Positions 1 through 33,770 of a stretch of 33,770 nucleotides of DNA are shown here, in pieces. The stretch comes from Paracoccaceae bacterium (GTDB lineage Bacteria > Pseudomonadota > Alphaproteobacteria > Rhodobacterales > Rhodobacteraceae), in the NCBI GenBank assembly GCA_036735505.1, contig DAINOF010000001.1, positions 4,559 to 38,328 of the forward strand. The letters are read 5' to 3'. The notes beneath the pieces are model-generated. The model was given only the letters and a program-made list of their open reading frames with translations. It had not been told where the DNA came from and did not search any database. Numbering within the stretch: position 1 is the stretch's first letter; every line of letters begins with the position of its first letter. Both the position numbers and the translations under genes were made by a program.

Positions 1-105
1 CTTGGGGATGAGCACATAGGCGATGGCCCTGGCCACGAGGATGAAGACGAGCGTCATGGCCACCACCGGAGCGCGCGAGAAGGCCGCCTCGATCAGGGCG
101 TTCAC
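1..105 (-). CDS. RND (AcrB-like) efflux permease, N-terminal 35 codons only; gene runs off the window
   Basis: Reverse-strand GTG at 105 gives VNALIEAAFSRAPVVAMTLVFILVARAIAYVLIPK, which resembles the first TM helix of AcrB-family pumps. The GTGA overlaps the stop (102-104) of the upstream membrane-fusion gene. Confidence 0.5.
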   Translation of the reverse strand, partial: MNALIEAAFSRAPVVAMTLVFILVARAIAYVLIPK

Positions 106-960
106 GGCGCATCCCCTGCAAGCTCCGGGCCGCGACGCACGCGGCCGATCTCCAGGTCGGTCTCCTCACGGGTCAGCACCTCCTCGCCTGCGCTGACGAA
201 ACCCTGCCCCACGGTGACGATGCGGGCGGTGTCCGGAAGGCCCGTGATCCAGACGCCGTCAGTCTGCGCGCGCACGATCTCGGCCGCTTGGAACGCCACC
301 CGCCCCGCCTCCGTCACCGTCTTGACGCCCAACGTGCCGGAGACATCCAGCGACAAGACCGCCGGCGAGACGAAATGCGCGCGGGCCTCGCCCGTCGGCA
401 GGCGCACCTGCGCGCTGATGCCGGCCGGGATCGCGCGGTCATCGTTGGGCACCTCCACCTCGGCCTCGACGGTCCGGGTCTCGGGGTCGGCGGCGGCGCC
501 CACGAAGACCACCCCGCCCTCGCGGGTCTGGCCGGTGATGAAGCTCACCTCCGCCCGCTGCCCCTCCTTCACCTGCGCCACCGCCTGCTGCGGAATCCGG
601 ATGAGGACCCGGACCGGATCGAGATCGACGAGCCGCGCGACCCGTGCGCCGGCCTGCACGAATTCCCCCGCCTCAACGTCAGCGTCTCGACGCGTCCCGC
701 AAACGGCGCCCGCAGCACGAGGTTGCCCAGCGCGTCCTCGGCGGCGGCGAGCATGCTGCGCGACTGCACCAGCCGGTCGACGGTGCCCACACCCCGGTCG
801 AGCAGCGTCTGCGCGTTCTCGAAATCGCGCCGCGAGCGGTCGAGTTCGGCCCGGGCCTGGTCCAGCGCCGCCTGCCGCTCGGGCGATCCGATCCGGGCGA
901 GAATGTCGCCCGCCCGCACGTCCGCGCCGCGCCGGACGCCCACTTTGGTCAGCGGCGGCG
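102..960 (-). pseudogene. RND efflux membrane-fusion (HlyD/AcrA-like) protein, frameshifted and 5'-truncated
   Basis: MFP-like sequence is split over two frames. Frame of ORF 569..943 reads ...VRAGDILARIGSPERQAALDQARAELDRSRRDFENAQTLLDRGVGTVDRLVQSRSMLAAAEDALGNLVLRAPFAGRVETL. Frame of ORF 102..1235 reads DVEAGEFVQAGARVARLVDLDPVRVLIRIPQQAVAQVKEGQRAEVSF.... The frames switch near 675-690. No lipoprotein or TM N-terminus is present, and homology stops at the IS relic near 960. Confidence 0.65.
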
Positions 961-969
961 ACCCACCGG

Positions 970-1338
970 GAGTGGTTTGCCCCCGGCCTTCTCCAGATCC
1001 TGTTCTCGATCCGCTCCGAGCGGCAGCTGATCGAGCAGATGCAGGAGGCCTGTGTCACTCCGCACGTGGCCGGGAGATCCCGATATTCAGCGATCGACAG
1101 GCGCAGCACACGGCACGAAGGCTCTGCCCTGTCCCTCAAACACCGAAAGCGGATCGACCTGCGTCGGGACAACGATCCCCCAGATCGTTGTCTGATCCTC
1201 CTCACCTTCGGTTGGGCCAAGACCGTCGGCGGCATGGCTCAGACCGTCTATCGGGGCGTCGAGCGCGTGCGCTCGCGCTGCATACTGACGATGGCCGCCA
1301 ACAACCTCGCCCGACTGCCCCGGTTGCTGGCGGCATGA
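970..1338 (+). mobile_element. IS5-family transposase relic (internally deleted, non-functional)
   Basis: The tail of ORF 214..1338 reads LLQILFSIRSERQLIEQM (conserved N-terminal IS5-type motif). It is fused directly to VTPHVAGRSRYSAIDRRSTRHEG...FGWAKTVGGMAQTVYRGVERVRSRCILTMAANNLARLPRLL (typical C-terminus). The DDE catalytic core between them is missing. Confidence 0.6.
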
Positions 1339-1495
1339 GGCCGCGAGCGCGACAGCTGGCGCGCACTCCGTTCCCGCTGACAGGCCGAGTACCCAAGGCG
1401 GCTGGTCCTGCGAAAGGGAAACCGTTCTGCCTCGGCGACTTCTTCAGCAGCCTGCAAGGGCCTGTCCGGCCCCTCAATCGGGAGAGGCCGGGCGA

Positions 1496-2320
1496 TCAGA
1501 CGAACAAGCGCAGCCGGTCAGCGACGGCGGCCGCCGTTTCCTCGTGGATTGCCGGGCCGGGAACGGCGATGGCAGTGGCCGGCCCGCCGCGGTCGCCCCA
1601 TGCCCTGTACGGCGCGCCGGTCCCGCATGCGCGAGGGCTCGTCGCGACGACGACCCCGGCGAGGCGGGACCGGATCGCGTCGATCATCTCCGCCGTGACG
1701 AAGAGCGGGTCGGAGGGCCGGTGCAGAGCGCAGGGGTCCTGCGGCTGGCGTTCGGCCATCCACAAGAGCACGACCGGCGCCGCGACGGCGTCAAGAAAGC
1801 CGGTCATGCGGGACAGCCAGTTCGACCGCAGTTCGTCGAGCACGGGCGCGAACCGCTCCGGCCCGGTCTCGACGAGGCTCTGGACCAGGTGCCGCGTGAA
1901 GGCGAACTCGGTGAAGTCGATGTCGGGGTAGAGCGCGCGCAGCTCGGGCGAGGCCCCGAGGAACCGGTCGTTCCGGCGCGGATGCACCCTGTAGAACCGG
2001 TTGCTGGAGTTCTGCGCGCCCATGGCCTGCAGCACGACCGCCCGCGCCCCCGAGCAGGCCTCGAGCACCGCGCCTTCAAGGCAAAAGACGTCGATACCGG
2101 CGTTGACCGCCCCGAAGTTCGCGACCGGAACCCCGAGATGGTCCTCGAGCAGGTCCGGATAGGGACGCGCGACATGCTTGCCGTGCGTCTCGGTTCCCCC
2201 CAGTGCGACGACATAGTGCCCGTCGCGCTGCGAATACGGTCTCCGGAAGGCGACCCTCGGGCCGCCGAACCGGAACGGAGCATCGTCAAGGCCGCCCCCG
2301 GCCAAGCCAAGATATGTCAT
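1496..2320 (-). CDS. conserved hypothetical protein (resembles a Rhodobacterales DUF6473-type family, from memory)
   Basis: ORF 1496..2371; likely start at the internal MTYLGLAGGGLDDAPFRFGGPRVAFRRPY. GC3-rich coding frame. The family assignment is recollection only. Confidence 0.55.
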   Translation of the reverse strand: MTYLGLAGGGLDDAPFRFGGPRVAFRRPYSQRDGHYVVALGGTETHGKHVARPYPDLLEDHLGVPVANFGAVNAGIDVFCLEGAVLEACSGARAVVLQAMGAQNSSNRFYRVHPRRNDRFLGASPELRALYPDIDFTEFAFTRHLVQSLVETGPERFAPVLDELRSNWLSRMTGFLDAVAAPVVLLWMAERQPQDPCALHRPSDPLFVTAEMIDAIRSRLAGVVVATSPRACGTGAPYRAWGDRGGPATAIAVPGPAIHEETAAAVADRLRLFV

Positions 2321-2477
2321 TTCCCACCCATGCTGAAGTCGTTCACACCCACGACACAGTCTTGCACCCATGGCTTACCCAAGTGCTAACCGGCGGCCGG
2401 TTTCCGGGCGCGCCTTCGCGCTTGCAACGATCCGGGGGCGGTGCATAAGGTCGCGCGGGCAGCCAAGCGAGGCAGAG

Positions 2478-3353
2478 ATGGAGATAACCCGGATCGGCGT
2501 GGTGGGCGCCGGCCAGATGGGCAACGGCATCGCCCATGTCCTGTCGCTCGCGGGCTACGAGGTTCTTCTCAACGACGTCCGGCAGGAGGCGATCGAGGCC
2601 GCGCTCGGCACGATCTCGGCCAACATGGACCGCCAGGTCAGCCGGGGCAAGATCACCGCCGAGGACAAGGCCGCCGCGCTCGCCCGGATCACGCCGACGC
2701 TGGCGCTGACCGATCTCGGCCGGACAGATCTGGTGATCGAGGCGGCGACCGAGCGGGAAACGGTCAAGCAGGCGATCTTCGCCGATCTCGTGCCGCATCT
2801 CGAACCGCACACGATCCTGACCTCGAACACCTCCTCGATCTCGATCACCCGCCTCGCCTCGCGCACCGACCGGCCCGAGAAGTTCATGGGCTTCCACTTC
2901 ATGAACCCCGTGCCCGTGATGCAGCTGGTCGAGCTGATCCGCGGGATTGCGACCGACGAGGAGACCTTCGCGGCCTGCCTCGCCGTGGTCGAGCGGATCG
3001 GCAAGACCGCCGCCTCGGCCGAGGATTTCCCGGCCTTCATCGTCAACCGCATCCTCATGCCCATGATCAACGAGGCGGTCTATACGCTCTACGAAGGCGT
3101 GGGCTCGGTCCGCTCGATCGACGAGTCGCTGAAGCTCGGCGCGAACCATCCGATGGGGCCGCTCGAGCTTGCGGACTTCATCGGGCTCGACACCTGTCTC
3201 GCCATCATGAACGTGCTGCACGACGGGCTGGCGGACACCAAGTACCGCCCCTGCCCGCTTCTGGTGAAGTACGTCGAGGCCGGCTGGCTCGGCCGGAAGA
3301 CGCAGCGCGGCTTCTACGACTATCGCGGCGAGACGCCGGTTCCCACCCGATAG
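2478..3353 (+). CDS. hbd: 3-hydroxybutyryl-CoA (3-hydroxyacyl-CoA) dehydrogenase
   Basis: MEITRIGVVGAGQMGNGIAHV Rossmann motif, and a C-terminal HPMGPLELADFIGLDTCL...GRKTQRGFYDY signature of the 3HCDH family. ATG at 2478. Confidence 0.9.
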   Translation: MEITRIGVVGAGQMGNGIAHVLSLAGYEVLLNDVRQEAIEAALGTISANMDRQVSRGKITAEDKAAALARITPTLALTDLGRTDLVIEAATERETVKQAIFADLVPHLEPHTILTSNTSSISITRLASRTDRPEKFMGFHFMNPVPVMQLVELIRGIATDEETFAACLAVVERIGKTAASAEDFPAFIVNRILMPMINEAVYTLYEGVGSVRSIDESLKLGANHPMGPLELADFIGLDTCLAIMNVLHDGLADTKYRPCPLLVKYVEAGWLGRKTQRGFYDYRGETPVPTR

Positions 3354-3483
3354 GCAAGGCAGGGCGACTTCCCTAGCGGAACGACGCGGGAGCTGCGGAC
3401 CCGCGGTCGCCGGCGCCGCGGATGACGCTTAATCTCGGGGTAACCCCCCTCGGCTATGCCCAAGCAAGTCCCTGAGACGTGAG

Positions 3484-3960
3484 GTGACCGTGCCCGCCCT
3501 GACTGCGGCAAGCTGCGATCCGTCGGACGACGGAAGGCGCGAGGACTGGACCATCGTCGTGCTTCGCCGGGATGGTGCGCCTCCGATCCGCTTTTCCGGC
3601 CGCGAGATCGTCCGGAGCCGCGACGGCGCGCTGGCCGTCGGCATCTGGCAGACGCGGACGGGCGGCTTCGTTCTCTCCCGCTCGATCGGCGACGGAACAG
3701 GCGAGGTCGCCGATCGCCACGCGACGGAGGAAGAGACGATGACCGCCCTCGAAACCTTCTGCCGCGCCATGGACACGCTTCTGGCGAGGCCGCCGGACGG
3801 ACGGCTTGCCGAGCGGCTCGAGGTCGCCGATCTCGTCGAGGAGCTGGCGATCAGGGCCGACCGGCGGCGCCGGTTCCGGATACTGGCCGGACAGGCGCTC
3901 GATACCTTCGACGCGTGGAGCGTCGGGCAGCGGGTGAAGGATGCAGGAGGCGGGACATGA
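3484..3960 (+). CDS. hypothetical protein, paralog 1 of the LRRxGxxPxxFxG family (see 6175 and 6750)
   Basis: GTG start. Shares VLRRDGAPPIRFSGREI, GIWQTRTGGFVLSRS, ALETF and ELAIRA blocks with ORFs 6750..7238 and 6175..6753. Its stop overlaps the next start (ATGA at 3957-3960). Confidence 0.6.
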   Translation: MTVPALTAASCDPSDDGRREDWTIVVLRRDGAPPIRFSGREIVRSRDGALAVGIWQTRTGGFVLSRSIGDGTGEVADRHATEEETMTALETFCRAMDTLLARPPDGRLAERLEVADLVEELAIRADRRRRFRILAGQALDTFDAWSVGQRVKDAGGGT

Positions 3961-5003
3961 GCGATCGCGACGGATACCGGCAGCGGGTGATCACCGTGCG
4001 CGGACGCGCCCGCGCACAGCTGCAGGCAATGCGGAAGGAGCGCCTCGCCAGAAAGCGCAAGCCGCTCGTCGGGCACGATGGCTGGCCGATGACGGCACAG
4101 CCGGCACCGGCGGGGGCCGGCGCATCCGAGGTGCGGGATCTGCCCGCCCCGGATGGGGGGATCCGGGCTGACCCGGATGCCGCAGCGCTTGCGGAGGACG
4201 CCGTCGCTGATTCGTCCGGAATCGCCCCGACTGCGGATGACGACTCAGAGGCAGGGACCGGCGCTCCGGACCAGCCGATCGTGCCCGCGCCGGAGGGGGA
4301 CGTCACCGTGGGACCGGATGCCGACGACCTTGATCCGCACGCGGACACGACGTTTGCGCTGCAAGGGGACGACGCCGACGCCCCGGCGGCCGAAGGCGCT
4401 CCGCCGGACGGCGTCGAGGCAGAGACCGTCGCACCGGACGATCCGCAAATGCCCGCACCAGAGGTGGCGTTCGCGGGACCCGATGCCGAGGTGCTCGACC
4501 GCGACGGGGCAGCGGCCCCTGCGCTGCAAGAGAGCGACGCCGTCGCCGCGGCACCGGAAGGCGCTTCGCCTGAGGGCAGCCTGGCGGAGACGCAGCCAGT
4601 CGAGGTCGCGGATCCGGCAGGTCCGGCCGACCTGACCGAGCCCCGGGCCGATGCTGCGCAGGAGTCGTCGGAATCGCCGGAGACGGCGCCGGCCGCGGAA
4701 GCCGCCCCCTCCGACCCGGACCACGCGGCGAAGCAGCCCGCGACGCCCGGACCTGTCGAGACAAGGCGGACGGACGAAACGGATCTTTTCGAGATCCCCG
4801 GGATCGGTTCGGGTCTTGTGTGGATGCTCAGGTCGGAAGGCGTCACGTCGTTGGCCGAACTCGCCTGCTCCGACGCCGGCGAGCTCGGCCGGCGGCTCGG
4901 CGTCGTCTCCCGTCTTCTCGACCTCGACGATCTCGTCAGGTTCGCGCGCGCGAATCAGGGGCGGCCCGACCCGTCCGGGCGTGCGGACGCGACGGCCCCG
5001 TGA
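3957..5003 (+). CDS. acidic Pro/Ala/Asp/Glu-rich protein with a basic N-terminus and a C-terminal helix-hairpin-helix-like domain
   Basis: Starts MSDRDGYRQRVITVRGRARAQLQAMRKERLARKRK, followed by about 230 aa of acidic low-complexity sequence. The C-terminus reads DLFEIPGIGSGLVWMLRSEGVTSLAELACSDAGELGRRLG (HhH-like). Translationally coupled to 3484..3960. Confidence 0.55.
   Translation: MSDRDGYRQRVITVRGRARAQLQAMRKERLARKRKPLVGHDGWPMTAQPAPAGAGASEVRDLPAPDGGIRADPDAAALAEDAVADSSGIAPTADDDSEAGTGAPDQPIVPAPEGDVTVGPDADDLDPHADTTFALQGDDADAPAAEGAPPDGVEAETVAPDDPQMPAPEVAFAGPDAEVLDRDGAAAPALQESDAVAAAPEGASPEGSLAETQPVEVADPAGPADLTEPRADAAQESSESPETAPAAEAAPSDPDHAAKQPATPGPVETRRTDETDLFEIPGIGSGLVWMLRSEGVTSLAELACSDAGELGRRLGVVSRLLDLDDLVRFARANQGRPDPSGRADATAP
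4284..4616 (+). repeat. diverged tandem duplication (~165 bp / ~55 aa x2) inside the acidic protein gene
   Basis: Unit 1 is PAPEGDVTVGPDADDLDPHADTTFALQGDDADAPAAEGAPPDGVEAETVAPDD. Unit 2 is PAPEVAFAGPDAEVLDRDGAAAPALQESDAVAAAPEGASPEGSLAETQPVEVADP. DNA similarity is also visible, e.g. gggaccggatgccgac / gggacccgatgccgag and gcgctgcaag in both units. Confidence 0.6.
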
Positions 5004-5023
5004 ACGGGCCGCGCCGGCTGCGA

Positions 5024-5167
5024 TCAGTGTCTTACAGGCTGGATCAGGAAGCGCGCGTCCGGCAGGAACGCGGACAGGAAAGTCATCATCTCGACGGCGT
5101 CGGATATCTTCCCGAAGCAGTAGACGAGGATGTCCCTGCCATCCTCGGCGACCCGAAGTTCCACCAT
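5024..5167 (-). CDS. unlisted small ORF, 47 aa, hypothetical
   Basis: Reverse strand: GGAGG (5175-5179), 7 nt spacer, ATG (5167), then MVELRVAEDGRDILVYCFGKISDAVEMMTFLSAFLPDARFLIQPVRH and TGA (5024-5026). About 39 of 47 codons end in G/C, which fits host coding bias. It falls below the ORF-track length cut-off. Confidence 0.45.
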   Translation of the reverse strand: MVELRVAEDGRDILVYCFGKISDAVEMMTFLSAFLPDARFLIQPVRH

Positions 5168-5242
5168 CCCACAGCCTCCACCCACCCGGCTTGCGTAAAA
5201 GCATCTTCATATTGGGGCCCAGACCACCCTGGCGTCAACGCT

Positions 5243-5292
5243 TCGTTCAATCGTTCCGCCTAACGATGTGGGCGTTCCGATAGCAGGAACGG
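5243..5292 (+). promoter_or_regulatory. cluster of CGTTC(C) repeats, including a perfect inverted repeat, upstream of the orf141-pyp operon
   Basis: TCGTTC at 5243-5248 and 5251-5256. CGTTCCG at 5252-5258 and 5273-5279 (21 bp apart). Inverted repeat CGTTCC-N7-GGAACG at 5273-5291, ending about 37 nt before the ATG at 5328. Confidence 0.3.
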
Positions 5293-5327
5293 ACAATGCC
5301 GAACGCCGCCGAAAGGAGCTTCTCCGC

Positions 5328-5753
5328 ATGAAGGAACTTGGGCAAATCTTCGAGGTCGAGGGGCGATACGAGTTTCGCTACGCCGACCTCAACCTCATCG
5401 TCCGCGGCGATCATCCCGAATGGGTGCTTCAGGCCGCCAGCGAGGTGCTGGGCAAGACGGCCCGCCTCGAGACCGAGAGCAAGATCGACGAGCTGTGTTC
5501 ACTCGTCGAGTTCGAGGCCGCGACCGAAACCGAGGTCGACGCTGCCAAATACGCTCTCAAGGAACGCTTCGAGATCATCCCCCAGTGCATCGTGAGCATG
5601 GGCCGGATGGACTACCGCTGGGCCGCGGAAGAAGCGCGCAGGAAACTGGACCCGGAGTTCGGCAACCAGCCGATCAAGAGAATCCACGACATGTCGCTGA
5701 CCATGAACGACTCGTTCCTCGCGAACGAGCCCGGTGTCGACCTTTCCGAATAA
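5328..5753 (+). CDS. hypothetical protein (141 aa) immediately upstream of pyp
   Basis: AAAGGAG at 5312-5318, then ATG at 5328 (MKELGQIFEVEGRYEFRYADLNLIVRGDHPEW...). No family recognised. It ends 30 nt before pyp on the same strand. Confidence 0.65.
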   Translation: MKELGQIFEVEGRYEFRYADLNLIVRGDHPEWVLQAASEVLGKTARLETESKIDELCSLVEFEAATETEVDAAKYALKERFEIIPQCIVSMGRMDYRWAAEEARRKLDPEFGNQPIKRIHDMSLTMNDSFLANEPGVDLSE

Positions 5754-5783
5754 GCTCCCACTCCAGCCATCAAGGACCATACG

Positions 5784-6158
5784 ATGGAAATCATTCCCTT
5801 CGGCAGCCAGGACGTCGACAACATCCTGAGCCGTGAACCCCAGCGCGCCGAGTACCTTCCGTTCGGGGCCGTGCTTCTCGATCGGCAGGGCACGATCGTC
5901 AAGTACAACAAGGCCGAGAGCGTCATCGCCAACCGCAACCCGGCGGATGTCATCGGGAAGAACTTCTTCAACGAGATCGCGCCCTGCGCGAAGGGCAAGC
6001 GGTTCCACGGCGAATTCCTCAAGTTCCACCAGACGGGCCAGATCAACGTGATGTTCGACTACCGCTTCGCCTACAAGGGCGCGGATGTGGGCGTGCGGAT
6101 CCACCTGAAGTCCCAGCCCGACGGCCAGTTCTGCTGGCTCTTCGTCAAGCGCGCCTGA
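5784..6158 (+). CDS. pyp: photoactive yellow protein (PAS-fold xanthopsin photoreceptor)
   Basis: The 124-aa product aligns along its full length with the Halorhodospira PYP sequence as I remember it (MEHVAFGSEDIENTL...QYNAAEGDITGRDP..VIGKNFFKDVAPC...WVFVKRV). Here: MEIIPFGSQDVDNIL...KYNKAESVIANRNPADVIGKNFFNEIAPCAKG...CWLFVKRA. The chromophore Cys codon TGC is at 5985-5987. Equivalents of Tyr42, Glu46 and Arg52 are present. Confidence 0.95.
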   Translation: MEIIPFGSQDVDNILSREPQRAEYLPFGAVLLDRQGTIVKYNKAESVIANRNPADVIGKNFFNEIAPCAKGKRFHGEFLKFHQTGQINVMFDYRFAYKGADVGVRIHLKSQPDGQFCWLFVKRA

Positions 6159-6174
6159 GGCGGGACAGCAGGCG

Positions 6175-6753
6175 ATGCAGGGCGCGGTGGCCCCCGACCA
6201 CGTGGTCACGGTCTCGGCCGAATTGCGGCACCTGCTGTCGCTCGCCGGCCTGCCGCGCAAGCCCCGCCCGGGCTCCGGACCCGACGAGGGCCCCGGCGCC
6301 GCGCCGGCCGCCGGCGACCAGACCGGGGAGTGCCCGGGCGCGGCGTCGGGTCCGCCGCGGGTCGATGTCCTGCTCCGGCGCGACGGCGGCAGGCCACTGA
6401 AACTCCGGGGCATCCTCCTCGTCGACGCAGGCGCGGAGGGGCCCTGGGGGAGCTCACGCCTGCGCGTCTTCCTTGCCGACGACGGGCGCGCCGTCGCACA
6501 GATCGCCTATCTTCCCGACGAGACGCTGCCCGCGCGCCCGGTCTTCCGCGTCGCGAGGATCGGATCGGCCGAGGACCTGCACCGTTTCGTCGCCGAGACC
6601 GAACCCGCTCTGTGCTTCGCGGCGAGCTTCCTTCTGCCCGATGACCCTGCACGACACGCAACCAAGGACCGCCTGGCCCTGCCCGACTTTCTTCCCGGGC
6701 TCATGCGGCTCCGGCGAACCTCTCCTCCCTCACGCGAAGGACTGCATCCATGA
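6175..6753 (+). CDS. hypothetical protein, paralog 2 of the LRRxGxxPxxFxG family, with a low-complexity N-terminal extension
   Basis: The core VDVLLRRDGGRPLKLRGILL...RLRVFLADDGRAVAQIAY...AEDLHRFVAET matches the other two paralogs. The N-terminal ~60 aa is Pro/Gly/Ala-rich, so the true start is uncertain. Its stop overlaps the next start (ATGA at 6750-6753). Confidence 0.5.
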   Translation: MQGAVAPDHVVTVSAELRHLLSLAGLPRKPRPGSGPDEGPGAAPAAGDQTGECPGAASGPPRVDVLLRRDGGRPLKLRGILLVDAGAEGPWGSSRLRVFLADDGRAVAQIAYLPDETLPARPVFRVARIGSAEDLHRFVAETEPALCFAASFLLPDDPARHATKDRLALPDFLPGLMRLRRTSPPSREGLHP

Positions 6754-7238
6754 CCCCGACCCTCACGATGACCGACGGCTATTCCCGCACGGCGGACATG
6801 CCGAGTCTCGGCAGCGGCACCACCCACCGGATCCGGCGTCAGGGCGCGCGGCCGCTCGCCTTCACCGGCACGGAGCTGGCGATGGCGATGAGCTTCACGC
6901 CGACGCTGCCCTACTGGTACGAGATCACGATCTACCGCACCAACACCCAGGCCTTCGTGCTCGCCATCCGACTCTTCCATGTCTCGGAGGACGAGAAGGA
7001 CCAGTCGGATGCCTGGACGTTCGACACTCTTCCGGAGGTGCTCGACGCGATTGAGACCTATGATGCGGGTCGCGACGTCGTCGCGGACATTGTCAGCCTT
7101 CCCTCGGACGCGCCTGCAATCGAGCTTGCCGCACGGGCGATGGATCTGCGCGCCCGCGTCAGCGCCGCGCGCCACCATTTCGCCGGCCTGGTCGGCGAGC
7201 TTTTCGCCGAGCTCGACATCGCCGCAGAGGCCGCGTGA
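6750..7238 (+). CDS. hypothetical protein, paralog 3 of the LRRxGxxPxxFxG family
   Basis: HRIRRQGARPLAFTGTEL, YEITIYRTNTQAFVLAIR, VLDAIETY and IELAARAMDLRARV align block by block with ORF 3484..3960. Coupled on both sides: ATGA at 6750 and GTGA at 7235. Confidence 0.65.
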   Translation: MTPTLTMTDGYSRTADMPSLGSGTTHRIRRQGARPLAFTGTELAMAMSFTPTLPYWYEITIYRTNTQAFVLAIRLFHVSEDEKDQSDAWTFDTLPEVLDAIETYDAGRDVVADIVSLPSDAPAIELAARAMDLRARVSAARHHFAGLVGELFAELDIAAEAA

Positions 7239-8497
7239 CTACTCGGACGGACGCACCCCTGTCGGCTCCGGGCGACCTCGCGCCCGGCGCCTTCCTTTCG
7301 CCGGCGTCCGTCCGCCGCATCTGCATCGACCTGATCGGGGCCGAACAGGACCGGATGATCCGGGACAGGCGGCTCCAGGAGCGTCATCACATCGCGCGGC
7401 GGCTTCACGCTCCCGCGTCGAATGACGCCGACCTCGAGATCGGCGAGGAAGCGCTGGGCCTCGACAGCCTCGCGCGGCTCGACCTCGTCGGCTCGGTAAG
7501 CCGGTTCTTTTGCCTCGCCGACACCGGCGCGGAGGACCTCCTCCTCGTCCATCGCGGGCTGCGCGACTGGGTCCGGATCGTTTCGGCGCATCTCGACCGG
7601 GTCGGGGCGACCGCGCGGATCGGCTTCGAGACGTCAGGCAGCACCGGCACCCCAAAGAGGATCGTTCATGCCGGCCGTGACCTTGACGCCGAAGTGGCGG
7701 AGGGCCTGGGGGTCGTCCTCGGCCACTCGGCGAAAGGAGCGCGGTTCCTCATCGCCGTCCCGCCAAGGCACATCTACGGCTTTCTCTGGGGCACACTGCT
7801 GCCCGATCGGGCAGAGGGCGCTGTGATCGACCTGCAGCACTCGGTGGGAGAAGCCCTGTTCCGGCACTGCCGCCCCGGCGACGTGGTCATCGGCACACCC
7901 TTCACGTGGGAACGTGCCGCCCGTCGGGGACAGACCCTCCCGCGAAGCGTGACGGGCCTGTGTTCGGCCGGACCGTCCACCCCCGCGACATGGGAGGCAG
8001 CGGACCGCCTGGGCCTCGACAGGTTCGTCGAGATCTACGGCTCGACCGAGACGGGCGGCGTCGGCTGGCGGCAGCGGCCGGACGAGCCGTTCCGTCTCTC
8101 GGCGCGGCTCGACCGTCACGGCGCGGGACTTCGGCGGCGATCGGACGGTGTCGAGCTTGCCTTGCAGGACCGCCTCGACTGGCGTGGAAACGACAGCTTC
8201 GACCTTGCGGGACGGCGCGACGACGTGGTGCAGGTCGCCGGCACCAACGTGAGTATCGGCCGTGTCGCCCTGCTCCTCGGCGGTGTGGACGGTGTCGCCG
8301 AAGCTGCGGTGCGTCTCGACGGGGAGCGACTGAAGGCCCTGATCGTCCCTGAGGATACGGGCGCGGGGACCGAAGACCTCGAAGTGGCGCTGCGCGACCG
8401 CGCCGCGCGCAACCTCGACGCGCCGGCGCGCCCGGATCGGTATTCCTTCGCCGCCGCCATGCCACGGAACGCCATGGGAAAACTCGCCGACTGGTAA
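7235..8497 (+). CDS. pcl: p-hydroxycinnamate (p-coumarate):CoA ligase, short adenylate-forming enzyme
   Basis: AMP-binding motifs FETSGSTGTPKRIVHAGRD and YGSTETGGVGWR, plus a C-terminal MPRNAMGKLADW. About 420 aa with no extra domains. Lies in the pyp operon, as in Rhodobacter pyp loci. Confidence 0.8.
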   Translation: MTTRTDAPLSAPGDLAPGAFLSPASVRRICIDLIGAEQDRMIRDRRLQERHHIARRLHAPASNDADLEIGEEALGLDSLARLDLVGSVSRFFCLADTGAEDLLLVHRGLRDWVRIVSAHLDRVGATARIGFETSGSTGTPKRIVHAGRDLDAEVAEGLGVVLGHSAKGARFLIAVPPRHIYGFLWGTLLPDRAEGAVIDLQHSVGEALFRHCRPGDVVIGTPFTWERAARRGQTLPRSVTGLCSAGPSTPATWEAADRLGLDRFVEIYGSTETGGVGWRQRPDEPFRLSARLDRHGAGLRRRSDGVELALQDRLDWRGNDSFDLAGRRDDVVQVAGTNVSIGRVALLLGGVDGVAEAAVRLDGERLKALIVPEDTGAGTEDLEVALRDRAARNLDAPARPDRYSFAAAMPRNAMGKLADW

Positions 8498-8499
8498 GT

Positions 8500-8521
8500 G
8501 CGGGCGGGCGCCGCCGCCCGC
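8500..8521 (+). terminator. GC-rich hairpin just after the pcl stop (possible weak or partial terminator)
   Basis: GCGGGCGG (8500-8507), loop gcgccg, CCGCCCGC (8514-8521). The 8-bp stem is perfect, but no U-tract follows. Confidence 0.3.
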
Positions 8522-8707
8522 GACCCGGGCGCGCTTCCTCCAACGCTGACATCCGGTCGCGCCATCGCCAGCCCGATCCGCGGCCGGGGAAGGAGCCAAG
8601 CGCAACCTCCTCGCGTCGGACGGGCTGACCGCCAAGCTTTCGGGGCGTGCCACGAAATGCATCCTTAAGGGACTGGCTTTAGTGTCCGCCCCGCCGCCGA
8701 AGGGAGA

Positions 8708-11527
8708 ATGACGATGACAGCAAAGACAGTGCCGGACCCATCGCCCGAGGAAAGGCTGTCGCGTGTCGCTGCCGCGTTTGCCCAGCACGCCCTCGCAAGA
8801 TCGCTCACGCTCGTGTTCGACGCGGCGACGAAGTCTCTCTGGCACGCCAGCGGTGATGCGATCACGCTGCTGGAACTGTCGGAGGACATGCTGTCCGCCG
8901 CGGGCTTCCTCGACCTGTGCGGCGCCTCGGACCAGGACATCGCCGACATCTGGTGGGCGCTCGCGGCCGGGGGGAGCGCCGAATGGTCGGGCCACCTGAC
9001 CGCCAGCCTCTCGTCGACGCGGACGCCCGCGCGATTCGAGGCCGTCTTCGCGGCGACCGGAGAGGGCGAGGGAAGCGTCGTCGTCGTCGCCCGGAAACTG
9101 CATGCCGAGCAGGGGGCGCTCGCAGCGACCATGACGGCGGCAGGCCCATGGACCGCGCTGCAGGAGGTCGTCGGCGTCATAGAATACGACACGGACGGCA
9201 ACGTGCTCAGCGCAAACGACCGAGCCGCCATGGCGCTCGAATATGTCGACGAGCTCGCGGGGCGCAACCACGAGGCGCTCTGGCCGCAATCGCGCACGGC
9301 GACGCCCGACTACATCGAATTCTGGGAGAAGCTGCGGCAGGGCCGGATCGTCGAGGGACGGCACCCGCACCGGTCGGCGGAGGGCGGGGAGCTCTGGTTC
9401 CAGTCGACTTTCGTTCCCGTCCGCGGCGAAGACGGCAGGGTCGCCCGGGTCGTGCAGTGCCTCATGGACGTCACCGAGGAGGCCGGCAGGGCCGCGCGCG
9501 ACCGGATTCTGCTCGACGCCGTCTATGGCGGTCTTCCAGTTCTCGAATACGACCTCGAAGGGCATGTCGTCTCGGCCAACGCGGCGATGCTCGATGCGCT
9601 CGGCGAGACGGCAGAAGAGGTCGGCGGCAAGCACAGCCGGCGCCTGCTGGACGCGGAGTTCGCGCGCATGCCGCGCTTCATCGAGGCGTGGAACATCGCG
9701 CTCGAGGGCGTCGCGCAGATCATCGACATCCACCACCTGCGCAAGAACCGCGTCTCGCTGTGGACCCGAAGCGCTCTCCTTCCGCTGAAGGACCCTGCCG
9801 GCGCGGTGCAGCGGGTGATGGAGATCGCCGTCGACATCCACGGCCTGCAGGAGCGACTGACCAACCTCGAGATGCTCTACGGTGCCGCCAACGCCGCACT
9901 TCCCATCCTCGAGATCGACCTGTCGGGAAAGATCCTGTCGGCGAATGACGCCGCCTGCAGCCTGTTCGACGTCAAGTCGTCCGCCCTCGCCGCCGTCAAC
10001 TTCCGGACACTCGTGCCGAGCGACTTCGGCAGCTCGAAGAAGTACCAGACCTTCTTCGACCGCCTCGCGCGGGGAGAGACGATTTCGGGCGCCTTCAAGC
10101 GGATCAGGCCCGACGGTCAGGTCATCTGGGTGCGCGGACATCATGTCCCGCTCGTCGCCGAGGGGCAGGAGGTTCCGCAGCGCATCCTCGTGCTGATGAC
10201 AGACATCACCGGGGAAAGCGTCAGCCTCGTCGAGGCAGAGGGCAAGTTCGCCGCGATCGAACAGTCCCTGGCGCTCGCCCAGTTCGACATCGACGGGACC
10301 GTGGACTGGACCAACAGGAAGCTCGAGGACGCGCTCGGCCACAGCGCGCTGGACCTGAAGGGGCGCGCGATCGCGAGCCTCCTGCCGCCGGATGACGTCG
10401 ATCGGAACCGCACCCGGTGGGAAACGCTGCGAAACGGCGAGTCCGTCGATATGGACATGCGACTCATCGGCAAGCAGGGCAATGACGTCTGGCTGAACGG
10501 GACCTTCAACCCCGTGCTCGACGACGGCAAGGTGGTGCGCATCATCGCCGTCGCGTCGGTCGTTACCGAGCGGAAGCTGCGCGTACACGACCTCGAGGCG
10601 AACTGGGCAGCTGCAACGCAGGCGGTCCCGCTGGCGGAGTTCGACCCGGACGGCCGCATCGTCTCGGCGAGCGAGGGCTTCCTGCGGATGGTCGGCTACT
10701 CCCTGCGGGAGATCGTGGGCCAGCACCACAGCATGTTCTGTTCGGCCGATCACGTGCGCTCGGCCGACTATCGCGACTTCTGGCTGTCGCTGGGCAAGGG
10801 CGAGGCGCGGAGCGGACGCTTCAGCAACGTCGGCCGGTTCGACCGCGACATCCACATCGATGGGAGCTATGTCCCGATCCGCGGGACCTCGGGCGACGTC
10901 ACCAAGGTCCTGATGTTCGGCCACGAGGTGTCCGATCACGTCGGCCTGCGGCAACTGGCCGTCGACACGGTCGAGCATGTGCGGGAGGCGGTGCAGGAGG
11001 TGCTTCAGGCGCACGCGAGGCTGCGCAGCGCCGCGACCGAAGTCGCCTCGAGCCTCGAGGGCGAGCGCAGCGCCATAGAGACGGGCTCCACGGCGCTGGC
11101 CGGGGGTGTGGCCGAGATCGATGCCGTGGCCGGCGCGGTGGACAGCGTGGCCCGGGTCACAGAGGTCCTGCGCGACATCGCCATCCAGACGAACCTGCTC
11201 GCCTTCAACGCCGCCATCGAGGCGGCGCGGGCCGGCGAACACGGCATCGGCTTCTCGGTCGTCGCCGACGACGTCCGGAAACTCGCCGAGAACAACTCCG
11301 AGGCCGCGCGCGACATCTCGCGGCATCTGCAGACCGTGGCGCAGGGTCTGGCGCGTACGCGCGACGCGGCCAGCAGGACGCTGGGGATGGTGGGCGACGT
11401 GGCTTCCGATCTCGATGTCCAGACCGAACGGGTCTCGGGTCTCGCCGACACCTCCGATGTCCACGTCAAGGCGGCCGATGCGATTGCGAAGGCCATCGAC
11501 AGGCTCCGCACCGCGGCCGTCGCGTGA
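8708..11527 (+). CDS. soluble multi-PAS (about six PAS/PAC repeats) methyl-accepting chemotaxis protein
   Basis: No hydrophobic TM segment is visible. PAS-like units recur, each starting with a pattern such as [56 protein letters not shown] or [14 protein letters not shown]. The C-terminus carries the MCP hairpin-tip signature [38 protein letters not shown]. The start may be ATG 8714, which has better spacing from GGGAG at 8702-8706. Confidence 0.85.
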
Positions 11528-12939
11528 TGCCGGCCGAAACCCGGACGAAAGTGCGGCTGGGGCTGATGACGACCGGCGGCATCACCGTCGGGGTGGACGT
11601 GACTTGCGTCGCCGAGGTGTGCCGGGTCCGGAGCATCTCGCCGATCTTTGCCGCCGCCCCCGGTCTTCTCGGGGCCATCGATCTGCGCGGGGATCCCATC
11701 CCGCTCTTCGATCCAAAGGCGCTCGCGGGGCTCGGGCAGTCAGGCTCCTCCCCCGACCTGGCGGTGATCGCCTCCGGAGAGGGGCGTCGCATCGCGCTTG
11801 GCTTCGACACGATCGAAGGGCTGACCGAGGTCGGCACGAACCGGCTCGCGGCCGCGAGGGGTGTCGGCGGATCGGCTTTCGCAGGCACGCTCGAGGATCG
11901 CGGCCGCATCGTCAGCCTTCTCGATCCCCGCCCGATCCTCGCCCGCACGGACATCCCGTCCGCGACCGTGGCGACCGCCAGCGAAACGCGAGGCGCCGTC
12001 GGCGCGACTTCCCACCTGACGGTGGAGTCGGGCAGCGCGCGCTTCGGCATCGTGGCGACGGCCATCGAAGCCACCGTCCCGCGCCAGACGATCGAACCGC
12101 ACAGCCTCGCGAACGGCGCCTGGCTCGGGATCATCGGCCATTATGGCCGGAGGGTCCCGGTCATGCATCTGAACGCGGTTCTCGGACTGGGCGAGATCCG
12201 CGATCTCGGCACCGCCGAGATCGTGATCCTGCGGCTCCCCGGCGACCGGCTCATCGGCTTCGCCGTCGAGATGATCTGCCGCATGGAGCTTGTCCCCCTC
12301 GCCGGGGAGGCCCCCTTGCCCGCGCTGCTGGCCGGGCGGACGGCAGCGATCCGCTCGGTCCTGCCGGACGGGTCGGGAGGCGATACATTCCTCGTCGACG
12401 TCGACGCCCTCGGCGCGGACGAGGCGCTGCTGGGGATCGCGAGCCTCTCCGTCGAACCCGCCGCGGCGACCTCTGCGGGGACGCGCGCCGCCGCGGCCGA
12501 GGAGGGCGCGCGTTCCGAACGCGAGCGGTATCTCGTCGCGCGGGCGGGGGCGCCCATCGCGATCCCGATCTGCCAGGTCGCGCGGATCGCCAAGCCTCCA
12601 GAACGCGTCACGGCCTTGCCGAGGGCGCCGGACTGGGTCCGCGGGGTGTTTCGCGAGGCAGGCGCCCCCGGCCCCCTCGTCGACCTGCGGCATCGCCTCG
12701 GTTATCCGCCGGCCGAGGCCATGGAGCGGTCGCGCGTCCTGATCGCCGGGTCGGCATCCTCGCCGATCGGCTTCATCGTGGAGGGTGTCGATCACCTCGA
12801 ATGGTCGGACTGGCGGTCCGACGGCCGGCAGGAGGGCATGATCAACGGCGTGGTGTCCCTGCCACGCCTCGGCGCGCAAAGCGTGATGCCCCTCGTCGAC
12901 CTGACCCGCATCGCGGCGACGCTTGAAGGGCTTGCGTGA
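11524..12939 (+). CDS. triple CheW-domain scaffold protein
   Basis: Three CheW-like units: [17 protein letters not shown]...[18 protein letters not shown]; [17 protein letters not shown]...[18 protein letters not shown]; and [21 protein letters not shown]...[20 protein letters not shown]. The start overlaps the MCP stop (GTGATG at 11524-11529). Confidence 0.8.
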
Positions 12940-13010
12940 CGCATCGGGGTTAACGGTCCTGCAACCCGAACGGGCGTAGGACTGCAGTATCGACAGAAAG
13001 GCGATCCCCC

Positions 13011-13940
13011 TTGAACCAGCCCGCGCTCGACGTTGCGAAACTCGCGGCGGCCACGATCGGCCCCGAACGGCCCTGGATCGGCCTCGCGACCGGCCGATCC
13101 TTCTTCATGGACGACGACATCCGCAGGATTGCGGAAAAGGCCGCCTTCTACGCGCGCGCCGGAGCGAGCGTGCATTTCCGCGGGATGGCGGGATCGGGCA
13201 AAACCTCGCTCGCCTTCCACGTGGCCGAGATGCTCGGCCGCCCGATCTCGTTCATCGCCGGCAACAACTGGCTGACCAGCACCGACTTCATCGGCAAGGA
13301 GATCGGCCATTCCTCGGTCTCGGTGGTGGACCGCTACGTGCAGACGGTCCGCCGGACCGAAAGCATGACCCGCGGGGAATGGAAGGAGTCCGTGCTCGCC
13401 GTCGCGATGGATCGGGGACACACCCTCATCTACGACGAGTTCACGCGCGCCTCGCCCGAAGCGAACTCGACGCTCCTGTCGGTTCTCGAGGAAGGCGTGC
13501 TGGTGGTGACGGACCAGACGAGCGAGCGCCCCTACATCAACGCCCATCCCTGCTTCCGGGTGATCCTCACGTCCAACCCCCACGACTACGTCGGCGTCAA
13601 CTCCGCTCCCGACGCCCTCATGGACCGTCTCCTGACGCTCGAACTCGGCGAACCGTCGAGCGCCACGCTCACCGGGATCGTCGCGGTCCGCAGCGGGATC
13701 GACCGTCCGACCGCCCGGCGCATCGTGAGGCTCGTGGAGGCCGCACACAAGGCGACGCCCGATACATCGCTCGGCTCGATGCGCACGGCCATCCTGATCG
13801 CGCGGATCGCGGCCTTCGCCCGCACCGAGGGCCTCCTCAGCGACGAGCTTCTGGCACAGATCGCGGCCGACGTCCTCGCCGGTCGCGGCGCCGAACTCGG
13901 GGCGGCCGCGATGGCGCGGCTCCTCGCAGCCGACACGTGA
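13011..13940 (+). CDS. gvpN: gas vesicle protein GvpN (AAA+ ATPase)
   Basis: VHFRGMAGSGKTSLAFHVAE Walker A, LIYDEFTRASPE Walker B, and overall GvpN/CbbQ-like layout. TTG start at 13011. Confidence 0.9.
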   Translation: MNQPALDVAKLAAATIGPERPWIGLATGRSFFMDDDIRRIAEKAAFYARAGASVHFRGMAGSGKTSLAFHVAEMLGRPISFIAGNNWLTSTDFIGKEIGHSSVSVVDRYVQTVRRTESMTRGEWKESVLAVAMDRGHTLIYDEFTRASPEANSTLLSVLEEGVLVVTDQTSERPYINAHPCFRVILTSNPHDYVGVNSAPDALMDRLLTLELGEPSSATLTGIVAVRSGIDRPTARRIVRLVEAAHKATPDTSLGSMRTAILIARIAAFARTEGLLSDELLAQIAADVLAGRGAELGAAAMARLLAADT

Positions 13941-13956
13941 ACCCGGGGGATCGAGC

Positions 13957-14181
13957 ATGCAGCGTCCCAAGACCTCTCCGATGCGGCGTCCCGCGGCCAT
14001 GTCCGGCAAGGCCGCGCGAACGCCGAAGGAGGCCGCCATCCATCTCGTCCGGCTCGAGTTCGACCGCAGCAGGATCCAGATCGGCCTGAGGCAGGCCGAG
14101 ATGCGGGCCGATCTCTACCGGGCCGAAGATGCCGCCATCGAGCGGCGACGGCGCGCGCTGCTCGACATCCTCACGCGCTGA
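13957..14181 (+). CDS. small basic coiled-coil protein in the gvpN-to-gvpO position (possibly GvpV-like)
   Basis: 74-aa product MQRPKTSPMRRPAAMSGKAARTPKEAAIHLVRLEFDRSRIQIGLRQAEMRADLYRAEDAAIERRRRALLDILTR. Its position after gvpN matches gvpV in other clusters. The assignment rests on position and size only. Confidence 0.4.
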   Translation: MQRPKTSPMRRPAAMSGKAARTPKEAAIHLVRLEFDRSRIQIGLRQAEMRADLYRAEDAAIERRRRALLDILTR

Positions 14182-14203
14182 CCCTCCCCAAGGAGCCACG
14201 TCC

Positions 14204-14512
14204 ATGGAACACCCGGCACCCGACGTCTTCAGCAGCAAGCGCAAGGCCGCCGGCGTCGGCCCGACCGAGGCCATCGAGGCGGCCCGGCGCGCCATCTCGG
14301 CGACCGGGCACGCCGACATCGACGCCGTCGCCGCCTGCGAGGCCGTCGAGGACGGATCCTGGCGGGTCGAGGTCGAGGTGGTGGAGAGCCACGCGAGGAT
14401 GGGCGACAACGATCTCATCGCCGCCTTCGACGTGCGCGTCGCCGAGACGGGCGAAGTCCGCGGCTTCCGCCGCCTGCGCCGCTACTTCCGGGAAGACGGG
14501 CCGCAGACATGA
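14204..14512 (+). CDS. gvpO: gas vesicle protein GvpO
   Basis: AGGAG at 14191-14195, ATG at 14204. The product ends ...WRVEVEVVESHARMGDNDLIAAFDVRVAETGEVRGFRRLRRYFRED, typical of GvpO C-termini. Confidence 0.75.
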   Translation: MEHPAPDVFSSKRKAAGVGPTEAIEAARRAISATGHADIDAVAACEAVEDGSWRVEVEVVESHARMGDNDLIAAFDVRVAETGEVRGFRRLRRYFREDGPQT

Positions 14513-14829
14513 GCTTCAGCGTGCAGAACCCGATGCACCGTGACGGCCTCGCCGACGTGCTCGAACGGATCCTCGACAAGGGGATCGTCATCGCCGGCGA
14601 CGTCTCGGTGTCGCTCGTCGGCATCGAGCTTCTGACGATCCGGCTCCGCCTGCTGATCGCGACGGTGGACAAGGCCAAGGAGCTCGGCATCAACTGGTGG
14701 GAGACCGACCCGCGCCTGACGGCCTCCGCCGATCGGCTGGCCGAGGACAACGCAGGCCTCCTGCGGCGCATCGAAGAGCTCGAGGCGCGGCTTCTGGCCT
14801 CGGACCGCGCGCAGGAGGCCGTCGGATGA
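14509..14829 (+). CDS. gvpJ: gas vesicle protein GvpJ (GvpA-family minor structural protein)
   Basis: [55 protein letters not shown] is the GvpA/J core plus the J-type extension. ATGA overlap with gvpO. Confidence 0.9.
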   Translation: MSFSVQNPMHRDGLADVLERILDKGIVIAGDVSVSLVGIELLTIRLRLLIATVDKAKELGINWWETDPRLTASADRLAEDNAGLLRRIEELEARLLASDRAQEAVG

Positions 14830-15386
14830 AGGGTCCACGAAAGCCGGCCGGCGGCGATGCGCGTGGCGACATCGACCTGAAGCTCGGCAACCTCCTTGGC
14901 GAACTCGGCTCCGCCCTGTCCGAGATGATCGACCGGCTGGACCAGGGAACCACGGGCGAGATCCGGCGCGACCGCGAGTTCACGACCGAGCGGGGTCCGG
15001 TCCGGGCCCAGGCGGGGATCCGGATCCGGCTCGCAGGGACCGAGGTGCCGCTCAAACGGAACGCTGCGGCGCCGGCAGCGACTCCCGACGCGGCCGCGCC
15101 CCCACCACGCGCCGCAACCGCGCCTGCCCCGCGCCCGATCCAGGCCGAGGTGGTCGACGACGGCCGGGTCTGGCGGCTGACGGCCGAGCTTCCCGGCGCC
15201 GCCCGGGAGGACCTCGATCTCGCCGTCGAGGAGGGACATCTCCTGATCACGGCGCGGACCCGCACCCGCAGCTTCGCCGACCGCGTCGCGCTGCCCGCCT
15301 CGACCGGGATCGCCGATCTGAGGGTGAGCCTGCAGAACGGGATCCTCGAGATCGAGGCCGCGTCACACAGGGGTCCGGACCGATGA
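14826..15386 (+). CDS. gvpH: Hsp20/alpha-crystallin domain protein (GvpH-like)
   Basis: C-terminal VWRLTAELPGAAREDLDLAVEEGHLLITARTRTRSFADRVALP...LRVSLQNGILEIE is a small-HSP fold. ATGA overlap on both sides. Confidence 0.7.
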   Translation: MKGPRKPAGGDARGDIDLKLGNLLGELGSALSEMIDRLDQGTTGEIRRDREFTTERGPVRAQAGIRIRLAGTEVPLKRNAAAPAATPDAAAPPPRAATAPAPRPIQAEVVDDGRVWRLTAELPGAAREDLDLAVEEGHLLITARTRTRSFADRVALPASTGIADLRVSLQNGILEIEAASHRGPDR

Positions 15387-16147
15387 TCTACCTCTACGGC
15401 CTCCTTGCCCCCGATTTCGACACGGACGCGACGACGCTCACCGCGCTCGAGGGCGTGACCGGGGAGGTCGCGCTCGCGAACCTCGGCCCGGCTCTTCTCG
15501 TCCATGGCCGCTGCGAGGAGACGGAGATCCTGCCGCGGCGGCGCCACCTTCTCGCCCATGCGCGCGTCCTCGAGACGCTGGCCGGGGCCGGCGCGGTGCT
15601 GCCCATGCGCTTCGGGATGATCACACCGTCCATCGAGACCGTCGCTGCGGCGCTGACGCAGCAGAAGGACGACCTCGCCGCCCAGTTTGCGGCGGTGCAG
15701 GGCTGCGCCGAATATGGCATCCGCGTCGTGTTCCCCCGCGACGCGGCGCTGCCCGCCGCCGTCGACGGCAATGCGGCGCTCGCGCGCGAGCGGTCGCGGC
15801 TTCTGGCCGCGGGGCGCGCGGGGCGCATGGAAACGGCCGAGTTCGGGCGGCAGCTTGCGGAGGTGGTCGACCGGCGCCGGGCCGCCACGCAGCGCGAGCT
15901 TGTCGCAGCCCTCGCCCCCGAATTCGCCTCCTACGTGCTGCGGGCGCCTGAGGAAGACGTGCAGGTCCTGGCGGTGGATGCGCTCGTTCCCGACAGCCGC
16001 GCGGACGGTCTCGGGGCCCGGATCGAGGCGCTGGCGCGGGCGTCGGCCTTCGCGCCCGGAGCAGAGCCGCAGGTTTCCATCGTCGGCCCGGGCCCGGCCT
16101 ACAGTTTCGTGCGGCTCACCCTGGAACTCGCGCGGCAGGCCGCCTGA
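15383..16147 (+). CDS. gas vesicle protein GvpF/GvpL family (copy 1)
   Basis: MIYLYGLL N-terminus, HARVLETLAGAGAVLPMRFGMI, and C-terminal VSIVGPGPAYSFV (variant of the GPWPPYSF motif). Confidence 0.85.
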   Translation: MIYLYGLLAPDFDTDATTLTALEGVTGEVALANLGPALLVHGRCEETEILPRRRHLLAHARVLETLAGAGAVLPMRFGMITPSIETVAAALTQQKDDLAAQFAAVQGCAEYGIRVVFPRDAALPAAVDGNAALARERSRLLAAGRAGRMETAEFGRQLAEVVDRRRAATQRELVAALAPEFASYVLRAPEEDVQVLAVDALVPDSRADGLGARIEALARASAFAPGAEPQVSIVGPGPAYSFVRLTLELARQAA

Positions 16148-16377
16148 TGGGCCTCCTGTCGCGACTCCTTCTCCTGCCGGTCTCGGCACCGCTCTCGGGG
16201 TCGCTGTGGATCGCCCAGCAGATCACCGAAAGCGTGGAGCGGGAAAGAAACAGCCCCGCGGCCCTTCGCGCCGCCCTGCGCGAGGCCGAGCTGCGCCTTA
16301 TCGCGGGCGAGCTCTCCGAAGAGGACTACGAAGTGATCGAGACCGACCTCCTCGTCCGCATGAGGGAAGCGGGATGA
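16147..16377 (+). CDS. gvpG: gas vesicle protein GvpG
   Basis: MGLLSRLLLLPVSAPLSGSLWIAQQI...LRLIAGELSEEDYEVIETDLLVRM is the typical GvpG pattern. TGATG overlap with the upstream gene. Confidence 0.8.
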   Translation: MGLLSRLLLLPVSAPLSGSLWIAQQITESVERERNSPAALRAALREAELRLIAGELSEEDYEVIETDLLVRMREAG

Positions 16378-18467
16378 CCGAGGCGGGCGTCTTCCGCATC
16401 GTGGTGGCAGGCGAGAGGTCGCGGGGCCTCGTGCGCATGGCGCGCGCCGATCTCGAAGCGCTGGCGCTGCGGTCGGGCGACACGGTCCGCATCGACGGCG
16501 CCCGAAGCACGCATGCGCGCGTGGTCGCCGGACAGGGCCCGGAGGGCACCGTCGTCATGGAGCCGCTCGTGGCCGAGAACGCGGGCCTCGGGCCCGACGG
16601 GGCGGCGCAGGTGACGCCCGCGCGCCTGCCCCGTCTGGACAGCGTGCTCCTGCGGATCGAGACCGGGCATGCCCCGGCCCCGGCGGATCTTTCGGACGCC
16701 CTCTTCGACATGACCCTCACGCAGGGCGACCGGATCCGGCTCGTCCTGCCTGGCGGCCGCGCCGCCGAGGCGTCGGTCGTCGCGGCGGCCCCGCCCGGCG
16801 GCGGCCTGTTCGGCGAGGGCTCCGTCGTGACGCTCGAGGCCGCACCGGCGACGGCGCCCGCCTTCGACGGCGTGGGCGGCCTTCAGGAGCAGATCGCGCG
16901 TGTCGAGGAGATGATCAGCACCCCGTTGCTCCGGCCCGAACTCTACGAGCGGCTCGGGATCTCGCCGCCGCGCGGCATCCTGTTCTGCGGCCCGCCCGGA
17001 TCGGGCAAGACGCTTCTCGCCCGTGCCGTCGCGCGCCGCACCGAGGCAGCGTTCTTCCACATCGACGGCCCCGAAATCATCTCGAAGCACTACGGCGACA
17101 GCGAAGAGGCGCTGCGCCGCGTCTTTGACGCCGCTGTAAAGCGCGCGCCCTCCATCGTCTTCATCGACGAACTCGACGCCATCGCGCCGCGCCGCGACGC
17201 GCTGTCGAGCGAAAAACAGGTCGAGCGCCGCGTCGTGGCGCAGCTCCTGACCCTTCTCGACGGGATCGAGGACCGGGGCCGGGTGGTGGTCATGGCTGCC
17301 ACGAACCTGCCCGACAGCCTCGATCCGGCGCTCCGCCGTCCGGGCCGGTTCGACCGCGAGATCGTGTTCCGCCCGCCGACGGAGGCGCAGCGGCGCGACA
17401 TCCTGCGCATTCAGCTCGACCGCGCACCGCTCGACGCCGATGCCGATCTCGACTCGGTTGCGGCCGCGACGCATGGCTACGTCGGCGCCGATCTCGCCGC
17501 CCTGGCGCGGGAGGCAGCGGTGGCGGCGCTCACCCGCACCGTCGCCGAGGCGGGCGGCGAAGACCGCGTGCGGCTCGAGGACCTGAGGATCACCCGTGCA
17601 GACCTGGCGCGGGGGCTCGCGGCGACCGGGCCCAGCGCGCTGCGCGGCGCGACGCAGGATGCGGTTCCGGTGACCTGGGACGACGTGGCCGGCGCGGATG
17701 CGGCGCGCGAGGCGCTGCAGCAGGCGGTGATCTGGCCCCAGCGGCATCCTGCCCTCCTCGCCGCACTCGGCGTCCGCCCGGCGCGGGGCGTGCTGCTCGC
17801 CGGCCCGCCCGGCTGCGGCAAGACGCTCGCGGCACGCGCCCTCGCAACCGAGAGCCGGATGAACTTCCTTCACGTGCGCCCGCCGACCCTCCTGTCGCGA
17901 TATCTGGGCGAGGCCGAGCGCGCGGTCGCCGAGCTCTTCGAGCGCGCCCGCGCCACGGCGCCGGCGCTCATCTTCTTCGACGAGTTCGACGCGCTGGCGC
18001 CGCGTCGCACCGGGCGCGACCCCACGCTCGACCGCATCGTCGCGCAGCTCCTGACCGAGTTCGACGGCCTTGCCGGTCACCCCGGCGTCGTGGTCCTCGC
18101 CGCGACGAACCGACCCGCCGCGATCGACCAGGCCCTGACCCGGCCGGGCCGGTTCGATGTCGTCGTCCGGTTCGCCCTTCCCGACGCGGCCGCGCGGCAG
18201 GCGATCCTTGCCGCGCATCTGAAGGGCCGCGCGGCGAGTGCGGACGTCGACACCGCTGTGCTCGCCGCGGCGACGCCGGACTTCTCGGGCGCCGATCTCG
18301 CGGCGCTTGTCGACGAGGCCGCGCGCGGGGCTCTCGCCAGCGCGCTCGCCGGCGGCGCGGGCGAGATCCGATCGCTCGGCCGGGACGATCTCGAGGCCGC
18401 GCTGCGCCGGATGCTCGAGGGGCGCGCGGTGCGCCGGGACGACTACATAGCGGAGGTCACCGAATGA
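16374..18467 (+). CDS. Cdc48/p97-like tandem AAA+ ATPase (N-domain, D1, D2)
   Basis: N-terminal substrate-domain-like VFRIVVAGERSRGLVRMARADLEALALRSGDTVRIDG. D1 has GPPGSGKTLLARAVA and IVFIDELDA. D2 has GPPGCGKTLAARALA and LIFFDEFDA. RPGRFD arginine-finger regions are present in both. ATGA overlaps with gvpG (16374) and the next gvpF/L (18464). Confidence 0.9.
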   Translation: MTEAGVFRIVVAGERSRGLVRMARADLEALALRSGDTVRIDGARSTHARVVAGQGPEGTVVMEPLVAENAGLGPDGAAQVTPARLPRLDSVLLRIETGHAPAPADLSDALFDMTLTQGDRIRLVLPGGRAAEASVVAAAPPGGGLFGEGSVVTLEAAPATAPAFDGVGGLQEQIARVEEMISTPLLRPELYERLGISPPRGILFCGPPGSGKTLLARAVARRTEAAFFHIDGPEIISKHYGDSEEALRRVFDAAVKRAPSIVFIDELDAIAPRRDALSSEKQVERRVVAQLLTLLDGIEDRGRVVVMAATNLPDSLDPALRRPGRFDREIVFRPPTEAQRRDILRIQLDRAPLDADADLDSVAAATHGYVGADLAALAREAAVAALTRTVAEAGGEDRVRLEDLRITRADLARGLAATGPSALRGATQDAVPVTWDDVAGADAAREALQQAVIWPQRHPALLAALGVRPARGVLLAGPPGCGKTLAARALATESRMNFLHVRPPTLLSRYLGEAERAVAELFERARATAPALIFFDEFDALAPRRTGRDPTLDRIVAQLLTEFDGLAGHPGVVVLAATNRPAAIDQALTRPGRFDVVVRFALPDAAARQAILAAHLKGRAASADVDTAVLAAATPDFSGADLAALVDEAARGALASALAGGAGEIRSLGRDDLEAALRRMLEGRAVRRDDYIAEVTE

Positions 18468-19366
18468 TGCGGCGCGAACTCGTGGCCATCCTTCCCGGCG
18501 AGGGTCCGCCGACCCCTCCCGAGGGATGCACCGTCGTCCGCGCGGCGAAACATGCCGCGGTGCTTCGGTGGAGCGGTCTCCTGCCGGCACCACGCAAGGC
18601 CGACGCACTGCGCGCCGCGGCGGCACGGGCGCGCATTCTCGAGACGCTGATGACCTCGGGCACGGTGCTGCCGGTCCTGCCCGGCCAGCGCATCCGCGCG
18701 TCGGAGGCCGAGCGGCTCGTGACGGCGAACCTTCCCGTGCTCGAACGACTGGCGTCCCAGTTCGCAGGACGCCGGCAGTTCCAGATCACGCTGCGCTGGG
18801 ACGTGACGCGGGCCGTCGCCCGGTTCGGCGCTTCGGAGGGCGCGGCGGCCGCAGACGCCGCGGGTCCAGCCATCGCCGCGCGCCTGCGGGAGCGCGTGGC
18901 GCAGGCGCTCGAGGACACCGGTGCCGAGGTGATGATGCTCCCCGTGGCCGAAGATGTGGTGGCCAACGCGGTCGTGCTTGTCGACGCGGCGTCGGAACCG
19001 CTGCTCGACGCGGCGCTCGCCGAGATCGACGGTCTGTGGACCGAGGGGTTCCGCATCAGGATGATCGGCCCCTATCCGCCGGTCAGCTTCGCCTCGCTCG
19101 TCTTCGACCGGATGGACCGGCGTCAGATCGAGGAGGCGCAGGCGGCCTTCGGCCTCGACCCTGGCTTCTCCGAAACCGCGCTGCGGCAGGCCCGGCGCGA
19201 GGTCATCATGCAGGCGGGGGCGGACCGGCACGAGGCGCTGCGCCGGCAGGCCGACCTGCTCGCCTGCGTGGCACGGCTTGGAGGGGCCTGCGCCCGGGTC
19301 CACGTCGCCCGCGTCTGGAGCGAAGGACTGTCCTCGGCCACGGCCGCCCGGGCGCGCGCAGCATGA
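18464..19366 (+). CDS. gas vesicle protein GvpF/GvpL family (copy 2)
   Basis: RILETLMTSGTVLPVLPG, FRIRMIGPYPPVSFA, and length and layout typical of GvpL. Confidence 0.75.
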   Translation: MMRRELVAILPGEGPPTPPEGCTVVRAAKHAAVLRWSGLLPAPRKADALRAAAARARILETLMTSGTVLPVLPGQRIRASEAERLVTANLPVLERLASQFAGRRQFQITLRWDVTRAVARFGASEGAAAADAAGPAIAARLRERVAQALEDTGAEVMMLPVAEDVVANAVVLVDAASEPLLDAALAEIDGLWTEGFRIRMIGPYPPVSFASLVFDRMDRRQIEEAQAAFGLDPGFSETALRQARREVIMQAGADRHEALRRQADLLACVARLGGACARVHVARVWSEGLSSATAARARAA

Positions 19367-20064
19367 CGGGGCGCCCGCTCCTCCTCCTCGGCCTCGTGCC
19401 CGCCGGATCCCATCCCGCGGCGCAGGTGCCGCCCCACCGCCGCATCGCCTGCGAGCCGGACCTCGTCGCGATCGCCCTCGACGCGCCGGAGGATCCGGGG
19501 GACAACCCCGAAGAGGCGGCGCTGGGACTCGCCGTCCTCCAGGCCACGATCCTGTCCGTCTATGCGGAAGCGGGCGACGTCCTGCCCGTCGCGCTCGGCG
19601 CCGCGTTCTCGGATCCCCGCGCGCTCATCGCGCATCTGATGCTCCATGCGGACCGCATCGCGGCCGAACGCGGCGCGCTCGCGGGATCGGCCGAATATGT
19701 CCTCGCGATCGACCGGCGCGCGCCGCCCCCGCGGGCGGTCCCCGCGTCCGGACCCTCCGGCTACCTCCGGCAGCGCCTGGCCGAGCGCAACGTCCGCCGC
19801 GACCTCGAGGACGACAGGCGCGCCTTCGCCGCCACGGCGCTCGCGGCGCTTCGGTCCGCGGGTGCGGAGCTTGCGCTGCCGCGGACGCCGGCGCCGACCG
19901 TCCTCCTCTCGGTTTCGGCGCTCCTGCCGCGTCCGGCGGTCGCGAAGGTCGCGGACGCACTGGCCGACATGGCGACCAAGGCGGCAGCCCTCGGGCTCGC
20001 CATGCGCATGATCGGGCCCTGCGCCCCGTTCAGTTTCGTGTCGTCGGATCGACCCGATGCATGA
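19363..20064 (+). CDS. gas vesicle protein GvpF/GvpL family (copy 3)
   Basis: LQATILSVYAEAGDVLPVALGAAF and LAMRMIGPCAPFSFV. ATGA overlap at 19363. Confidence 0.7.
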   Translation: MTGRPLLLLGLVPAGSHPAAQVPPHRRIACEPDLVAIALDAPEDPGDNPEEAALGLAVLQATILSVYAEAGDVLPVALGAAFSDPRALIAHLMLHADRIAAERGALAGSAEYVLAIDRRAPPPRAVPASGPSGYLRQRLAERNVRRDLEDDRRAFAATALAALRSAGAELALPRTPAPTVLLSVSALLPRPAVAKVADALADMATKAAALGLAMRMIGPCAPFSFVSSDRPDA

Positions 20065-20278
20065 CCGCGCCGGCGAGATCCGCATCGCCTCGGCGGAAGA
20101 CGCGCTGCAGAGCCGGGAAGGCCGTCTTGTCGATCTGGTCGATTCGCTTCTCGACAAGGGCGTCTGCCTGAGGGGGGAACTCTGGCTGTCGGTGGCGGAT
20201 GTGGACCTCGTCTTCGTCGGGCTTGATCTCGTCCTCGGCAGCCATGACACGATCTCGCGCACAGGCCGGCGCGCATGA
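20057..20278 (+). CDS. GvpA-family small protein (GvpS/GvpM-like)
   Basis: LVDLVDSLLDKGVCLRGELWLSVADVDLVFVGLDLVL matches the GvpA-family core (LxDxLDKGxxxxGxxxxSxxxxxLxxxxL). 8-nt overlap with the upstream gene. Confidence 0.7.
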   Translation: MHDRAGEIRIASAEDALQSREGRLVDLVDSLLDKGVCLRGELWLSVADVDLVFVGLDLVLGSHDTISRTGRRA

Positions 20279-20919
20279 GGGCGCTGGGCTGGACACTGCC
20301 AGGCGAAGCGGCACCCGATGGTCTTGCAACGGTCGATCTCGACACCTGCGCGGTGGTCGTGGCCGCCGATGCGGCCGGCGCGCAACCGCGGGACCTGATG
20401 CGGCTGCAGATCGCTTGCGCGCGCCACCTCCCTGCCTTCCTGCCGCTCGCGCCGAACGGCGTCACGACGCTCGCCGCGGCGCTCGACACGGGCCGCACCC
20501 GCAGCGCGGCGATCGCCGCCCGCCTCGAGGCACTGCGGGGTCTCGTGCAGGTCTCGCTGCGCGCCGACTGGTCCGCCCCGTCCGCGGACGGATATCCCTC
20601 GCGCCCCACGGCCACGCCCGGCCGGGGCTGGCTCGCTGCGCGCGCGGAGGTCCGGCGCCGGAACGAGGAGCAGAGGGTTCGCATCGCAGCAAGCCTTCGT
20701 GCCGTCCTCGCAGCGCATGCGACCCGGGGGCTCGTCGAACGGAACGCGCCCACCATCCTGCGGCTCGACGCGCTCATGCCGGCTGAAGCGGCCACGCCCG
20801 TGGACGGGCTGGCCGACGCGCTGGCCGGGCGCACGGACTTGCGCGACGCGCGGCTGGTGCTGACGGGGCCCTGGCCAGCGCTCGCCTTCGCGGATCTGCC
20901 GGAGGCCGGGCCATGCTGA
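20275..20919 (+). CDS. divergent GvpF/GvpL family protein (copy 4)
   Basis: The C-terminal ARLVLTGPWPALAFADL matches the GPWPPYSF motif. Overall size and position fit. ATGA overlap at 20275. Confidence 0.6.
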   Translation: MRALGWTLPGEAAPDGLATVDLDTCAVVVAADAAGAQPRDLMRLQIACARHLPAFLPLAPNGVTTLAAALDTGRTRSAAIAARLEALRGLVQVSLRADWSAPSADGYPSRPTATPGRGWLAARAEVRRRNEEQRVRIAASLRAVLAAHATRGLVERNAPTILRLDALMPAEAATPVDGLADALAGRTDLRDARLVLTGPWPALAFADLPEAGPC

Positions 20920-21248
20920 ACGCTGACGACCCTCTCGCCGTGGACCCGGAAGATATCCGGGAGGCGCTGGCGGCGATCACCCGGAGCGGCCGGGTCAGGA
21001 TCGATCCCGACCGGGTCGAGCAGGACCTCGCCCGCCTCGTGCTGGGACTGGTCGAGTTCCTGCGACAGCTGATGGAGCTTCAGGCTATCCGCCGGATGGA
21101 GAACGGCACGCTGACGCCCGAACAGGAAGAACAGGTCGGAATGACGCTCATGCGCGCCGAGGGTGCGATCCATGATCTCGCCGGCAAGTTCGGCCTCTCG
21201 CCCGGCGATCTCGCGCTCGATCTCGGCCCGCTCGGCCGCACGATCTGA
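20913..21248 (+). CDS. gvpK: gas vesicle protein GvpK
   Basis: RIDPDRVEQDLARLVLGLVEFLRQLMELQAIRRMENGTLTPEQEEQVGMTLMRAEGAIHDL...LDLGPLG is the canonical GvpK pattern. Confidence 0.9.
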   Translation: MLNADDPLAVDPEDIREALAAITRSGRVRIDPDRVEQDLARLVLGLVEFLRQLMELQAIRRMENGTLTPEQEEQVGMTLMRAEGAIHDLAGKFGLSPGDLALDLGPLGRTI

Positions 21249-21306
21249 GCGCGGGAAAGGTGGCGGTAACCTTTGTTGCCTTACGGTCCGACGTGGAGGT
21301 TGCGAC

Positions 21307-22881
21307 GTGCCCCGGGATGACGCTCGCCAGAAGGCGGTCTTCGAACTCGCCGATCGGATCGGTCTCGCCGACGCCAACGCGGTGGTCGACGGCACTCTGC
21401 GTCTCGCCCTGTCGCCTGCGGCGCGGGCGCGCTGCGCGCGGTCGCAGGACCGGCTGGCGCGGATCATCGCGGAGGGTCGGCATGTCTATGGCCTGACGAC
21501 CGGCTTCGGTCCGCTCGCGAACCGGCTGATCGGGCCCGGACAGGGTGTAGAGCTCCAGCAGAACCTGATCCATCATCTGGCGAGCGGCCTCGGCCCCCCT
21601 CTGTCCTGGCCCGAGGCCCGCGCGGTCGTTCTGTCGCGGCTCGTGTCGATCTCCCGCGGCGCCTCGGGGGCCTCGTCCGAGACCATCGCGGCGCTCGAGG
21701 TCCTGCTCGCCTCGGATCTCGCCCCTGCCCTGCCATCGCGTGGCACGGTCGGCGCCTCCGGCGATCTCACGCCGCTCGCGCATCTCGCCCTCTGCCTTCA
21801 GGGCCGCGGGTCGTTCCTGACGCGGGACGGGGCGGCTGTGCCTGGCACCGCGGCGCTCGCGCAACTCGGGCTGCAGCCTCTGTCGCTCGCAGCGCGCGAC
21901 GGCCTCGCGCTTGTGAACGGAACCTCGGCCATGACCGGGATCGCGCTCCGCAACGCGCAGACCGCCGGGCGCAGCGCCGGCTGGGCGCTCGCCCTGACGG
22001 CAGCGGCAGCCGAGTGCCTCGCCGCGCGGGCGGAGGCGTGGAGCGCCGAGGTCTCAAGTCTGCGACCGCATCCGGGACAGGTCCGGGCGGCCGCCATCCT
22101 GCGCGACCGGATCGCGGGCAGCGAACGGGTCGAGAAGCGCCCCCTCGCCCTGCGTCGGCTCGGCGTGGACGGTGTCGCGGTCGAGGCGACGGCCGGGCAG
22201 GACGCCTATTCGCTGCGCTGTGTCCCGCAGGTCGTCGGCGCCTTCCTCGATCAGCTCACCTGGCACGATCAGGTGGTCGAGACAGAGCTGAATGCGGTGA
22301 CCGACAATCCCGTCCTGCCTGAAGATGGCGAAGCGCCGGCCCTGCACGGGGGCAACTTCATGGGCCAGCATGTGGCCCAGGTCTCGGACGGGCTGAGCGT
22401 CGCGGCGACGGTGCTCGGGGGACTCGCCGAGCGCCAGATCGCCCGGCTCACGGACGAGAAGCTGAACGCGGGCCTGCCGGCCTTTCTCCATGGCGGCGCG
22501 GCAGGTCTCAATTCGGGGTTCATGGGCGCGCAGGTCACGGCGACGGCGATCGTGGCGGAGATGCGCGCGACCGGGGCGGCCTCGATCCATTCCGTGTCGA
22601 CGAACGGCGCGAATCAGGATGTCGTCTCGCTGGGGACGATCGCCGCAAGGCTCGCCGCGGCGCGCCTCAGGAACGTCGCCGAGATTCACGCGATCCTCGC
22701 GCTCTGCGTGGCGCAGGCGATGGAGCACCGCGGCGGACCGGAGTGCCGGGGCTTCTCGCCTGCCGCGCGGGCCGTCCACGCGGCAGTACGGACTGTGAGC
22801 CCTTCACTCGTGACGGACCGTCCGCTAGCGGAGGAGATCGAGATCATGACGCAGGTCGTGGCCTCGGCACCTCCCCCGTAA
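21307..22881 (+). CDS. tal: tyrosine ammonia-lyase (MIO-dependent aromatic amino-acid ammonia-lyase)
   Basis: GGAGG at 21295-21299, then GTG at 21307. GTVGASGDLTPLAH is the MIO-forming Ala-Ser-Gly. NLIHHLASGLG carries the His-Leu selectivity pair (H90/L91, codons 21574-21579) that I recall for Rhodobacter TAL. Near-colinear with the R. sphaeroides TAL sequence as I remember it (YGLTTGFGPLANRLI, QDAYSLRC, NAVTDNPV, ALHGGNFMGQHVA, NQDVVSLGTIAARL). Confidence 0.9.
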   Translation: MPRDDARQKAVFELADRIGLADANAVVDGTLRLALSPAARARCARSQDRLARIIAEGRHVYGLTTGFGPLANRLIGPGQGVELQQNLIHHLASGLGPPLSWPEARAVVLSRLVSISRGASGASSETIAALEVLLASDLAPALPSRGTVGASGDLTPLAHLALCLQGRGSFLTRDGAAVPGTAALAQLGLQPLSLAARDGLALVNGTSAMTGIALRNAQTAGRSAGWALALTAAAAECLAARAEAWSAEVSSLRPHPGQVRAAAILRDRIAGSERVEKRPLALRRLGVDGVAVEATAGQDAYSLRCVPQVVGAFLDQLTWHDQVVETELNAVTDNPVLPEDGEAPALHGGNFMGQHVAQVSDGLSVAATVLGGLAERQIARLTDEKLNAGLPAFLHGGAAGLNSGFMGAQVTATAIVAEMRATGAASIHSVSTNGANQDVVSLGTIAARLAAARLRNVAEIHAILALCVAQAMEHRGGPECRGFSPAARAVHAAVRTVSPSLVTDRPLAEEIEIMTQVVASAPPP

Positions 22882-22893
22882 CGGCGCGGCGGA

Positions 22894-23106
22894 TCAGGCC
22901 GACGCGGGATCGACCGTCAGGCCCACGGCCTCGGCATATTTCAGCCAGCTTTCGATGGAGGCCACAACGGCCCTCACCTCGATGGCGATCAGCTCGATCC
23001 CCACCAGCGACACGCGGACGAAGGCGTCGATGACGATGCCCTTGTCCAGGATGCGGTCGACCACTTCCGCGATGGACGCGGACGCAACACTTTTCTCGAT
23101 AGCCAC
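22894..23106 (-). CDS. gvpA: major gas vesicle structural protein GvpA
   Basis: AAGGAGG (complement of 23112-23118), 5 nt spacer, GTG at 23106. The product [64 protein letters not shown] closely matches the consensus GvpA sequence as I recall it. The ORF-track start at 23151 is probably too far upstream. Confidence 0.95.
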
Positions 23107-23227
23107 CACGGCCTCCTTGTACGATGATGCGCACCCTGACTGGATGCGCAAAAGAGGCTAGCTTGAGACGTCCTAAGGTCTCATGAACAAGAGAGATTTG
23201 CGAATACGCCTGCGTCGGGCGCTGGTG
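23107..23227 (-). promoter_or_regulatory. lower-GC gvpA upstream region with repeats (candidate promoter/operator)
   Basis: Direct repeat GATGCGCA at 23126-23133 and 23143-23150, each containing the palindrome TGCGCA. Inverted repeat GAGAC-N8-GTCTC at 23165-23182. Visibly less GC-rich than the flanks. Confidence 0.3.
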
Positions 23228-24190
23228 TCACGCGACGTGCAGGCGCCGATTCTCGGCGACGATCTCGGCCACGGTCATGCGCATGTCGCGCAGCGTTTCC
23301 TCGATCGAGGCGCGGCGTCCGCGCGCATCCTCTTCGAGCGCCCCTGCGAGGAGCAGGGCGAGATGGTCGAGCCGGCCCGCGATCGAGGCGATCTCTGGGG
23401 GCGTCGCGGCGGGTGGTCCGGCCCCGATGGCCCGGGCCAGCGCGCCGATCCGGTCGCCGAGCAGTCCGAGCGAGGTCTCGAGACCGGCAGAGGGGCTGGC
23501 GGCGGAGGGTTCGGCCGGCGGCGGCTGCTCGCCCTTCGCATCCAGCCGGGCCTCGACCGCCTCGAGGCGGGCGGCGAAGGTGCCGAGCGCCAGCACGATC
23601 TCCTGCGCCGCCGCCTCCTGTCGCCCGAGCGTCGTCTGGAGCGCCGCGGCGAAGCCGGCGAAGCTGCGGTGCTGGGCCGTGAGATCGGGCGCGGGTGCGG
23701 GCCGGGTCGCGATCCGCTCGACCGCGGCGACAAGCGCCGCATGCCGCGTCTCGGTGCCGGAGGCCGCGTCCGCGATCGCCCGCTCGAGCCCGTCGAGCCG
23801 CGCCGCCAACGCGTCCAGTCGCCGCTCACCTTCTGAGTCGTCCCGGTCCGTCGGGCGGACCGGGTCGTGCGACAGGTGTTCGACCGCCGCCTCGATGCGG
23901 TCGAGACGGTCGCGCAGGCTGCCCGCGGGCACCCCGCCCGCGTGGATCATCCCGGGTTCGAACTGCTCGATGATGACGAATTCAAGCTGATCGAAGCGCT
24001 CGGCCAGGCGTTCGATCCGCATGTCGAGGTCGGCGGCCTGCCCGGCATCGCCGCGCTCGGCGCCGGCCGCATCCAACGCATCGGAAGGACCGCGCCCGGG
24101 AACGCCGGCGGCCGCGCGCTTGGCGAGGCTGAAGCAGATCGCGGGCGATGTCGCGTCCAAAGCATCGGTGACTGGCGTCTGATCGTTCAT
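23228..24190 (-). CDS. repeat-containing coiled-coil protein, unknown function
   Basis: Likely start MNDQTPV (ATG at 24190). An RL(D/E)xLExx motif recurs at least six times: RIERLAERFDQLEF, RDRLDRIEAAVEHL, RRLDALAARLDGLERAI, AARLEAVEARLDA, GDRIGALARAI, AGRLDHLALLL. The repeats are separated by Pro/Ala linkers. Confidence 0.6.
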   Translation of the reverse strand: MNDQTPVTDALDATSPAICFSLAKRAAAGVPGRGPSDALDAAGAERGDAGQAADLDMRIERLAERFDQLEFVIIEQFEPGMIHAGGVPAGSLRDRLDRIEAAVEHLSHDPVRPTDRDDSEGERRLDALAARLDGLERAIADAASGTETRHAALVAAVERIATRPAPAPDLTAQHRSFAGFAAALQTTLGRQEAAAQEIVLALGTFAARLEAVEARLDAKGEQPPPAEPSAASPSAGLETSLGLLGDRIGALARAIGAGPPAATPPEIASIAGRLDHLALLLAGALEEDARGRRASIEETLRDMRMTVAEIVAENRRLHVA

Positions 24191-24284
24191 GTTGCACTCC
24201 CGCTCATGAACTCCAGCTTTGCAGCCTGCCATGACTTCCTTAAGCGGGTGTTGAGGGCCGCGACCATCCCGGGCATCGGCGGCC

Positions 24285-26423
24285 TCAGGCGGGCTGCGCG
24301 CGGATCCGCTGAAGATCGGGCCGCTCGACGATCCAGTGGCGCAGCTCCTGCTCGGGGAGCGCGGAGCAGTAGAGGTGGCCCTGCAGCACGTCGCAGCCGA
24401 CGCGGCGCAGGGCCCTTGCCTGCAGTTCGGTCTCGACGCCCTCGGCGGTCATATGGATGCCGAGCGATCGCGCCATCTGCCCGATCGCCCGCAGGATCGG
24501 GCTTTCCCGCGGGACGTCGGACTCCACGACGCCCACGAGCTGCTGGTCGATCTTGATGCGCTTCGGCTTGATCTTGAGAAGCGTGGTGATCGAGGCGCGC
24601 CCCGAGCCGAAGTCGTCGATCTCGATCTCGACCCCCCTCTCCCTCAGTTCGTCGAGGACGAAGGCGAAGGCGTCCGAGCCCCGGTCGAAATCGATCGTCT
24701 CGAGAAGCTCGAAGGCGATGCGGCAGGGCCAGGTGTCCGCACCGCCGAGCTGGCGGCCGAGGTTGCTGTCGGCGAGCCGCCGGTAGCTCACGTTGACCGA
24801 GAGCTTCGGCATCGGGATGCCGTCGGCCTTCAGCCGATGCGCCATGGCCAGCGCCTTGGTCAGGATGATCTCGTCGATCTCGGACATCAGCCCCAGATCC
24901 TCGGCGACGGGCAGGAAGAGGGACGGGGGCACCAGACCCTCGACCCTGTGGGGCCAGCGGACGAGCGCCTCGACGCCGATGAACTCGCGCGTGTCGGCTG
25001 CGACCTGGGGCTGGAAGTACGGCAGGATCTCGTCGTCGGAAAGCGCCTTGACCAGCTCGTCGGCGATCCGCTTGCGCTTCTTGGCCAGCGCGCGGAGGCG
25101 CGGCGTGAAGACGGCGCTGCGGTTGCGGCCCTCGCCCTTCGCCTCGTAGAGCGCGATGTCGGCGTCGTTGAGCAGCGCGGCGGCCAGGTGCGGCGCGCCG
25201 CTCGCGATCCCGATGCTGGCGCCGACGTGAAGCTCCTTGTCGCCGTAGCGGATCGCCTCGCGGCACCGCGCGATGATCCGCTCCGCCACGGTGCTCGCGA
25301 AGTCGTCGCGGGGCGGCGCGATGAGGACGAGGACGAACTCGTCGCCGCCGACGCGCGCGATGAGGTCGCTCGGGCGCACGCAGTCGGTCAGCACGCCCGC
25401 GATGTGCCGGATGACGTGGTCGCCCGCCGGATGCCCGAAGGCGTCGTTGATCGACTTGAAGTGGTCGAGGTCGACGTGGAGGATGCTGACCGTAGCGTCC
25501 TTGACCACCGTGCCGGCCAGCGACCGCAATTTGTCGTCGAGCGCGCGGCGGTTGCCGAGGCCCGTCAACGGATCCGTTATCGACGCGACCTGGGCGTCAC
25601 GCCGCGCGCACTCCAGCGCCTCGGCGTTTTCGGCGAGCTGCCGCTTCTGGCGCTTGAGCTCGGTCACGTCCATCCGGAAGCCCACTGTGTCGCCATTGGC
25701 GGTGCGGACCTCGTGGATCCTCAGGTGCCGGTCGCCGGGAAGCACCTGCTCGATGGCGCCGACGGGGTTGCGGTGCTGGTGCATCCGCTTTTCGATCCAT
25801 TCCGCCTCACGTCCGATCGCCTCGGGGTACTGTCCGAGCTCGACCCCGAACTTCAAGACGTCCTCGAACTGCACTCCAATTCGAAGCACCGAAGCGGATT
25901 CCGCATAAACTTCGTGGTAGCAGCGGTTGAACGCCACGAGCCGATCCTCGGGATCGAAGATCACGAAGGCCTCGGGGATGGCGTTGATGGCGTCCCAGAG
26001 CCGTTGCTGCGCCCGCTGCGCGTTGCGGTTCGCGCTTTCGAGGTCCTGCTTCAGCTGCACATGCGCGGTGATGTCCCGCTGCACGCCGACCCAATAGTGG
26101 TACCATCCGGTCTCGTCCTTGATCGGGGTCAGCGAGAGGTCGACCCAGAACGGGAACCCTTCCTTGCGGTAGTTGAGCAACTGCCCGCGCACGCGGGACC
26201 AGGCGGCGATACCCTCGCGGATACGGCCGACCGTCTCGGCATCGGTACCCGGACCCTGCAGCATGCGGGGCGACTTGCCGCGCACTTCGGCGAGCTCGTA
26301 GCCGGTCTGCTCGGTAAATGCCGCATTGCACCAGACGATCAGCGGCTGTGCGCTCGCGTCGGTGATGATGATCGCGTCGGTGATGGCGCCGGCAAGGCGT
26401 CCGACGAGGGCCTCGAGATTCAT
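24285..26423 (-). CDS. LOV-like PAS / PAS / GGDEF / EAL c-di-GMP turnover protein
   Basis: The N-terminal PAS reads GKSPRMLQGPGTDAETVGRIREGI...LLNYRKEGFPFWVDLSLTP...YWVGVQRDIT (LOV-like, but Pro replaces the adduct Cys). A second PAS (IPEAFVIFDPEDRLVAFN) follows, then RVGGDEFVLV (intact GGDEF) and GVEALVRW (intact EAL). Confidence 0.9.
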   Translation of the reverse strand: MNLEALVGRLAGAITDAIIITDASAQPLIVWCNAAFTEQTGYELAEVRGKSPRMLQGPGTDAETVGRIREGIAAWSRVRGQLLNYRKEGFPFWVDLSLTPIKDETGWYHYWVGVQRDITAHVQLKQDLESANRNAQRAQQRLWDAINAIPEAFVIFDPEDRLVAFNRCYHEVYAESASVLRIGVQFEDVLKFGVELGQYPEAIGREAEWIEKRMHQHRNPVGAIEQVLPGDRHLRIHEVRTANGDTVGFRMDVTELKRQKRQLAENAEALECARRDAQVASITDPLTGLGNRRALDDKLRSLAGTVVKDATVSILHVDLDHFKSINDAFGHPAGDHVIRHIAGVLTDCVRPSDLIARVGGDEFVLVLIAPPRDDFASTVAERIIARCREAIRYGDKELHVGASIGIASGAPHLAAALLNDADIALYEAKGEGRNRSAVFTPRLRALAKKRKRIADELVKALSDDEILPYFQPQVAADTREFIGVEALVRWPHRVEGLVPPSLFLPVAEDLGLMSEIDEIILTKALAMAHRLKADGIPMPKLSVNVSYRRLADSNLGRQLGGADTWPCRIAFELLETIDFDRGSDAFAFVLDELRERGVEIEIDDFGSGRASITTLLKIKPKRIKIDQQLVGVVESDVPRESPILRAIGQMARSLGIHMTAEGVETELQARALRRVGCDVLQGHLYCSALPEQELRHWIVERPDLQRIRAQPA

Positions 26424-26672
26424 GCAGCGGGTCCGTTCGCGATAAGGCGCTCTCCCCTTGCGCGGGCCGGCTTGAGGTTCGGTTAAGTGGAAACTTTTCG
26501 GAAGTGCCGAAACAGAGGGCGTCGTTCCGATTGTGCCGCCGAAACGGGCGGCTTGGAGGCGACGGGGCGCCGCAGGCGCGCAGGCCCTTGCCGGACAGCC
26601 GAGGCGGCGAATACTGTCGCCCGAATGCCGCCTGCGTCATGCGACGGGCGGGTCCAGAGGGAGATCGCCACC

Positions 26673-27518
26673 ATGCCGCCCATCATCCGCCGCTTCCTGC
26701 TGTGCGCCGCGGCCGCCTCGTTCATCGTTGCTGTCCTGACCGCCCCGGGGTCGCCCGCCAGCGCGCAGGAGCGCACGCCGCAGGACCCGAGTCTCGTCAC
26801 GCCCGGCAAGCTCACCGTCGGAACCGGGGATCCGGTCTATCCGCCCTGGATGCTCGACAACGACCCGGCCGGCGGCCAGGGCTTCGAGAACGGGCTGGTC
26901 TACGCGCTGGCGGCCCGGATGGGTTTCTCGCCCGAGGACGTGGTCTGGGTGGGCCAGACCTTCGACCAGACGATCGCGCCGGGGGCCAAGCCCTTCGACT
27001 TCGCGATCCAGCAGATCTCGGTCACCGAGGCGCGGGCCGAGGTGGTGAGCTTCAGCCAGGTCTACTTCCAGCCGGAGAAGGCGGTCATCGCCCTGCCGGG
27101 CAGCCCGGTCGAGGGCGCGGGAAGCTTCGCCGACCTGCGCGGCGCGCGCTGGGGCGCGGTGATCGGGACGACCGACCTCGCCTATCTGGAAACCATCCTC
27201 GGGATCAACGACGCGGCCGTCTACGACGACCAGATCGGCGTCTTCCAGGCGATGCAGGCCGGCCAGATCGATGCGACGCTCGCCGCGCTGCCGACGGCGC
27301 TCTTCGCCACCGCGGTGCAGATTCCCGAAGCCTCGATCGTCGCCATCCTGCCGCCCGACGCGAACGACCAGGGCCACGGCCTGCTGTTCGAGTTCGGCAA
27401 CCCGCTCGTCGAGTGGGTGGACGCGGCGCTGTCCGAGGTCATCGCCGAGGGCGTGGTGGAGGAGCTGAAGACGACCTACCTCGTCGCCGATCCGGACCTG
27501 CCCCTCATCACCGAATGA
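26673..27518 (+). CDS. polar amino-acid ABC transporter, periplasmic substrate-binding protein
   Basis: Signal peptide MPPIIRRFLLCAAAASFIVAVLTAPGSPASA. SBP_bac_3-like body (LTVGTGDPVYPPW..., FDFAIQQISVTEARAEVVSFSQVYF). Confidence 0.8.
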   Translation: MPPIIRRFLLCAAAASFIVAVLTAPGSPASAQERTPQDPSLVTPGKLTVGTGDPVYPPWMLDNDPAGGQGFENGLVYALAARMGFSPEDVVWVGQTFDQTIAPGAKPFDFAIQQISVTEARAEVVSFSQVYFQPEKAVIALPGSPVEGAGSFADLRGARWGAVIGTTDLAYLETILGINDAAVYDDQIGVFQAMQAGQIDATLAALPTALFATAVQIPEASIVAILPPDANDQGHGLLFEFGNPLVEWVDAALSEVIAEGVVEELKTTYLVADPDLPLITE

Positions 27519-28390
27519 GCGACGGCGCGCGCGGCGTCCCGCCCGGGATCGCGGCGCGCCGCCCGACCGCGCCCCGCCACCGGCGCGGCGCCTGGCGGGA
27601 CGCGCTCCTTCCCGTGTTCATCTCGGCCGCGAGCGTCGCGGTCGTCTTCGGTGCGCTCGGCTGGTGGGTCACCTCGTCGCCACAGTGGCCACGGGTGCAG
27701 GCGCAGTTCTTCAGCCTCGAGAACATGCAGGCCGCCTTCCCGCGCGTCCTGCAGGGCTTCGGGGTGTCGATGCGGGTCTGGCTCACCGCGCTCGCCTGCA
27801 TCGCGCTCTGGGCGCTGGTGCTGGCGGTGGTCCGGTCGCTGCGGGCGCCGTGGTTCACGCCCTTCCGCCTTCTGGTGGTCGTCTACATCGACTTCTTCCG
27901 CGGCGTGCCGGTGCTGCTTCTGGTGCTGCTCTTCGGCTTCGGAGTGCCGGCGCTGAACCTGCCGGGGCTGCCGAACTCGGCGCTGTTCTGGGGCAGCGTC
28001 GCGATGATCCTGACCTATTCCGCCTACGTGGCCGAGATCTACCGCTCGGGGATCGACTCGGTCCACGAGGGGCAGCGGGCGGCGGCCAAGTCGCTCGGCC
28101 TGACCGAGTGGCAGACCATGCGCTATGCCATCCTTCCCCAGGCCTTGCGCAACGTCCTGCCCGCGCTCATGAACATCGTTGTCGCGCTGCAGAAGGACGT
28201 GGCGCTCCTGTCGGTCCTCGGCGTCCGCGACGCGGTGCGCGAGGCGCAGATCTACACTGCGACCACCTTCAACTACTCGGCGCTGATCGTGGCGGCGGGA
28301 CTGTTCCTGCTCGCGACCATCCCGATGGCGCGGCTGGCCGACTGGGTCACCCGACGCGACCGCGCCCGGCGTCTCCAGAGGGCCGCATGA
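27515..28390 (+). CDS. amino-acid ABC transporter permease (HisM/GlnP type)
   Basis: Multiple TM segments. EAA-like loop AYVAEIYRSGIDSVHEGQRAAAKSLGLTEWQTMRYAILPQALRNVLPAL. ATGA overlap with the SBP gene. Confidence 0.85.
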   Translation: MSDGARGVPPGIAARRPTAPRHRRGAWRDALLPVFISAASVAVVFGALGWWVTSSPQWPRVQAQFFSLENMQAAFPRVLQGFGVSMRVWLTALACIALWALVLAVVRSLRAPWFTPFRLLVVVYIDFFRGVPVLLLVLLFGFGVPALNLPGLPNSALFWGSVAMILTYSAYVAEIYRSGIDSVHEGQRAAAKSLGLTEWQTMRYAILPQALRNVLPALMNIVVALQKDVALLSVLGVRDAVREAQIYTATTFNYSALIVAAGLFLLATIPMARLADWVTRRDRARRLQRAA

Positions 28391-29133
28391 CCCCCCGGAT
28401 CGAGATCGAGGCGCTGTCGAAGTCCTATGGCCGGTCGCTGGTGCTCGACGCCATCGACCTGACCGTGGCGCCCCACGAGGTGGTCTGCCTCATCGGCGCG
28501 TCGGGGTCGGGCAAGTCGACGCTCCTGCGCTGCATCAACCGGCTCGAGGACTGGGACCGGGGCGAGATCCGGCTCGACGGCGTCGCGGTGGACGATCCCG
28601 CCTTCGGCCGCACCGGCCTGCAGCGGCGCATCGGCATCGTCTTCCAGTCGTTCAACCTGTTTCCCACGATGACGGTCCTCGGCAACGTGACGCTCGCCCC
28701 CTGCAAGGTGCACGGCCGTCCGCGCCGCGCGGCCGAAGAGGCGGCGCGCGCGCTCCTCGACCGGTTCGGCATGGCGCGCTTCGCGGACAGCTACCCCGAG
28801 CAGCTGTCGGGCGGTCAGCAGCAGCGGGTGGCCATCGTCCGCGCGCTGGCGACCGAGCCGGACGTGCTTCTGCTCGACGAGGTCACGGCGGCGCTCGACC
28901 CCGAACTGGTGGGCGAGGTCCTGGCGATCATCCGGGGGCTGAAGGAGCGCGGCCTGACCATGGTGATCGTCACCCACGAGATGGGCTTCGCCCGCGAGGT
29001 GGCCGACCGGGTCGCCTTTCTAGAAGCCGGGCGCATCCTGGAAGAAGGCCCGCCCGCCCGCCTCTTCGGGGCCCCGGAAAGCCCCGAGGCGCGCCGGTTC
29101 CTTCAGCGCATCATCGCCGCCGGCCGGCTCTAG
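28387..29133 (+). CDS. amino-acid ABC transporter ATP-binding protein (GlnQ type)
   Basis: GASGSGKSTLLRCIN Walker A, LSGGQQQRVAIVRAL signature, LLLDEVTAALD Walker B. ATGA overlap. Confidence 0.9.
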   Translation: MTPRIEIEALSKSYGRSLVLDAIDLTVAPHEVVCLIGASGSGKSTLLRCINRLEDWDRGEIRLDGVAVDDPAFGRTGLQRRIGIVFQSFNLFPTMTVLGNVTLAPCKVHGRPRRAAEEAARALLDRFGMARFADSYPEQLSGGQQQRVAIVRALATEPDVLLLDEVTAALDPELVGEVLAIIRGLKERGLTMVIVTHEMGFAREVADRVAFLEAGRILEEGPPARLFGAPESPEARRFLQRIIAAGRL

Positions 29134-29156
29134 GCCGGGCTGCCCCGGCACCGTCC

Positions 29157-30659
29157 TCAACCCTGCATCACGTCCTTCGCAGCGGGGTAGAGACGCAGGT
29201 AGCGCTGGTAGATCTCGTCGTAGCGCGCCACGTTGCGCGGGTCGGGCTCGACCTTTCGCCCCGGCCGCACCATGGCTTCTATGCCCTCGTCGATCGAGAC
29301 GAAGTGCCCCGCGCCGTGGGCCGCCAGCACCGCCGAGCCGGTCGAGGGCGCGTCGGGCGAGGCCGGAATGCGGATCGGCAGGCCCGAGGTGTCGGCGTGG
29401 ATCTGCATCCAGAGGTCGGAGGCCGAGGCGCCGCCCCCCACCGTCATCTCGCCGCTGTCGTAGCCCGCGCGGCGGAAGGCGTCGAGGATGGCGCGGGTGC
29501 CGAAGCCTATCCCCTCCATGATCGCGCGGAAGATGTGGTGCTTCTCGTGCGCCAGCGTCAGGCCGAGGATCGCGCCGCGCGACAGCGGGTCGGTGTAGGG
29601 CGTGCGGTTGCCCTGGAAGTGGTCCTGCACGATCAGCCCGTCGCAGCCGGGCTCGAGCGCCGCGGCCTTCGCGTTCAACTCGGCGAAGTCGAGCCCCCCG
29701 GTCAGCCGTCCGAGCCAGTTGACGATGGACCCCGTCGAGGTCTGCCCGCCCTCCACGATGTAGCGGCCCGGATAGACGATGTCGGCATAGGTGCCCCAGA
29801 CGCCCGGCGCATGCAGCGGCGCCTCCGTCACGCCGAACTGGAGATGCGAGGACCCGGTGATGAGCGCGAGCTGCCCGGGCCGTGCCACGCCCAGCCCGAT
29901 CATCCCGATGAGCGCATCCGCGCCCCCCTGCACGACCTTCACCGATCGCGGCAGGCCCAGCTCTTCCGCCGCTCTCGCGGTCAGCGTGCCGATCACCTCG
30001 CCCGGCGCCACCACCCGCGGCGGCCACTTGTCGAGGATCGCCTCCATCCCGAGCGCCCGCGCGATGCCCCCGGCCCAGCCGTCCGCGTCGTTGCGGTAAT
30101 GCCAGCGAAGGCCCACGTTGTTCAGGCTCGCCGCCCAATCGCCGGTCAGCTTGTAGGTCAGGAAATCCTGGTATTCGCAGATGCGGTGGGCCCGGTCGAA
30201 GACAGCGGGCTCGTTCCGCTTCAGCCAGAGCGCCTTGGGGATCATCCACTCGGCCGAGACCGGCCCCTGCCCTCCGCCGTTCAGGCAGAGCGCGGCGTCG
30301 CCGGTGGCCAGCACCGCGTCGGCCTCGGCATGGGCGCGGACGTCCATCCAGATGAGCGCCGGGCGCAGCGCGTCGCCGTTCTCGTCCAGCGCCACGACCG
30401 AACAGCAGGTGGTGGCATAGGCGATGGCCTCGACCGCGCGCGGGTCGACGCCCGCCTGGGCGATCGCGCCGCGGCTGGCGGTCACGAAATTGGCCCACCA
30501 GTCGGCCGGATCCTGCTCGGCCCGCGCCCCGGCCGAGAACCTCGTCTCGTAGGGCACCGCGACGTTGCCGAGGCATGTGCCGCTCAGGTCGTAGAGCCGG
30601 GCGCGCAGGCTTTCGGTGCCGCCGTCCGCCGTCAGGAAATAGGCCATCGTCCCCCCCAT
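29157..30659 (-). CDS. FGGY-family carbohydrate kinase
   Basis: YFLTADGGTESLRARLYDLSG...EQDPADWW N-terminal motif and ...GGGASASDLWMQIHADTSGLPI C-terminal FGGY motif. An alternative start at 30647 (MAYFL) is preceded by a G-rich SD. Confidence 0.85.
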   Translation of the reverse strand: MGGTMAYFLTADGGTESLRARLYDLSGTCLGNVAVPYETRFSAGARAEQDPADWWANFVTASRGAIAQAGVDPRAVEAIAYATTCCSVVALDENGDALRPALIWMDVRAHAEADAVLATGDAALCLNGGGQGPVSAEWMIPKALWLKRNEPAVFDRAHRICEYQDFLTYKLTGDWAASLNNVGLRWHYRNDADGWAGGIARALGMEAILDKWPPRVVAPGEVIGTLTARAAEELGLPRSVKVVQGGADALIGMIGLGVARPGQLALITGSSHLQFGVTEAPLHAPGVWGTYADIVYPGRYIVEGGQTSTGSIVNWLGRLTGGLDFAELNAKAAALEPGCDGLIVQDHFQGNRTPYTDPLSRGAILGLTLAHEKHHIFRAIMEGIGFGTRAILDAFRRAGYDSGEMTVGGGASASDLWMQIHADTSGLPIRIPASPDAPSTGSAVLAAHGAGHFVSIDEGIEAMVRPGRKVEPDPRNVARYDEIYQRYLRLYPAAKDVMQG

Positions 30660-30661
30660 CG

Positions 30662-30678
30662 CCCCGCTGCACGCGGGG
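30662..30678 (-). other. intercistronic GC hairpin between acoC and the kinase gene
   Basis: CCCCGC (30662-30667), loop tgcac, GCGGGG (30673-30678). No U-tract follows. Confidence 0.2.
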
Positions 30679-30681
30679 TCG

Positions 30682-31923
30682 TTATCGCTCCGTCACCCGG
30701 GCCAGGATCGCCGCCACCTCGGCCAGCGCCTCCCATTGCGGCATGTGGCCTACCCGCGGCAGATGATGTACCGCGATCAGGGGCGAGACGTCGAGGCTTT
30801 CGCGCCAGTCGAGGATGCGATCGCGGTGGCCGAGGATCAGGTGCACCGGCATCCGCCCGGCCAGCCGCGCGAGATCGGCGCGGAGGTTCACCGCCTGCCC
30901 CGTCTCGCCCAGAAGGTTGTCGGCGAGGCCCGCGAGCCGCCCCTGCGCCAGAGCCGCCGCGATACCCGCGACGGCGGCGGCCGACAGCCCGTTCGGCCCG
31001 TCGGTCAGCCGGTCGAGAAGATGCGCGACCTCGCCCGGCGCCCGCGCCCGCGCGAGGCCGCGGACGAAGCCCGCGTCGATCGTGGGTCCGAGCCCCGCGG
31101 GCGCGATCAGCGTGAGCGTCGCGGAGGGAAGGCGCAGGGCCAGGTCAACGGCCGGAATGGCGCCCATCGAATGCGCCACGAGATGCAGCGGTGCCGCGCC
31201 GACGAGATCGCGCAGGAGGTCCGGCAGCGGGGCGGAAAGATCGGCGACCGCAGCCGCGTCCATCGTGGTCTGCCCGTGGCCCGGAAGGTCGACCGCGATG
31301 GCGCGGCGGCCCGCCTTGGCCAGCACCGCCGACAGACCCGCCCAGGCGGTTTGATCGGCCGCGTAGCCGTGCAGGAGCAGGACCGGCACGCCGTTCGCGG
31401 GCCCCTGCTCGCGCCAGGCGATGCCGCCGTGATCCTTGGGGCCGGCGTCGCCGGCTCCGCCCGCCGCCTCGACGTCGTGAAGTTCGATCCGCCCGCGCCG
31501 CCCGGTGCCGCGGAGCGTGGAGAGCGCGATTCCCCGCTGCCGCGCCATCCGGCGGGCCAGCGGCGTGGCCCGCGCGCGCCGCTGCACCTCGGGCCGGGGC
31601 GTATCGCGGGGCGCGGATCCAGAAGACGGAGCCGGGGCGGTCTTGGACGACATGTCGGGCGCGGCCGCCTCGGGCGCCACGCCCTCGACCTCGATCCGCG
31701 CGATGGGCGTGCCCACCGCCACACGGTCGCCCACCGCGACCAGCGTCTCGAGAAGAACGCCATCTGTCAGCGCCGGGAACTCGGCCACCGTCTTGTCCGT
31801 CTCGATCTCCACCAGCGGATCGCCGCGCCGGAACGCCGCACCGGGCGCCACCAGCCAGCCCACGACCACGCCATCCTCCATCGTCTCGCCCAGCCGCGGC
31901 ATCGGCAGGATCGTCGTGGTCAT
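30682..31923 (-). CDS. acoC: acetoin dehydrogenase E2-like component (lipoyl domain plus alpha/beta-hydrolase fold)
   Basis: MTTTILPMPRLGETMEDGVVVGWLV...IETDKTVAEFPA lipoyl domain, a peripheral-subunit-binding region (ATPLARRMARQRGIAL), then VLLLHGYAADQ...VAHSMGA...GHMPQWE hydrolase fold. ATGA overlap with acoB. Confidence 0.85.
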   Translation of the reverse strand: MTTTILPMPRLGETMEDGVVVGWLVAPGAAFRRGDPLVEIETDKTVAEFPALTDGVLLETLVAVGDRVAVGTPIARIEVEGVAPEAAAPDMSSKTAPAPSSGSAPRDTPRPEVQRRARATPLARRMARQRGIALSTLRGTGRRGRIELHDVEAAGGAGDAGPKDHGGIAWREQGPANGVPVLLLHGYAADQTAWAGLSAVLAKAGRRAIAVDLPGHGQTTMDAAAVADLSAPLPDLLRDLVGAAPLHLVAHSMGAIPAVDLALRLPSATLTLIAPAGLGPTIDAGFVRGLARARAPGEVAHLLDRLTDGPNGLSAAAVAGIAAALAQGRLAGLADNLLGETGQAVNLRADLARLAGRMPVHLILGHRDRILDWRESLDVSPLIAVHHLPRVGHMPQWEALAEVAAILARVTER

Positions 31924-32891
31924 CGCACCAACCTCCGCGCCGTCTCCACGATCAGCCCGGGCGTCGGGACCGAGTGCTTCTCGAGCTCGACCGAGACCGA
32001 GATCGGGATGTCCTCGCCCGCCACCCGCGCCACGGGGTTCTCGAGGAAGTCGAAGCATTCCTCGGAAATCCGCGCCGCGAGCTCGGCCGCGACACCCGCC
32101 GTCATCGGCGCCTCGGACACGACCATGGCGCGGCCGGTGCGCTCCACCGCCACGCGCACCGTGTCGAAGTCGAGCGGGTTTAGTGTGCGCAGGTCGATCA
32201 CCGTGGCCTCGATTCCCTCGGCGGCAAGCGTTCCGGCTGCCTCGAGCGCATGGTGCACTTGCCGCGAATAGGTGACGATGACGAGGTCGCCCCCCTCGCG
32301 CCGCACCGCCGCGCGGCCCCAGTCGGGGGCGGGCGCGGCGAGGTCCACGTCCTCGGCCATGGCATAAAGCGCCTTGTGCTCGATGAAGACGACCGGGTCG
32401 GGCTGGCGCAGCGCCTGCCGGAGAAGGTGGTAGGCGTCGTGCACCGTGGCCGGCATGGCAAGCCGCAGGCCCGGCGTGTGCATGACGAAGGCTTCGAGGC
32501 TCTGGCTGTGCTGGGCGCCCGCCGACCGCCCCGTGCCGCCTTGGGTCCGCAGCACCATCGGCACGCCGATCTGGCCGCCGAACATGTAGCGGATCTTGGC
32601 CGCCTGGTTGCCGAGCTGGTCCATCGTCATGCCGATGAAGTCGACATACATGAGCTCGGCCACCGGCCGCATTCCCGCCATGGCCGCGCCCACCGCCGCG
32701 CCCACGATGGCGGGTTCGGAAATCGGCGTGTCGAGAAGCCGCTCGGGCCCGAATTCGTCGATCAGGCCCTTCGTCACGCCATAGGCGCCGCCGTAGCGGC
32801 CGACCTCCTCGCCGATGACGAAGATGTCGGGGTCGGCGCGCATGGCGTCGGCCAGAGCCTGCCGGAGCGCGTCGCGATAGGTGAGGTCCAT
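31920..32891 (-). CDS. acoB: acetoin/pyruvate dehydrogenase E1 beta subunit
   Basis: MDLTYRDALRQALADAMRADPDIFVIGEEVGRYGGAYGVTKGLIDEFGPERLLDTPISE is a typical transketolase-like E1-beta. Confidence 0.9.
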   Translation of the reverse strand: MDLTYRDALRQALADAMRADPDIFVIGEEVGRYGGAYGVTKGLIDEFGPERLLDTPISEPAIVGAAVGAAMAGMRPVAELMYVDFIGMTMDQLGNQAAKIRYMFGGQIGVPMVLRTQGGTGRSAGAQHSQSLEAFVMHTPGLRLAMPATVHDAYHLLRQALRQPDPVVFIEHKALYAMAEDVDLAAPAPDWGRAAVRREGGDLVIVTYSRQVHHALEAAGTLAAEGIEATVIDLRTLNPLDFDTVRVAVERTGRAMVVSEAPMTAGVAAELAARISEECFDFLENPVARVAGEDIPISVSVELEKHSVPTPGLIVETARRLVR

Positions 32892-32892
32892 C

Positions 32893-33770
32893 TCAGCCCT
32901 CCGCCAACACGCGGTCGAGCCGGGCGCGCACCGGCTCTGGCTCGGGCTCTCCGGGGGCGTAGACGTCGCGGAACATGGTGTCGAGCGCGGGCGCCTGCGC
33001 CCCAATGGCGAAGTCGATGGCGCCGTCCATCTCCTGCGCGATGGCCGCGTCGAGCGCATCGAGCCCGCCTGCGTCCTCGCCCATGTCGAGGAGCGCGCGG
33101 CGGGCGTGGTCCACCGGGTCGCGGGCGCGGCCCTCGGCCTCCTCGGCTTCCGTCCTGTAAGGGCTCTTGTCCTTCCGGCCGTGGCCGTAGAAGCGGTAGC
33201 AATCGATGGCGAGGAAGCCGGGCCGCCCGGCCCGCGCGCCCCCGAAGATGCGAAGGGCCGCCTCGCGCACCTCAAGCACGTCGAGCCCGTCGACGGTTTC
33301 CGCGTTCAGCCCGAAGGCGCGCGCGCGCTCGTGCAGCGCGGTGGCCTTGGTGGCCTGGTCGATCCGCGTGCCCATGCCCCACTGGTTGTTCACGCAGACG
33401 AAGACCGCCGGCAGGTCCCAGAGCGCGGCCATGTTCATCGATTCGTAGAGGATGCCCTGCTGCATCGCGCCATCGCCGAAGAAGGCGGCCGAGACGGCGC
33501 CGGTCCCGCGCCGCCTGGCCACCAGCGCCGCGCCCACCACGGCCGGAATGCCGCCGCCCACGATGGCGTTGGCGCCGAGGTGCCCGAGCCCCATGTCGGC
33601 GATGTGCATCGACCCGCCCTTGCCCCGGCAGTAGCCCGCGTCCTTGCCGGCGATCTCGGCCATCATGCGGTTCGGGTCCGCGCCGCGCGCAAGGAAGATG
33701 CCGTGGCCGCGATGGTGCGTCGTGAAGGTGTCGCCGCCCTGCATGGCGGCGCCGGCGCCGGCGGCGGCCG
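32893..33770 (-). CDS. acoA: acetoin/pyruvate dehydrogenase E1 alpha subunit (TPP-dependent), 5' end outside the window
   Basis: HRGHGIFLARGADPNRMMAEIAGKDAGYCRGKGGSMHIAD...FFGDGAMQQGILYESMNMAALWDLPAVFVCVNN is the TPP-binding motif. Confidence 0.9.
   Translation of the reverse strand, partial: AAAGAGAAMQGGDTFTTHHRGHGIFLARGADPNRMMAEIAGKDAGYCRGKGGSMHIADMGLGHLGANAIVGGGIPAVVGAALVARRRGTGAVSAAFFGDGAMQQGILYESMNMAALWDLPAVFVCVNNQWGMGTRIDQATKATALHERARAFGLNAETVDGLDVLEVREAALRIFGGARAGRPGFLAIDCYRFYGHGRKDKSPYRTEAEEAEGRARDPVDHARRALLDMGEDAGGLDALDAAIAQEMDGAIDFAIGAQAPALDTMFRDVYAPGEPEPEPVRARLDRVLAEG

Follow-up and report, generated by a model that had tools for sequence, protein, structure and literature searches.

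The stretch of Paracoccaceae DNA analysed here (33,770 nucleotides, GCA_036735505.1 DAINOF010000001.1:4559-38328, hereafter the window) carries a 23 kb cluster in which the gene for photoactive yellow protein (PYP), the enzymes that make its pigment and a complete set of gas-vesicle (gvp) genes are joined (Table 1). This PYP–gas-vesicle supercluster had been proposed from the sequence by a model, and the observation is confirmed: all of the genes named in that original prediction were found where it placed them, with identities supported by Pfam, NCBIfam and PDB matches, and both its spacings (58 nt between gvpK and tal, 12 nt between tal and gvpA) and its quoted junctions (8497/8708 and 12939/13011) are exact. 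Its left boundary, position 5024, is where orf53, a small conserved gene on the minus strand, ends, but the conserved cluster reaches further left (3484-5003). The original prediction passed over orf141 and orfX2, as well as a series of CtrA-type boxes and the LOV-type first PAS domain of the GGDEF-EAL protein. All genes from orf141 through tal are co-linear, and 13 of the 20 same-strand junctions overlap by 1-8 nt, which favours co-transcription. The cluster is best explained as an alphaproteobacterial (Rhodobacter-type) gas-vesicle cluster with its own photoreceptor unit. Linkage of PYP to gas-vesicle genes is not itself new: it was reported from Rhodobacter capsulatus in 2004 and from Loktanella in 2013. 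What is added here is a chemoreceptor and a triple-CheW adaptor inside the operon.

Table 1. Features of the PYP–gas-vesicle cluster, with positions counted from the first nucleotide of the window.
Feature	Position	Strand	Description
CtrA-type box	3429-3443		41 nt 5' of orf158
orf158	3484..3960	+	Conserved, no assigned function; leads a unit of two genes, the other encoding the acidic HhH protein
Acidic low-complexity HhH protein	3957..5003	+	C-terminal helix-hairpin-helix domain conserved
orf53	5024..5185	-	Small conserved gene, divergent from orf141
orf141	5328..5753	+	Orphan directly 5' of pyp; 141 aa; candidate PYP partner
pyp	5784..6158	+	Photoactive yellow protein, Rhodobacter type; TIGR02373
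orfX1	6175..6753	+	Poorly conserved gene, no assigned function
orfX2	6750..7238	+	Orphan between pyp and pcl; candidate PYP partner or maturation factor
pcl	7235..8497	+	p-Coumarate-CoA ligase, PYP activation family; TIGR02372
MCP	8708..11527	+	Soluble chemoreceptor, 5 PAS domains, short MCP signalling hairpin (Pfam)
Triple-CheW adaptor	11524..12939	+	Three CheW stretches, E 6e-51; start codon overlaps MCP stop codon
Gas-vesicle assembly operon	13011..21248	+	Pfam and NCBIfam
Cdc48-type AAA+	16374-18467	+	Within the gvp operon
tal	21307..22881	+	Tyrosine ammonia-lyase; last gene of the plus-strand unit
gvpA	22894..23109	-	Major gas-vesicle shell protein; convergent with tal
cc334 repeat protein	23228..24232	-	Directly upstream of gvpA; Ala/Arg/Leu-rich, recurring R-L-D-x-L-E motif
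LOV-type PAS, PAS_7, GGDEF, EAL protein	24285..26423	-	Pfam, motif reading, PDB comparison
CtrA-type box	26472-26486		49 nt upstream of the GGDEF-EAL gene

Comparison of 80 species-level loci with the same PYP type (numbered L001 onwards) identifies a conserved core of four genes, orf141–pyp–orfX2–pcl. The PYP scores 177.4 bits against its family model (cutoff 143.05), with a further PAS match in Pfam, and is 94% identical to Roseivivax PYP. Its pocket residues Tyr41, Glu45, Arg51 and Cys68, equivalent to Tyr42, Glu46, Arg52 and the chromophore-binding Cys69 in H. halophila numbering, are invariant in an alignment of 14 homologues, while Thr50 is replaced by Ala, as it is in other aligned sequences including that of Cereibacter sphaeroides. 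The ligase pCL likewise matches its family model (374.5 bits, cutoff 334.7), and the closest solved relative of TAL is the R. sphaeroides enzyme (2O6Y, E 2.9e-189), whose ASG (MIO) triad and His-His-Leu selectivity motif, including the Tyr-selective His, are kept. The genes of a self-sufficient line to holo-PYP are present, in which TAL would form p-coumarate, pCL activate it and Cys68 of PYP accept it.

The other two core genes are orphans. The gene upstream of pyp, orf141, encodes 141 residues from a start at 5328, correcting the original prediction; it occupies this position in 80/80 loci, and its family includes UniProt O54072 of C. sphaeroides. Searches of Pfam, NCBIfam and the PDB returned no match for orf141, nor did Foldseek with its AF2 model (pLDDT 74). 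orfX2, found in 76 of the 80 loci, had no match in family and PDB searches, and its single-sequence AF2 model is poor. Both genes are retained even at loci lacking gvp genes, among housekeeping neighbours, and their position makes them the best candidates for universal PYP partners. orfX1 was detected in only 21 of the 80 loci, at 28-41% identity.

The gas-vesicle gene set is complete, with genes for GvpA and for GvpF/L, G, J, K, O, N and a small protein of the GvpM/S type. Electron microscopy has shown gas vesicles in a relative, C. sphaeroides (PMC9430884). The assembly operon runs gvpN, orf74, gvpO, gvpJ, HSP20 (GvpH-like), gvpF1, gvpG, Cdc48-type AAA+, gvpF2, gvpF3, gvpS, gvpF4, gvpK, with Pfam or NCBIfam models matched by gvpN, gvpO, gvpJ, HSP20, the four gvpF/L genes, gvpG, gvpS, gvpK and the separate gvpA (115 bits against NF006874, cutoff 100), which most likely starts at GTG 23109 and encodes 71 residues. 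This order is common to about 40 loci, and in the window the junctions overlap. The Cdc48-like ATPase, previously taken for an extra signalling gene, is a standard member of such operons (32 loci). The C-terminus of cc334 is 41% identical to the protein that follows gvpA in L085 and L086, weaker matches lie beside gvpA or gvpK at five other loci, and in L095 a 397-residue positional counterpart sits between gvpK and gvpA.

To the left of orf141, homologues of orf158 adjoin pyp in 28/80 loci and homologues of orf53, 39-59% identical, hold the same position in 30/80. The C-terminal domain of the acidic HhH protein is kept in 40/80, with a faint HHH_5 match on the L082 orthologue; the protein probably starts at ATG 3957, in an overlap with the stop codon of orf158. 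A CtrA-type box lies upstream of orf158. The window has three boxes with at most one mismatch to the CtrA-type pattern TTAA-N7-TTAA; 0.02 were expected, all three are intergenic and none is perfect. Allowing two mismatches, 8 of 12 sites fall within the 886 nt of intergenic DNA of the cluster. In relatives, putative boxes turn up again in the corresponding spacers, in 19/35 pcl-gvpN spacers, 3/3 pcl-MCP spacers and 17/28 regions upstream of orf158, against a background of 0.085 per kb. These boxes appear to mark cluster promoters, in agreement with the control of gas vesicles by CtrA that has been published for relatives. In C. sphaeroides, which has a close PYP (88% identical) and a related orf141, CckA/ChpT/CtrA is needed for gvpN to be expressed and for gas vesicles to be seen (PMC9430884 and PMC11999139, citing Hernandez-Valle 2020), consistent with the boxes upstream of gvpN in relatives, and in R. 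capsulatus the response to RegA, CtrA and FnrL takes in gvp genes along with flagellar and MCP genes (PMC5359404, PMC7232146). The C. sphaeroides studies, as reported there, concern CtrA control rather than PYP or light.

The survey gives the PYP-to-buoyancy link strong comparative backing. Gas-vesicle genes lie within 10 kb of PYP in 62/80 species-level loci, in at least six gene orders, and well-covered pyp loci devoid of gvp number only 5. Common descent or transfer of a single genomic island, with PYP and vesicles functionally unrelated, is a very improbable source of this pattern; one order, Rhodobacterales, does supply most of the loci, many with the same gene order, but the linkage is kept with different orders in Beijerinckiaceae, Methylobacterium, Rhodoblastus, Parvularculaceae and Caulobacterales MAGs, and persists though neighbouring proteins have diverged to 30-55% identity. 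It is also unlikely, though less markedly so, that the cluster is simply an island of a CtrA dispersal programme (float, swim, sense), in which PYP would send no signal to the vesicles and PYP, MCP–CheW3 and the GGDEF-EAL protein would each act elsewhere, for instance on flagellar phototaxis, c-di-GMP or biofilm. The boxes at several promoters, CtrA regulons of relatives that combine flagella, MCPs, c-di-GMP genes and gvp, the known PYP outputs elsewhere (phototaxis, biofilm) and the persistence of the four-gene PYP module without gvp in at least 5 species would all suit such co-regulation. Co-regulation does not, however, require physical linkage, yet at least six rearrangements have left pyp and tal within gvp operons or next to them, and tal is often the final gene of the gvp operon itself.

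The closest described system is that of R. capsulatus (L049), for which a role in buoyancy was proposed by Kyndt et al. in 2004 (Biochemistry 43:1809; cited in PMC3646047 and PMC3594816). It shares with the window the PYP subtype (79% identical) and the orf141–pyp–orfX2–pcl module, with tal, gvpA and gvpN–gvpK within about 17 kb. The view that linkage in the window is tighter finds no support, since the R. capsulatus pyp, pcl and tal genes lie within the gvp cluster itself, flanked by PAS-containing MCP genes. There, however, the gvp operon is inverted relative to pyp, Cdc48 and triple-CheW genes are both lacking, and the adjacent MCP, with 2 PAS domains, shares only 25% identity with that of the window.

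The MCP of the window has neither a transmembrane segment nor a HAMP domain in its sequence, and its signalling hairpin (MCPsignal, E 4.9e-26) retains the conserved tip motif. Five of the six PAS domains previously assigned to it are resolved by Pfam, whereas the sixth, N-terminal one finds no Pfam support. The triple-CheW family comprises about 212 clusters at 50% identity, and at the loci compared orthologues of the MCP always precede the triple-CheW gene, forming an obligate two-gene module (MCP–CheW3). Its recurrence with pyp/tal/gvp clusters stands, as it occupies five different positions in them: between pcl and gvpN (window, L001, L003, L004, L082, L088, L094), ahead of gvpN where pyp and pcl are not adjacent (L085), at the far end in the same orientation as tal (L095), next to tal but transcribed divergently from it (L019) and ahead of gvpA (L046). 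It also occurs outside such clusters, and the comparison indicates that it was inserted between pcl and gvpN in the present lineage. Beside the Cereibacter pyp (L009), on a contig that stops shortly after pcl, the module was not found. The soluble five-PAS MCP and triple-CheW pair is a new element of the cluster: among 113 predicted pyp operons, Dohmen et al. (2025; PMC12826048) report no chemoreceptor, MCPs appearing only as fusions to PYP (12 cases), whereas here a single-domain PYP is co-oriented with a separate soluble MCP and triple-CheW adaptor. The scope of that survey leaves out gas-vesicle genes, orf141 and orfX2.

A direct route of the kind envisaged in the original prediction, in which lit PYP would bind a PAS domain of the MCP and the array, with a kinase from outside the cluster, would control vesicle formation or collapse, or phototaxis, is suggested by the translational coupling of the module between pcl and gvpN, by its five positions, one of them a co-oriented unit with tal, which serves PYP only, by the natural PYP-MCP fusions of other bacteria, and by non-orthologous MCP genes that directly adjoin pyp, pcl, tal or gvpA at no fewer than 12 other loci. 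We nevertheless consider it unlikely, and as a necessary path from light to vesicles the module finds no support: in 39 loci gvpN directly follows pcl and MCP–CheW3 is absent within 10 kb of pyp, the module is also present with no gvp genes nearby, and L085 combines it with gvp where pyp and pcl are not adjacent. The genes of the 33.8 kb window include no cheA, cheY, cheB or cheR, nor were any seen in L082, L085, L088 and L095, leaving the route with neither kinase nor response regulator in the window. The adjacent MCPs of other loci carry unrelated sensors (NIT, PilZ, HAMP), a pattern more in keeping with co-regulated taxis receptors than with a dedicated PYP partner.

The reading we favour, at a probability of about 0.55, is that several CtrA-dependent promoters transcribe the cluster, as part of the programme by which CtrA, in relatives, also drives flagella and chemotaxis, so that PYP would be produced together with gas vesicles and supply them with a blue/UV-A light input. 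That input would most likely be relayed by the universally linked orf141 and/or orfX2, with MCP–CheW3 as an accessory branch that probably connects to CheA kinases from other loci and keeps swimming and floating in step; cc334 would be a gvpA-linked vesicle protein. We infer this light-to-buoyancy function, in all its steps, from gene neighbourhood. Several observations count against it. The photocycles of Rhodobacter-type PYPs take milliseconds (table in PMC12826048), which is unusual where the output is as slow as organelle biogenesis; neither orf141 nor orfX2 shows a recognisable fold or domain, their partner role being positional; the chemotaxis genes listed above are missing from the window; and, as regards CtrA, the boxes upstream of the MCP gene, gvpN and gvpA have two mismatches each and that at 24240 overlaps the cc334 ribosome-binding site.

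The GGDEF-EAL gene had been put forward as a conserved neighbour, but it has no orthologue among the other pyp loci, whose GGDEF/EAL genes carry different sensor domains. Its first PAS domain can be aligned over its whole length with LOV domains (E 5e-31 to 6RHF; E 4e-31 to the YtvA family) and retains the Arg, the Gln, the NYRK motif and the final GVQ motif. Unlike the canonical LOV photoreceptors YtvA, phototropin LOV2 and CagFbFP, it lacks the photoactive, adduct-forming Cys: Pro occupies its place (GKSPRMLQGP against GRNCRFLQGP, departing from GXNCRFLQ) and one flavin-contacting Asn is replaced by Val (FWV against FWN). These two replacements exclude a canonical LOV photocycle as predicted from sequence, and flavin binding is uncertain. 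Both catalytic domains (Pfam E 2.8e-41 and 9.4e-54) have intact motifs, RPSD…RVGGDEF with its RxxD I-site, EALVRW, DDFGSG and EGVE, and in the favoured reading this LOV-like enzyme would provide a lineage-specific c-di-GMP side input.

Genes in the window, whose DNA has a G+C content of ~70%, were picked by codon-position G+C and then checked against homologs. The PYP module and gas-vesicle (gvp) cluster of the original prediction are present with the genes it named, small corrections of coordinates and domains aside, and we regard that observation as confirmed because both gene identities and junction spacings were recovered. At the level of sequence families the assignments of PYP, pCL, TAL, GvpA and the other Gvp proteins are firm. 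Neighbouring genes overlap by 1–8 nt at 13 of the 20 same-strand junctions of the cluster, sizeable gaps being confined to pcl–MCP (210 nt), CheW3–gvpN (71 nt) and gvpK–tal (58 nt), where MCP denotes a soluble chemoreceptor and CheW3 a triple-CheW adaptor. As read from the sequence, the cluster's own genes would suffice for gas vesicles and holo-PYP, and their layout is suited to co-expression. An Rfam scan of the window gave zero matches, hence no c-di-GMP or other riboswitch; a sigma-70 promoter and terminator scan of 4900–13100 returned nothing exceeding chance, and 9-mers common to the intergenic regions were not meaningful. Local G+C falls to 0.61 around orf141 and pyp. At the far end tal and gvpA converge, their stop codons 12 nt apart (22882–22893) with no hairpin resembling a terminator, so that transcripts of the 16 kb operon could read antisense into gvpA.

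Features of the PYP–gas-vesicle cluster and its surroundings (window coordinates; orf and cc names are provisional).
Feature	Position	Strand	Remark
orf158–acidic HhH (helix-hairpin-helix) pair	3484–5003		inverted, with its CtrA-type box
orf141	5328–5753	+	first of plus-strand series
pyp	5784–6158	+	above curated cutoff of its equivalog model
orfX1	6175–6753	+
orfX2	6750–7238	+	no family match
pcl (pCL)	7235–8497	+	above curated cutoff of its equivalog model
soluble MCP	8708–11527	+
triple-CheW (CheW3)	11524–12939	+
gvpN, orf74, gvpO, gvpJ, HSP20/GvpH-like, gvpF1, gvpG, Cdc48-type AAA+, gvpF2, gvpF3, gvpS, gvpF4, gvpK (in order)	13011–21248	+	Gvp proteins by Pfam
orf74	13957–14181	+	74 aa; no family match
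tal	21307–22881	+	nearest solved relative: R. sphaeroides TAL; MIO triad and Tyr-selective His kept
gvpA	22894–23109	-	GvpA above its cutoff
cc334	23228–24232	-
PAS-PAS-GGDEF-EAL gene	24285–26423	-
LOV-type PAS	26004–26423	-	residues 1–140 of the GGDEF-EAL protein
CtrA-type box, one mismatch	3429–3443		upstream of orf158
CtrA-type box, one mismatch	24240–24254		upstream of cc334, overlapping its ribosome-binding site
CtrA-type box, one mismatch	26472–26486		upstream of GGDEF-EAL gene
CtrA-type boxes, two mismatches	5195, 5235, 8654, 12950, 23173		cluster intergenic DNA

The supercluster is of a known kind, the link between PYP and gas vesicles having been published already: a role in buoyancy was proposed for R. 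capsulatus pyp in its gas-vesicle context (Kyndt et al. 2004, as cited in PMC3646047), Vollmers et al. (2013) likewise noted the context in Loktanella sp. SE-62, and the idea has been restated in reviews. We mapped all window proteins onto 80 species-level genome loci with a pyp gene of this subtype, taking in 10 kb of flanking DNA for each. Gas-vesicle genes are found in 62 of them, and only five of the gvp-less loci have ≥5 kb on both sides of pyp. In this sample pcl is followed by gvpN in 39 loci and by MCP, CheW3 and gvpN in 3, the gvp operon lies 5′ of orf141 in 8, gvpN is divergent and upstream in 5, the operon is inverted after pcl in 3 (R. capsulatus among them), and gvpA alone is visible in 4. 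Hosts beyond Rhodobacterales include Beijerinckiaceae, Methylobacterium, Rhodoblastus, Parvularculaceae and Caulobacterales MAGs. By this comparison the link, known as it is, is far more general than reported, and we consider hitchhiking of the genes very improbable as its explanation. The window is not, as had been supposed, more tightly linked than the published case, because pyp, pcl and tal of R. capsulatus (locus L049; L-numbers denote related genome or metagenome loci) are embedded within the gvp cluster, between gvpA and gvpK. Two loci, L085 and L086 (JGI 3300048839 and 3300048592), have MCP, CheW3, gvpN through gvpK, tal and gvpA in one cluster with unrelated genes upstream in place of pyp and pcl, and lack the Cdc48 gene; judging from these contigs, that genome either has pyp at some other place or lacks it.

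Two of the five extra genes put forward as signalling parts are not what was claimed, and the light-to-buoyancy function itself is something we infer. The Cdc48-type ATPase proved to be a regular member of the gvp operon, inside which it is found in 32 loci. The C-terminus of cc334 is 41% identical to the protein following gvpA in L085 and L086; five other loci have weaker matches next to gvpA or gvpK, and L095 has a 397-aa counterpart between gvpK and gvpA; most simply, cc334 would be a fast-evolving vesicle-associated protein. In 23 loci an orf74 homolog (42–57% identity) separates gvpN from gvpO, and orf74 is probably a gas-vesicle accessory protein that has yet to be named.

The CtrA box of alphaproteobacteria reads TTAA-N7-TTAA. 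One-mismatch copies occur three times in the window against 0.02 expected, all of them intergenic, and a two-mismatch search places 8 of its 12 sites in 886 nt of cluster intergenic DNA, among them sites 5′ of gvpN, of gvpA and, at 40 nt, of the MCP gene; a search for the half-site TTAACCAT was without match. Across the 80 genomes, with a background rate of 0.085 per kb, a box is present in the pcl–gvpN spacer of 19/35 loci, in the pcl–MCP spacer of 3/3, and upstream of orf158 in 17/28, of orf141 in 21/78 and of gvpA in 5/14. L095 has perfect boxes in its CheW3–tal interval and 5′ of its cc334 counterpart. These putative boxes are a new feature of the cluster and would connect the whole unit to CtrA control, which fits published work: gvpN expression and visible gas vesicles require CtrA in C. 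sphaeroides (PMC11999139, PMC9430884), and the gvp genes of R. capsulatus respond to RegA, CtrA and FnrL, a response shared with flagellar, chemoreceptor and c-di-GMP genes (PMC5359404, PMC7232146). Taking comparison and literature together, CtrA would drive expression of the cluster along with motility and taxis genes. Simple co-regulation of this kind, with other outputs for the signalling genes, seems to us an unlikely account of the whole cluster. As C. sphaeroides has genetic tools and visible vesicles with active CtrA, the 20-year-old light-to-buoyancy idea is directly testable there.

PYP is among the best-studied photoreceptors in biophysics, and its signalling partner and cellular output in most bacteria are still sought (PMC12826048). 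With the cluster and the 80-genome comparison the search is down to a few named candidates, found in organisms with genetic tools: orf141 and orfX2, the chemoreceptor with its triple-CheW protein, and c-di-GMP enzymes. The conserved core, as judged from gene order, is a four-gene PYP module, orf141–pyp–orfX2–pcl, with orf141 immediately 5′ of pyp in 80/80 loci and orfX2 between pyp and pcl in 76/80. In gvp-less loci the four genes stand among housekeeping genes, which argues that orf141 and orfX2 follow PYP, not vesicles. These universal orphans are new candidate partners. Neither has a sequence match in Pfam or NCBIfam or a convincing one in the PDB. For orf141 a profile search of the PDB gave only a marginal match (2VQC, E 0.11), and its ~175 relatives, UniProt O54072 of C. 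sphaeroides included, are all unnamed. Its AF2 model (pLDDT 74) is confident towards the N-terminus, where a three-strand sheet and two long helices are predicted, and of low confidence in the C-terminal half, which is nonetheless conserved in sequence; a Foldseek search with the model found no match at E < 1 and no resembling PDB structure. The PDB profile search with orfX2 was empty and its single-sequence AF2 model (pLDDT 58) is too weak for use; weak matches of this poor model to the DnaK substrate-binding domain (E ~0.08, TM 0.3–0.4) were set aside as unreliable.

Conservation is far stronger in PYP than in its neighbours, the median identity across loci being 81% against 52% for orf141, 47% for orfX2, 41% for pcl and 30–55% for most cluster proteins; on the metagenome contig L088, PYP is 98% identical and CheW3 just 55%. 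Orf53, orf158 and the acidic HhH protein form a second conserved unit adjoining orf141 in 28–40 loci. Most other genomes (comparison L001–L045) have the orf158–HhH pair after orf53 on the strand opposite pyp; the inversion seen in the window is shared by its closest relatives (L082, L088).

The GGDEF-EAL gene is the second of the extra genes to fall short, and we rejected it as a conserved ortholog: the GGDEF/EAL genes at seven other pyp loci are non-orthologous, their N-terminal sensors being different. From a reading of the sequence its catalytic motifs are intact. The first PAS domain is LOV-type, matching the solved LOV-derived protein CagFbFP (E 5e-31) and the YtvA family (E 4e-31), but has Pro in place of the adduct-forming Cys and Val (FWV) in place of the flavin-contacting Asn (FWN) of canonical LOV domains. 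These residues place it outside the canonical LOV sensors, and it may be a non-canonical second light or redox sensor, or an ex-LOV domain; such a Cys-less LOV-type GGDEF-EAL gene is new in this setting.

In 2025, a survey covering 113 predicted pyp operons found MCPs as PYP fusions only, never in operons (PMC12826048), which makes the in-operon MCP–CheW3 module, captured repeatedly by pyp/tal/gvp clusters, a new arrangement. A word-indexed protein search yielded just 24 triple-CheW relatives, with an MCP upstream and gvpN downstream in every context looked up; an exhaustive profile search yielded ~212 clusters of full-length triple-CheW proteins, and these together with two non-gvp contexts rule out confinement to gvp clusters. 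Wherever upstream DNA is present, a homologous multi-PAS MCP precedes the triple-CheW gene, so that the pair is an obligate two-gene module. Within pyp/tal/gvp clusters it takes up five positions: in the pcl–gvpN interval (window, L001, L003, L004, L082, L088, L094), before gvpN but without upstream pyp or pcl (L085), at the far end, co-oriented with tal and convergent on gvpA (L095, same contig as L016), divergent from tal (L019) and ahead of gvpA (L046). It is also seen without gvp genes nearby. The count of 5/80 loci is a lower bound, since loci span 10 kb each side of pyp and L095, with the module ~20 kb from pyp, lies outside the flank of L016. A metagenome scan with a second CheW3 alignment gave one locus only, identical to L082.

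Neither the module nor the window contains a kinase gene, and only the first CheW domain of CheW3 resembles a solved CheW (2QDL, E 5e-4). We suggest that PYP gives the buoyancy programme a blue/UV-A input, passing most likely via orf141 and/or orfX2, and that MCP–CheW3 would be an accessory chemosensory branch using kinases encoded elsewhere and linking floating with swimming. Direct signalling from PYP to the MCP, whose gene follows pcl in some of these clusters and stands apart from pyp in others, we think rather unlikely. More doubtful still is a dedicated cytoplasmic array in which the soluble multi-PAS MCP and triple-CheW protein take the PYP light signal and control gas-vesicle biogenesis or buoyancy and not flagella; if true, it would supply the transducer long sought for PYP and, for a Che-type array, a new output at the level of an organelle.

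At other pyp loci, unrelated MCPs of the types PAS-PAS-MCP (R. capsulatus), MCP-PilZ, NIT-HAMP-MCP and HAMP-MCP immediately adjoin pyp, pcl, tal or gvpA. The chemoreceptors with a C-terminal, c-di-GMP-binding PilZ domain (L051 7300–8832, L068 14418–16463) lie beside orf141–pyp or gvpA, and those adjoining in L062, L069 and L073 have a nitrate/nitrite-sensing NIT domain. In L094 (8335–9101), closely related to the window cluster, gvpN is apparently missing and the triple-CheW gene is immediately followed by the orf74 homolog and gvpO. The pcl–MCP interval, a mere spacer in the window, holds an additional uncharacterised 194-aa gene in L083 (6553–7137) and L088 (6565–7149).

What the first reader, a model, noticed from the sequence alone, without database searches (positions are those of the whole stretch)
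6175..7238. Two unknown, translationally coupled ORFs wedged between pyp and pcl belong to a three-member paralogous family
Seen in the sequence: ORFs 6175..6753 and 6750..7238, plus a third ORF at 3484..3960, share colinear blocks.
- Block 1: (V/L/I)(L/R)RR(D/Q)G(A/G)xP(I/L)x(F/L)xG, read as VLRRDGAPPIRFSG, LLRRDGGRPLKLRG and RIRRQGARPLAFTG.
- Block 2: a beta-hairpin-like GIWQTRTGGFVL, ITIYRTNTQAFVL and RVFLADDGRAVAQ.
- Block 3: a helix ending in ET(F/Y), read as ALETF, AIETY and FVAET.
- The 3484 and 6750 proteins also share ELAxRA.
The chain from 6175 to pcl is linked by overlapping stop/start codons (ATGA at 6750, GTGA at 7235), and only 16 nt separate pyp from 6175. That arrangement implies stoichiometric co-expression with the photoreceptor and its chromophore ligase. 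I recognise no known domain.
Inference: these are candidates for PYP-binding partners, holo-PYP maturation factors, or the first step of signal relay.
Basis: partly seen in the sequence, partly recalled or inferred. Interest (0 to 1): 0.8.

Follow-up and report, generated by a model that had tools for sequence, protein, structure and literature searches.

The report
New protein triplet linking PYP, gas vesicles
The two unknown genes between the photoactive yellow protein gene and its chromophore ligase, plus a third nearby, are true paralogs of an undescribed protein family that recurs as a gene triplet in gas-vesicle clusters with or without the photoreceptor, making it a testable candidate for the unknown output of this light sensor.

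Summary
ORFs 6175-6753 (orfA), 6750-7238 (orfB) and 3484-3960 (P3) are real genes and distant paralogs. Profile-profile probabilities are 94-97% (E 1e-7 to 2e-11), and AlphaFold gives orfA and orfB the same five-strand-plus-helix core. No Pfam, NCBIfam, PHROG or PDB family claims them.

In 28 Rhodobacterales loci with full flanks, orfB always sits in orfX-pyp-orfA-orfB-pcl. P3 is coupled to a helix-hairpin-helix (HhH) protein gene and is present exactly where gas-vesicle (gvp) genes are.

The family is wider: 873 clusters at 50% identity. Sampled distant members again form triplets, arranged fam1-fam2-fam3-gvpA-HhH, inside gvp clusters without pyp. In another lineage pyp lies inside the triplet.

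The published PYP-binding protein of R. capsulatus best fits the other neighbour, orfX, not this family.

Best reading (confidence about 0.4): a hetero-oligomeric adaptor or regulatory module of gas-vesicle loci that PYP has been wired into. The function is inferred from gene context only.

"PYP-specific partner or maturation factor" is only partly supported.

The parts
6175..6753 (+). orfA, 192 aa, the fast-evolving paralog. It has an N-terminal conserved helix (VT[IV]SxELRxL), a low-complexity linker and the family core domain.
   Evidence: ORF. Family alignment A4 has 25 orthologs at 16-35% identity. AF2. hhalign against P3 and orfB.
6355..6615 (+). orfA core domain (residues 61-147): five beta strands plus a helix
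   Evidence: AF2 pLDDT is about 89-96 across residues 61-140; strands 63-67, 75-89, 92-101, 106-114 and 123-129; helices 132-141 and 144-147.
6750..7238 (+). orfB, 162 aa, the strongly conserved acidic paralog (pI 4.7)
   Evidence: 74 clusters of orthologs. Alignment A1 has 15 invariant columns. AF2 pLDDT 86.8.
6819..7076 (+). orfB core domain (residues 24-109), including the invariant loop AMAMSFTP..PYWYE
7116..7232 (+). orfB long C-terminal helix (residues 123-161) carrying the motif HFAGLVGELF, which P3 shares
3484..3960 (+). P3, 158 aa, the third paralog. It is homologous to orfB over nearly its full length.
   Evidence: hhalign 97.3%, E 2e-11, 134 columns. Alignment A3 of 29 orthologs.
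3957..5003 (+). Acidic protein with a C-terminal helix-hairpin-helix (HhH) domain, translationally coupled to P3 by an ATGA at 3957-3960. It is the partner gene of the triplet in all lineages.
   Evidence: Weak HHH_5/DUF4332 hits at residues 289-333 of the 3915-start ORF. Sequence. The C-terminal domain is conserved in Rhodobacterales loci and in pyp-free gvp clusters.
5328..5753 (+). orfX, 141 aa, acidic and unrelated to the triplet. It is the probable ortholog of the R. capsulatus PYP-binding protein PBP.
   Evidence: Present in 28/28 loci. Its properties match PBP. hhalign probability against the triplet families is below 0.4%.
5784..6158 (+). pyp, photoactive yellow protein
   Evidence: TIGR02373, E 1.1e-52, above the cut-off.
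7235..8497 (+). pcl, 4-coumarate-CoA ligase; its start overlaps the orfB stop (GTGA)
   Evidence: TIGR02372, E 4.6e-112, above the cut-off. Sequence.
13011..21248 (+). Gas-vesicle gene cluster (GvpN, GvpO, GvpA/J, GvpF/L, GvpG, GvpL/F, GvpK), the context that P3 and the HhH gene track
   Evidence: Pfam hits. Co-occurrence table.
21163..22881 (+). Aromatic amino-acid ammonia lyase (TAL candidate), which would make the PYP chromophore precursor
   Evidence: PF00221, E 2.3e-141.

Best explanation
orfA, orfB and P3 are three diverged copies of one small protein. Each has a five-stranded beta sheet plus a helix. orfB and P3 also carry a long C-terminal helix. Together they belong to an undescribed family that typically occurs as a triplet.

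Proposed mechanism:
- The three copies assemble with each other into a hetero-oligomer.
- Together with the co-conserved HhH protein they form an adaptor or regulatory module of alphaproteobacterial gas-vesicle loci.
- In PYP-bearing lineages the photoreceptor system (pyp, pcl, TAL, and in Rhodobacterales the PBP-like orfX) has been wired into this module, so that light controls it.
- orfB is the subunit nearest PYP and pCL.
- P3 plus HhH is the end nearest gvp.
- orfA is a dispensable bridging copy.

Shown here: the homology, the shared fold, the triplet organisation, and the strict gene linkage to pyp/pcl and to gvp/HhH.

Inferred only: any physical interaction, the direction of signal flow, and the assumption that the output is gas-vesicle formation.
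For: - Paralogy and shared fold.
- orfB is always found with pyp and pcl: 28/28 full-flank Rhodobacterales loci, including genomes without gvp nearby such as C. sphaeroides and Rhodovulum.
- P3 is present if and only if gvp genes lie within 10 kb: 25 loci with both, 3 with neither, 0 discordant.
- P3 is ATGA-coupled to the HhH gene.
- In the gvp-less loci only orfB (L006, L042) or orfA plus orfB (C. sphaeroides L004) remain.
- Triplet-gvpA-HhH lies inside gvp clusters with no pyp in view in several independent lineages (L051, L059, L061, L067, L078).
- pyp is inserted between fam1 and fam2 of such a triplet, with pcl divergent and TAL nearby (L065, L069, L070, L072).
- More distant members still sit in pyp/pcl/gvp contexts (L049, L056, L058).
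- Natural orfA-like/orfB-like fusion proteins exist (P0083 at 350 aa, P0088 at 300 aa).
- The orfA/orfB junction is tight or overlapping in 31 of 36 loci.
- orfB is much better conserved than orfA or P3 (41-79% against 16-36% identity to the window copy). It has an invariant surface-loop motif, as expected for a subunit that contacts the conserved PYP or pCL.
- A link between PYP and gas vesicles was already noted from the R. capsulatus gene context (Kyndt 2004, cited in PMC3646047).
Against: - There is no experimental or computational evidence of binding between any of these proteins. The AF2 output gives no interface information.
- orfB persists in genomes with no gvp nearby, so its role cannot be only gas-vesicle control.
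- No recognisable DNA-binding or enzymatic motif is present, and orfB is acidic.
- The metagenomic 'pyp-free' contigs are 2-24 kb long, so pyp could lie elsewhere in those genomes.
- Only the best 150 of 873 representative hits were listed and about ten were checked for context. Unrelated contexts may exist among the rest.
- One member is coupled to a bilin reductase, which would equally fit a chromophore-related role.
- The assignment of PBP to orfX rests on length, mass, pI and epsilon280, not on the sequence.
Confidence: 0.4

Rival explanations
1. Gas-vesicle assembly accessory proteins. The triplet would be a set of chaperone- or scaffold-like proteins that handle GvpA or nucleate vesicles. 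It would be co-expressed with the major gvpA, and PYP would be linked only because both serve light-dependent buoyancy.
For: - In pyp-free clusters the triplet sits directly upstream of a gvpA gene in the same orientation, between GvpK and a large Ala-rich membrane protein on one side and the HhH gene on the other.
- The family is absent from curated regulator families.
- The proteins are acidic with an amphipathic C-terminal helix.
Against: - orfB, with or without orfA, is retained with pyp and pcl in genomes that have no gvp genes within 10 kb (C. sphaeroides L004, Rhodovulum L042).
- No member was found by tblastn in the plasmid collection, so plasmid-borne gvp clusters lack it and it is not a general vesicle component.
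- A gap of 150-200 nt separates fam3 from gvpA (coordinates), which suggests a separate gvpA promoter.
Confidence: 0.22
2. Nucleic-acid-binding regulators. The beta-sheet-plus-helix core would be a PUR/Whirly/WGR-like module that binds DNA or RNA directly, for example at the gvpA promoter or leader, together with the HhH protein.
For: - The only recurrent structural neighbours of both models are small nucleic-acid-binding beta-alpha modules. These are Borrelia Pur-alpha (probability 0.98 and 0.82, TM about 0.52-0.54 on the target), levivirus coat proteins, PARP1 (the chains include a WGR domain), MRP1/2, and a phage WGR-domain protein (probability 0.99, rmsd 1.6 A over 60 residues).
- Conserved Arg residues lie in the first hairpin, and P3 homologs are often basic, with pI up to 10.
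- The partner protein has an HhH motif.
Against: - No Foldseek match to the PDB reaches E 0.001, and overall TM-scores on the query are 0.2-0.3.
- Pfam WGR and other nucleic-acid-binding models give no hit at E <= 1.
- orfB is acidic (pI 4.2-5.1 across the family).
Confidence: 0.15
3. Chromophore handling. Family members would deliver or attach chromophores, helping pCL load p-coumarate onto apo-PYP.
For: - orfB is next to pcl in every Rhodobacterales locus with pcl in view, and distant members P0125 and P0194 also lie next to pcl on the opposite strand (L049, L058).
- orfB is start/stop-overlapped with pcl in the window.
- One distant member overlaps a ferredoxin-dependent bilin reductase gene (L053).
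Against: - Triplets occur in gvp clusters with no chromophore enzyme in view.
- P3 tracks gvp, not pcl.
- Holo-PYP was reported from E. coli expressing only TAL and pCL with pyp (Kyndt 2003, title in the reference list of PMC9664959). Established knowledge, not tested here, is that apo-PYP reacts with activated p-coumarate without a helper.
Confidence: 0.1
4. The ORFs are not functional genes. They would be chance open frames in 70% GC DNA, or decaying duplicates.
For: - High-GC DNA yields many long spurious ORFs, as the overlapping frames show.
- orfA evolves fast and is missing in a few lineages.
Against: - The frames are conserved with intact orthologs in dozens of genomes and metagenomes.
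- GC3 is 0.83-0.86.
- AF2 gives confident cores.
- No HMM hit falls in any other frame.
Confidence: 0.01

Closest known systems
PBP, the PYP-binding protein of Rhodobacter capsulatus (RCAP_rcc01067; Kim et al. 2021, bioRxiv 10.1101/2021.06.01.446672)
   Same: It is a small acidic protein encoded next to pyp in a gas-vesicle-linked locus and was proposed as the downstream partner of PYP. It is the only neighbour-encoded PYP partner that came up in the papers searched here, so it is the model for how the triplet might work.
   Different: There is no detectable homology. PBP's published properties (142 aa, 16 kDa, epsilon280 15,500, pI 3.9) match the orfX family (139-146 aa; 2 Trp + 3 Tyr in 20 of 39 members). 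They do not match orfA (192 aa, epsilon 6,990, pI 7.9) or orfB (162 aa, epsilon 18,450). hhalign probability between orfX and the triplet families is below 0.4%. The PBP sequence itself could not be obtained here.
EXLDI protein family (NCBIfam TIGR04342), uncharacterised
   Same: It is the only curated model with a consistent weak match. 33 of 44 orfB orthologs hit it, with best E 0.0015, over the beta-sheet core (residues 27-89 against profile positions 7-68).
   Different: Scores of about 18 bits are far below the 32-bit cut-off. P3 and orfA do not hit it. The one paper found that mentions it (PMC11076991) was not read, and no function turned up. No PYP or gvp context is known for it.
PUR repeat / Whirly-like fold (Borrelia Pur-alpha, PDB 3nm7) and the WGR domain
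   Same: These share the small beta-beta-beta-beta(-beta)-alpha topology. About 60-68 residues superpose at 1.6-4.8 A, with Foldseek probability up to 0.98-0.99. PUR repeats pair up to form a domain, which parallels paralog pairing and the fusions seen here.
   Different: E-values (0.065 and above against the PDB) are not significant. There is no sequence similarity and no Pfam WGR hit. The proteins are acidic, and nucleic-acid binding is untested.
Cluster-encoded gas-vesicle regulators (haloarchaeal GvpD/GvpE; Serratia GvrA/B/C). Comparison from general knowledge, not tested here.
   Same: Their genes are embedded next to gvpA and control vesicle formation, which is the role proposed here.
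   Different: The window's three proteins match no curated Pfam or NCBIfam model apart from the weak EXLDI similarity. No sequences of these regulators were compared directly. A regulatory role for the triplet is only inferred.
Bradyrhizobium sp. ORS278 island carrying a bacteriophytochrome, phycocyanobilin synthesis genes and gvp genes (PMC3899966)
   Same: It has the same design: a photoreceptor, its chromophore-synthesis genes and a gas-vesicle cluster on one island. One family member is coupled to a bilin reductase gene.
   Different: Whether that island contains the triplet was not tested. The L053 contig is only 2.9 kb long.

Membership tests
EXLDI protein (TIGR04342) | Whole-protein score at or above the curated cut-off (32 bits) | tested here: not met
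   orfB scores 18 bits, E 0.0028. orfA and P3 give no hit. 33 of 44 orfB orthologs give weak hits, best E 0.0015.
EXLDI protein (TIGR04342) | The name-giving E-x-L-D-I motif | tested here: inconclusive
   orfB has EVLDAI in helix 1, but the match covers only profile positions 7-68 of 124. The position of the motif in the model could not be checked.
PYP-binding protein PBP (RCAP_rcc01067) | 142 residues, about 16 kDa, epsilon280 1.55e4, strongly acidic, encoded next to pyp | tested here: not met
   orfA is 192 aa, 20.3 kDa, epsilon 6,990, pI 7.9. orfB is 162 aa, 17.8 kDa, epsilon 18,450. The neighbour orfX fits.
PYP-binding protein PBP (RCAP_rcc01067) | Sequence homology to PBP | not testable with these tools
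PYP-binding protein PBP (RCAP_rcc01067) | Light-dependent binding to PYP | not testable with these tools
   This needs biochemistry.
PUR repeat / Whirly-like fold | Significant structural match to a beta-beta-beta-beta-alpha PUR repeat | tested here: inconclusive
   Against 3nm7: probability 0.98 and 0.82, TM 0.54 and 0.52 on the target, but E 0.065 and 0.10.
PUR repeat / Whirly-like fold | Binding of single-stranded DNA or RNA | not testable with these tools
WGR domain (PF05406) | A Pfam profile match | tested here: not met
   No WGR hit at E <= 1 for the window's P3, orfA and orfB or for the 29 P3-family members. There is only a local fold match to one phage WGR protein.
Canonical Gvp families (GvpA/J/M, F/L, G, K, N, O) | A Pfam profile match | tested here: not met
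   The three proteins give no such hit, whereas the window's true Gvp proteins hit strongly.
The new triplet family itself (working definition) | Signature [LI]RRxGxxP[LI]xFxG, then W[YH]E, then GxFV, then LExYD, with a five-strand-plus-helix core | tested here: met
   All three window proteins meet it. AF2 confirms the core for orfA and orfB. P3 was not modelled.

The most novel reading that the evidence does not exclude
The triplet, together with its HhH partner, would be the long-sought output module of single-domain PYP in alphaproteobacteria. On this reading it is a pre-existing hetero-oligomeric controller of gas-vesicle formation into which pyp, pcl and TAL were inserted at least twice in different arrangements. 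Light-activated PYP would then switch buoyancy by remodelling this complex, directly or through the PBP-like orfX. It would also define a new protein fold family.
Probability: 0.3. Interest if true: 0.85.

Novelty: categorically new. Interest (0 to 1): 0.7.

Why it matters
PYP is one of the best-studied photoreceptors, yet papers as recent as 2022-2026 still call its downstream partner and biological output unknown. This analysis turns a row of 'hypothetical proteins' into a defined, widely conserved family with a recurrent architecture of three paralogs plus an HhH protein. That architecture ties PYP physically into gas-vesicle loci and also exists without PYP. This gives concrete, cheap experiments: deletions in R. 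capsulatus, pull-downs with dark and lit PYP and PBP, and gvpA reporter assays. Those experiments address how PYP signals and how alphaproteobacteria regulate or assemble gas vesicles. The result is also relevant to engineered gas vesicles and to PYP-based optogenetic tools.

Tried and rejected
Searches that found nothing:
- Pfam, NCBIfam and PHROGs scans of the three proteins, their neighbours and, for some libraries, family members gave nothing above cut-off.
- PDB sequence searches with orfX and with the orfB profile gave no hits at E <= 10.
- Foldseek of both AF2 models against the PDB gave no match at E <= 0.001.
- Foldseek of the orfB model against BFVD gave one unnamed phage protein at E 1e-4, which was not followed up.
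- tblastn of orfB against 72,556 plasmids gave no match.
- The promoter and terminator scan of 3200-8800 was uninformative.

Technical failures:
A tighter subgroup worked.
- An alignment for modelling the natural orfA-orfB fusion P0083 placed the orfA sequences on the wrong domain, so it was dropped. orfA alone was modelled instead.

Identity of PBP:
- I tried to settle it through locus tags in the literature. The gene order stays ambiguous, so the assignment to orfX rests on physical parameters.

Readings rejected:
- Spurious ORFs, because of conservation and composition.
- Membership of EXLDI, WGR or PUR, because the tests failed or were inconclusive.
- orfX as a fourth paralog, because the hhalign probability is below 0.4%.
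Full report
**1. What is in the window**

The window is about 70% GC. On the + strand it carries the following genes:
- P3 (3484-3960).
- An acidic protein with a C-terminal helix-hairpin-helix (HhH) domain (3957-5003).
- orfX (5328-5753).
- pyp (5784-6158; TIGR02373, E 1e-52).
- orfA (6175-6753).
- orfB (6750-7238).
- pcl (7235-8497; TIGR02372, E 5e-112).
- A soluble chemoreceptor with several PAS domains (five matched stretches), and a triple-CheW protein.
- A gas-vesicle cluster: GvpN, O, A/J, F/L, G, L/F, K.
- An aromatic amino-acid lyase, the TAL candidate.

P3 is coupled to the HhH gene by an ATGA at 3957-3960 in the same way. All three ORFs have coding-type GC3 of 0.83-0.86.

**2. Is the paralogy real?**

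Pairwise BLASTP alone is marginal (E 4e-5, 0.006 and 0.004). I therefore collected orthologs:
- 74 clusters for orfB from the protein database.
- 39 genome loci.
- From those loci, 28 P3 orthologs and 24 orfA orthologs.

Profile-profile comparison gives:

| Comparison | Probability | E-value | Aligned columns |
|---|---|---|---|
| P3 vs orfB | 97.3% | 2e-11 | 134 (nearly full length) |
| orfA vs P3 | 96.1% | 3.5e-9 | 90 |
| orfA vs orfB | 94.2% | 1.2e-7 | 60 |
| orfX vs each (control) | below 0.4% | - | - |

HMMs built without the window's own sequences find the other paralogs in a six-frame translation of the window and nothing else. The P3 HMM also detects the orfB gene in nearly every related locus, at E between 1e-3 and 1e-12.

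AlphaFold2 gives orfB a confident model: pLDDT 86.8, five strands at 24-91, a helix at 94-103 and a long helix at 123-161. It gives orfA the same core at pLDDT about 89-96 for residues 61-140, with disordered ends.

'ELAxRA' is not; the true shared C-terminal motif is [FY]xxLxGxxL.

**3. Known families**

- No Pfam, NCBIfam or PHROG model claims the proteins.
- The only consistent signal is a sub-threshold similarity of orfB orthologs to the uncharacterised EXLDI family (33 of 44 members, best E 0.0015, cut-off not met).
- PDB sequence searches with the orfB family profile and with orfX find nothing.
- Foldseek finds no significant PDB neighbour for either model.
- The recurring weak local matches are small beta-alpha nucleic-acid-binding modules: Pur-alpha, levivirus coats, PARP1 (whose chains include a WGR domain), MRP1/2, and a phage WGR protein.

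I treat these as leads on topology, not as family membership.

**4. Gene context in Rhodobacterales**

Every locus with enough flank shows orfX-pyp-orfA-orfB-pcl. The P3-HhH pair usually lies divergently upstream. For the 28 loci with at least 6 kb on both sides:

| Gene | Loci with the gene (of 28) |
|---|---|
| pyp | 28 |
| orfX | 28 |
| pcl | 28 |
| orfA | 26 |
| P3 | 25 |
| HhH | 23 |
| gvp genes | 25 |

- P3 and gvp co-occur perfectly: 25 loci have both, 3 have neither, none is discordant.
- The gvp-less loci are C. sphaeroides, a MAG (metagenome-assembled genome) and Rhodovulum. They keep orfB with pyp and pcl, lack P3, and in two of the three also lack orfA.
- The orfA/orfB junction is a 4-nt overlap in 9 loci, another overlap in 5, and a spacer of 20 nt or less in 17, out of 36.
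- orfB is far more conserved (41-79% identity to the window copy) than orfA or P3 (16-36%).

**5. The family beyond Rhodobacterales**

An exhaustive HMM search of 1.84 billion representative proteins gives 873 clusters at E <= 1e-3 and 158 at E <= 1e-10. Most of the 150 listed hits are 135-200 aa and match over most of their length. Two of them are natural orfA-like/orfB-like fusions: P0083 and P0088.

Context look-ups of distant members and a metagenome scan show a recurrent tandem triplet of paralogs in two architectures:

(i) Without pyp: [858-891 aa Ala-rich membrane-anchored protein]-fam1-fam2-fam3-gvpA-[about 200 aa protein]. The C-terminal HhH domain of that last protein is homologous to the one in the window's 3957-5003 protein. 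The whole unit lies inside gvp clusters with no pyp, pcl or TAL in view. L051/52 and L059 show all of it. L061, L067 and L078 show the triplet with gvpA and the HhH gene. Shorter contigs show parts (L057, L060, L064, L066, L073-75, L077, L079).

(ii) With pyp: pcl(-)|fam1-pyp-fam2-fam3-gvpA-HhH. TAL and other gvp genes lie nearby in L065. No orfX homolog is detected. L065, L069, L070 and L072 show it in full; L068, L071 and L076 in part.

Other observations:
- Other members lie in the Rhodobacterales-type cassette (L056) or next to pcl (L049, L058).
- One member overlaps a ferredoxin-dependent bilin reductase gene (L053).

The family is therefore not PYP-specific. It is tied to gas-vesicle loci and to photoreceptor or chromophore genes, and pyp has been placed in or next to the triplet in at least two different ways.

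**6. Literature**

PBP is a 'PYP-binding protein' encoded next to pyp in R. capsulatus. It binds the UV-generated long-lived state of Rc-PYP, first as a PBP dimer and then as a hexamer (10.1101/2021.06.01.446672). Its sequence is only available as an image. Its reported numbers are 142 aa, 16 kDa, epsilon280 15,500 and an acidic pI.

Those numbers fit the orfX family: 139-146 aa, 110-115 Da per residue, 2 Trp + 3 Tyr (15,470) in 20 of 39 members, pI 4.4-4.8. They do not fit orfA or orfB.

Locus-tag order could not settle the point. I put about 80% on PBP being orfX.

A 2022 survey lists the genes flanking pyp in these bacteria simply as unannotated, and states that PYP's downstream signalling is unknown (PMC9664959). 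The PYP-gvp linkage in R. capsulatus and Loktanella has been noted before (PMC3646047). So has an analogous phytochrome-phycocyanobilin-gvp island in Bradyrhizobium (PMC3899966). None of the papers found or read here describes the triplet family.

**7. Interpretation**

Shown:
- A new family with a shared fold.
- The triplet organisation and its constant HhH partner.
- Strict linkage of orfB to pyp and pcl, and of P3 and HhH to gvp.
- Natural fusions, and tight translational linkage.

Inferred:
- The copies form a hetero-oligomeric adaptor or regulatory module of gas-vesicle loci.
- PYP, through PBP/orfX in Rhodobacterales, feeds light information into that module.
- orfB is the PYP/pCL-proximal subunit, and P3-HhH is the gvp-proximal end.

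Confidence in this reading is about 0.4. The rivals are:
- A GvpA-assembly accessory role (0.22).
- Direct nucleic-acid binding (0.15), which is really a mechanistic variant of the main model.
- Chromophore handling (0.10).
- Non-genes (0.01).

The main weakness is that nothing here tests physical interaction. In addition, orfB persists where no gvp genes are nearby, so its role cannot be gas-vesicle control alone.

**8. Verdict**

The family and the module are undescribed. The finding makes the open question of PYP output directly testable. Interest is 0.7.

Noticed in passing
window 3957-3960 and 3957-5003: The P3 stop overlaps an in-frame ATG (ATGA) that starts an acidic 348-aa protein. That protein has a basic N-terminus, a long acidic low-complexity middle and a C-terminal helix-hairpin-helix domain. 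The same C-terminal domain ends the triplet-gvpA unit in pyp-free gas-vesicle clusters.
   Followed up: partly
window 5268/5328-5753: orfX is a conserved acidic protein of about 141 aa upstream of pyp. Gene callers use the ATG at 5328. It matches the published physical parameters of the R. capsulatus PYP-binding protein PBP, but its sequence identity with PBP could not be checked.
   Followed up: partly
window 8708-12939: A soluble methyl-accepting chemotaxis protein with several PAS domains (five matched stretches) and a three-domain CheW protein are inserted between pcl and gvpN. The same insertion occurs only in the Roseivivax and Maritimibacter-like loci (L012, L015, L031), which hints at a second, chemotaxis-type output.
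   Followed up: partly
window 20913-22881: The TAL candidate ORF (listed start 21163) overlaps the end of gvpK (21248) by 86 nt, so its true start is probably further downstream. TAL sits at the far end of the gvp cluster, about 13 kb from pyp and pcl.
   Followed up: no
P0083 (350 aa), P0088 (300 aa); also P0209 (392 aa): P0083 and P0088 are natural single-chain fusions of an orfA-like and an orfB-like copy joined by a Pro/Ala-rich linker. P0209 carries two tandem core domains. Gene-calling artefacts were not excluded.
   Followed up: partly
L053:249-1443 (and L054): A family member overlaps by 8 nt the start of a ferredoxin-dependent bilin reductase gene (PF05996). This suggests the family also accompanies bilin-based photoreceptor systems. 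The contig is too short to see more.
   Followed up: no
L051:4199-6874, L059:3572-6148, L057:1-1221: A protein of 858-891 aa, Ala-rich, probably membrane-anchored at its N-terminus, with no Pfam hit for the two copies scanned (L051, L057), immediately precedes the triplet in pyp-free gas-vesicle clusters. No counterpart was detected in the window.
   Followed up: no
window 16377-18464 and 19366-20913: Two stretches inside the gvp cluster have no ORF that passed the composition filter and were not annotated here. They may hold further gvp or unknown genes.
   Followed up: no
BFVD entry A0A6G6XIE7: An unnamed 156-aa phage protein is the only Foldseek match below E 0.001 to the orfB model (E 1e-4, 163 aligned columns). 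It may be a viral relative of the family.
   Followed up: no

What the first reader, a model, noticed from the sequence alone, without database searches (positions are those of the whole stretch)
8708..12939. Orphan cytoplasmic chemoreceptor (6xPAS-MCP) coupled to a triple-CheW protein, with no CheA/CheY/CheR/CheB, between the PYP and gvp operons
Seen in the sequence: the 939-aa MCP has no TM or HAMP-like hydrophobic segment. It has about six tandem PAS units and a short signalling hairpin of roughly 190 aa, with the canonical tip [23 protein letters not shown]. Its stop overlaps the start of a 471-aa protein made of three CheW domains. gvpN begins only 71 nt downstream. No kinase or response regulator is present anywhere in the window.
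Established knowledge: MCPs normally signal through CheA bound via CheW. Multi-CheW-domain proteins are uncommon.
Inference, with two options: (a) the pair plugs into a distant CheA to couple light or redox sensing to motility alongside buoyancy; or (b) it is a CheA-less receptor/scaffold array repurposed for gas-vesicle regulation or organisation. Either option would be new for gas vesicles and for PYP.
Basis: partly seen in the sequence, partly recalled or inferred. Interest (0 to 1): 0.8.

Follow-up and report, generated by a model that had tools for sequence, protein, structure and literature searches.

The report
Kinase-less chemoreceptor pair heading gas-vesicle operon
A soluble six-PAS chemoreceptor and a triple-CheW scaffold protein, with no kinase nearby, form a fixed part of a conserved gene cluster for a blue-light sensor (PYP) and gas vesicles in Rhodobacter-type bacteria, which makes them the best current candidate for the link between light or redox sensing, flotation and swimming.

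Summary
Bases 8708-11527 encode a 939-aa soluble MCP: five clear PAS domains, a weak sixth at the N-terminus, and a short ~24-heptad hairpin with a canonical tip and no methylation motifs. Its stop overlaps the start of a 470/471-aa protein made of three CheW domains. gvpN follows 71 nt later. No CheA, CheY, CheR or CheB is in the window.

The pair is not a chance neighbour. In all 13 independent contexts read (CheW3 identity 84% down to 33%), MCP-CheW3 sits with gvp genes. The PYP/pCL genes or TAL are also present wherever enough flank was read. This holds even where gene order is shuffled or gvpN is lost.

More distant relatives (25-30%) fall into two groups. One is multi-PAS-MCP+CheW3 pairs without gvp, one of which lies beside cheA-cheY and flagellar genes. 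The other is the full F9 chemosensory cluster, for which triple CheW is a published hallmark.

Only the first CheW domain keeps the conserved E38-R62 salt bridge. The second and third have lost or charge-swapped it.

Most likely the pair is a plug-in cytoplasmic sensory array, co-expressed with gas vesicles and feeding a CheA encoded elsewhere (~0.45). A kinase-free role in gas-vesicle control remains open (~0.27). I rate it a new variant of a known kind.

The parts
8654..8669 (+). CtrA-like box GAAATGCATCCTTAAG, 39-54 nt upstream of the MCP start. The core CATCCTTAA(C) is conserved in orthologous upstream regions.
   Evidence: Alignment A5. It holds one of only five TTAA tetramers in the window, all of them intergenic. 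It matches TTAA-N7-TTAAC at 6 of 9 positions, which is an inference only.
8708..9142 (+). MCP N-terminal domain (aa 1-145), conserved among orthologues and weakly PAS-like.
   Evidence: Ortholog alignments. hhalign against the PAS units gives E=8.7e-4 and probability 23% over 98 columns.
9155..10963 (+). Five tandem PAS domains of the MCP (about aa 150-262, 270-380, 392-503, 512-626, 640-752).
   Evidence: Pfam PAS_4 6e-55 with 5 stretches, PAS_9 3.8e-47 with 5 stretches; TIGR00229 with 5 stretches.
10964..11527 (+). MCP signalling hairpin (aa 753-939) plus stop codon. Tip Glu844 lies at 11237-11239. It is about 24H in length, has no methylation consensus and no C-terminal pentapeptide.
   Evidence: PF00015 at 92 bits. 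Arm lengths. The tip is invariant in orthologues. The methylation-motif scan is negative in 8 orthologues and positive in a Tsr control.
11524..12939 (+). Triple-CheW protein (CheW3), start GTG 11524 or ATG 11527, translationally coupled to the MCP. D1 is about 11548-11946, D2 about 12004-12426, D3 about 12529-12924.
   Evidence: PF01584 with 3 stretches at 172 bits. The AF2 model shows three beta-rich domains joined by low-confidence linkers (pLDDT 69, pTM 0.42). Foldseek top hits are CheW and CheA-P5 (TM up to 0.81).
12950..12965 (+). Conserved TTAA-N7-(G/T/A)CAAC box (TTAACGGTCCTGCAAC) in the 71-nt CheW3-gvpN spacer.
   Evidence: TTAAC and CAAC are invariant in 7 orthologous spacers (A4). 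It matches the CtrA consensus at 7 of 9 positions.
13011..21248 (+). gvp genes in the same direction: gvpN, a 74-aa ORF, gvpO, gvpA, an HSP20-like gene, gvpF, gvpG, a CDC48-type AAA+ gene, gvpL, gvpF, gvpJ-like, gvpF-like, gvpK.
   Evidence: Pfam; tblastn with L002 proteins.
21163..22881 (+). Aromatic amino-acid ammonia-lyase (TAL candidate). The real start is probably near 21307.
   Evidence: PF00221 at 2.3e-141. Orthologues are 524 aa.
5328..8497 (+). PYP module: 141-aa unknown (5328-5753), pyp (5784-6158), 192-aa unknown (6175-6753), 162-aa unknown (6750-7238), 4-coumarate-CoA ligase (7235-8497).
   Evidence: PYP matches PDB entries at 6.5e-32. pCL scores 374.5 bits on TIGR02372, above its 334.7 cutoff. 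Synteny and identity table.
22894..24232 (-). Divergent gvpA/J-like gene (22894-23151) and a conserved 334-aa unknown (23228-24232).
   Evidence: PF00741 at 2.7e-16. Both are conserved in L004 and L029.

Best explanation
The two genes encode a self-contained, kinase-less cytoplasmic chemosensory module. One partner is a soluble receptor with a stack of PAS sensor domains fused directly to a minimal (~24-heptad) non-methylatable signalling hairpin. The other is its own dedicated baseplate protein made of three concatenated CheW domains.

The module descends from the same stock as the F9-class CheW3 and from a widespread 'multi-PAS MCP + CheW3' two-gene unit. In one lineage of Rhodobacterales it became a permanent component of a PYP / p-coumarate-synthesis / gas-vesicle supercluster. 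There it forms the first two cistrons of the gvp transcription unit, probably behind a CtrA-type promoter box.

Proposed mechanism:
- Shown: the two proteins are translationally coupled, co-evolve at the same rate, keep a canonical receptor tip, and keep one canonical CheW domain (D1).
- Inferred: they assemble a soluble receptor/CheW3 lattice when gas vesicles are made. The PAS stack reads intracellular cues (redox, O2, energy, and possibly the light state of PYP or its conserved companions). D1 couples the receptor to a CheA encoded elsewhere in the genome, so that flagellar behaviour is matched to flotation. D2 and D3, which have lost or charge-swapped the E38-R62 bridge, act mainly as lattice-building spacers.
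For: 1. Domain content and anatomy.
2. Strict synteny with gvp (plus PYP/pCL or TAL wherever enough flank was read) in 13 independent contexts, from 84% to 33% CheW3 identity. This includes a shuffled order (L031: MCP-CheW3-PYP module-gvpN) and clusters lacking gvpN (L029, L030).
3. MCP and CheW3 identities fall in parallel (58/59, 44/40, 37/33%).
4. Relatives at 25-30% are also multi-PAS-MCP + CheW3 pairs and share the same tip motif QTNLLAFNA(A/S)IEAARAG(E/A)HG(I/V)GF. One of them (Pseudaquabacterium, L008) lies between cheA-cheY and fliR/P/M/L/I. Another relative (P0024) sits in a complete F9 cluster with a DosM-like receptor and CheA/Y/B/R. The family is therefore CheA-compatible by descent.
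5. D1 keeps E38/R62 in every sequence examined.
6. Literature. CheW3 is the F9 hallmark, F9 arrays are cytoplasmic, and partial F9 sets are proposed to borrow another CheA (PMC9321776, PMC7534058). CtrA activates gas-vesicle, flagellar and chemotaxis genes in C. sphaeroides and R. capsulatus (PMC9430884, PMC11999139, PMC7232146).
7. Conserved TTAA-N7-NCAAC and CATCCTTAAC boxes lie upstream of gvpN and the MCP.
Against: - No CheA was identified for this organism, and the rest of the genome could not be searched.
- The absence of methylation sites and of CheR/CheB is unusual for a gradient-sensing taxis receptor.
- D2 has lost the E38-R62 bridge in the gvp-linked clade and in all but one (F9-linked P0024) of the relatives examined. 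D3 has lost or charge-swapped it in the gvp-linked clade. The CheA-linked F9 protein keeps it in all three domains. This fits relaxed kinase coupling.
- Such tight and ancient linkage to structural gvp genes is more than co-expression of a taxis receptor strictly needs.
- The CtrA-box reading rests on 6-7 of 9 matches, and the number of such matches in the window is not above chance (11 against 6.0 +/- 2.7).
Confidence: 0.45

Rival explanations
1. Kinase-independent lattice. The MCP and CheW3 form a CheA-free hexagonal receptor/CheW array. It acts directly on gas-vesicle biogenesis or organisation, for example as a light- or redox-responsive scaffold, nucleation or clustering platform, or by binding and sequestering a Gvp protein such as GvpN or the CDC48-like AAA+ protein.
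For: - No kinase lies within 10 kb in any of the 13 gvp-linked contexts.
- F9 arrays still form without CheA in V. cholerae (PMC7534058, PMC9321776).
- D2 and D3 have lost the bridge that couples the receptor and kinase sites (PMC3828127).
- There are no methylation sites.
- The pair is co-cistronic with structural gvp genes across deep divergence.
Against: - No precedent exists for an MCP output without CheA.
- The sister 'pair-type' modules occur with no gvp genes at all, so the ancestral function cannot be gas-vesicle specific.
- One sister pair sits with cheA-cheY and flagellar genes.
- D1 and the tip remain fully canonical.
- In V. cholerae, DosM, which is absent here, was needed for array formation.
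Confidence: 0.27
2. PYP transducer for gene or second-messenger control. The MCP/CheW3 complex is the downstream partner of PYP, or of the conserved 141-, 192- and 162-aa proteins. It regulates gvp expression or c-di-GMP level rather than motility, through an unidentified partner. One candidate is the adjacent LOV-like-PAS-GGDEF-EAL protein.
For: - The PYP module and MCP-CheW3 stay together even when their order is shuffled (L031).
- PYP and the 141-aa protein are extremely conserved (90-100% and 64-89%).
- A GGDEF-EAL protein with a LOV-like domain is adjacent.
- PYP next to sensor-less MCPs is reported in Leptospira, and MCP-PYP fusions exist (PMC9664959, PMC12826048).
Against: - L004/L005 keep MCP-CheW3-gvp-TAL with no pyp in the 7 kb read upstream.
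- The MCP has its own large PAS stack, so it does not need an external sensor.
- No mechanism connects a receptor/CheW lattice to transcription or to a GGDEF-EAL enzyme without a kinase.
- Conservation of the GGDEF-EAL gene could not be checked.
Confidence: 0.15
3. Ordinary chemotaxis accessory genes that lie beside the gvp cluster by chance.
For: Orphan MCP and CheW genes are common in bacterial genomes. Distant homologues occur away from gvp.
Against: All 13 independent contexts of the subfamily read keep the linkage to gvp genes, across 33-84% identity and despite rearrangements. Intergenic gaps are short (32-84 nt) and carry a conserved box.
Confidence: 0.03

Closest known systems
F9-class chemosensory system (Vibrio cholerae cluster I: CheW3 VC1402, DosM VC1403, CheA1; candidate 24H two-PAS soluble receptors VC1406 and VCA0864)
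   Same: - A concatenated triple-CheW protein that aligns colinearly, domain by domain, with an F9-cluster CheW3.
- A soluble PAS-bearing receptor with a very short (~24H) hairpin.
- The F9 system builds a cytoplasmic array. CheA is dispensable for its assembly (PMC7534058).
   Different: - No DosM double-tip receptor and no CheA, CheY, CheB or CheR in the locus.
- Only about 25% identity to the F9 CheW3.
- D2 and D3 lack the E38-R62 pair that the F9 protein keeps in all three domains.
- Six PAS domains instead of two.
- Embedded in a gvp operon.
Partial F9 gene sets (dosM + cheW3 +/- cheBR without cheA/cheY; Nitratiruptor, Nautilia, some alpha-proteobacteria; PMC9321776)
   Same: CheW3 without a cognate kinase in the cluster. 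The published proposal is that such sets borrow a CheA from another class.
   Different: Those sets are defined by DosM and usually keep CheB/CheR. Here the receptor has a single tip and is sensory (PAS-rich), there are no adaptation enzymes, and the set is tied to gas vesicles and PYP.
Stand-alone multi-PAS-MCP + CheW3 pairs (Sphaerotilus spp., Pseudaquabacterium inlustre, Acidimicrobiales MAG; found here)
   Same: - Same two-gene architecture.
- Same tip motif.
- Same degenerate D2.
- MCP identity of 31-35% over about 760 aa.
   Different: - No gvp or pyp nearby, and variable neighbours.
- One is next to cheA-cheY and flagellar genes.
- D3 keeps canonical E38/R62, whereas the gvp-linked clade has R38/D62.
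PYP-gas vesicle cluster of Rhodobacter capsulatus SB1003 and Loktanella sp. SE-62 (Kyndt et al. 2004, as cited in PMC3646047)
   Same: pyp with its chromophore genes lies beside a gvp cluster in Rhodobacterales. The proposal that PYP relates to buoyancy already exists.
   Different: I could not read the 2004 paper. None of the accessible papers, including the 2022 and 2025 surveys of pyp neighbourhoods (PMC9664959, PMC12826048), mentions an MCP/CheW3 pair in this cluster or mentions gas vesicles at all.
CetA/CetB (Campylobacter) and Leptospira PYP + sensor-less MCP
   Same: A stand-alone PAS protein is encoded near an MCP that is thought to relay its signal (PMC9664959).
   Different: Those MCPs are membrane-bound, lack their own sensor domains, and signal to a known CheA. 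Here the MCP is soluble and carries 5-6 PAS domains of its own.

Membership tests
Methyl-accepting chemotaxis protein (PF00015), cytoplasmic class | MCP signalling domain above the Pfam gathering score, with the conserved hairpin tip | tested here: met
   92 bits against a 34.6 cutoff. The tip [23 protein letters not shown] is invariant in 8 orthologues.
Methyl-accepting chemotaxis protein (PF00015), cytoplasmic class | No transmembrane segment | tested here: met
   Maximum 19-residue hydropathy is 1.23.
Methyl-accepting chemotaxis protein (PF00015), cytoplasmic class | Methylation (adaptation) sites | tested here: not met
   No [ASTG]xx[EQ][EQ]xx[ASTG][ASTG] site in any of 8 orthologues, while the Tsr control is positive. 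There is no NWETF-like tail.
24H heptad class of MCP signalling domains | 12 heptads (84 aa) per arm around the tip | tested here: inconclusive
   The arm lengths of about 90 and 95 aa fit 24H. The class-specific HMMs were not available.
CheW.III / CheW3 architecture | Three PF01584 domains and no other domain | tested here: met
   Three stretches at 172 bits. The AF2 model shows three beta domains. Foldseek hits are CheW and P5.
F9 chemosensory class | CheW3 present | tested here: met
   It aligns colinearly with the CheW3 of an F9 cluster (L021).
F9 chemosensory class | DosM receptor with two signalling domains | tested here: not met
   The DosM-like protein of L021 hits the window only at the single MCP tip. 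No second MCP is present in the window.
F9 chemosensory class | Cognate CheA/CheY (and CheB/CheR) in the cluster | tested here: not met
   Pfam on the ORFs and tblastn are negative. None is found in 13 related loci.
Canonical CheW coupling domain | E38-R62 salt bridge (E. coli numbering; PMC3828127) | tested here: inconclusive
   Met in D1 (18/18). Not met in D2 (A38 with H or Y at 62). In D3 the pair is charge-swapped or lost: R38 in 18/18, D62 in 12/18, and A62 in the window itself.
Photoactive yellow protein with chromophore genes | PYP fold with Cys69, plus pCL and TAL nearby | tested here: met
   PDB PYP match at E=6.5e-32 with the APC motif aligned. TIGR02372 scores above its cutoff. PF00221 is present.
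CtrA regulon | CtrA box TTAA-N7-TTAAC, or a TTAAC half-site, in the promoter | tested here: inconclusive
   7/9 match at 12950 and 6/9 at 8654, both conserved in orthologous regions. The count of such boxes in the window is not above shuffles. There are no expression data for this organism.

The most novel reading that the evidence does not exclude
The MCP-CheW3 pair builds a CheA-free receptor lattice that is the long-sought downstream partner of PYP. This lattice directly controls gas-vesicle formation or arrangement in response to blue light or redox state. That would be a chemoreceptor array repurposed as an organelle regulator with no phosphorelay.
Probability: 0.25. Interest if true: 0.85.

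Novelty: new variant of a known kind. Interest (0 to 1): 0.62.

Why it matters
The signalling partner of PYP has been unknown for decades. The function of F9-type CheW3 arrays is also unknown. How non-cyanobacterial phototrophs tune buoyancy is poorly understood.

This locus ties all three together in one conserved gene set. The set is small enough to delete, express and image. The kinase-less pair can be tested directly: does it recruit a distant CheA, or does it act without one?

A widespread 'multi-PAS MCP + CheW3' two-gene module also emerges as a distinct, uncharacterised branch of chemosensory systems. It comprises at least about 240 protein clusters at 50% identity, and its second CheW domain is degenerate.

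Tried and rejected
- The genome contigs and metagenome contigs pattern scans with the CheW3 alignment returned almost only distant (26-30%) relatives. Among the gvp-linked loci they found only L015, the VFQR01000024.1 contig already held as L002. Contexts therefore had to come from exact-protein look-ups, and these are now exhausted.
- tblastn of CheW3 against plasmids found no match.
- The window's own genome could not be searched for CheA. The exact CheW3 with the GTG start is not on record. The ATG form lies on a 38-kb NCBI contig and a 3.4-kb Logan contig only.
- The sigma-70 promoter and terminator scan of 5200-14600 gave counts at chance level.
- A sigma-54 reading of the gvpN-upstream box was considered and rejected: the GG-GC spacing is off by one, and GG is not conserved in L002.
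- Rfam (gathering threshold) and tRNA scans of the window found nothing.
- The unknown proteins next to pyp (141, 192 and 162 aa) have no Pfam family and no NCBIfam hit above cutoff (the 162-aa protein has only a weak sub-threshold EXLDI match, E=0.0028), and no significant PDB-profile hit.
Single-sequence AF2 of the 141-aa protein was unusable (pLDDT 44.6).
- AF2 of CheW3 gave no confident inter-domain geometry (pTM 0.42), so a 'half-ring' arrangement could be neither supported nor rejected.
- Cofactor prediction for the PAS domains from motifs was judged unreliable and dropped.
- Four papers are not held and could not be read: Kyndt 2004, Mercer 2010, Hernandez-Valle 2020 and Briegel 2016. 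Whether any of them already notes the MCP/CheW genes in the cluster remains unchecked.


Full report
**1. What is in the sequence**

The window has about 70% G+C. ORF 8708-11527 encodes 939 aa. Pfam gives five significant PAS stretches (PAS_4 6e-55, PAS_9 3.8e-47) and an MCP signalling domain at residues 790-933 (92 bits against a 34.6 cutoff). NCBIfam agrees. The first 145 residues are conserved among orthologues. They resemble the PAS units only weakly: hhalign gives E=8.7e-4 and probability 23%.

No segment is hydrophobic enough for a membrane helix; the maximum 19-residue hydropathy is 1.23. The hairpin tip Glu is residue 844. The C-arm has 95 residues and the N-arm about 90, so the length fits the shortest (24-heptad) receptor class. 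None of eight orthologues has a methylation consensus site, whereas a Tsr control gives three. There is no C-terminal tether motif.

The next ORF overlaps the MCP stop. Its start is GTG 11524 or ATG 11527; the public call uses the ATG, giving 470 aa. It contains three CheW domains and nothing else. The AlphaFold2 model shows three beta-rich domains joined by low-confidence linkers (residues 147-158 and 310-333; pLDDT 69, pTM 0.42). The best PDB fold matches are CheW and CheA-P5, with TM-score up to 0.81.

gvpN starts 71 nt downstream.

**2. The surroundings**

Gene order on the + strand:
- 141-aa unknown
- pyp
- 192-aa unknown
- 162-aa unknown
- 4-coumarate-CoA ligase (TIGR02372, above cutoff)
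- MCP
- CheW3
- gvpN
- 74-aa ORF
- gvpO
- gvpA
- HSP20-like
- gvpF
- gvpG
- CDC48-type AAA+
- gvpL
- gvpF
- gvpJ-like
- gvpF-like
- gvpK
- aromatic ammonia-lyase (TAL)

On the - strand there follow a gvpA/J-like gene, a 334-aa unknown, and a LOV-like-PAS-GGDEF-EAL protein.

PYP matches solved PYP structures at E=6.5e-32 with the chromophore Cys aligned.

No CheA, CheY, CheB or CheR is present. Pfam on all sizeable ORFs is negative. tblastn with the che proteins of an F9 cluster is also negative.

**3. Is the neighbourhood accidental? No.**

Close CheW3 homologues (54-84% identity) are few. Every context that could be read has multi-PAS MCP, then CheW3, then gvp genes:
- L001, L002/L003, L004/L005 and L006
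- L019 and L020
- L023, L024 and L025

An exhaustive HMMER search showed the family is much larger: 241 clusters at 50% identity reach E<=1e-30. I therefore followed the next-nearest members.
- At 40-42% identity (L029, L030) the order is PYP module, MCP, CheW3, gvp, but without gvpN.
- At 33% identity (L031) the order is shuffled to MCP, CheW3, 144-aa ORF, pyp, two unknowns, pCL, gvpN, gvpO, gvpA and onward.

Association that survives both gene loss and reordering is strong evidence for a shared function. MCP and CheW3 identities to the window fall in step (58/59, 44/40, 37/33%). PYP stays at 90-100%.

Spacers between CheW3 and the next gene are 32-84 nt in the loci that have gvpN. They carry a conserved TTAAC-N7-CAAC box. 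A second conserved box, CATCCTTAA(C), lies about 45 nt upstream of the MCP. The pair therefore heads the gvp transcription unit, possibly with an internal second promoter.

**4. Wider relatives**

At 25-30% identity two other contexts appear.

(i) Multi-PAS MCP + CheW3 pairs with no gvp genes. These occur in Sphaerotilus species, Pseudaquabacterium, an Acidimicrobiales MAG and several other MAGs. Their MCPs align with the window MCP over about 760 residues at 31-35% identity. At least two of them share the tip QTNLLAFNA(A/S)IEAARAG(E/A)HG(I/V)GF. Flanking genes are unrelated in most. In Pseudaquabacterium inlustre, however, the pair lies between a divergent cheA-cheY (Hpt, dimerisation, HATPase and CheW domains) and fliR, fliP, fliM, fliL and fliI.

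(ii) A CheW3 (P0024) inside a complete F9-type cluster: CheY, a 640-aa protein with two signalling tips (DosM-like), CheW3, CheB, a HEAT protein, CheR, CheY and CheA.

The literature says the following. Concatenated triple CheW plus DosM are unique hallmarks of the F9 class. In V. cholerae they build a two-layered cytoplasmic array that still forms without CheA. 'Partial F9' sets lacking CheA/CheY exist in 8 of 2781 genomes and are thought to use another CheA (PMC9321776, PMC7534058). CheW.III proteins number about 1-3% as many as single-domain CheW proteins, and their individual domains are untested experimentally (bioRxiv 10.1101/2022.05.07.491035).

**5. Domain-level signature**

All CheW3 proteins align colinearly, D1 with D1, D2 with D2 and D3 with D3. 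I examined the E38-R62 pair (E. coli numbering). This pair holds the receptor-binding and kinase-binding faces of CheW in register (PMC3828127).

| Group | D1 | D2 | D3 |
|---|---|---|---|
| F9-cluster protein | E/R | E/R | E/R |
| Stand-alone pairs | E/R | degenerate | E/R |
| gvp/PYP-linked clade | E/R | A38 with H62 (Y in the window) | R38 with D62 in 12 of 18 (window: R38, E61, A62) |

Source.

The subfamily is thus recognisable by sequence. Only D1 looks like a fully canonical coupler.

**6. Regulation lead**

Only five TTAA tetramers occur in 33.8 kb, and all five are intergenic. Sequences matching the CtrA box TTAA-N7-TTAAC at 7 or more of 9 positions lie at:
- 3429
- 5234
- 12950
- 23173
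- 24240
- 26472

The MCP-upstream site matches at 6 of 9. The number of such matches is not above shuffled sequence (11 against 6.0 +/- 2.7). The argument therefore rests on position and on conservation in orthologous spacers.

Published work shows that CtrA activates gas-vesicle genes (including a gvpN reporter), flagellar genes and chemoreceptor genes in C. sphaeroides and R. capsulatus (PMC9430884, PMC11999139, PMC7232146, PMC4158056). Co-regulation of this module with motility is therefore plausible but unproven.

**7. Interpretation**

By descent the pair belongs to a CheA-compatible lineage: one relative sits in an F9 cluster and one sister pair sits beside cheA-cheY. It keeps a canonical tip and a canonical D1. 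The widespread stand-alone sister pairs cannot have a gas-vesicle-specific output.

The most economical reading is a plug-in cytoplasmic sensory array. It brings its own scaffold, is made together with gas vesicles, and reports PAS-sensed cues to a CheA encoded elsewhere, so that swimming suits a floating cell (confidence about 0.45).

Four points count against this reading and in favour of a kinase-free role at the gas vesicle (about 0.27):
- the absence of any adaptation sites
- the decay of the bridge in D2 and D3
- the total absence of a kinase in 13 contexts
- the unusually tight and ancient linkage to structural gvp genes

A third reading has the complex as the PYP transducer acting on gvp expression or c-di-GMP (about 0.15). 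A chance neighbourhood is excluded (about 0.03).

**8. Novelty**

Already known: triple CheW as the F9 hallmark, partial F9 sets, soluble PAS receptors with 24H hairpins, the PYP-gvp neighbourhood in R. capsulatus and Loktanella (PMC3646047, citing Kyndt 2004), and CtrA control of gvp.

Not found in any accessible paper:
- that a six-PAS 24H MCP plus CheW3 pair is a fixed component of the PYP/gvp supercluster. Two recent surveys of pyp neighbourhoods never mention gas vesicles or CheW (PMC9664959, PMC12826048).
- that a large family of multi-PAS-MCP + CheW3 pairs with a degenerate D2 exists apart from F9.

Four key subscription papers could not be read. Prior mention of the two genes in a figure or table therefore cannot be excluded.

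Verdict: a new variant of a known kind, moderately to highly interesting, and directly testable.

Noticed in passing
window 5328-5753 (+): A 141-aa protein sits directly upstream of pyp. It is 64-89% identical across loci in which CheW3 is only 33-60% identical. It has no Pfam or NCBIfam family and no significant PDB-profile hit. It always travels with pyp and is a candidate direct partner of PYP.
   Followed up: partly
window 6175-6753 and 6750-7238 (+): Two conserved unknown proteins lie between pyp and pcl. They share an RR(D)GARPL-x-(F/L)-x-G motif and are probably paralogues. The 162-aa one is 58-70% identical across loci.
   Followed up: partly
window 5784-6158 (+) and 5001-6000: PYP is 90-100% identical across clusters whose other proteins are 30-75% identical. 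It falls in one 90% cluster with the PYPs of Cereibacter sphaeroides, Roseivivax isoporae and Roseicyclus. The pyp region has G+C 0.61 against about 0.70 around it. This points either to extreme constraint or to recent lateral spread of the cassette.
   Followed up: no
window 24285-26423 (-): A LOV-like PAS domain (YtvA-family match, 108 bits) is followed by PAS, GGDEF and EAL domains. In the LOV-like domain the adduct-forming Cys is replaced by Pro (KSPRMLQG). It is a second possible light or redox sensor with c-di-GMP output beside the gvp cluster. Its conservation in other loci could not be checked.
   Followed up: partly
window 3429, 8665, 12950, 24240, 26483: Only five TTAA tetramers occur in 33.8 kb, and all are in intergenic regions at the heads of transcription units. 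Several fit the CtrA box TTAA-N7-TTAAC at 7-8 of 9 positions.
   Followed up: partly
L029 5062-7542; L030 6896-9101: In the 40-42% identity branch, the gvp cluster following CheW3 has no gvpN. The 74-aa ORF, gvpO and gvpA follow directly.
   Followed up: no
L024 6214-9239: In one cluster the MCP is only 563 aa, having lost its N-terminal PAS domains. A 391-aa ORF on the opposite strand is inserted just upstream. This is a possible insertion-truncated variant.
   Followed up: no
L008 1349-21331 (Pseudaquabacterium inlustre): A seven-PAS MCP + CheW3 pair is flanked by cheA-cheY, a receiver-HisKA_3 hybrid kinase, an HDOD protein, and fliR, fliP, fliM, fliL and fliI. It is a natural system in which to test whether this kind of pair signals through CheA.
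   Followed up: partly
window 16374-18467 (+): A CDC48-type double-AAA+ ATPase (TIGR01243, 600 bits, below its 802 cutoff) is embedded in the gvp operon. It is conserved in most related clusters and truncated or split in L004 and L020.
   Followed up: no

Follow-up and report, generated by a model that had tools for sequence, protein, structure and literature searches.

A Cdc48-type ATPase encoded inside a gas-vesicle (gvp) operon of a Paracoccaceae bacterium probably acts as a so far unrecognised accessory chaperone in gas-vesicle construction, a reading based on sequence comparison: the gene lies inside the gvp operon here and is linked to gvp clusters in at least 30 loci of very different bacteria and archaea. 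We consider it slightly better than an even bet (a probability of roughly 0.55) that the protein is a hexameric, two-ring unfoldase of the Cdc48/VAT type that serves as an accessory factor dedicated to gas-vesicle biogenesis, with Gvp proteins as its clients. The DNA analysed, referred to here as the window, is a stretch of 33,770 nucleotides (contig DAINOF010000001.1, positions 4,559 to 38,328).

GvpA, GvpJ and GvpM aggregate without chaperones and are bound by GvpF/L (PMC9501494, PMC10903477). In current models, no ATPase other than GvpN has been given a part in gas-vesicle growth (PMC10903477, PMC9501494). Neither the gas-vesicle reviews nor the literature searches within our reach mention a Cdc48-type protein tied to gas vesicles. 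Here, we will describe the ATPase, its operon and its relatives, and we will weigh how it might contribute to vesicle formation.

The gvp operon of the window

The accessory operon contains 13 genes in the order gvpN, orf74, gvpO, gvpJ-like, hsp20-like, gvpF, gvpG, cdc48-like, gvpL, gvpF', gvpS-like, gvpF'' and gvpK. The relevant features are:

13011..21248, + strand: gvp accessory operon (Pfam, NCBIfam)
13011-13940, + strand: gvpN (TIGR02640, 1e-73)
14826..15386, + strand: GvpH-like gene of the Hsp20/alpha-crystallin type, two genes upstream (PF00011 at 23.9 bits, cut-off 20.8)
16147..16377, + strand: gvpG (PF05120, 5.4e-19)
16374..18467, + strand: Cdc48/VAT-type double-ring AAA+ ATPase gene (open frame, Pfam/NCBIfam matches, structure matches)
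18464..19366, + strand: gvpL/F paralogue (PF06386, GvpL_GvpF, 3.9e-14)
22894..23151, - strand: gvpA, major shell protein (PF00741, 2.7e-16)

From gvpO to gvpK, 11 junctions in a row are overlapping. The ATPase gene shares a 4-nt ATGA overlap with each neighbour: its ATG lies at 16374 and the gvpG stop ends at 16377, while the gvpL ATG lies at 18464 and the ATPase stop ends at 18467. These junctions, together with the PF05120, PF06386 and TIGR02640 matches, bear out a preliminary description of this DNA, which had placed the gene between gvpG and a gvpF/L gene with ATGA overlaps on both flanks and had noted a separate GvpN at 13011. The ATPase gene has a GC3 (0.90) within the range of the other operon genes (0.78-0.92) and thus gives no sign of a recent insertion of foreign DNA. 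The product of the hsp20-like gene is a candidate holdase partner of the ATPase.

On the opposite strand, gvpA probably has its true start internally, giving a protein of ~70 aa, and is 84-97% identical to the gvpA of two related loci (L081 and L001). Pfam also assigns a lyase gene (ORF 21163-22881). The Pfam/NCBIfam annotation contains no protease gene in the gvp cluster of the window, and terminator-like sites are not more frequent than in shuffled sequence.

Domain architecture of the ATPase

The ORF at 16374-18467 (+ strand) translates without a stop into 697 aa. Pfam recognises two AAA domains (1.2e-80) and two AAA_lid_3 domains, and residues 16-82 match CDC48_N at 31.5 bits, slightly below the gathering score of 35.1; CDC48_2 gives no sequence-level match. 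The top NCBIfam match is TIGR01243 (CDC48 family), with residues 14-692 aligned at 602.1 bits, which is under the curated whole-protein cut-off of 802.65 bits. Judged by these matches, the protein is a divergent member of the CDC48 family (TIGR01243). The 25 best of 33 Pfam families include no Clp-specific domain, the only related hit being a partial AAA_2 match (39.5 bits). The main elements, with those inside the rings placed by motif, are:

16374..16856, + strand: N domain (about residues 1-160), with a double-psi beta-barrel and a further beta subdomain (CDC48_N match, model)
16989..17354, + strand: D1 ring catalytic core (motif positions, residue conservation)
16989-17012, + strand: D1 Walker A, GPPGSGKT (residues 206-213)
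17085-17105, + strand: D1 pore loop, KHYGDSE, aromatic
17154-17177, + strand: D1 Walker B, IVFIDELD
17295-17354, + strand: D1 sensor-1 and arginine fingers
17802..18158, + strand: D2 ring catalytic core (motif positions, residue conservation)
17802-17825, + strand: D2 Walker A, GPPGCGKT (residues 477-484)
17898-17918, + strand: D2 pore loop, RYLGEAE, aromatic
17967-17990, + strand: D2 Walker B, LIFFDEFD
18099-18158, + strand: D2 sensor-1 and arginine fingers
18438..18464, + strand: C-terminal tail, DDYIAEVTE (C-termini of 120 homologues)

With both sets of Walker motifs and the motifs RRPGRFD and TRPGRFD in place, the architecture agrees with the earlier account of a 697-aa protein with a Cdc48-N-like domain and two complete AAA modules. 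Among 65 members of the clade, neither the D1 residues K212, D265, E266, N311, R322 and R325 nor the D2 residues K483, D536, E537, N579, R590 and R593 vary. The aromatic pore loops of D1 and D2 would suit substrate threading, as expected of the stacked hexameric double ring predicted for this family. The architecture and the intact catalytic and pore residues are direct observations, as are the operon coupling and the genomic association across phyla described below.

The N domain is presumed to be a docking site for adaptors or substrates. In a sequence search, residues 15-74 match double-psi beta-barrel chains (E=3e-4), and in an AlphaFold2 monomer model of the ATPase (pLDDT 88.5) the N domain is confident and beta-rich (elements E5-E156). 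A Foldseek search with this model returned full-length matches to p97/Cdc48 (E 9e-71, 711-731 columns, 36-38% identity); the alignments to p97 include the N domain, and the highest TM-scores were obtained with substrate-engaged p97/Cdc48 states. By sequence, the nearest solved structures are those of VAT (5vc7/5g4g; best 6.5e-145), with p97 and an actinobacterial structure (5e7p) also matched.

Proteins of the window type form a clade with a signature of its own, consisting of a KHYG[DE]SE D1 loop, a D2 loop without Trp and a distinct tail. The clade-typical C-terminus reads D-[FYH]-[IL] followed by ~5-10 variable residues (120 homologues). Under a strict pattern, the HbYX tail used for proteasome docking is found in 0 of 29 proteins on the gvp side of the tree (see below), versus 13 of 128 other homologues. 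In databases, the named members of this clade are called 'AAA family ATPase', and those of the Negativicutes/Bacillota type (L016) 'CDC48 family AAA ATPase'.

Conservation in Rhodobacterales and across phyla

The comparison covered seven related Rhodobacterales-type loci, of which look-ups and genome scans supplied six and a short metagenome contig the seventh, and in all seven the ATPase gene directly follows gvpG. The order gvpG-cdc48-gvpL is identical in the six look-up and genome-scan loci (L001, L081/82, L083, L084, L085/86), at 54-73% identity. The metagenome contig (L090, 59% identity), one further Rhodobacterales-type contig among the metagenome matches listed in an alignment-based scan, has gvpG directly upstream. 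Adjacency of gvpG and the ATPase gene as in the window is seen in L001, L083-L086, L090, L141 and L160; L081 keeps the gene order, but with a gap of ~270 nt between the two genes. With the gene placed after gvpG in all seven related loci, and gvp-linked in more distant lineages as well (see below), the link between ATPase and gvp genes is not an accident of the window genome. Rhodobacterales gvp clusters are also flanked by genes for PYP, PYP chromophore enzymes, a 5-PAS MCP and a triple-CheW protein.

The preliminary description had suggested a survey of gvp clusters in Proteobacteria for a Cdc48-like gene. At least 30 further loci, from metagenomes and from five or more named lineages, carry one in or beside the cluster, and they reach well past that phylum: outside Rhodobacterales, the lineages are Negativicutes/Bacillota (L016/L087), Acidobacteria (L010), Chlorobi (L014) and, within the Archaea, Bathyarchaeia (L028). 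In the Chlorobi locus, two opposite-strand genes separate the Cdc48 gene from the gvp genes. Another gvp-linked gene (L088) shares its contig with the spore-coat genes cotJA/cotJB, and in L089 the gene lies within the operon, with GvpH on one side and gvpF on the other. Among the metagenome matches listed, 16 of 80 loci have the gvp link, including 10 of the 11 most query-like. A genome-contig scan with the window protein yielded mostly generic archaeal Cdc48 (~42% identity) and one Rhodobacterales locus; its matches served as a background set, with four gvp-linked loci among them. Two loci (L066, L050) were rejected as gvp-positive, the sole basis being an AAA cross-match to 'GvpN'. The matches listed from a tblastn search of plasmids were generic CDC48 genes throughout, none of the gvp type; the Rhizobiales plasmid matches (41-53% identity), known by annotation and not by their flanks, carry no gas-vesicle annotation among the matches listed.

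Operationally, a gas-vesicle accessory gene is defined by conserved membership of gvp clusters across unrelated taxa, and the ATPase gene shows such membership. The earlier suggestion that the protein is 'dedicated' to gas vesicles is thereby strongly supported by comparative genomics, with the position kept in every Rhodobacterales-type locus examined and the gene embedded in gvp clusters of unrelated phyla. Distant gvp-linked Cdc48 genes usually have a GvpH/Hsp20 gene before them and gvpF/L after them: the former lies directly upstream in 14 other loci, and the latter directly downstream in most gvp-linked loci. Sister clusters contain further genes for chaperone machinery, namely a GvpL-J-domain fusion followed by Hsp70 in L028, a DnaJ zinc-finger protein in L016, and an ArsA/Get3-like ATPase in L014.

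In a neighbour-joining tree of 166 sequences, 29 of the 31 gvp-linked sequences (a count that includes the window) group on one side of a single split, along with 2 unlinked and 2 unevaluable ones; elsewhere, only 2 of ~71 evaluable sequences are truly gvp-linked. Two members of this gvp side, L107 and L117, have no gvp genes within 6 kb. Bootstrap support for the exact split is 15% (mean best Jaccard 0.85), and we therefore do not claim strict monophyly of the gvp-linked proteins; separate recruitments of Cdc48 into gvp clusters are possible.

Comparison with known systems

The closest characterised counterparts are VAT of Thermoplasma acidophilum and archaeal Cdc48, which rank first by sequence among solved structures (5vc7/5g4g, E ~1e-145), share the N-D1-D2 layout, and likewise work in prokaryotes without a ubiquitin system. 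VAT also has aromatic pore loops in both rings, in which the D1 ring of p97 differs. The window ATPase departs from these proteins in lacking a C-terminal HbYX tail for 20S docking, in its D1 loop (KHYG instead of K[FY]YG) and its D2 loop (without the usual Trp), in being encoded in a gas-vesicle operon, and in scoring below the curated CDC48 cut-off. Eukaryotic Cdc48/p97/VCP matches the model over its full length, and the modelled N domain probably serves adaptor binding as well. However, the window organism is not known to have ubiquitin or UBX/Npl4-Ufd1 adaptors, and its ATPase has a shorter N domain (~160 aa), an aromatic D1 pore loop and another C-terminal tail.

GvpN, the other ATPase of the operon (13011-13940), is a single-ring MoxR/AAA_5 protein of ~310 aa without N domain or tandem rings, whereas the window ATPase has tandem PF00004 modules; at 697 aa, it falls outside what characterises a GvpN module (single MoxR/AAA_5, ~260-310 aa; TIGR02640). 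Every examined locus with long enough flanks has the Cdc48-like gene besides GvpN, so the gene is not a GvpN replacement. The bi-chaperone system of small heat-shock proteins (sHsp) and ClpB/Hsp104 (with Hsp70) may be compared by functional analogy only: a holdase gene lies beside that of a two-ring threading ATPase, and the Bathyarchaeia cluster adds Hsp70 and a J-domain. ClpB/Hsp104, however, belongs to another AAA+ clade, and the window ATPase has neither the ClpB middle domain nor Clp_N. Bacteria have other Cdc48-type ATPases, including Cpa/Msm0858 of Actinobacteria, which are linked to the proteasome, and the 'CDC48 family AAA ATPase' proteins of Rhizobiales plasmids, among whose listed matches none is of the gvp type.

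Possible roles in gas-vesicle formation

The ATPase would be made from one polycistronic mRNA with GvpF, G, L, J, S and K. Most probably, ATP-driven threading through the aromatic pore loops would keep the hydrophobic GvpA, GvpJ and GvpS assembly-competent. This might be achieved by extracting GvpA-family proteins from off-pathway aggregates held on the GvpH-like small heat-shock protein, by stripping them off GvpF/L carriers, or by recycling the nucleation complex. The likeliest adaptors for the N domain would be GvpF/L and perhaps GvpG, and the ATPase would act without a partner protease, supplementing GvpN. Co-expression with gvp genes does not by itself make Gvp proteins its clients; what we infer is which proteins are its clients and adaptors, and that it acts in assembly and not in disassembly. 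The clusters studied most thoroughly, those of Halobacterium, Anabaena, B. megaterium and Serratia, produce vesicles and have gene lists without a Cdc48 gene (PMC9501494, PMC10903477), so the gene is not universally required.

The preliminary description had offered two roles, of which chaperoning Gvp proteins during assembly fits best, because of the coupled translation with assembly genes, the recurring Hsp20/GvpH and gvpF/L neighbours, and the chaperone genes in sister clusters. The other, signal-controlled dismantling, gained no specific support. Here, GvpA or an outer stabilising protein would be pulled from finished or collapsed vesicles, so that buoyancy would be actively lost or shell protein reused, with light as a possible control via the PYP, MCP and CheW neighbours. 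ATPases of the p97/VAT type are able to pull subunits out of stable complexes, the pore loops of both rings are intact, light-sensing and chemotaxis-type genes (PYP, chromophore enzymes, 5-PAS MCP, triple-CheW) flank the Rhodobacterales clusters, and collapsed shells need some clearance route. Translational coupling to assembly genes, however, means production during vesicle building, which disfavours active dismantling; moreover, the ATPase has no regulatory domain of its own and no HbYX tail, the cluster has no partner protease, and the gvp link persists in lineages whose clusters lack PYP/MCP genes. We regard this role as unlikely. Quite unlikely, too, is a bolder version in which GvpH(sHsp)-Cdc48-GvpL/F would be an ancient mobile extraction/insertion machine working on the shell itself, either inserting GvpA at the growing seam or removing it, and in Rhodobacterales light-controlled via PYP/MCP/CheW, allowing reversible, enzyme-driven control of buoyancy beyond synthesis and dilution.

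That VAT and archaeal Cdc48 are the nearest characterised relatives might suggest that misassembled Gvp proteins are fed into a compartmental protease, as with the archaeal 20S proteasome, and such quality control would be useful for aggregation-prone shell proteins. Yet not one of the 29 gvp-side proteins has the HbYX-type end that many generic archaeal homologues carry, the window cluster encodes no protease, and Alphaproteobacteria are not known to have a 20S proteasome, which makes this very unlikely. Very unlikely is also a general stress chaperone that entered gvp clusters by chance or co-transfer as part of an older Hsp20-Cdc48 pair and serves general proteostasis. Hsp20 does lie directly upstream of Cdc48 in many gvp-less archaeal loci (L012, L017, L018, L029, L049, L050, L054, L069, L075, L112, L140), but the Rhodobacterales gene sits away from Hsp20, between gvpG and gvpL with overlapping codons, and keeps this position down to 54% identity; its clade has its own loop and tail signature, and a passenger would hardly persist in a tightly coupled operon across so many lineages. 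An improbable role, finally, is a regulatory one, in which the ATPase would set the level of a gvp regulator, or of a single limiting Gvp protein, through unfolding, by analogy with haloarchaea, where GvpD, a regulator with an NTP-binding motif (PMC9501494), represses the activator GvpE. Bacillota-type clusters do have a ~285-aa HTH_3 (XRE-type) protein after the Cdc48 gene, and in L087 the two genes (10001-12178 and 12175-13047) overlap by 4 nt; however, neither the window nor any Rhodobacterales-type locus has this neighbour, and the neighbours shared across phyla are structural and chaperone genes (Hsp20, GvpG, GvpF/L) rather than regulators.

Implications

A second, mechanistically well-understood motor would provide a testable handle on gas-vesicle assembly, and in particular on how the very hydrophobic GvpA-family proteins stay soluble and reach the growing vesicle. 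Its recurrence beside a small heat-shock protein and GvpF/L across many phyla points to specific partners. The Cdc48-type ATPase may also explain the poor heterologous expression of some gas-vesicle clusters, which is relevant to acoustic reporter genes. If its role in vesicle biogenesis is true, the protein would be a rare case of a Cdc48-type ATPase in bacteria for which a dedicated pathway can be named.

A two-ring AAA+ ATPase within a gas-vesicle operon

The gas-vesicle (gvp) operon consists of 13 genes running from gvpN (13011) to gvpK (21248), as assigned with Pfam and NCBIfam. Their order is gvpN, a conserved 74-aa ORF, gvpO, a gvpJ-like gene, an Hsp20-type (GvpH-like) gene, gvpF, gvpG, the Cdc48-like gene, gvpL, a gvpF/L paralogue, a gvpS-like gene, a further gvpF/L paralogue and gvpK. 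The following features are referred to here:

13011-13940: gvpN (NCBIfam)
13957-14181 (+): 74-aa ORF between gvpN and gvpO, without a Pfam match
14129-14512 (+): longest gvpO ORF
16374-18467 (+): Cdc48-like ATPase gene, an open frame of 697 codons
15383-16147, 18464-19366, 19363-20064 and 20275-20919 (+): four GvpF/L-family paralogues, the last three downstream of the ATPase gene

The preliminary description had read the ATPase as a 697-aa protein with a Cdc48-N-like domain and two AAA modules, encoded between gvpG and a gvpF/L gene with ATGA overlaps on both sides, in addition to a separate GvpN at 13011. Open frame, domain models, motifs and neighbours bear this reading out: the gene shares a 4-nt ATGA with both gvpG (PF05120) and the gvpL/F gene (PF06386), and GvpN is encoded separately. 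All 11 junctions from gvpO to gvpK overlap, by 1–8 nt, terminator-like sites in the operon do not exceed the frequency seen in shuffled sequence, and the ATPase gene, with a GC3 of 0.90, falls inside the operon range. Together, these features indicate that the ATPase shares a transcript with the gvp accessory proteins, which are thought to function early in vesicle formation, and is very probably translated together with them. No protease gene was found in the window's gvp cluster with Pfam.

The 74-aa ORF is 56–72% identical to its counterparts at two related loci (L001 and L081), is called as a 74-aa gene at L081, L084, L085 and L086, and has a homologue in L083 found by jackhmmer; it may encode an unnamed small Gvp protein. 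The longest gvpO ORF runs 53 nt into it. An internal ATG at 14204 is the likelier gvpO start, because the resulting 102 aa agree with homologue lengths (101–103 aa). As to the GvpF/L paralogues, model gvp clusters contain GvpF and GvpL only (PMC9501494, PMC10903477).

Pfam detects two classical AAA domains (1.2e-80) and two AAA_lid_3 domains in the ATPase, and CDC48_N on residues 16-82 at 31.5 bits, slightly under the gathering score of 35.1. The top NCBIfam model is TIGR01243 (CDC48 family; residues 14-692), whose 602 bits fall below the curated cut-off of 802.65, making the protein a divergent family member. Walker A, Walker B, sensor-1 and arginine fingers are all present in each ring, and the pore loop is aromatic in both (KHYGDSE in the first, RYLGEAE in the second). 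Among proteins of solved structure, VAT, an archaeal unfoldase, is nearest (E 6.5e-145), along with p97/Cdc48. An AlphaFold2 model built with 65 homologues as input is confident (mean pLDDT 88.5) and aligns over its full length to p97/Cdc48 chains (711–731 columns), with the top TM-scores for substrate-engaged states. Residues 1-162, searched alone, match double-psi beta-barrel proteins. Judging from these motifs and the model, the protein is apparently a two-ring threading ATPase, predicted to be fully active.

Conservation among Rhodobacterales

The protein database holds hundreds of relatives of ~695 aa with 50–78% identity. Those with organism names are Rhodobacterales (Roseivivax, Yoonia, Cognatiyoonia, Sulfitobacter and Roseicyclus). 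Among the best 120 matches, the clade signature combines a KHYG[DE]SE loop in D1 with a C-terminal D-[FYH]-[IL], after which comes a short tail of variable sequence, and the Walker pairs of both rings are intact in nearly all; across 65 aligned clade members, no catalytic residue of either ring varies. The gvpG–ATPase–gvpL order is common to every look-up or genome-scan locus of the clade (L001, L081/L082, L083, L084 and L085/L086; 54–73% identity), and L090, a short contig from a metagenome (59% identity), likewise has gvpG directly upstream. Four Cdc48-like proteins (P0054, P0123, P0124 and P0129) are ~1000 aa long; P0054 has Walker A motifs and pore loops three times each, which suggests a triple-ring variant.

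gvp-linked Cdc48 genes in distant lineages

The preliminary description had called for a survey of proteobacterial gvp clusters for a Cdc48-like gene. The association extends beyond Proteobacteria, to Bacillota, Acidobacteria, Chlorobi, Bathyarchaeia and metagenome contigs, and several generic Cdc48 loci from the genome scan have gvp genes beside the ATPase gene:

L016, Bacillota MAG: gvpN, gvpL, gvpF, gvpG, gvpJ, DnaJ zinc-finger protein, gvpK, gvpF/L, gvpS, Hsp20, Cdc48, HTH; two gvpA genes near the cluster
L028, Bathyarchaeia: gvpN, gvpO, gvpF, gvpJ, gvpK, gvpF; also GvpL–J-domain fusion, Hsp70, GvpA-like, Cdc48, Hsp20
L014, Chlorobi: gvpA, gvpN, gvpJ, GvpH and an ArsA/Get3-like ATPase, 2.5–8 kb upstream of Cdc48
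L010, Acidobacteria: GvpF/L and Hsp20 directly upstream of Cdc48
L087, Negativicutes: gene order as in L016
L088, contig with spore-coat genes cotJA/cotJB: GvpA-family, Hsp20-like, Cdc48 and HTH genes
L089: Cdc48 within the operon, between GvpH/Hsp20 and gvpF-gvpG-gvpL

The last three are relatives of the L016 protein, all three of those looked up being gvp-linked. In L014 the link is looser, since two opposite-strand genes intervene. Among the metagenome matches listed, gvp genes occur at 16 of 80 loci and at 10 of the 11 closest to the window protein, the eleventh lying on a contig of 3.4 kb, whose short length allows no decision. In 14 loci the nearest upstream gene is Hsp20/GvpH; in the Rhodobacterales clade, and in the two sequences closest to it (L141 and L160), GvpG takes this place. 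GvpF/L lies directly downstream in most gvp-linked loci. As gvp clusters are present in a minority of genomes and take up very little of each, we infer that this co-occurrence is not due to chance.

Other chaperone-type and regulatory genes are found at these loci. In L014, a ParE toxin gene and the ArsA/Get3-type ATPase (2.6e-74) follow GvpH at 6114-7454; Get3-type ATPases are chaperones for hydrophobic tail-anchored proteins, so this one may be another recruited chaperone. Bacillota-type clusters have an HTH_3 (XRE-type) protein of ~285 aa after Cdc48 (12130-12993 in L016, 3130-3975 in L088); in L087, Cdc48 (10001-12178) and the HTH_3 gene (12175-13047) overlap by 4 nt. Many archaeal loci without gvp genes have one or two Hsp20 genes directly upstream of Cdc48 (L012, L017, L018, L029, L049, L050, L054, L069, L075, L112 and L140); the sHsp–Cdc48 pair may be an older conserved module.

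Phylogeny and sequence divergence

In a neighbour-joining tree of 166 Cdc48 sequences (698 columns), gvp-linked proteins clearly group together. One split holds 33 sequences, comprising 29 that are gvp-linked, two without a gvp gene within 6 kb (L107 and L117) and two on contigs that are too short. Among ~71 evaluable sequences on the other side, true gvp linkage is seen for L028 and L138 only; the signals for L066 and L050 came from lone AAA cross-hits and count as false positives. Bootstrap support is 100% for the Rhodobacterales clade, 77% for this clade with L141 and L160, and 15% for the exact 33-member split (mean best Jaccard 0.85). Repeated recruitment of Cdc48 into gvp clusters, rather than a single origin, is possible; both scenarios speak for a functional link.

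In most generic homologues the D1 loop reads K[FY]YGESE and the D2 loop KWVGESE, whereas the D1 loop of gvp-side proteins is often KHYG and their D2 loop often has F or Y where the Trp would be. Many generic homologues also end in HbYX-like tails, which in archaea dock on the 20S proteasome, whereas none of 29 gvp-side proteins does. Because this tail is missing and the cluster has no protease gene, the sequences point to a stand-alone unfoldase.

Flanking sensory genes

The operon is surrounded by genes for light sensing and signaling and by ORFs of no assigned family:

5784-6158 (+): 124-aa PAS protein (Pfam) that resembles photoactive yellow protein (PYP) in size and position
6175-6753 and 6750-7238 (+): two ORFs (192 and 162 aa) that overlap each other and separate the PYP-like gene from the ligase gene, without Pfam match
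7235-8497 (+): AMP-binding, p-coumaroyl-CoA-ligase-like protein (Pfam)
8708-12939 (+) and 24285-26423 (-): further signaling genes
about 21163-22881 (+): aromatic amino-acid ammonia-lyase, TAL-like (Pfam)
23228-24232 (-): 334-aa ORF adjoining gvpA, without Pfam match

The further signaling genes encode a triple-CheW protein, a PAS-GGDEF-EAL protein and a methyl-accepting protein (MCP) that contains five PAS domains. Of the flanking genes, those for PYP, ligase, lyase, MCP and CheW are found again at every Rhodobacterales-type locus. ORFs sized like the 192- and 162-aa pair occupy the same place in L084 and L085. gvpA lies on the strand opposite to the operon, and ORFs of 409–631 aa without a solid Pfam match sit at or near the gvpA-adjacent place in L081, L084 and L085; the 334-aa ORF could be the outer stabilizing (GvpC-like) protein of this cluster type. 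PYP genes next to gvp genes have been described before, in Rhodobacter capsulatus and Loktanella (PMC3646047); the pairing of MCP/CheW with a flotation organelle looks unexplored.

Possible roles in vesicle assembly

Without chaperones, GvpA, GvpJ and GvpM aggregate; GvpF binds GvpA, and GvpL binds GvpJ and GvpM (PMC9501494, PMC10903477). The ATPase is encoded together with GvpF/G/L/J/S/K and, in many lineages, beside a small heat-shock protein and GvpF/L. We favour, at a probability of roughly 0.55, a role in maintaining GvpA-family proteins in an assembly-competent state, with GvpF/L or GvpG as adaptors at the N domain. Its action might consist in pulling these proteins from sHsp-held aggregates, in freeing them from the GvpF/L proteins that carry them, or in recycling the nucleation complex. 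L028 offers independent evidence for GvpL-type proteins passing clients to ATP-driven chaperones: there, GvpL/F (PF06386, 5e-38) is fused to a DnaJ J-domain (PF00226, 3e-13) at 5766-6764 and an Hsp70 gene (6761-8653) follows directly with overlapping codons.

The ATPase could instead dismantle vesicles actively, as the flanking light-sensing and chemotaxis-type genes might suggest, but this is unlikely, given its predicted co-translation with assembly genes and given that the association also holds in clusters lacking such sensors. A regulatory role is somewhat less probable still, the sole hint being the HTH gene coupled to Cdc48 in Bacillota-type clusters. That the ATPase is a hitch-hiking general chaperone would fit the Hsp20–Cdc48 pairs in archaeal loci lacking gvp genes; the fixed, overlapping place between gvpG and gvpL contradicts it, and we consider it improbable. 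Coupling to a protease, given the missing HbYX tail, is the most doubtful of all.

GvpN is the only ATPase named in two recent gas-vesicle reviews (PMC9501494, PMC10903477) and in a phylogenetic mining study. Literature searches turned up no openly readable paper that reports Cdc48-type ATPases in gvp clusters, although an earlier passing mention in subscription papers is possible. Database annotations of these proteins go no further than 'AAA family ATPase', 'CDC48 family AAA ATPase' and 'transitional endoplasmic reticulum ATPase'. The main new result is the cross-phylum conservation of the gvp–Cdc48 association: a familiar motor, whose function here we infer throughout, in a conserved, dedicated and undescribed context.
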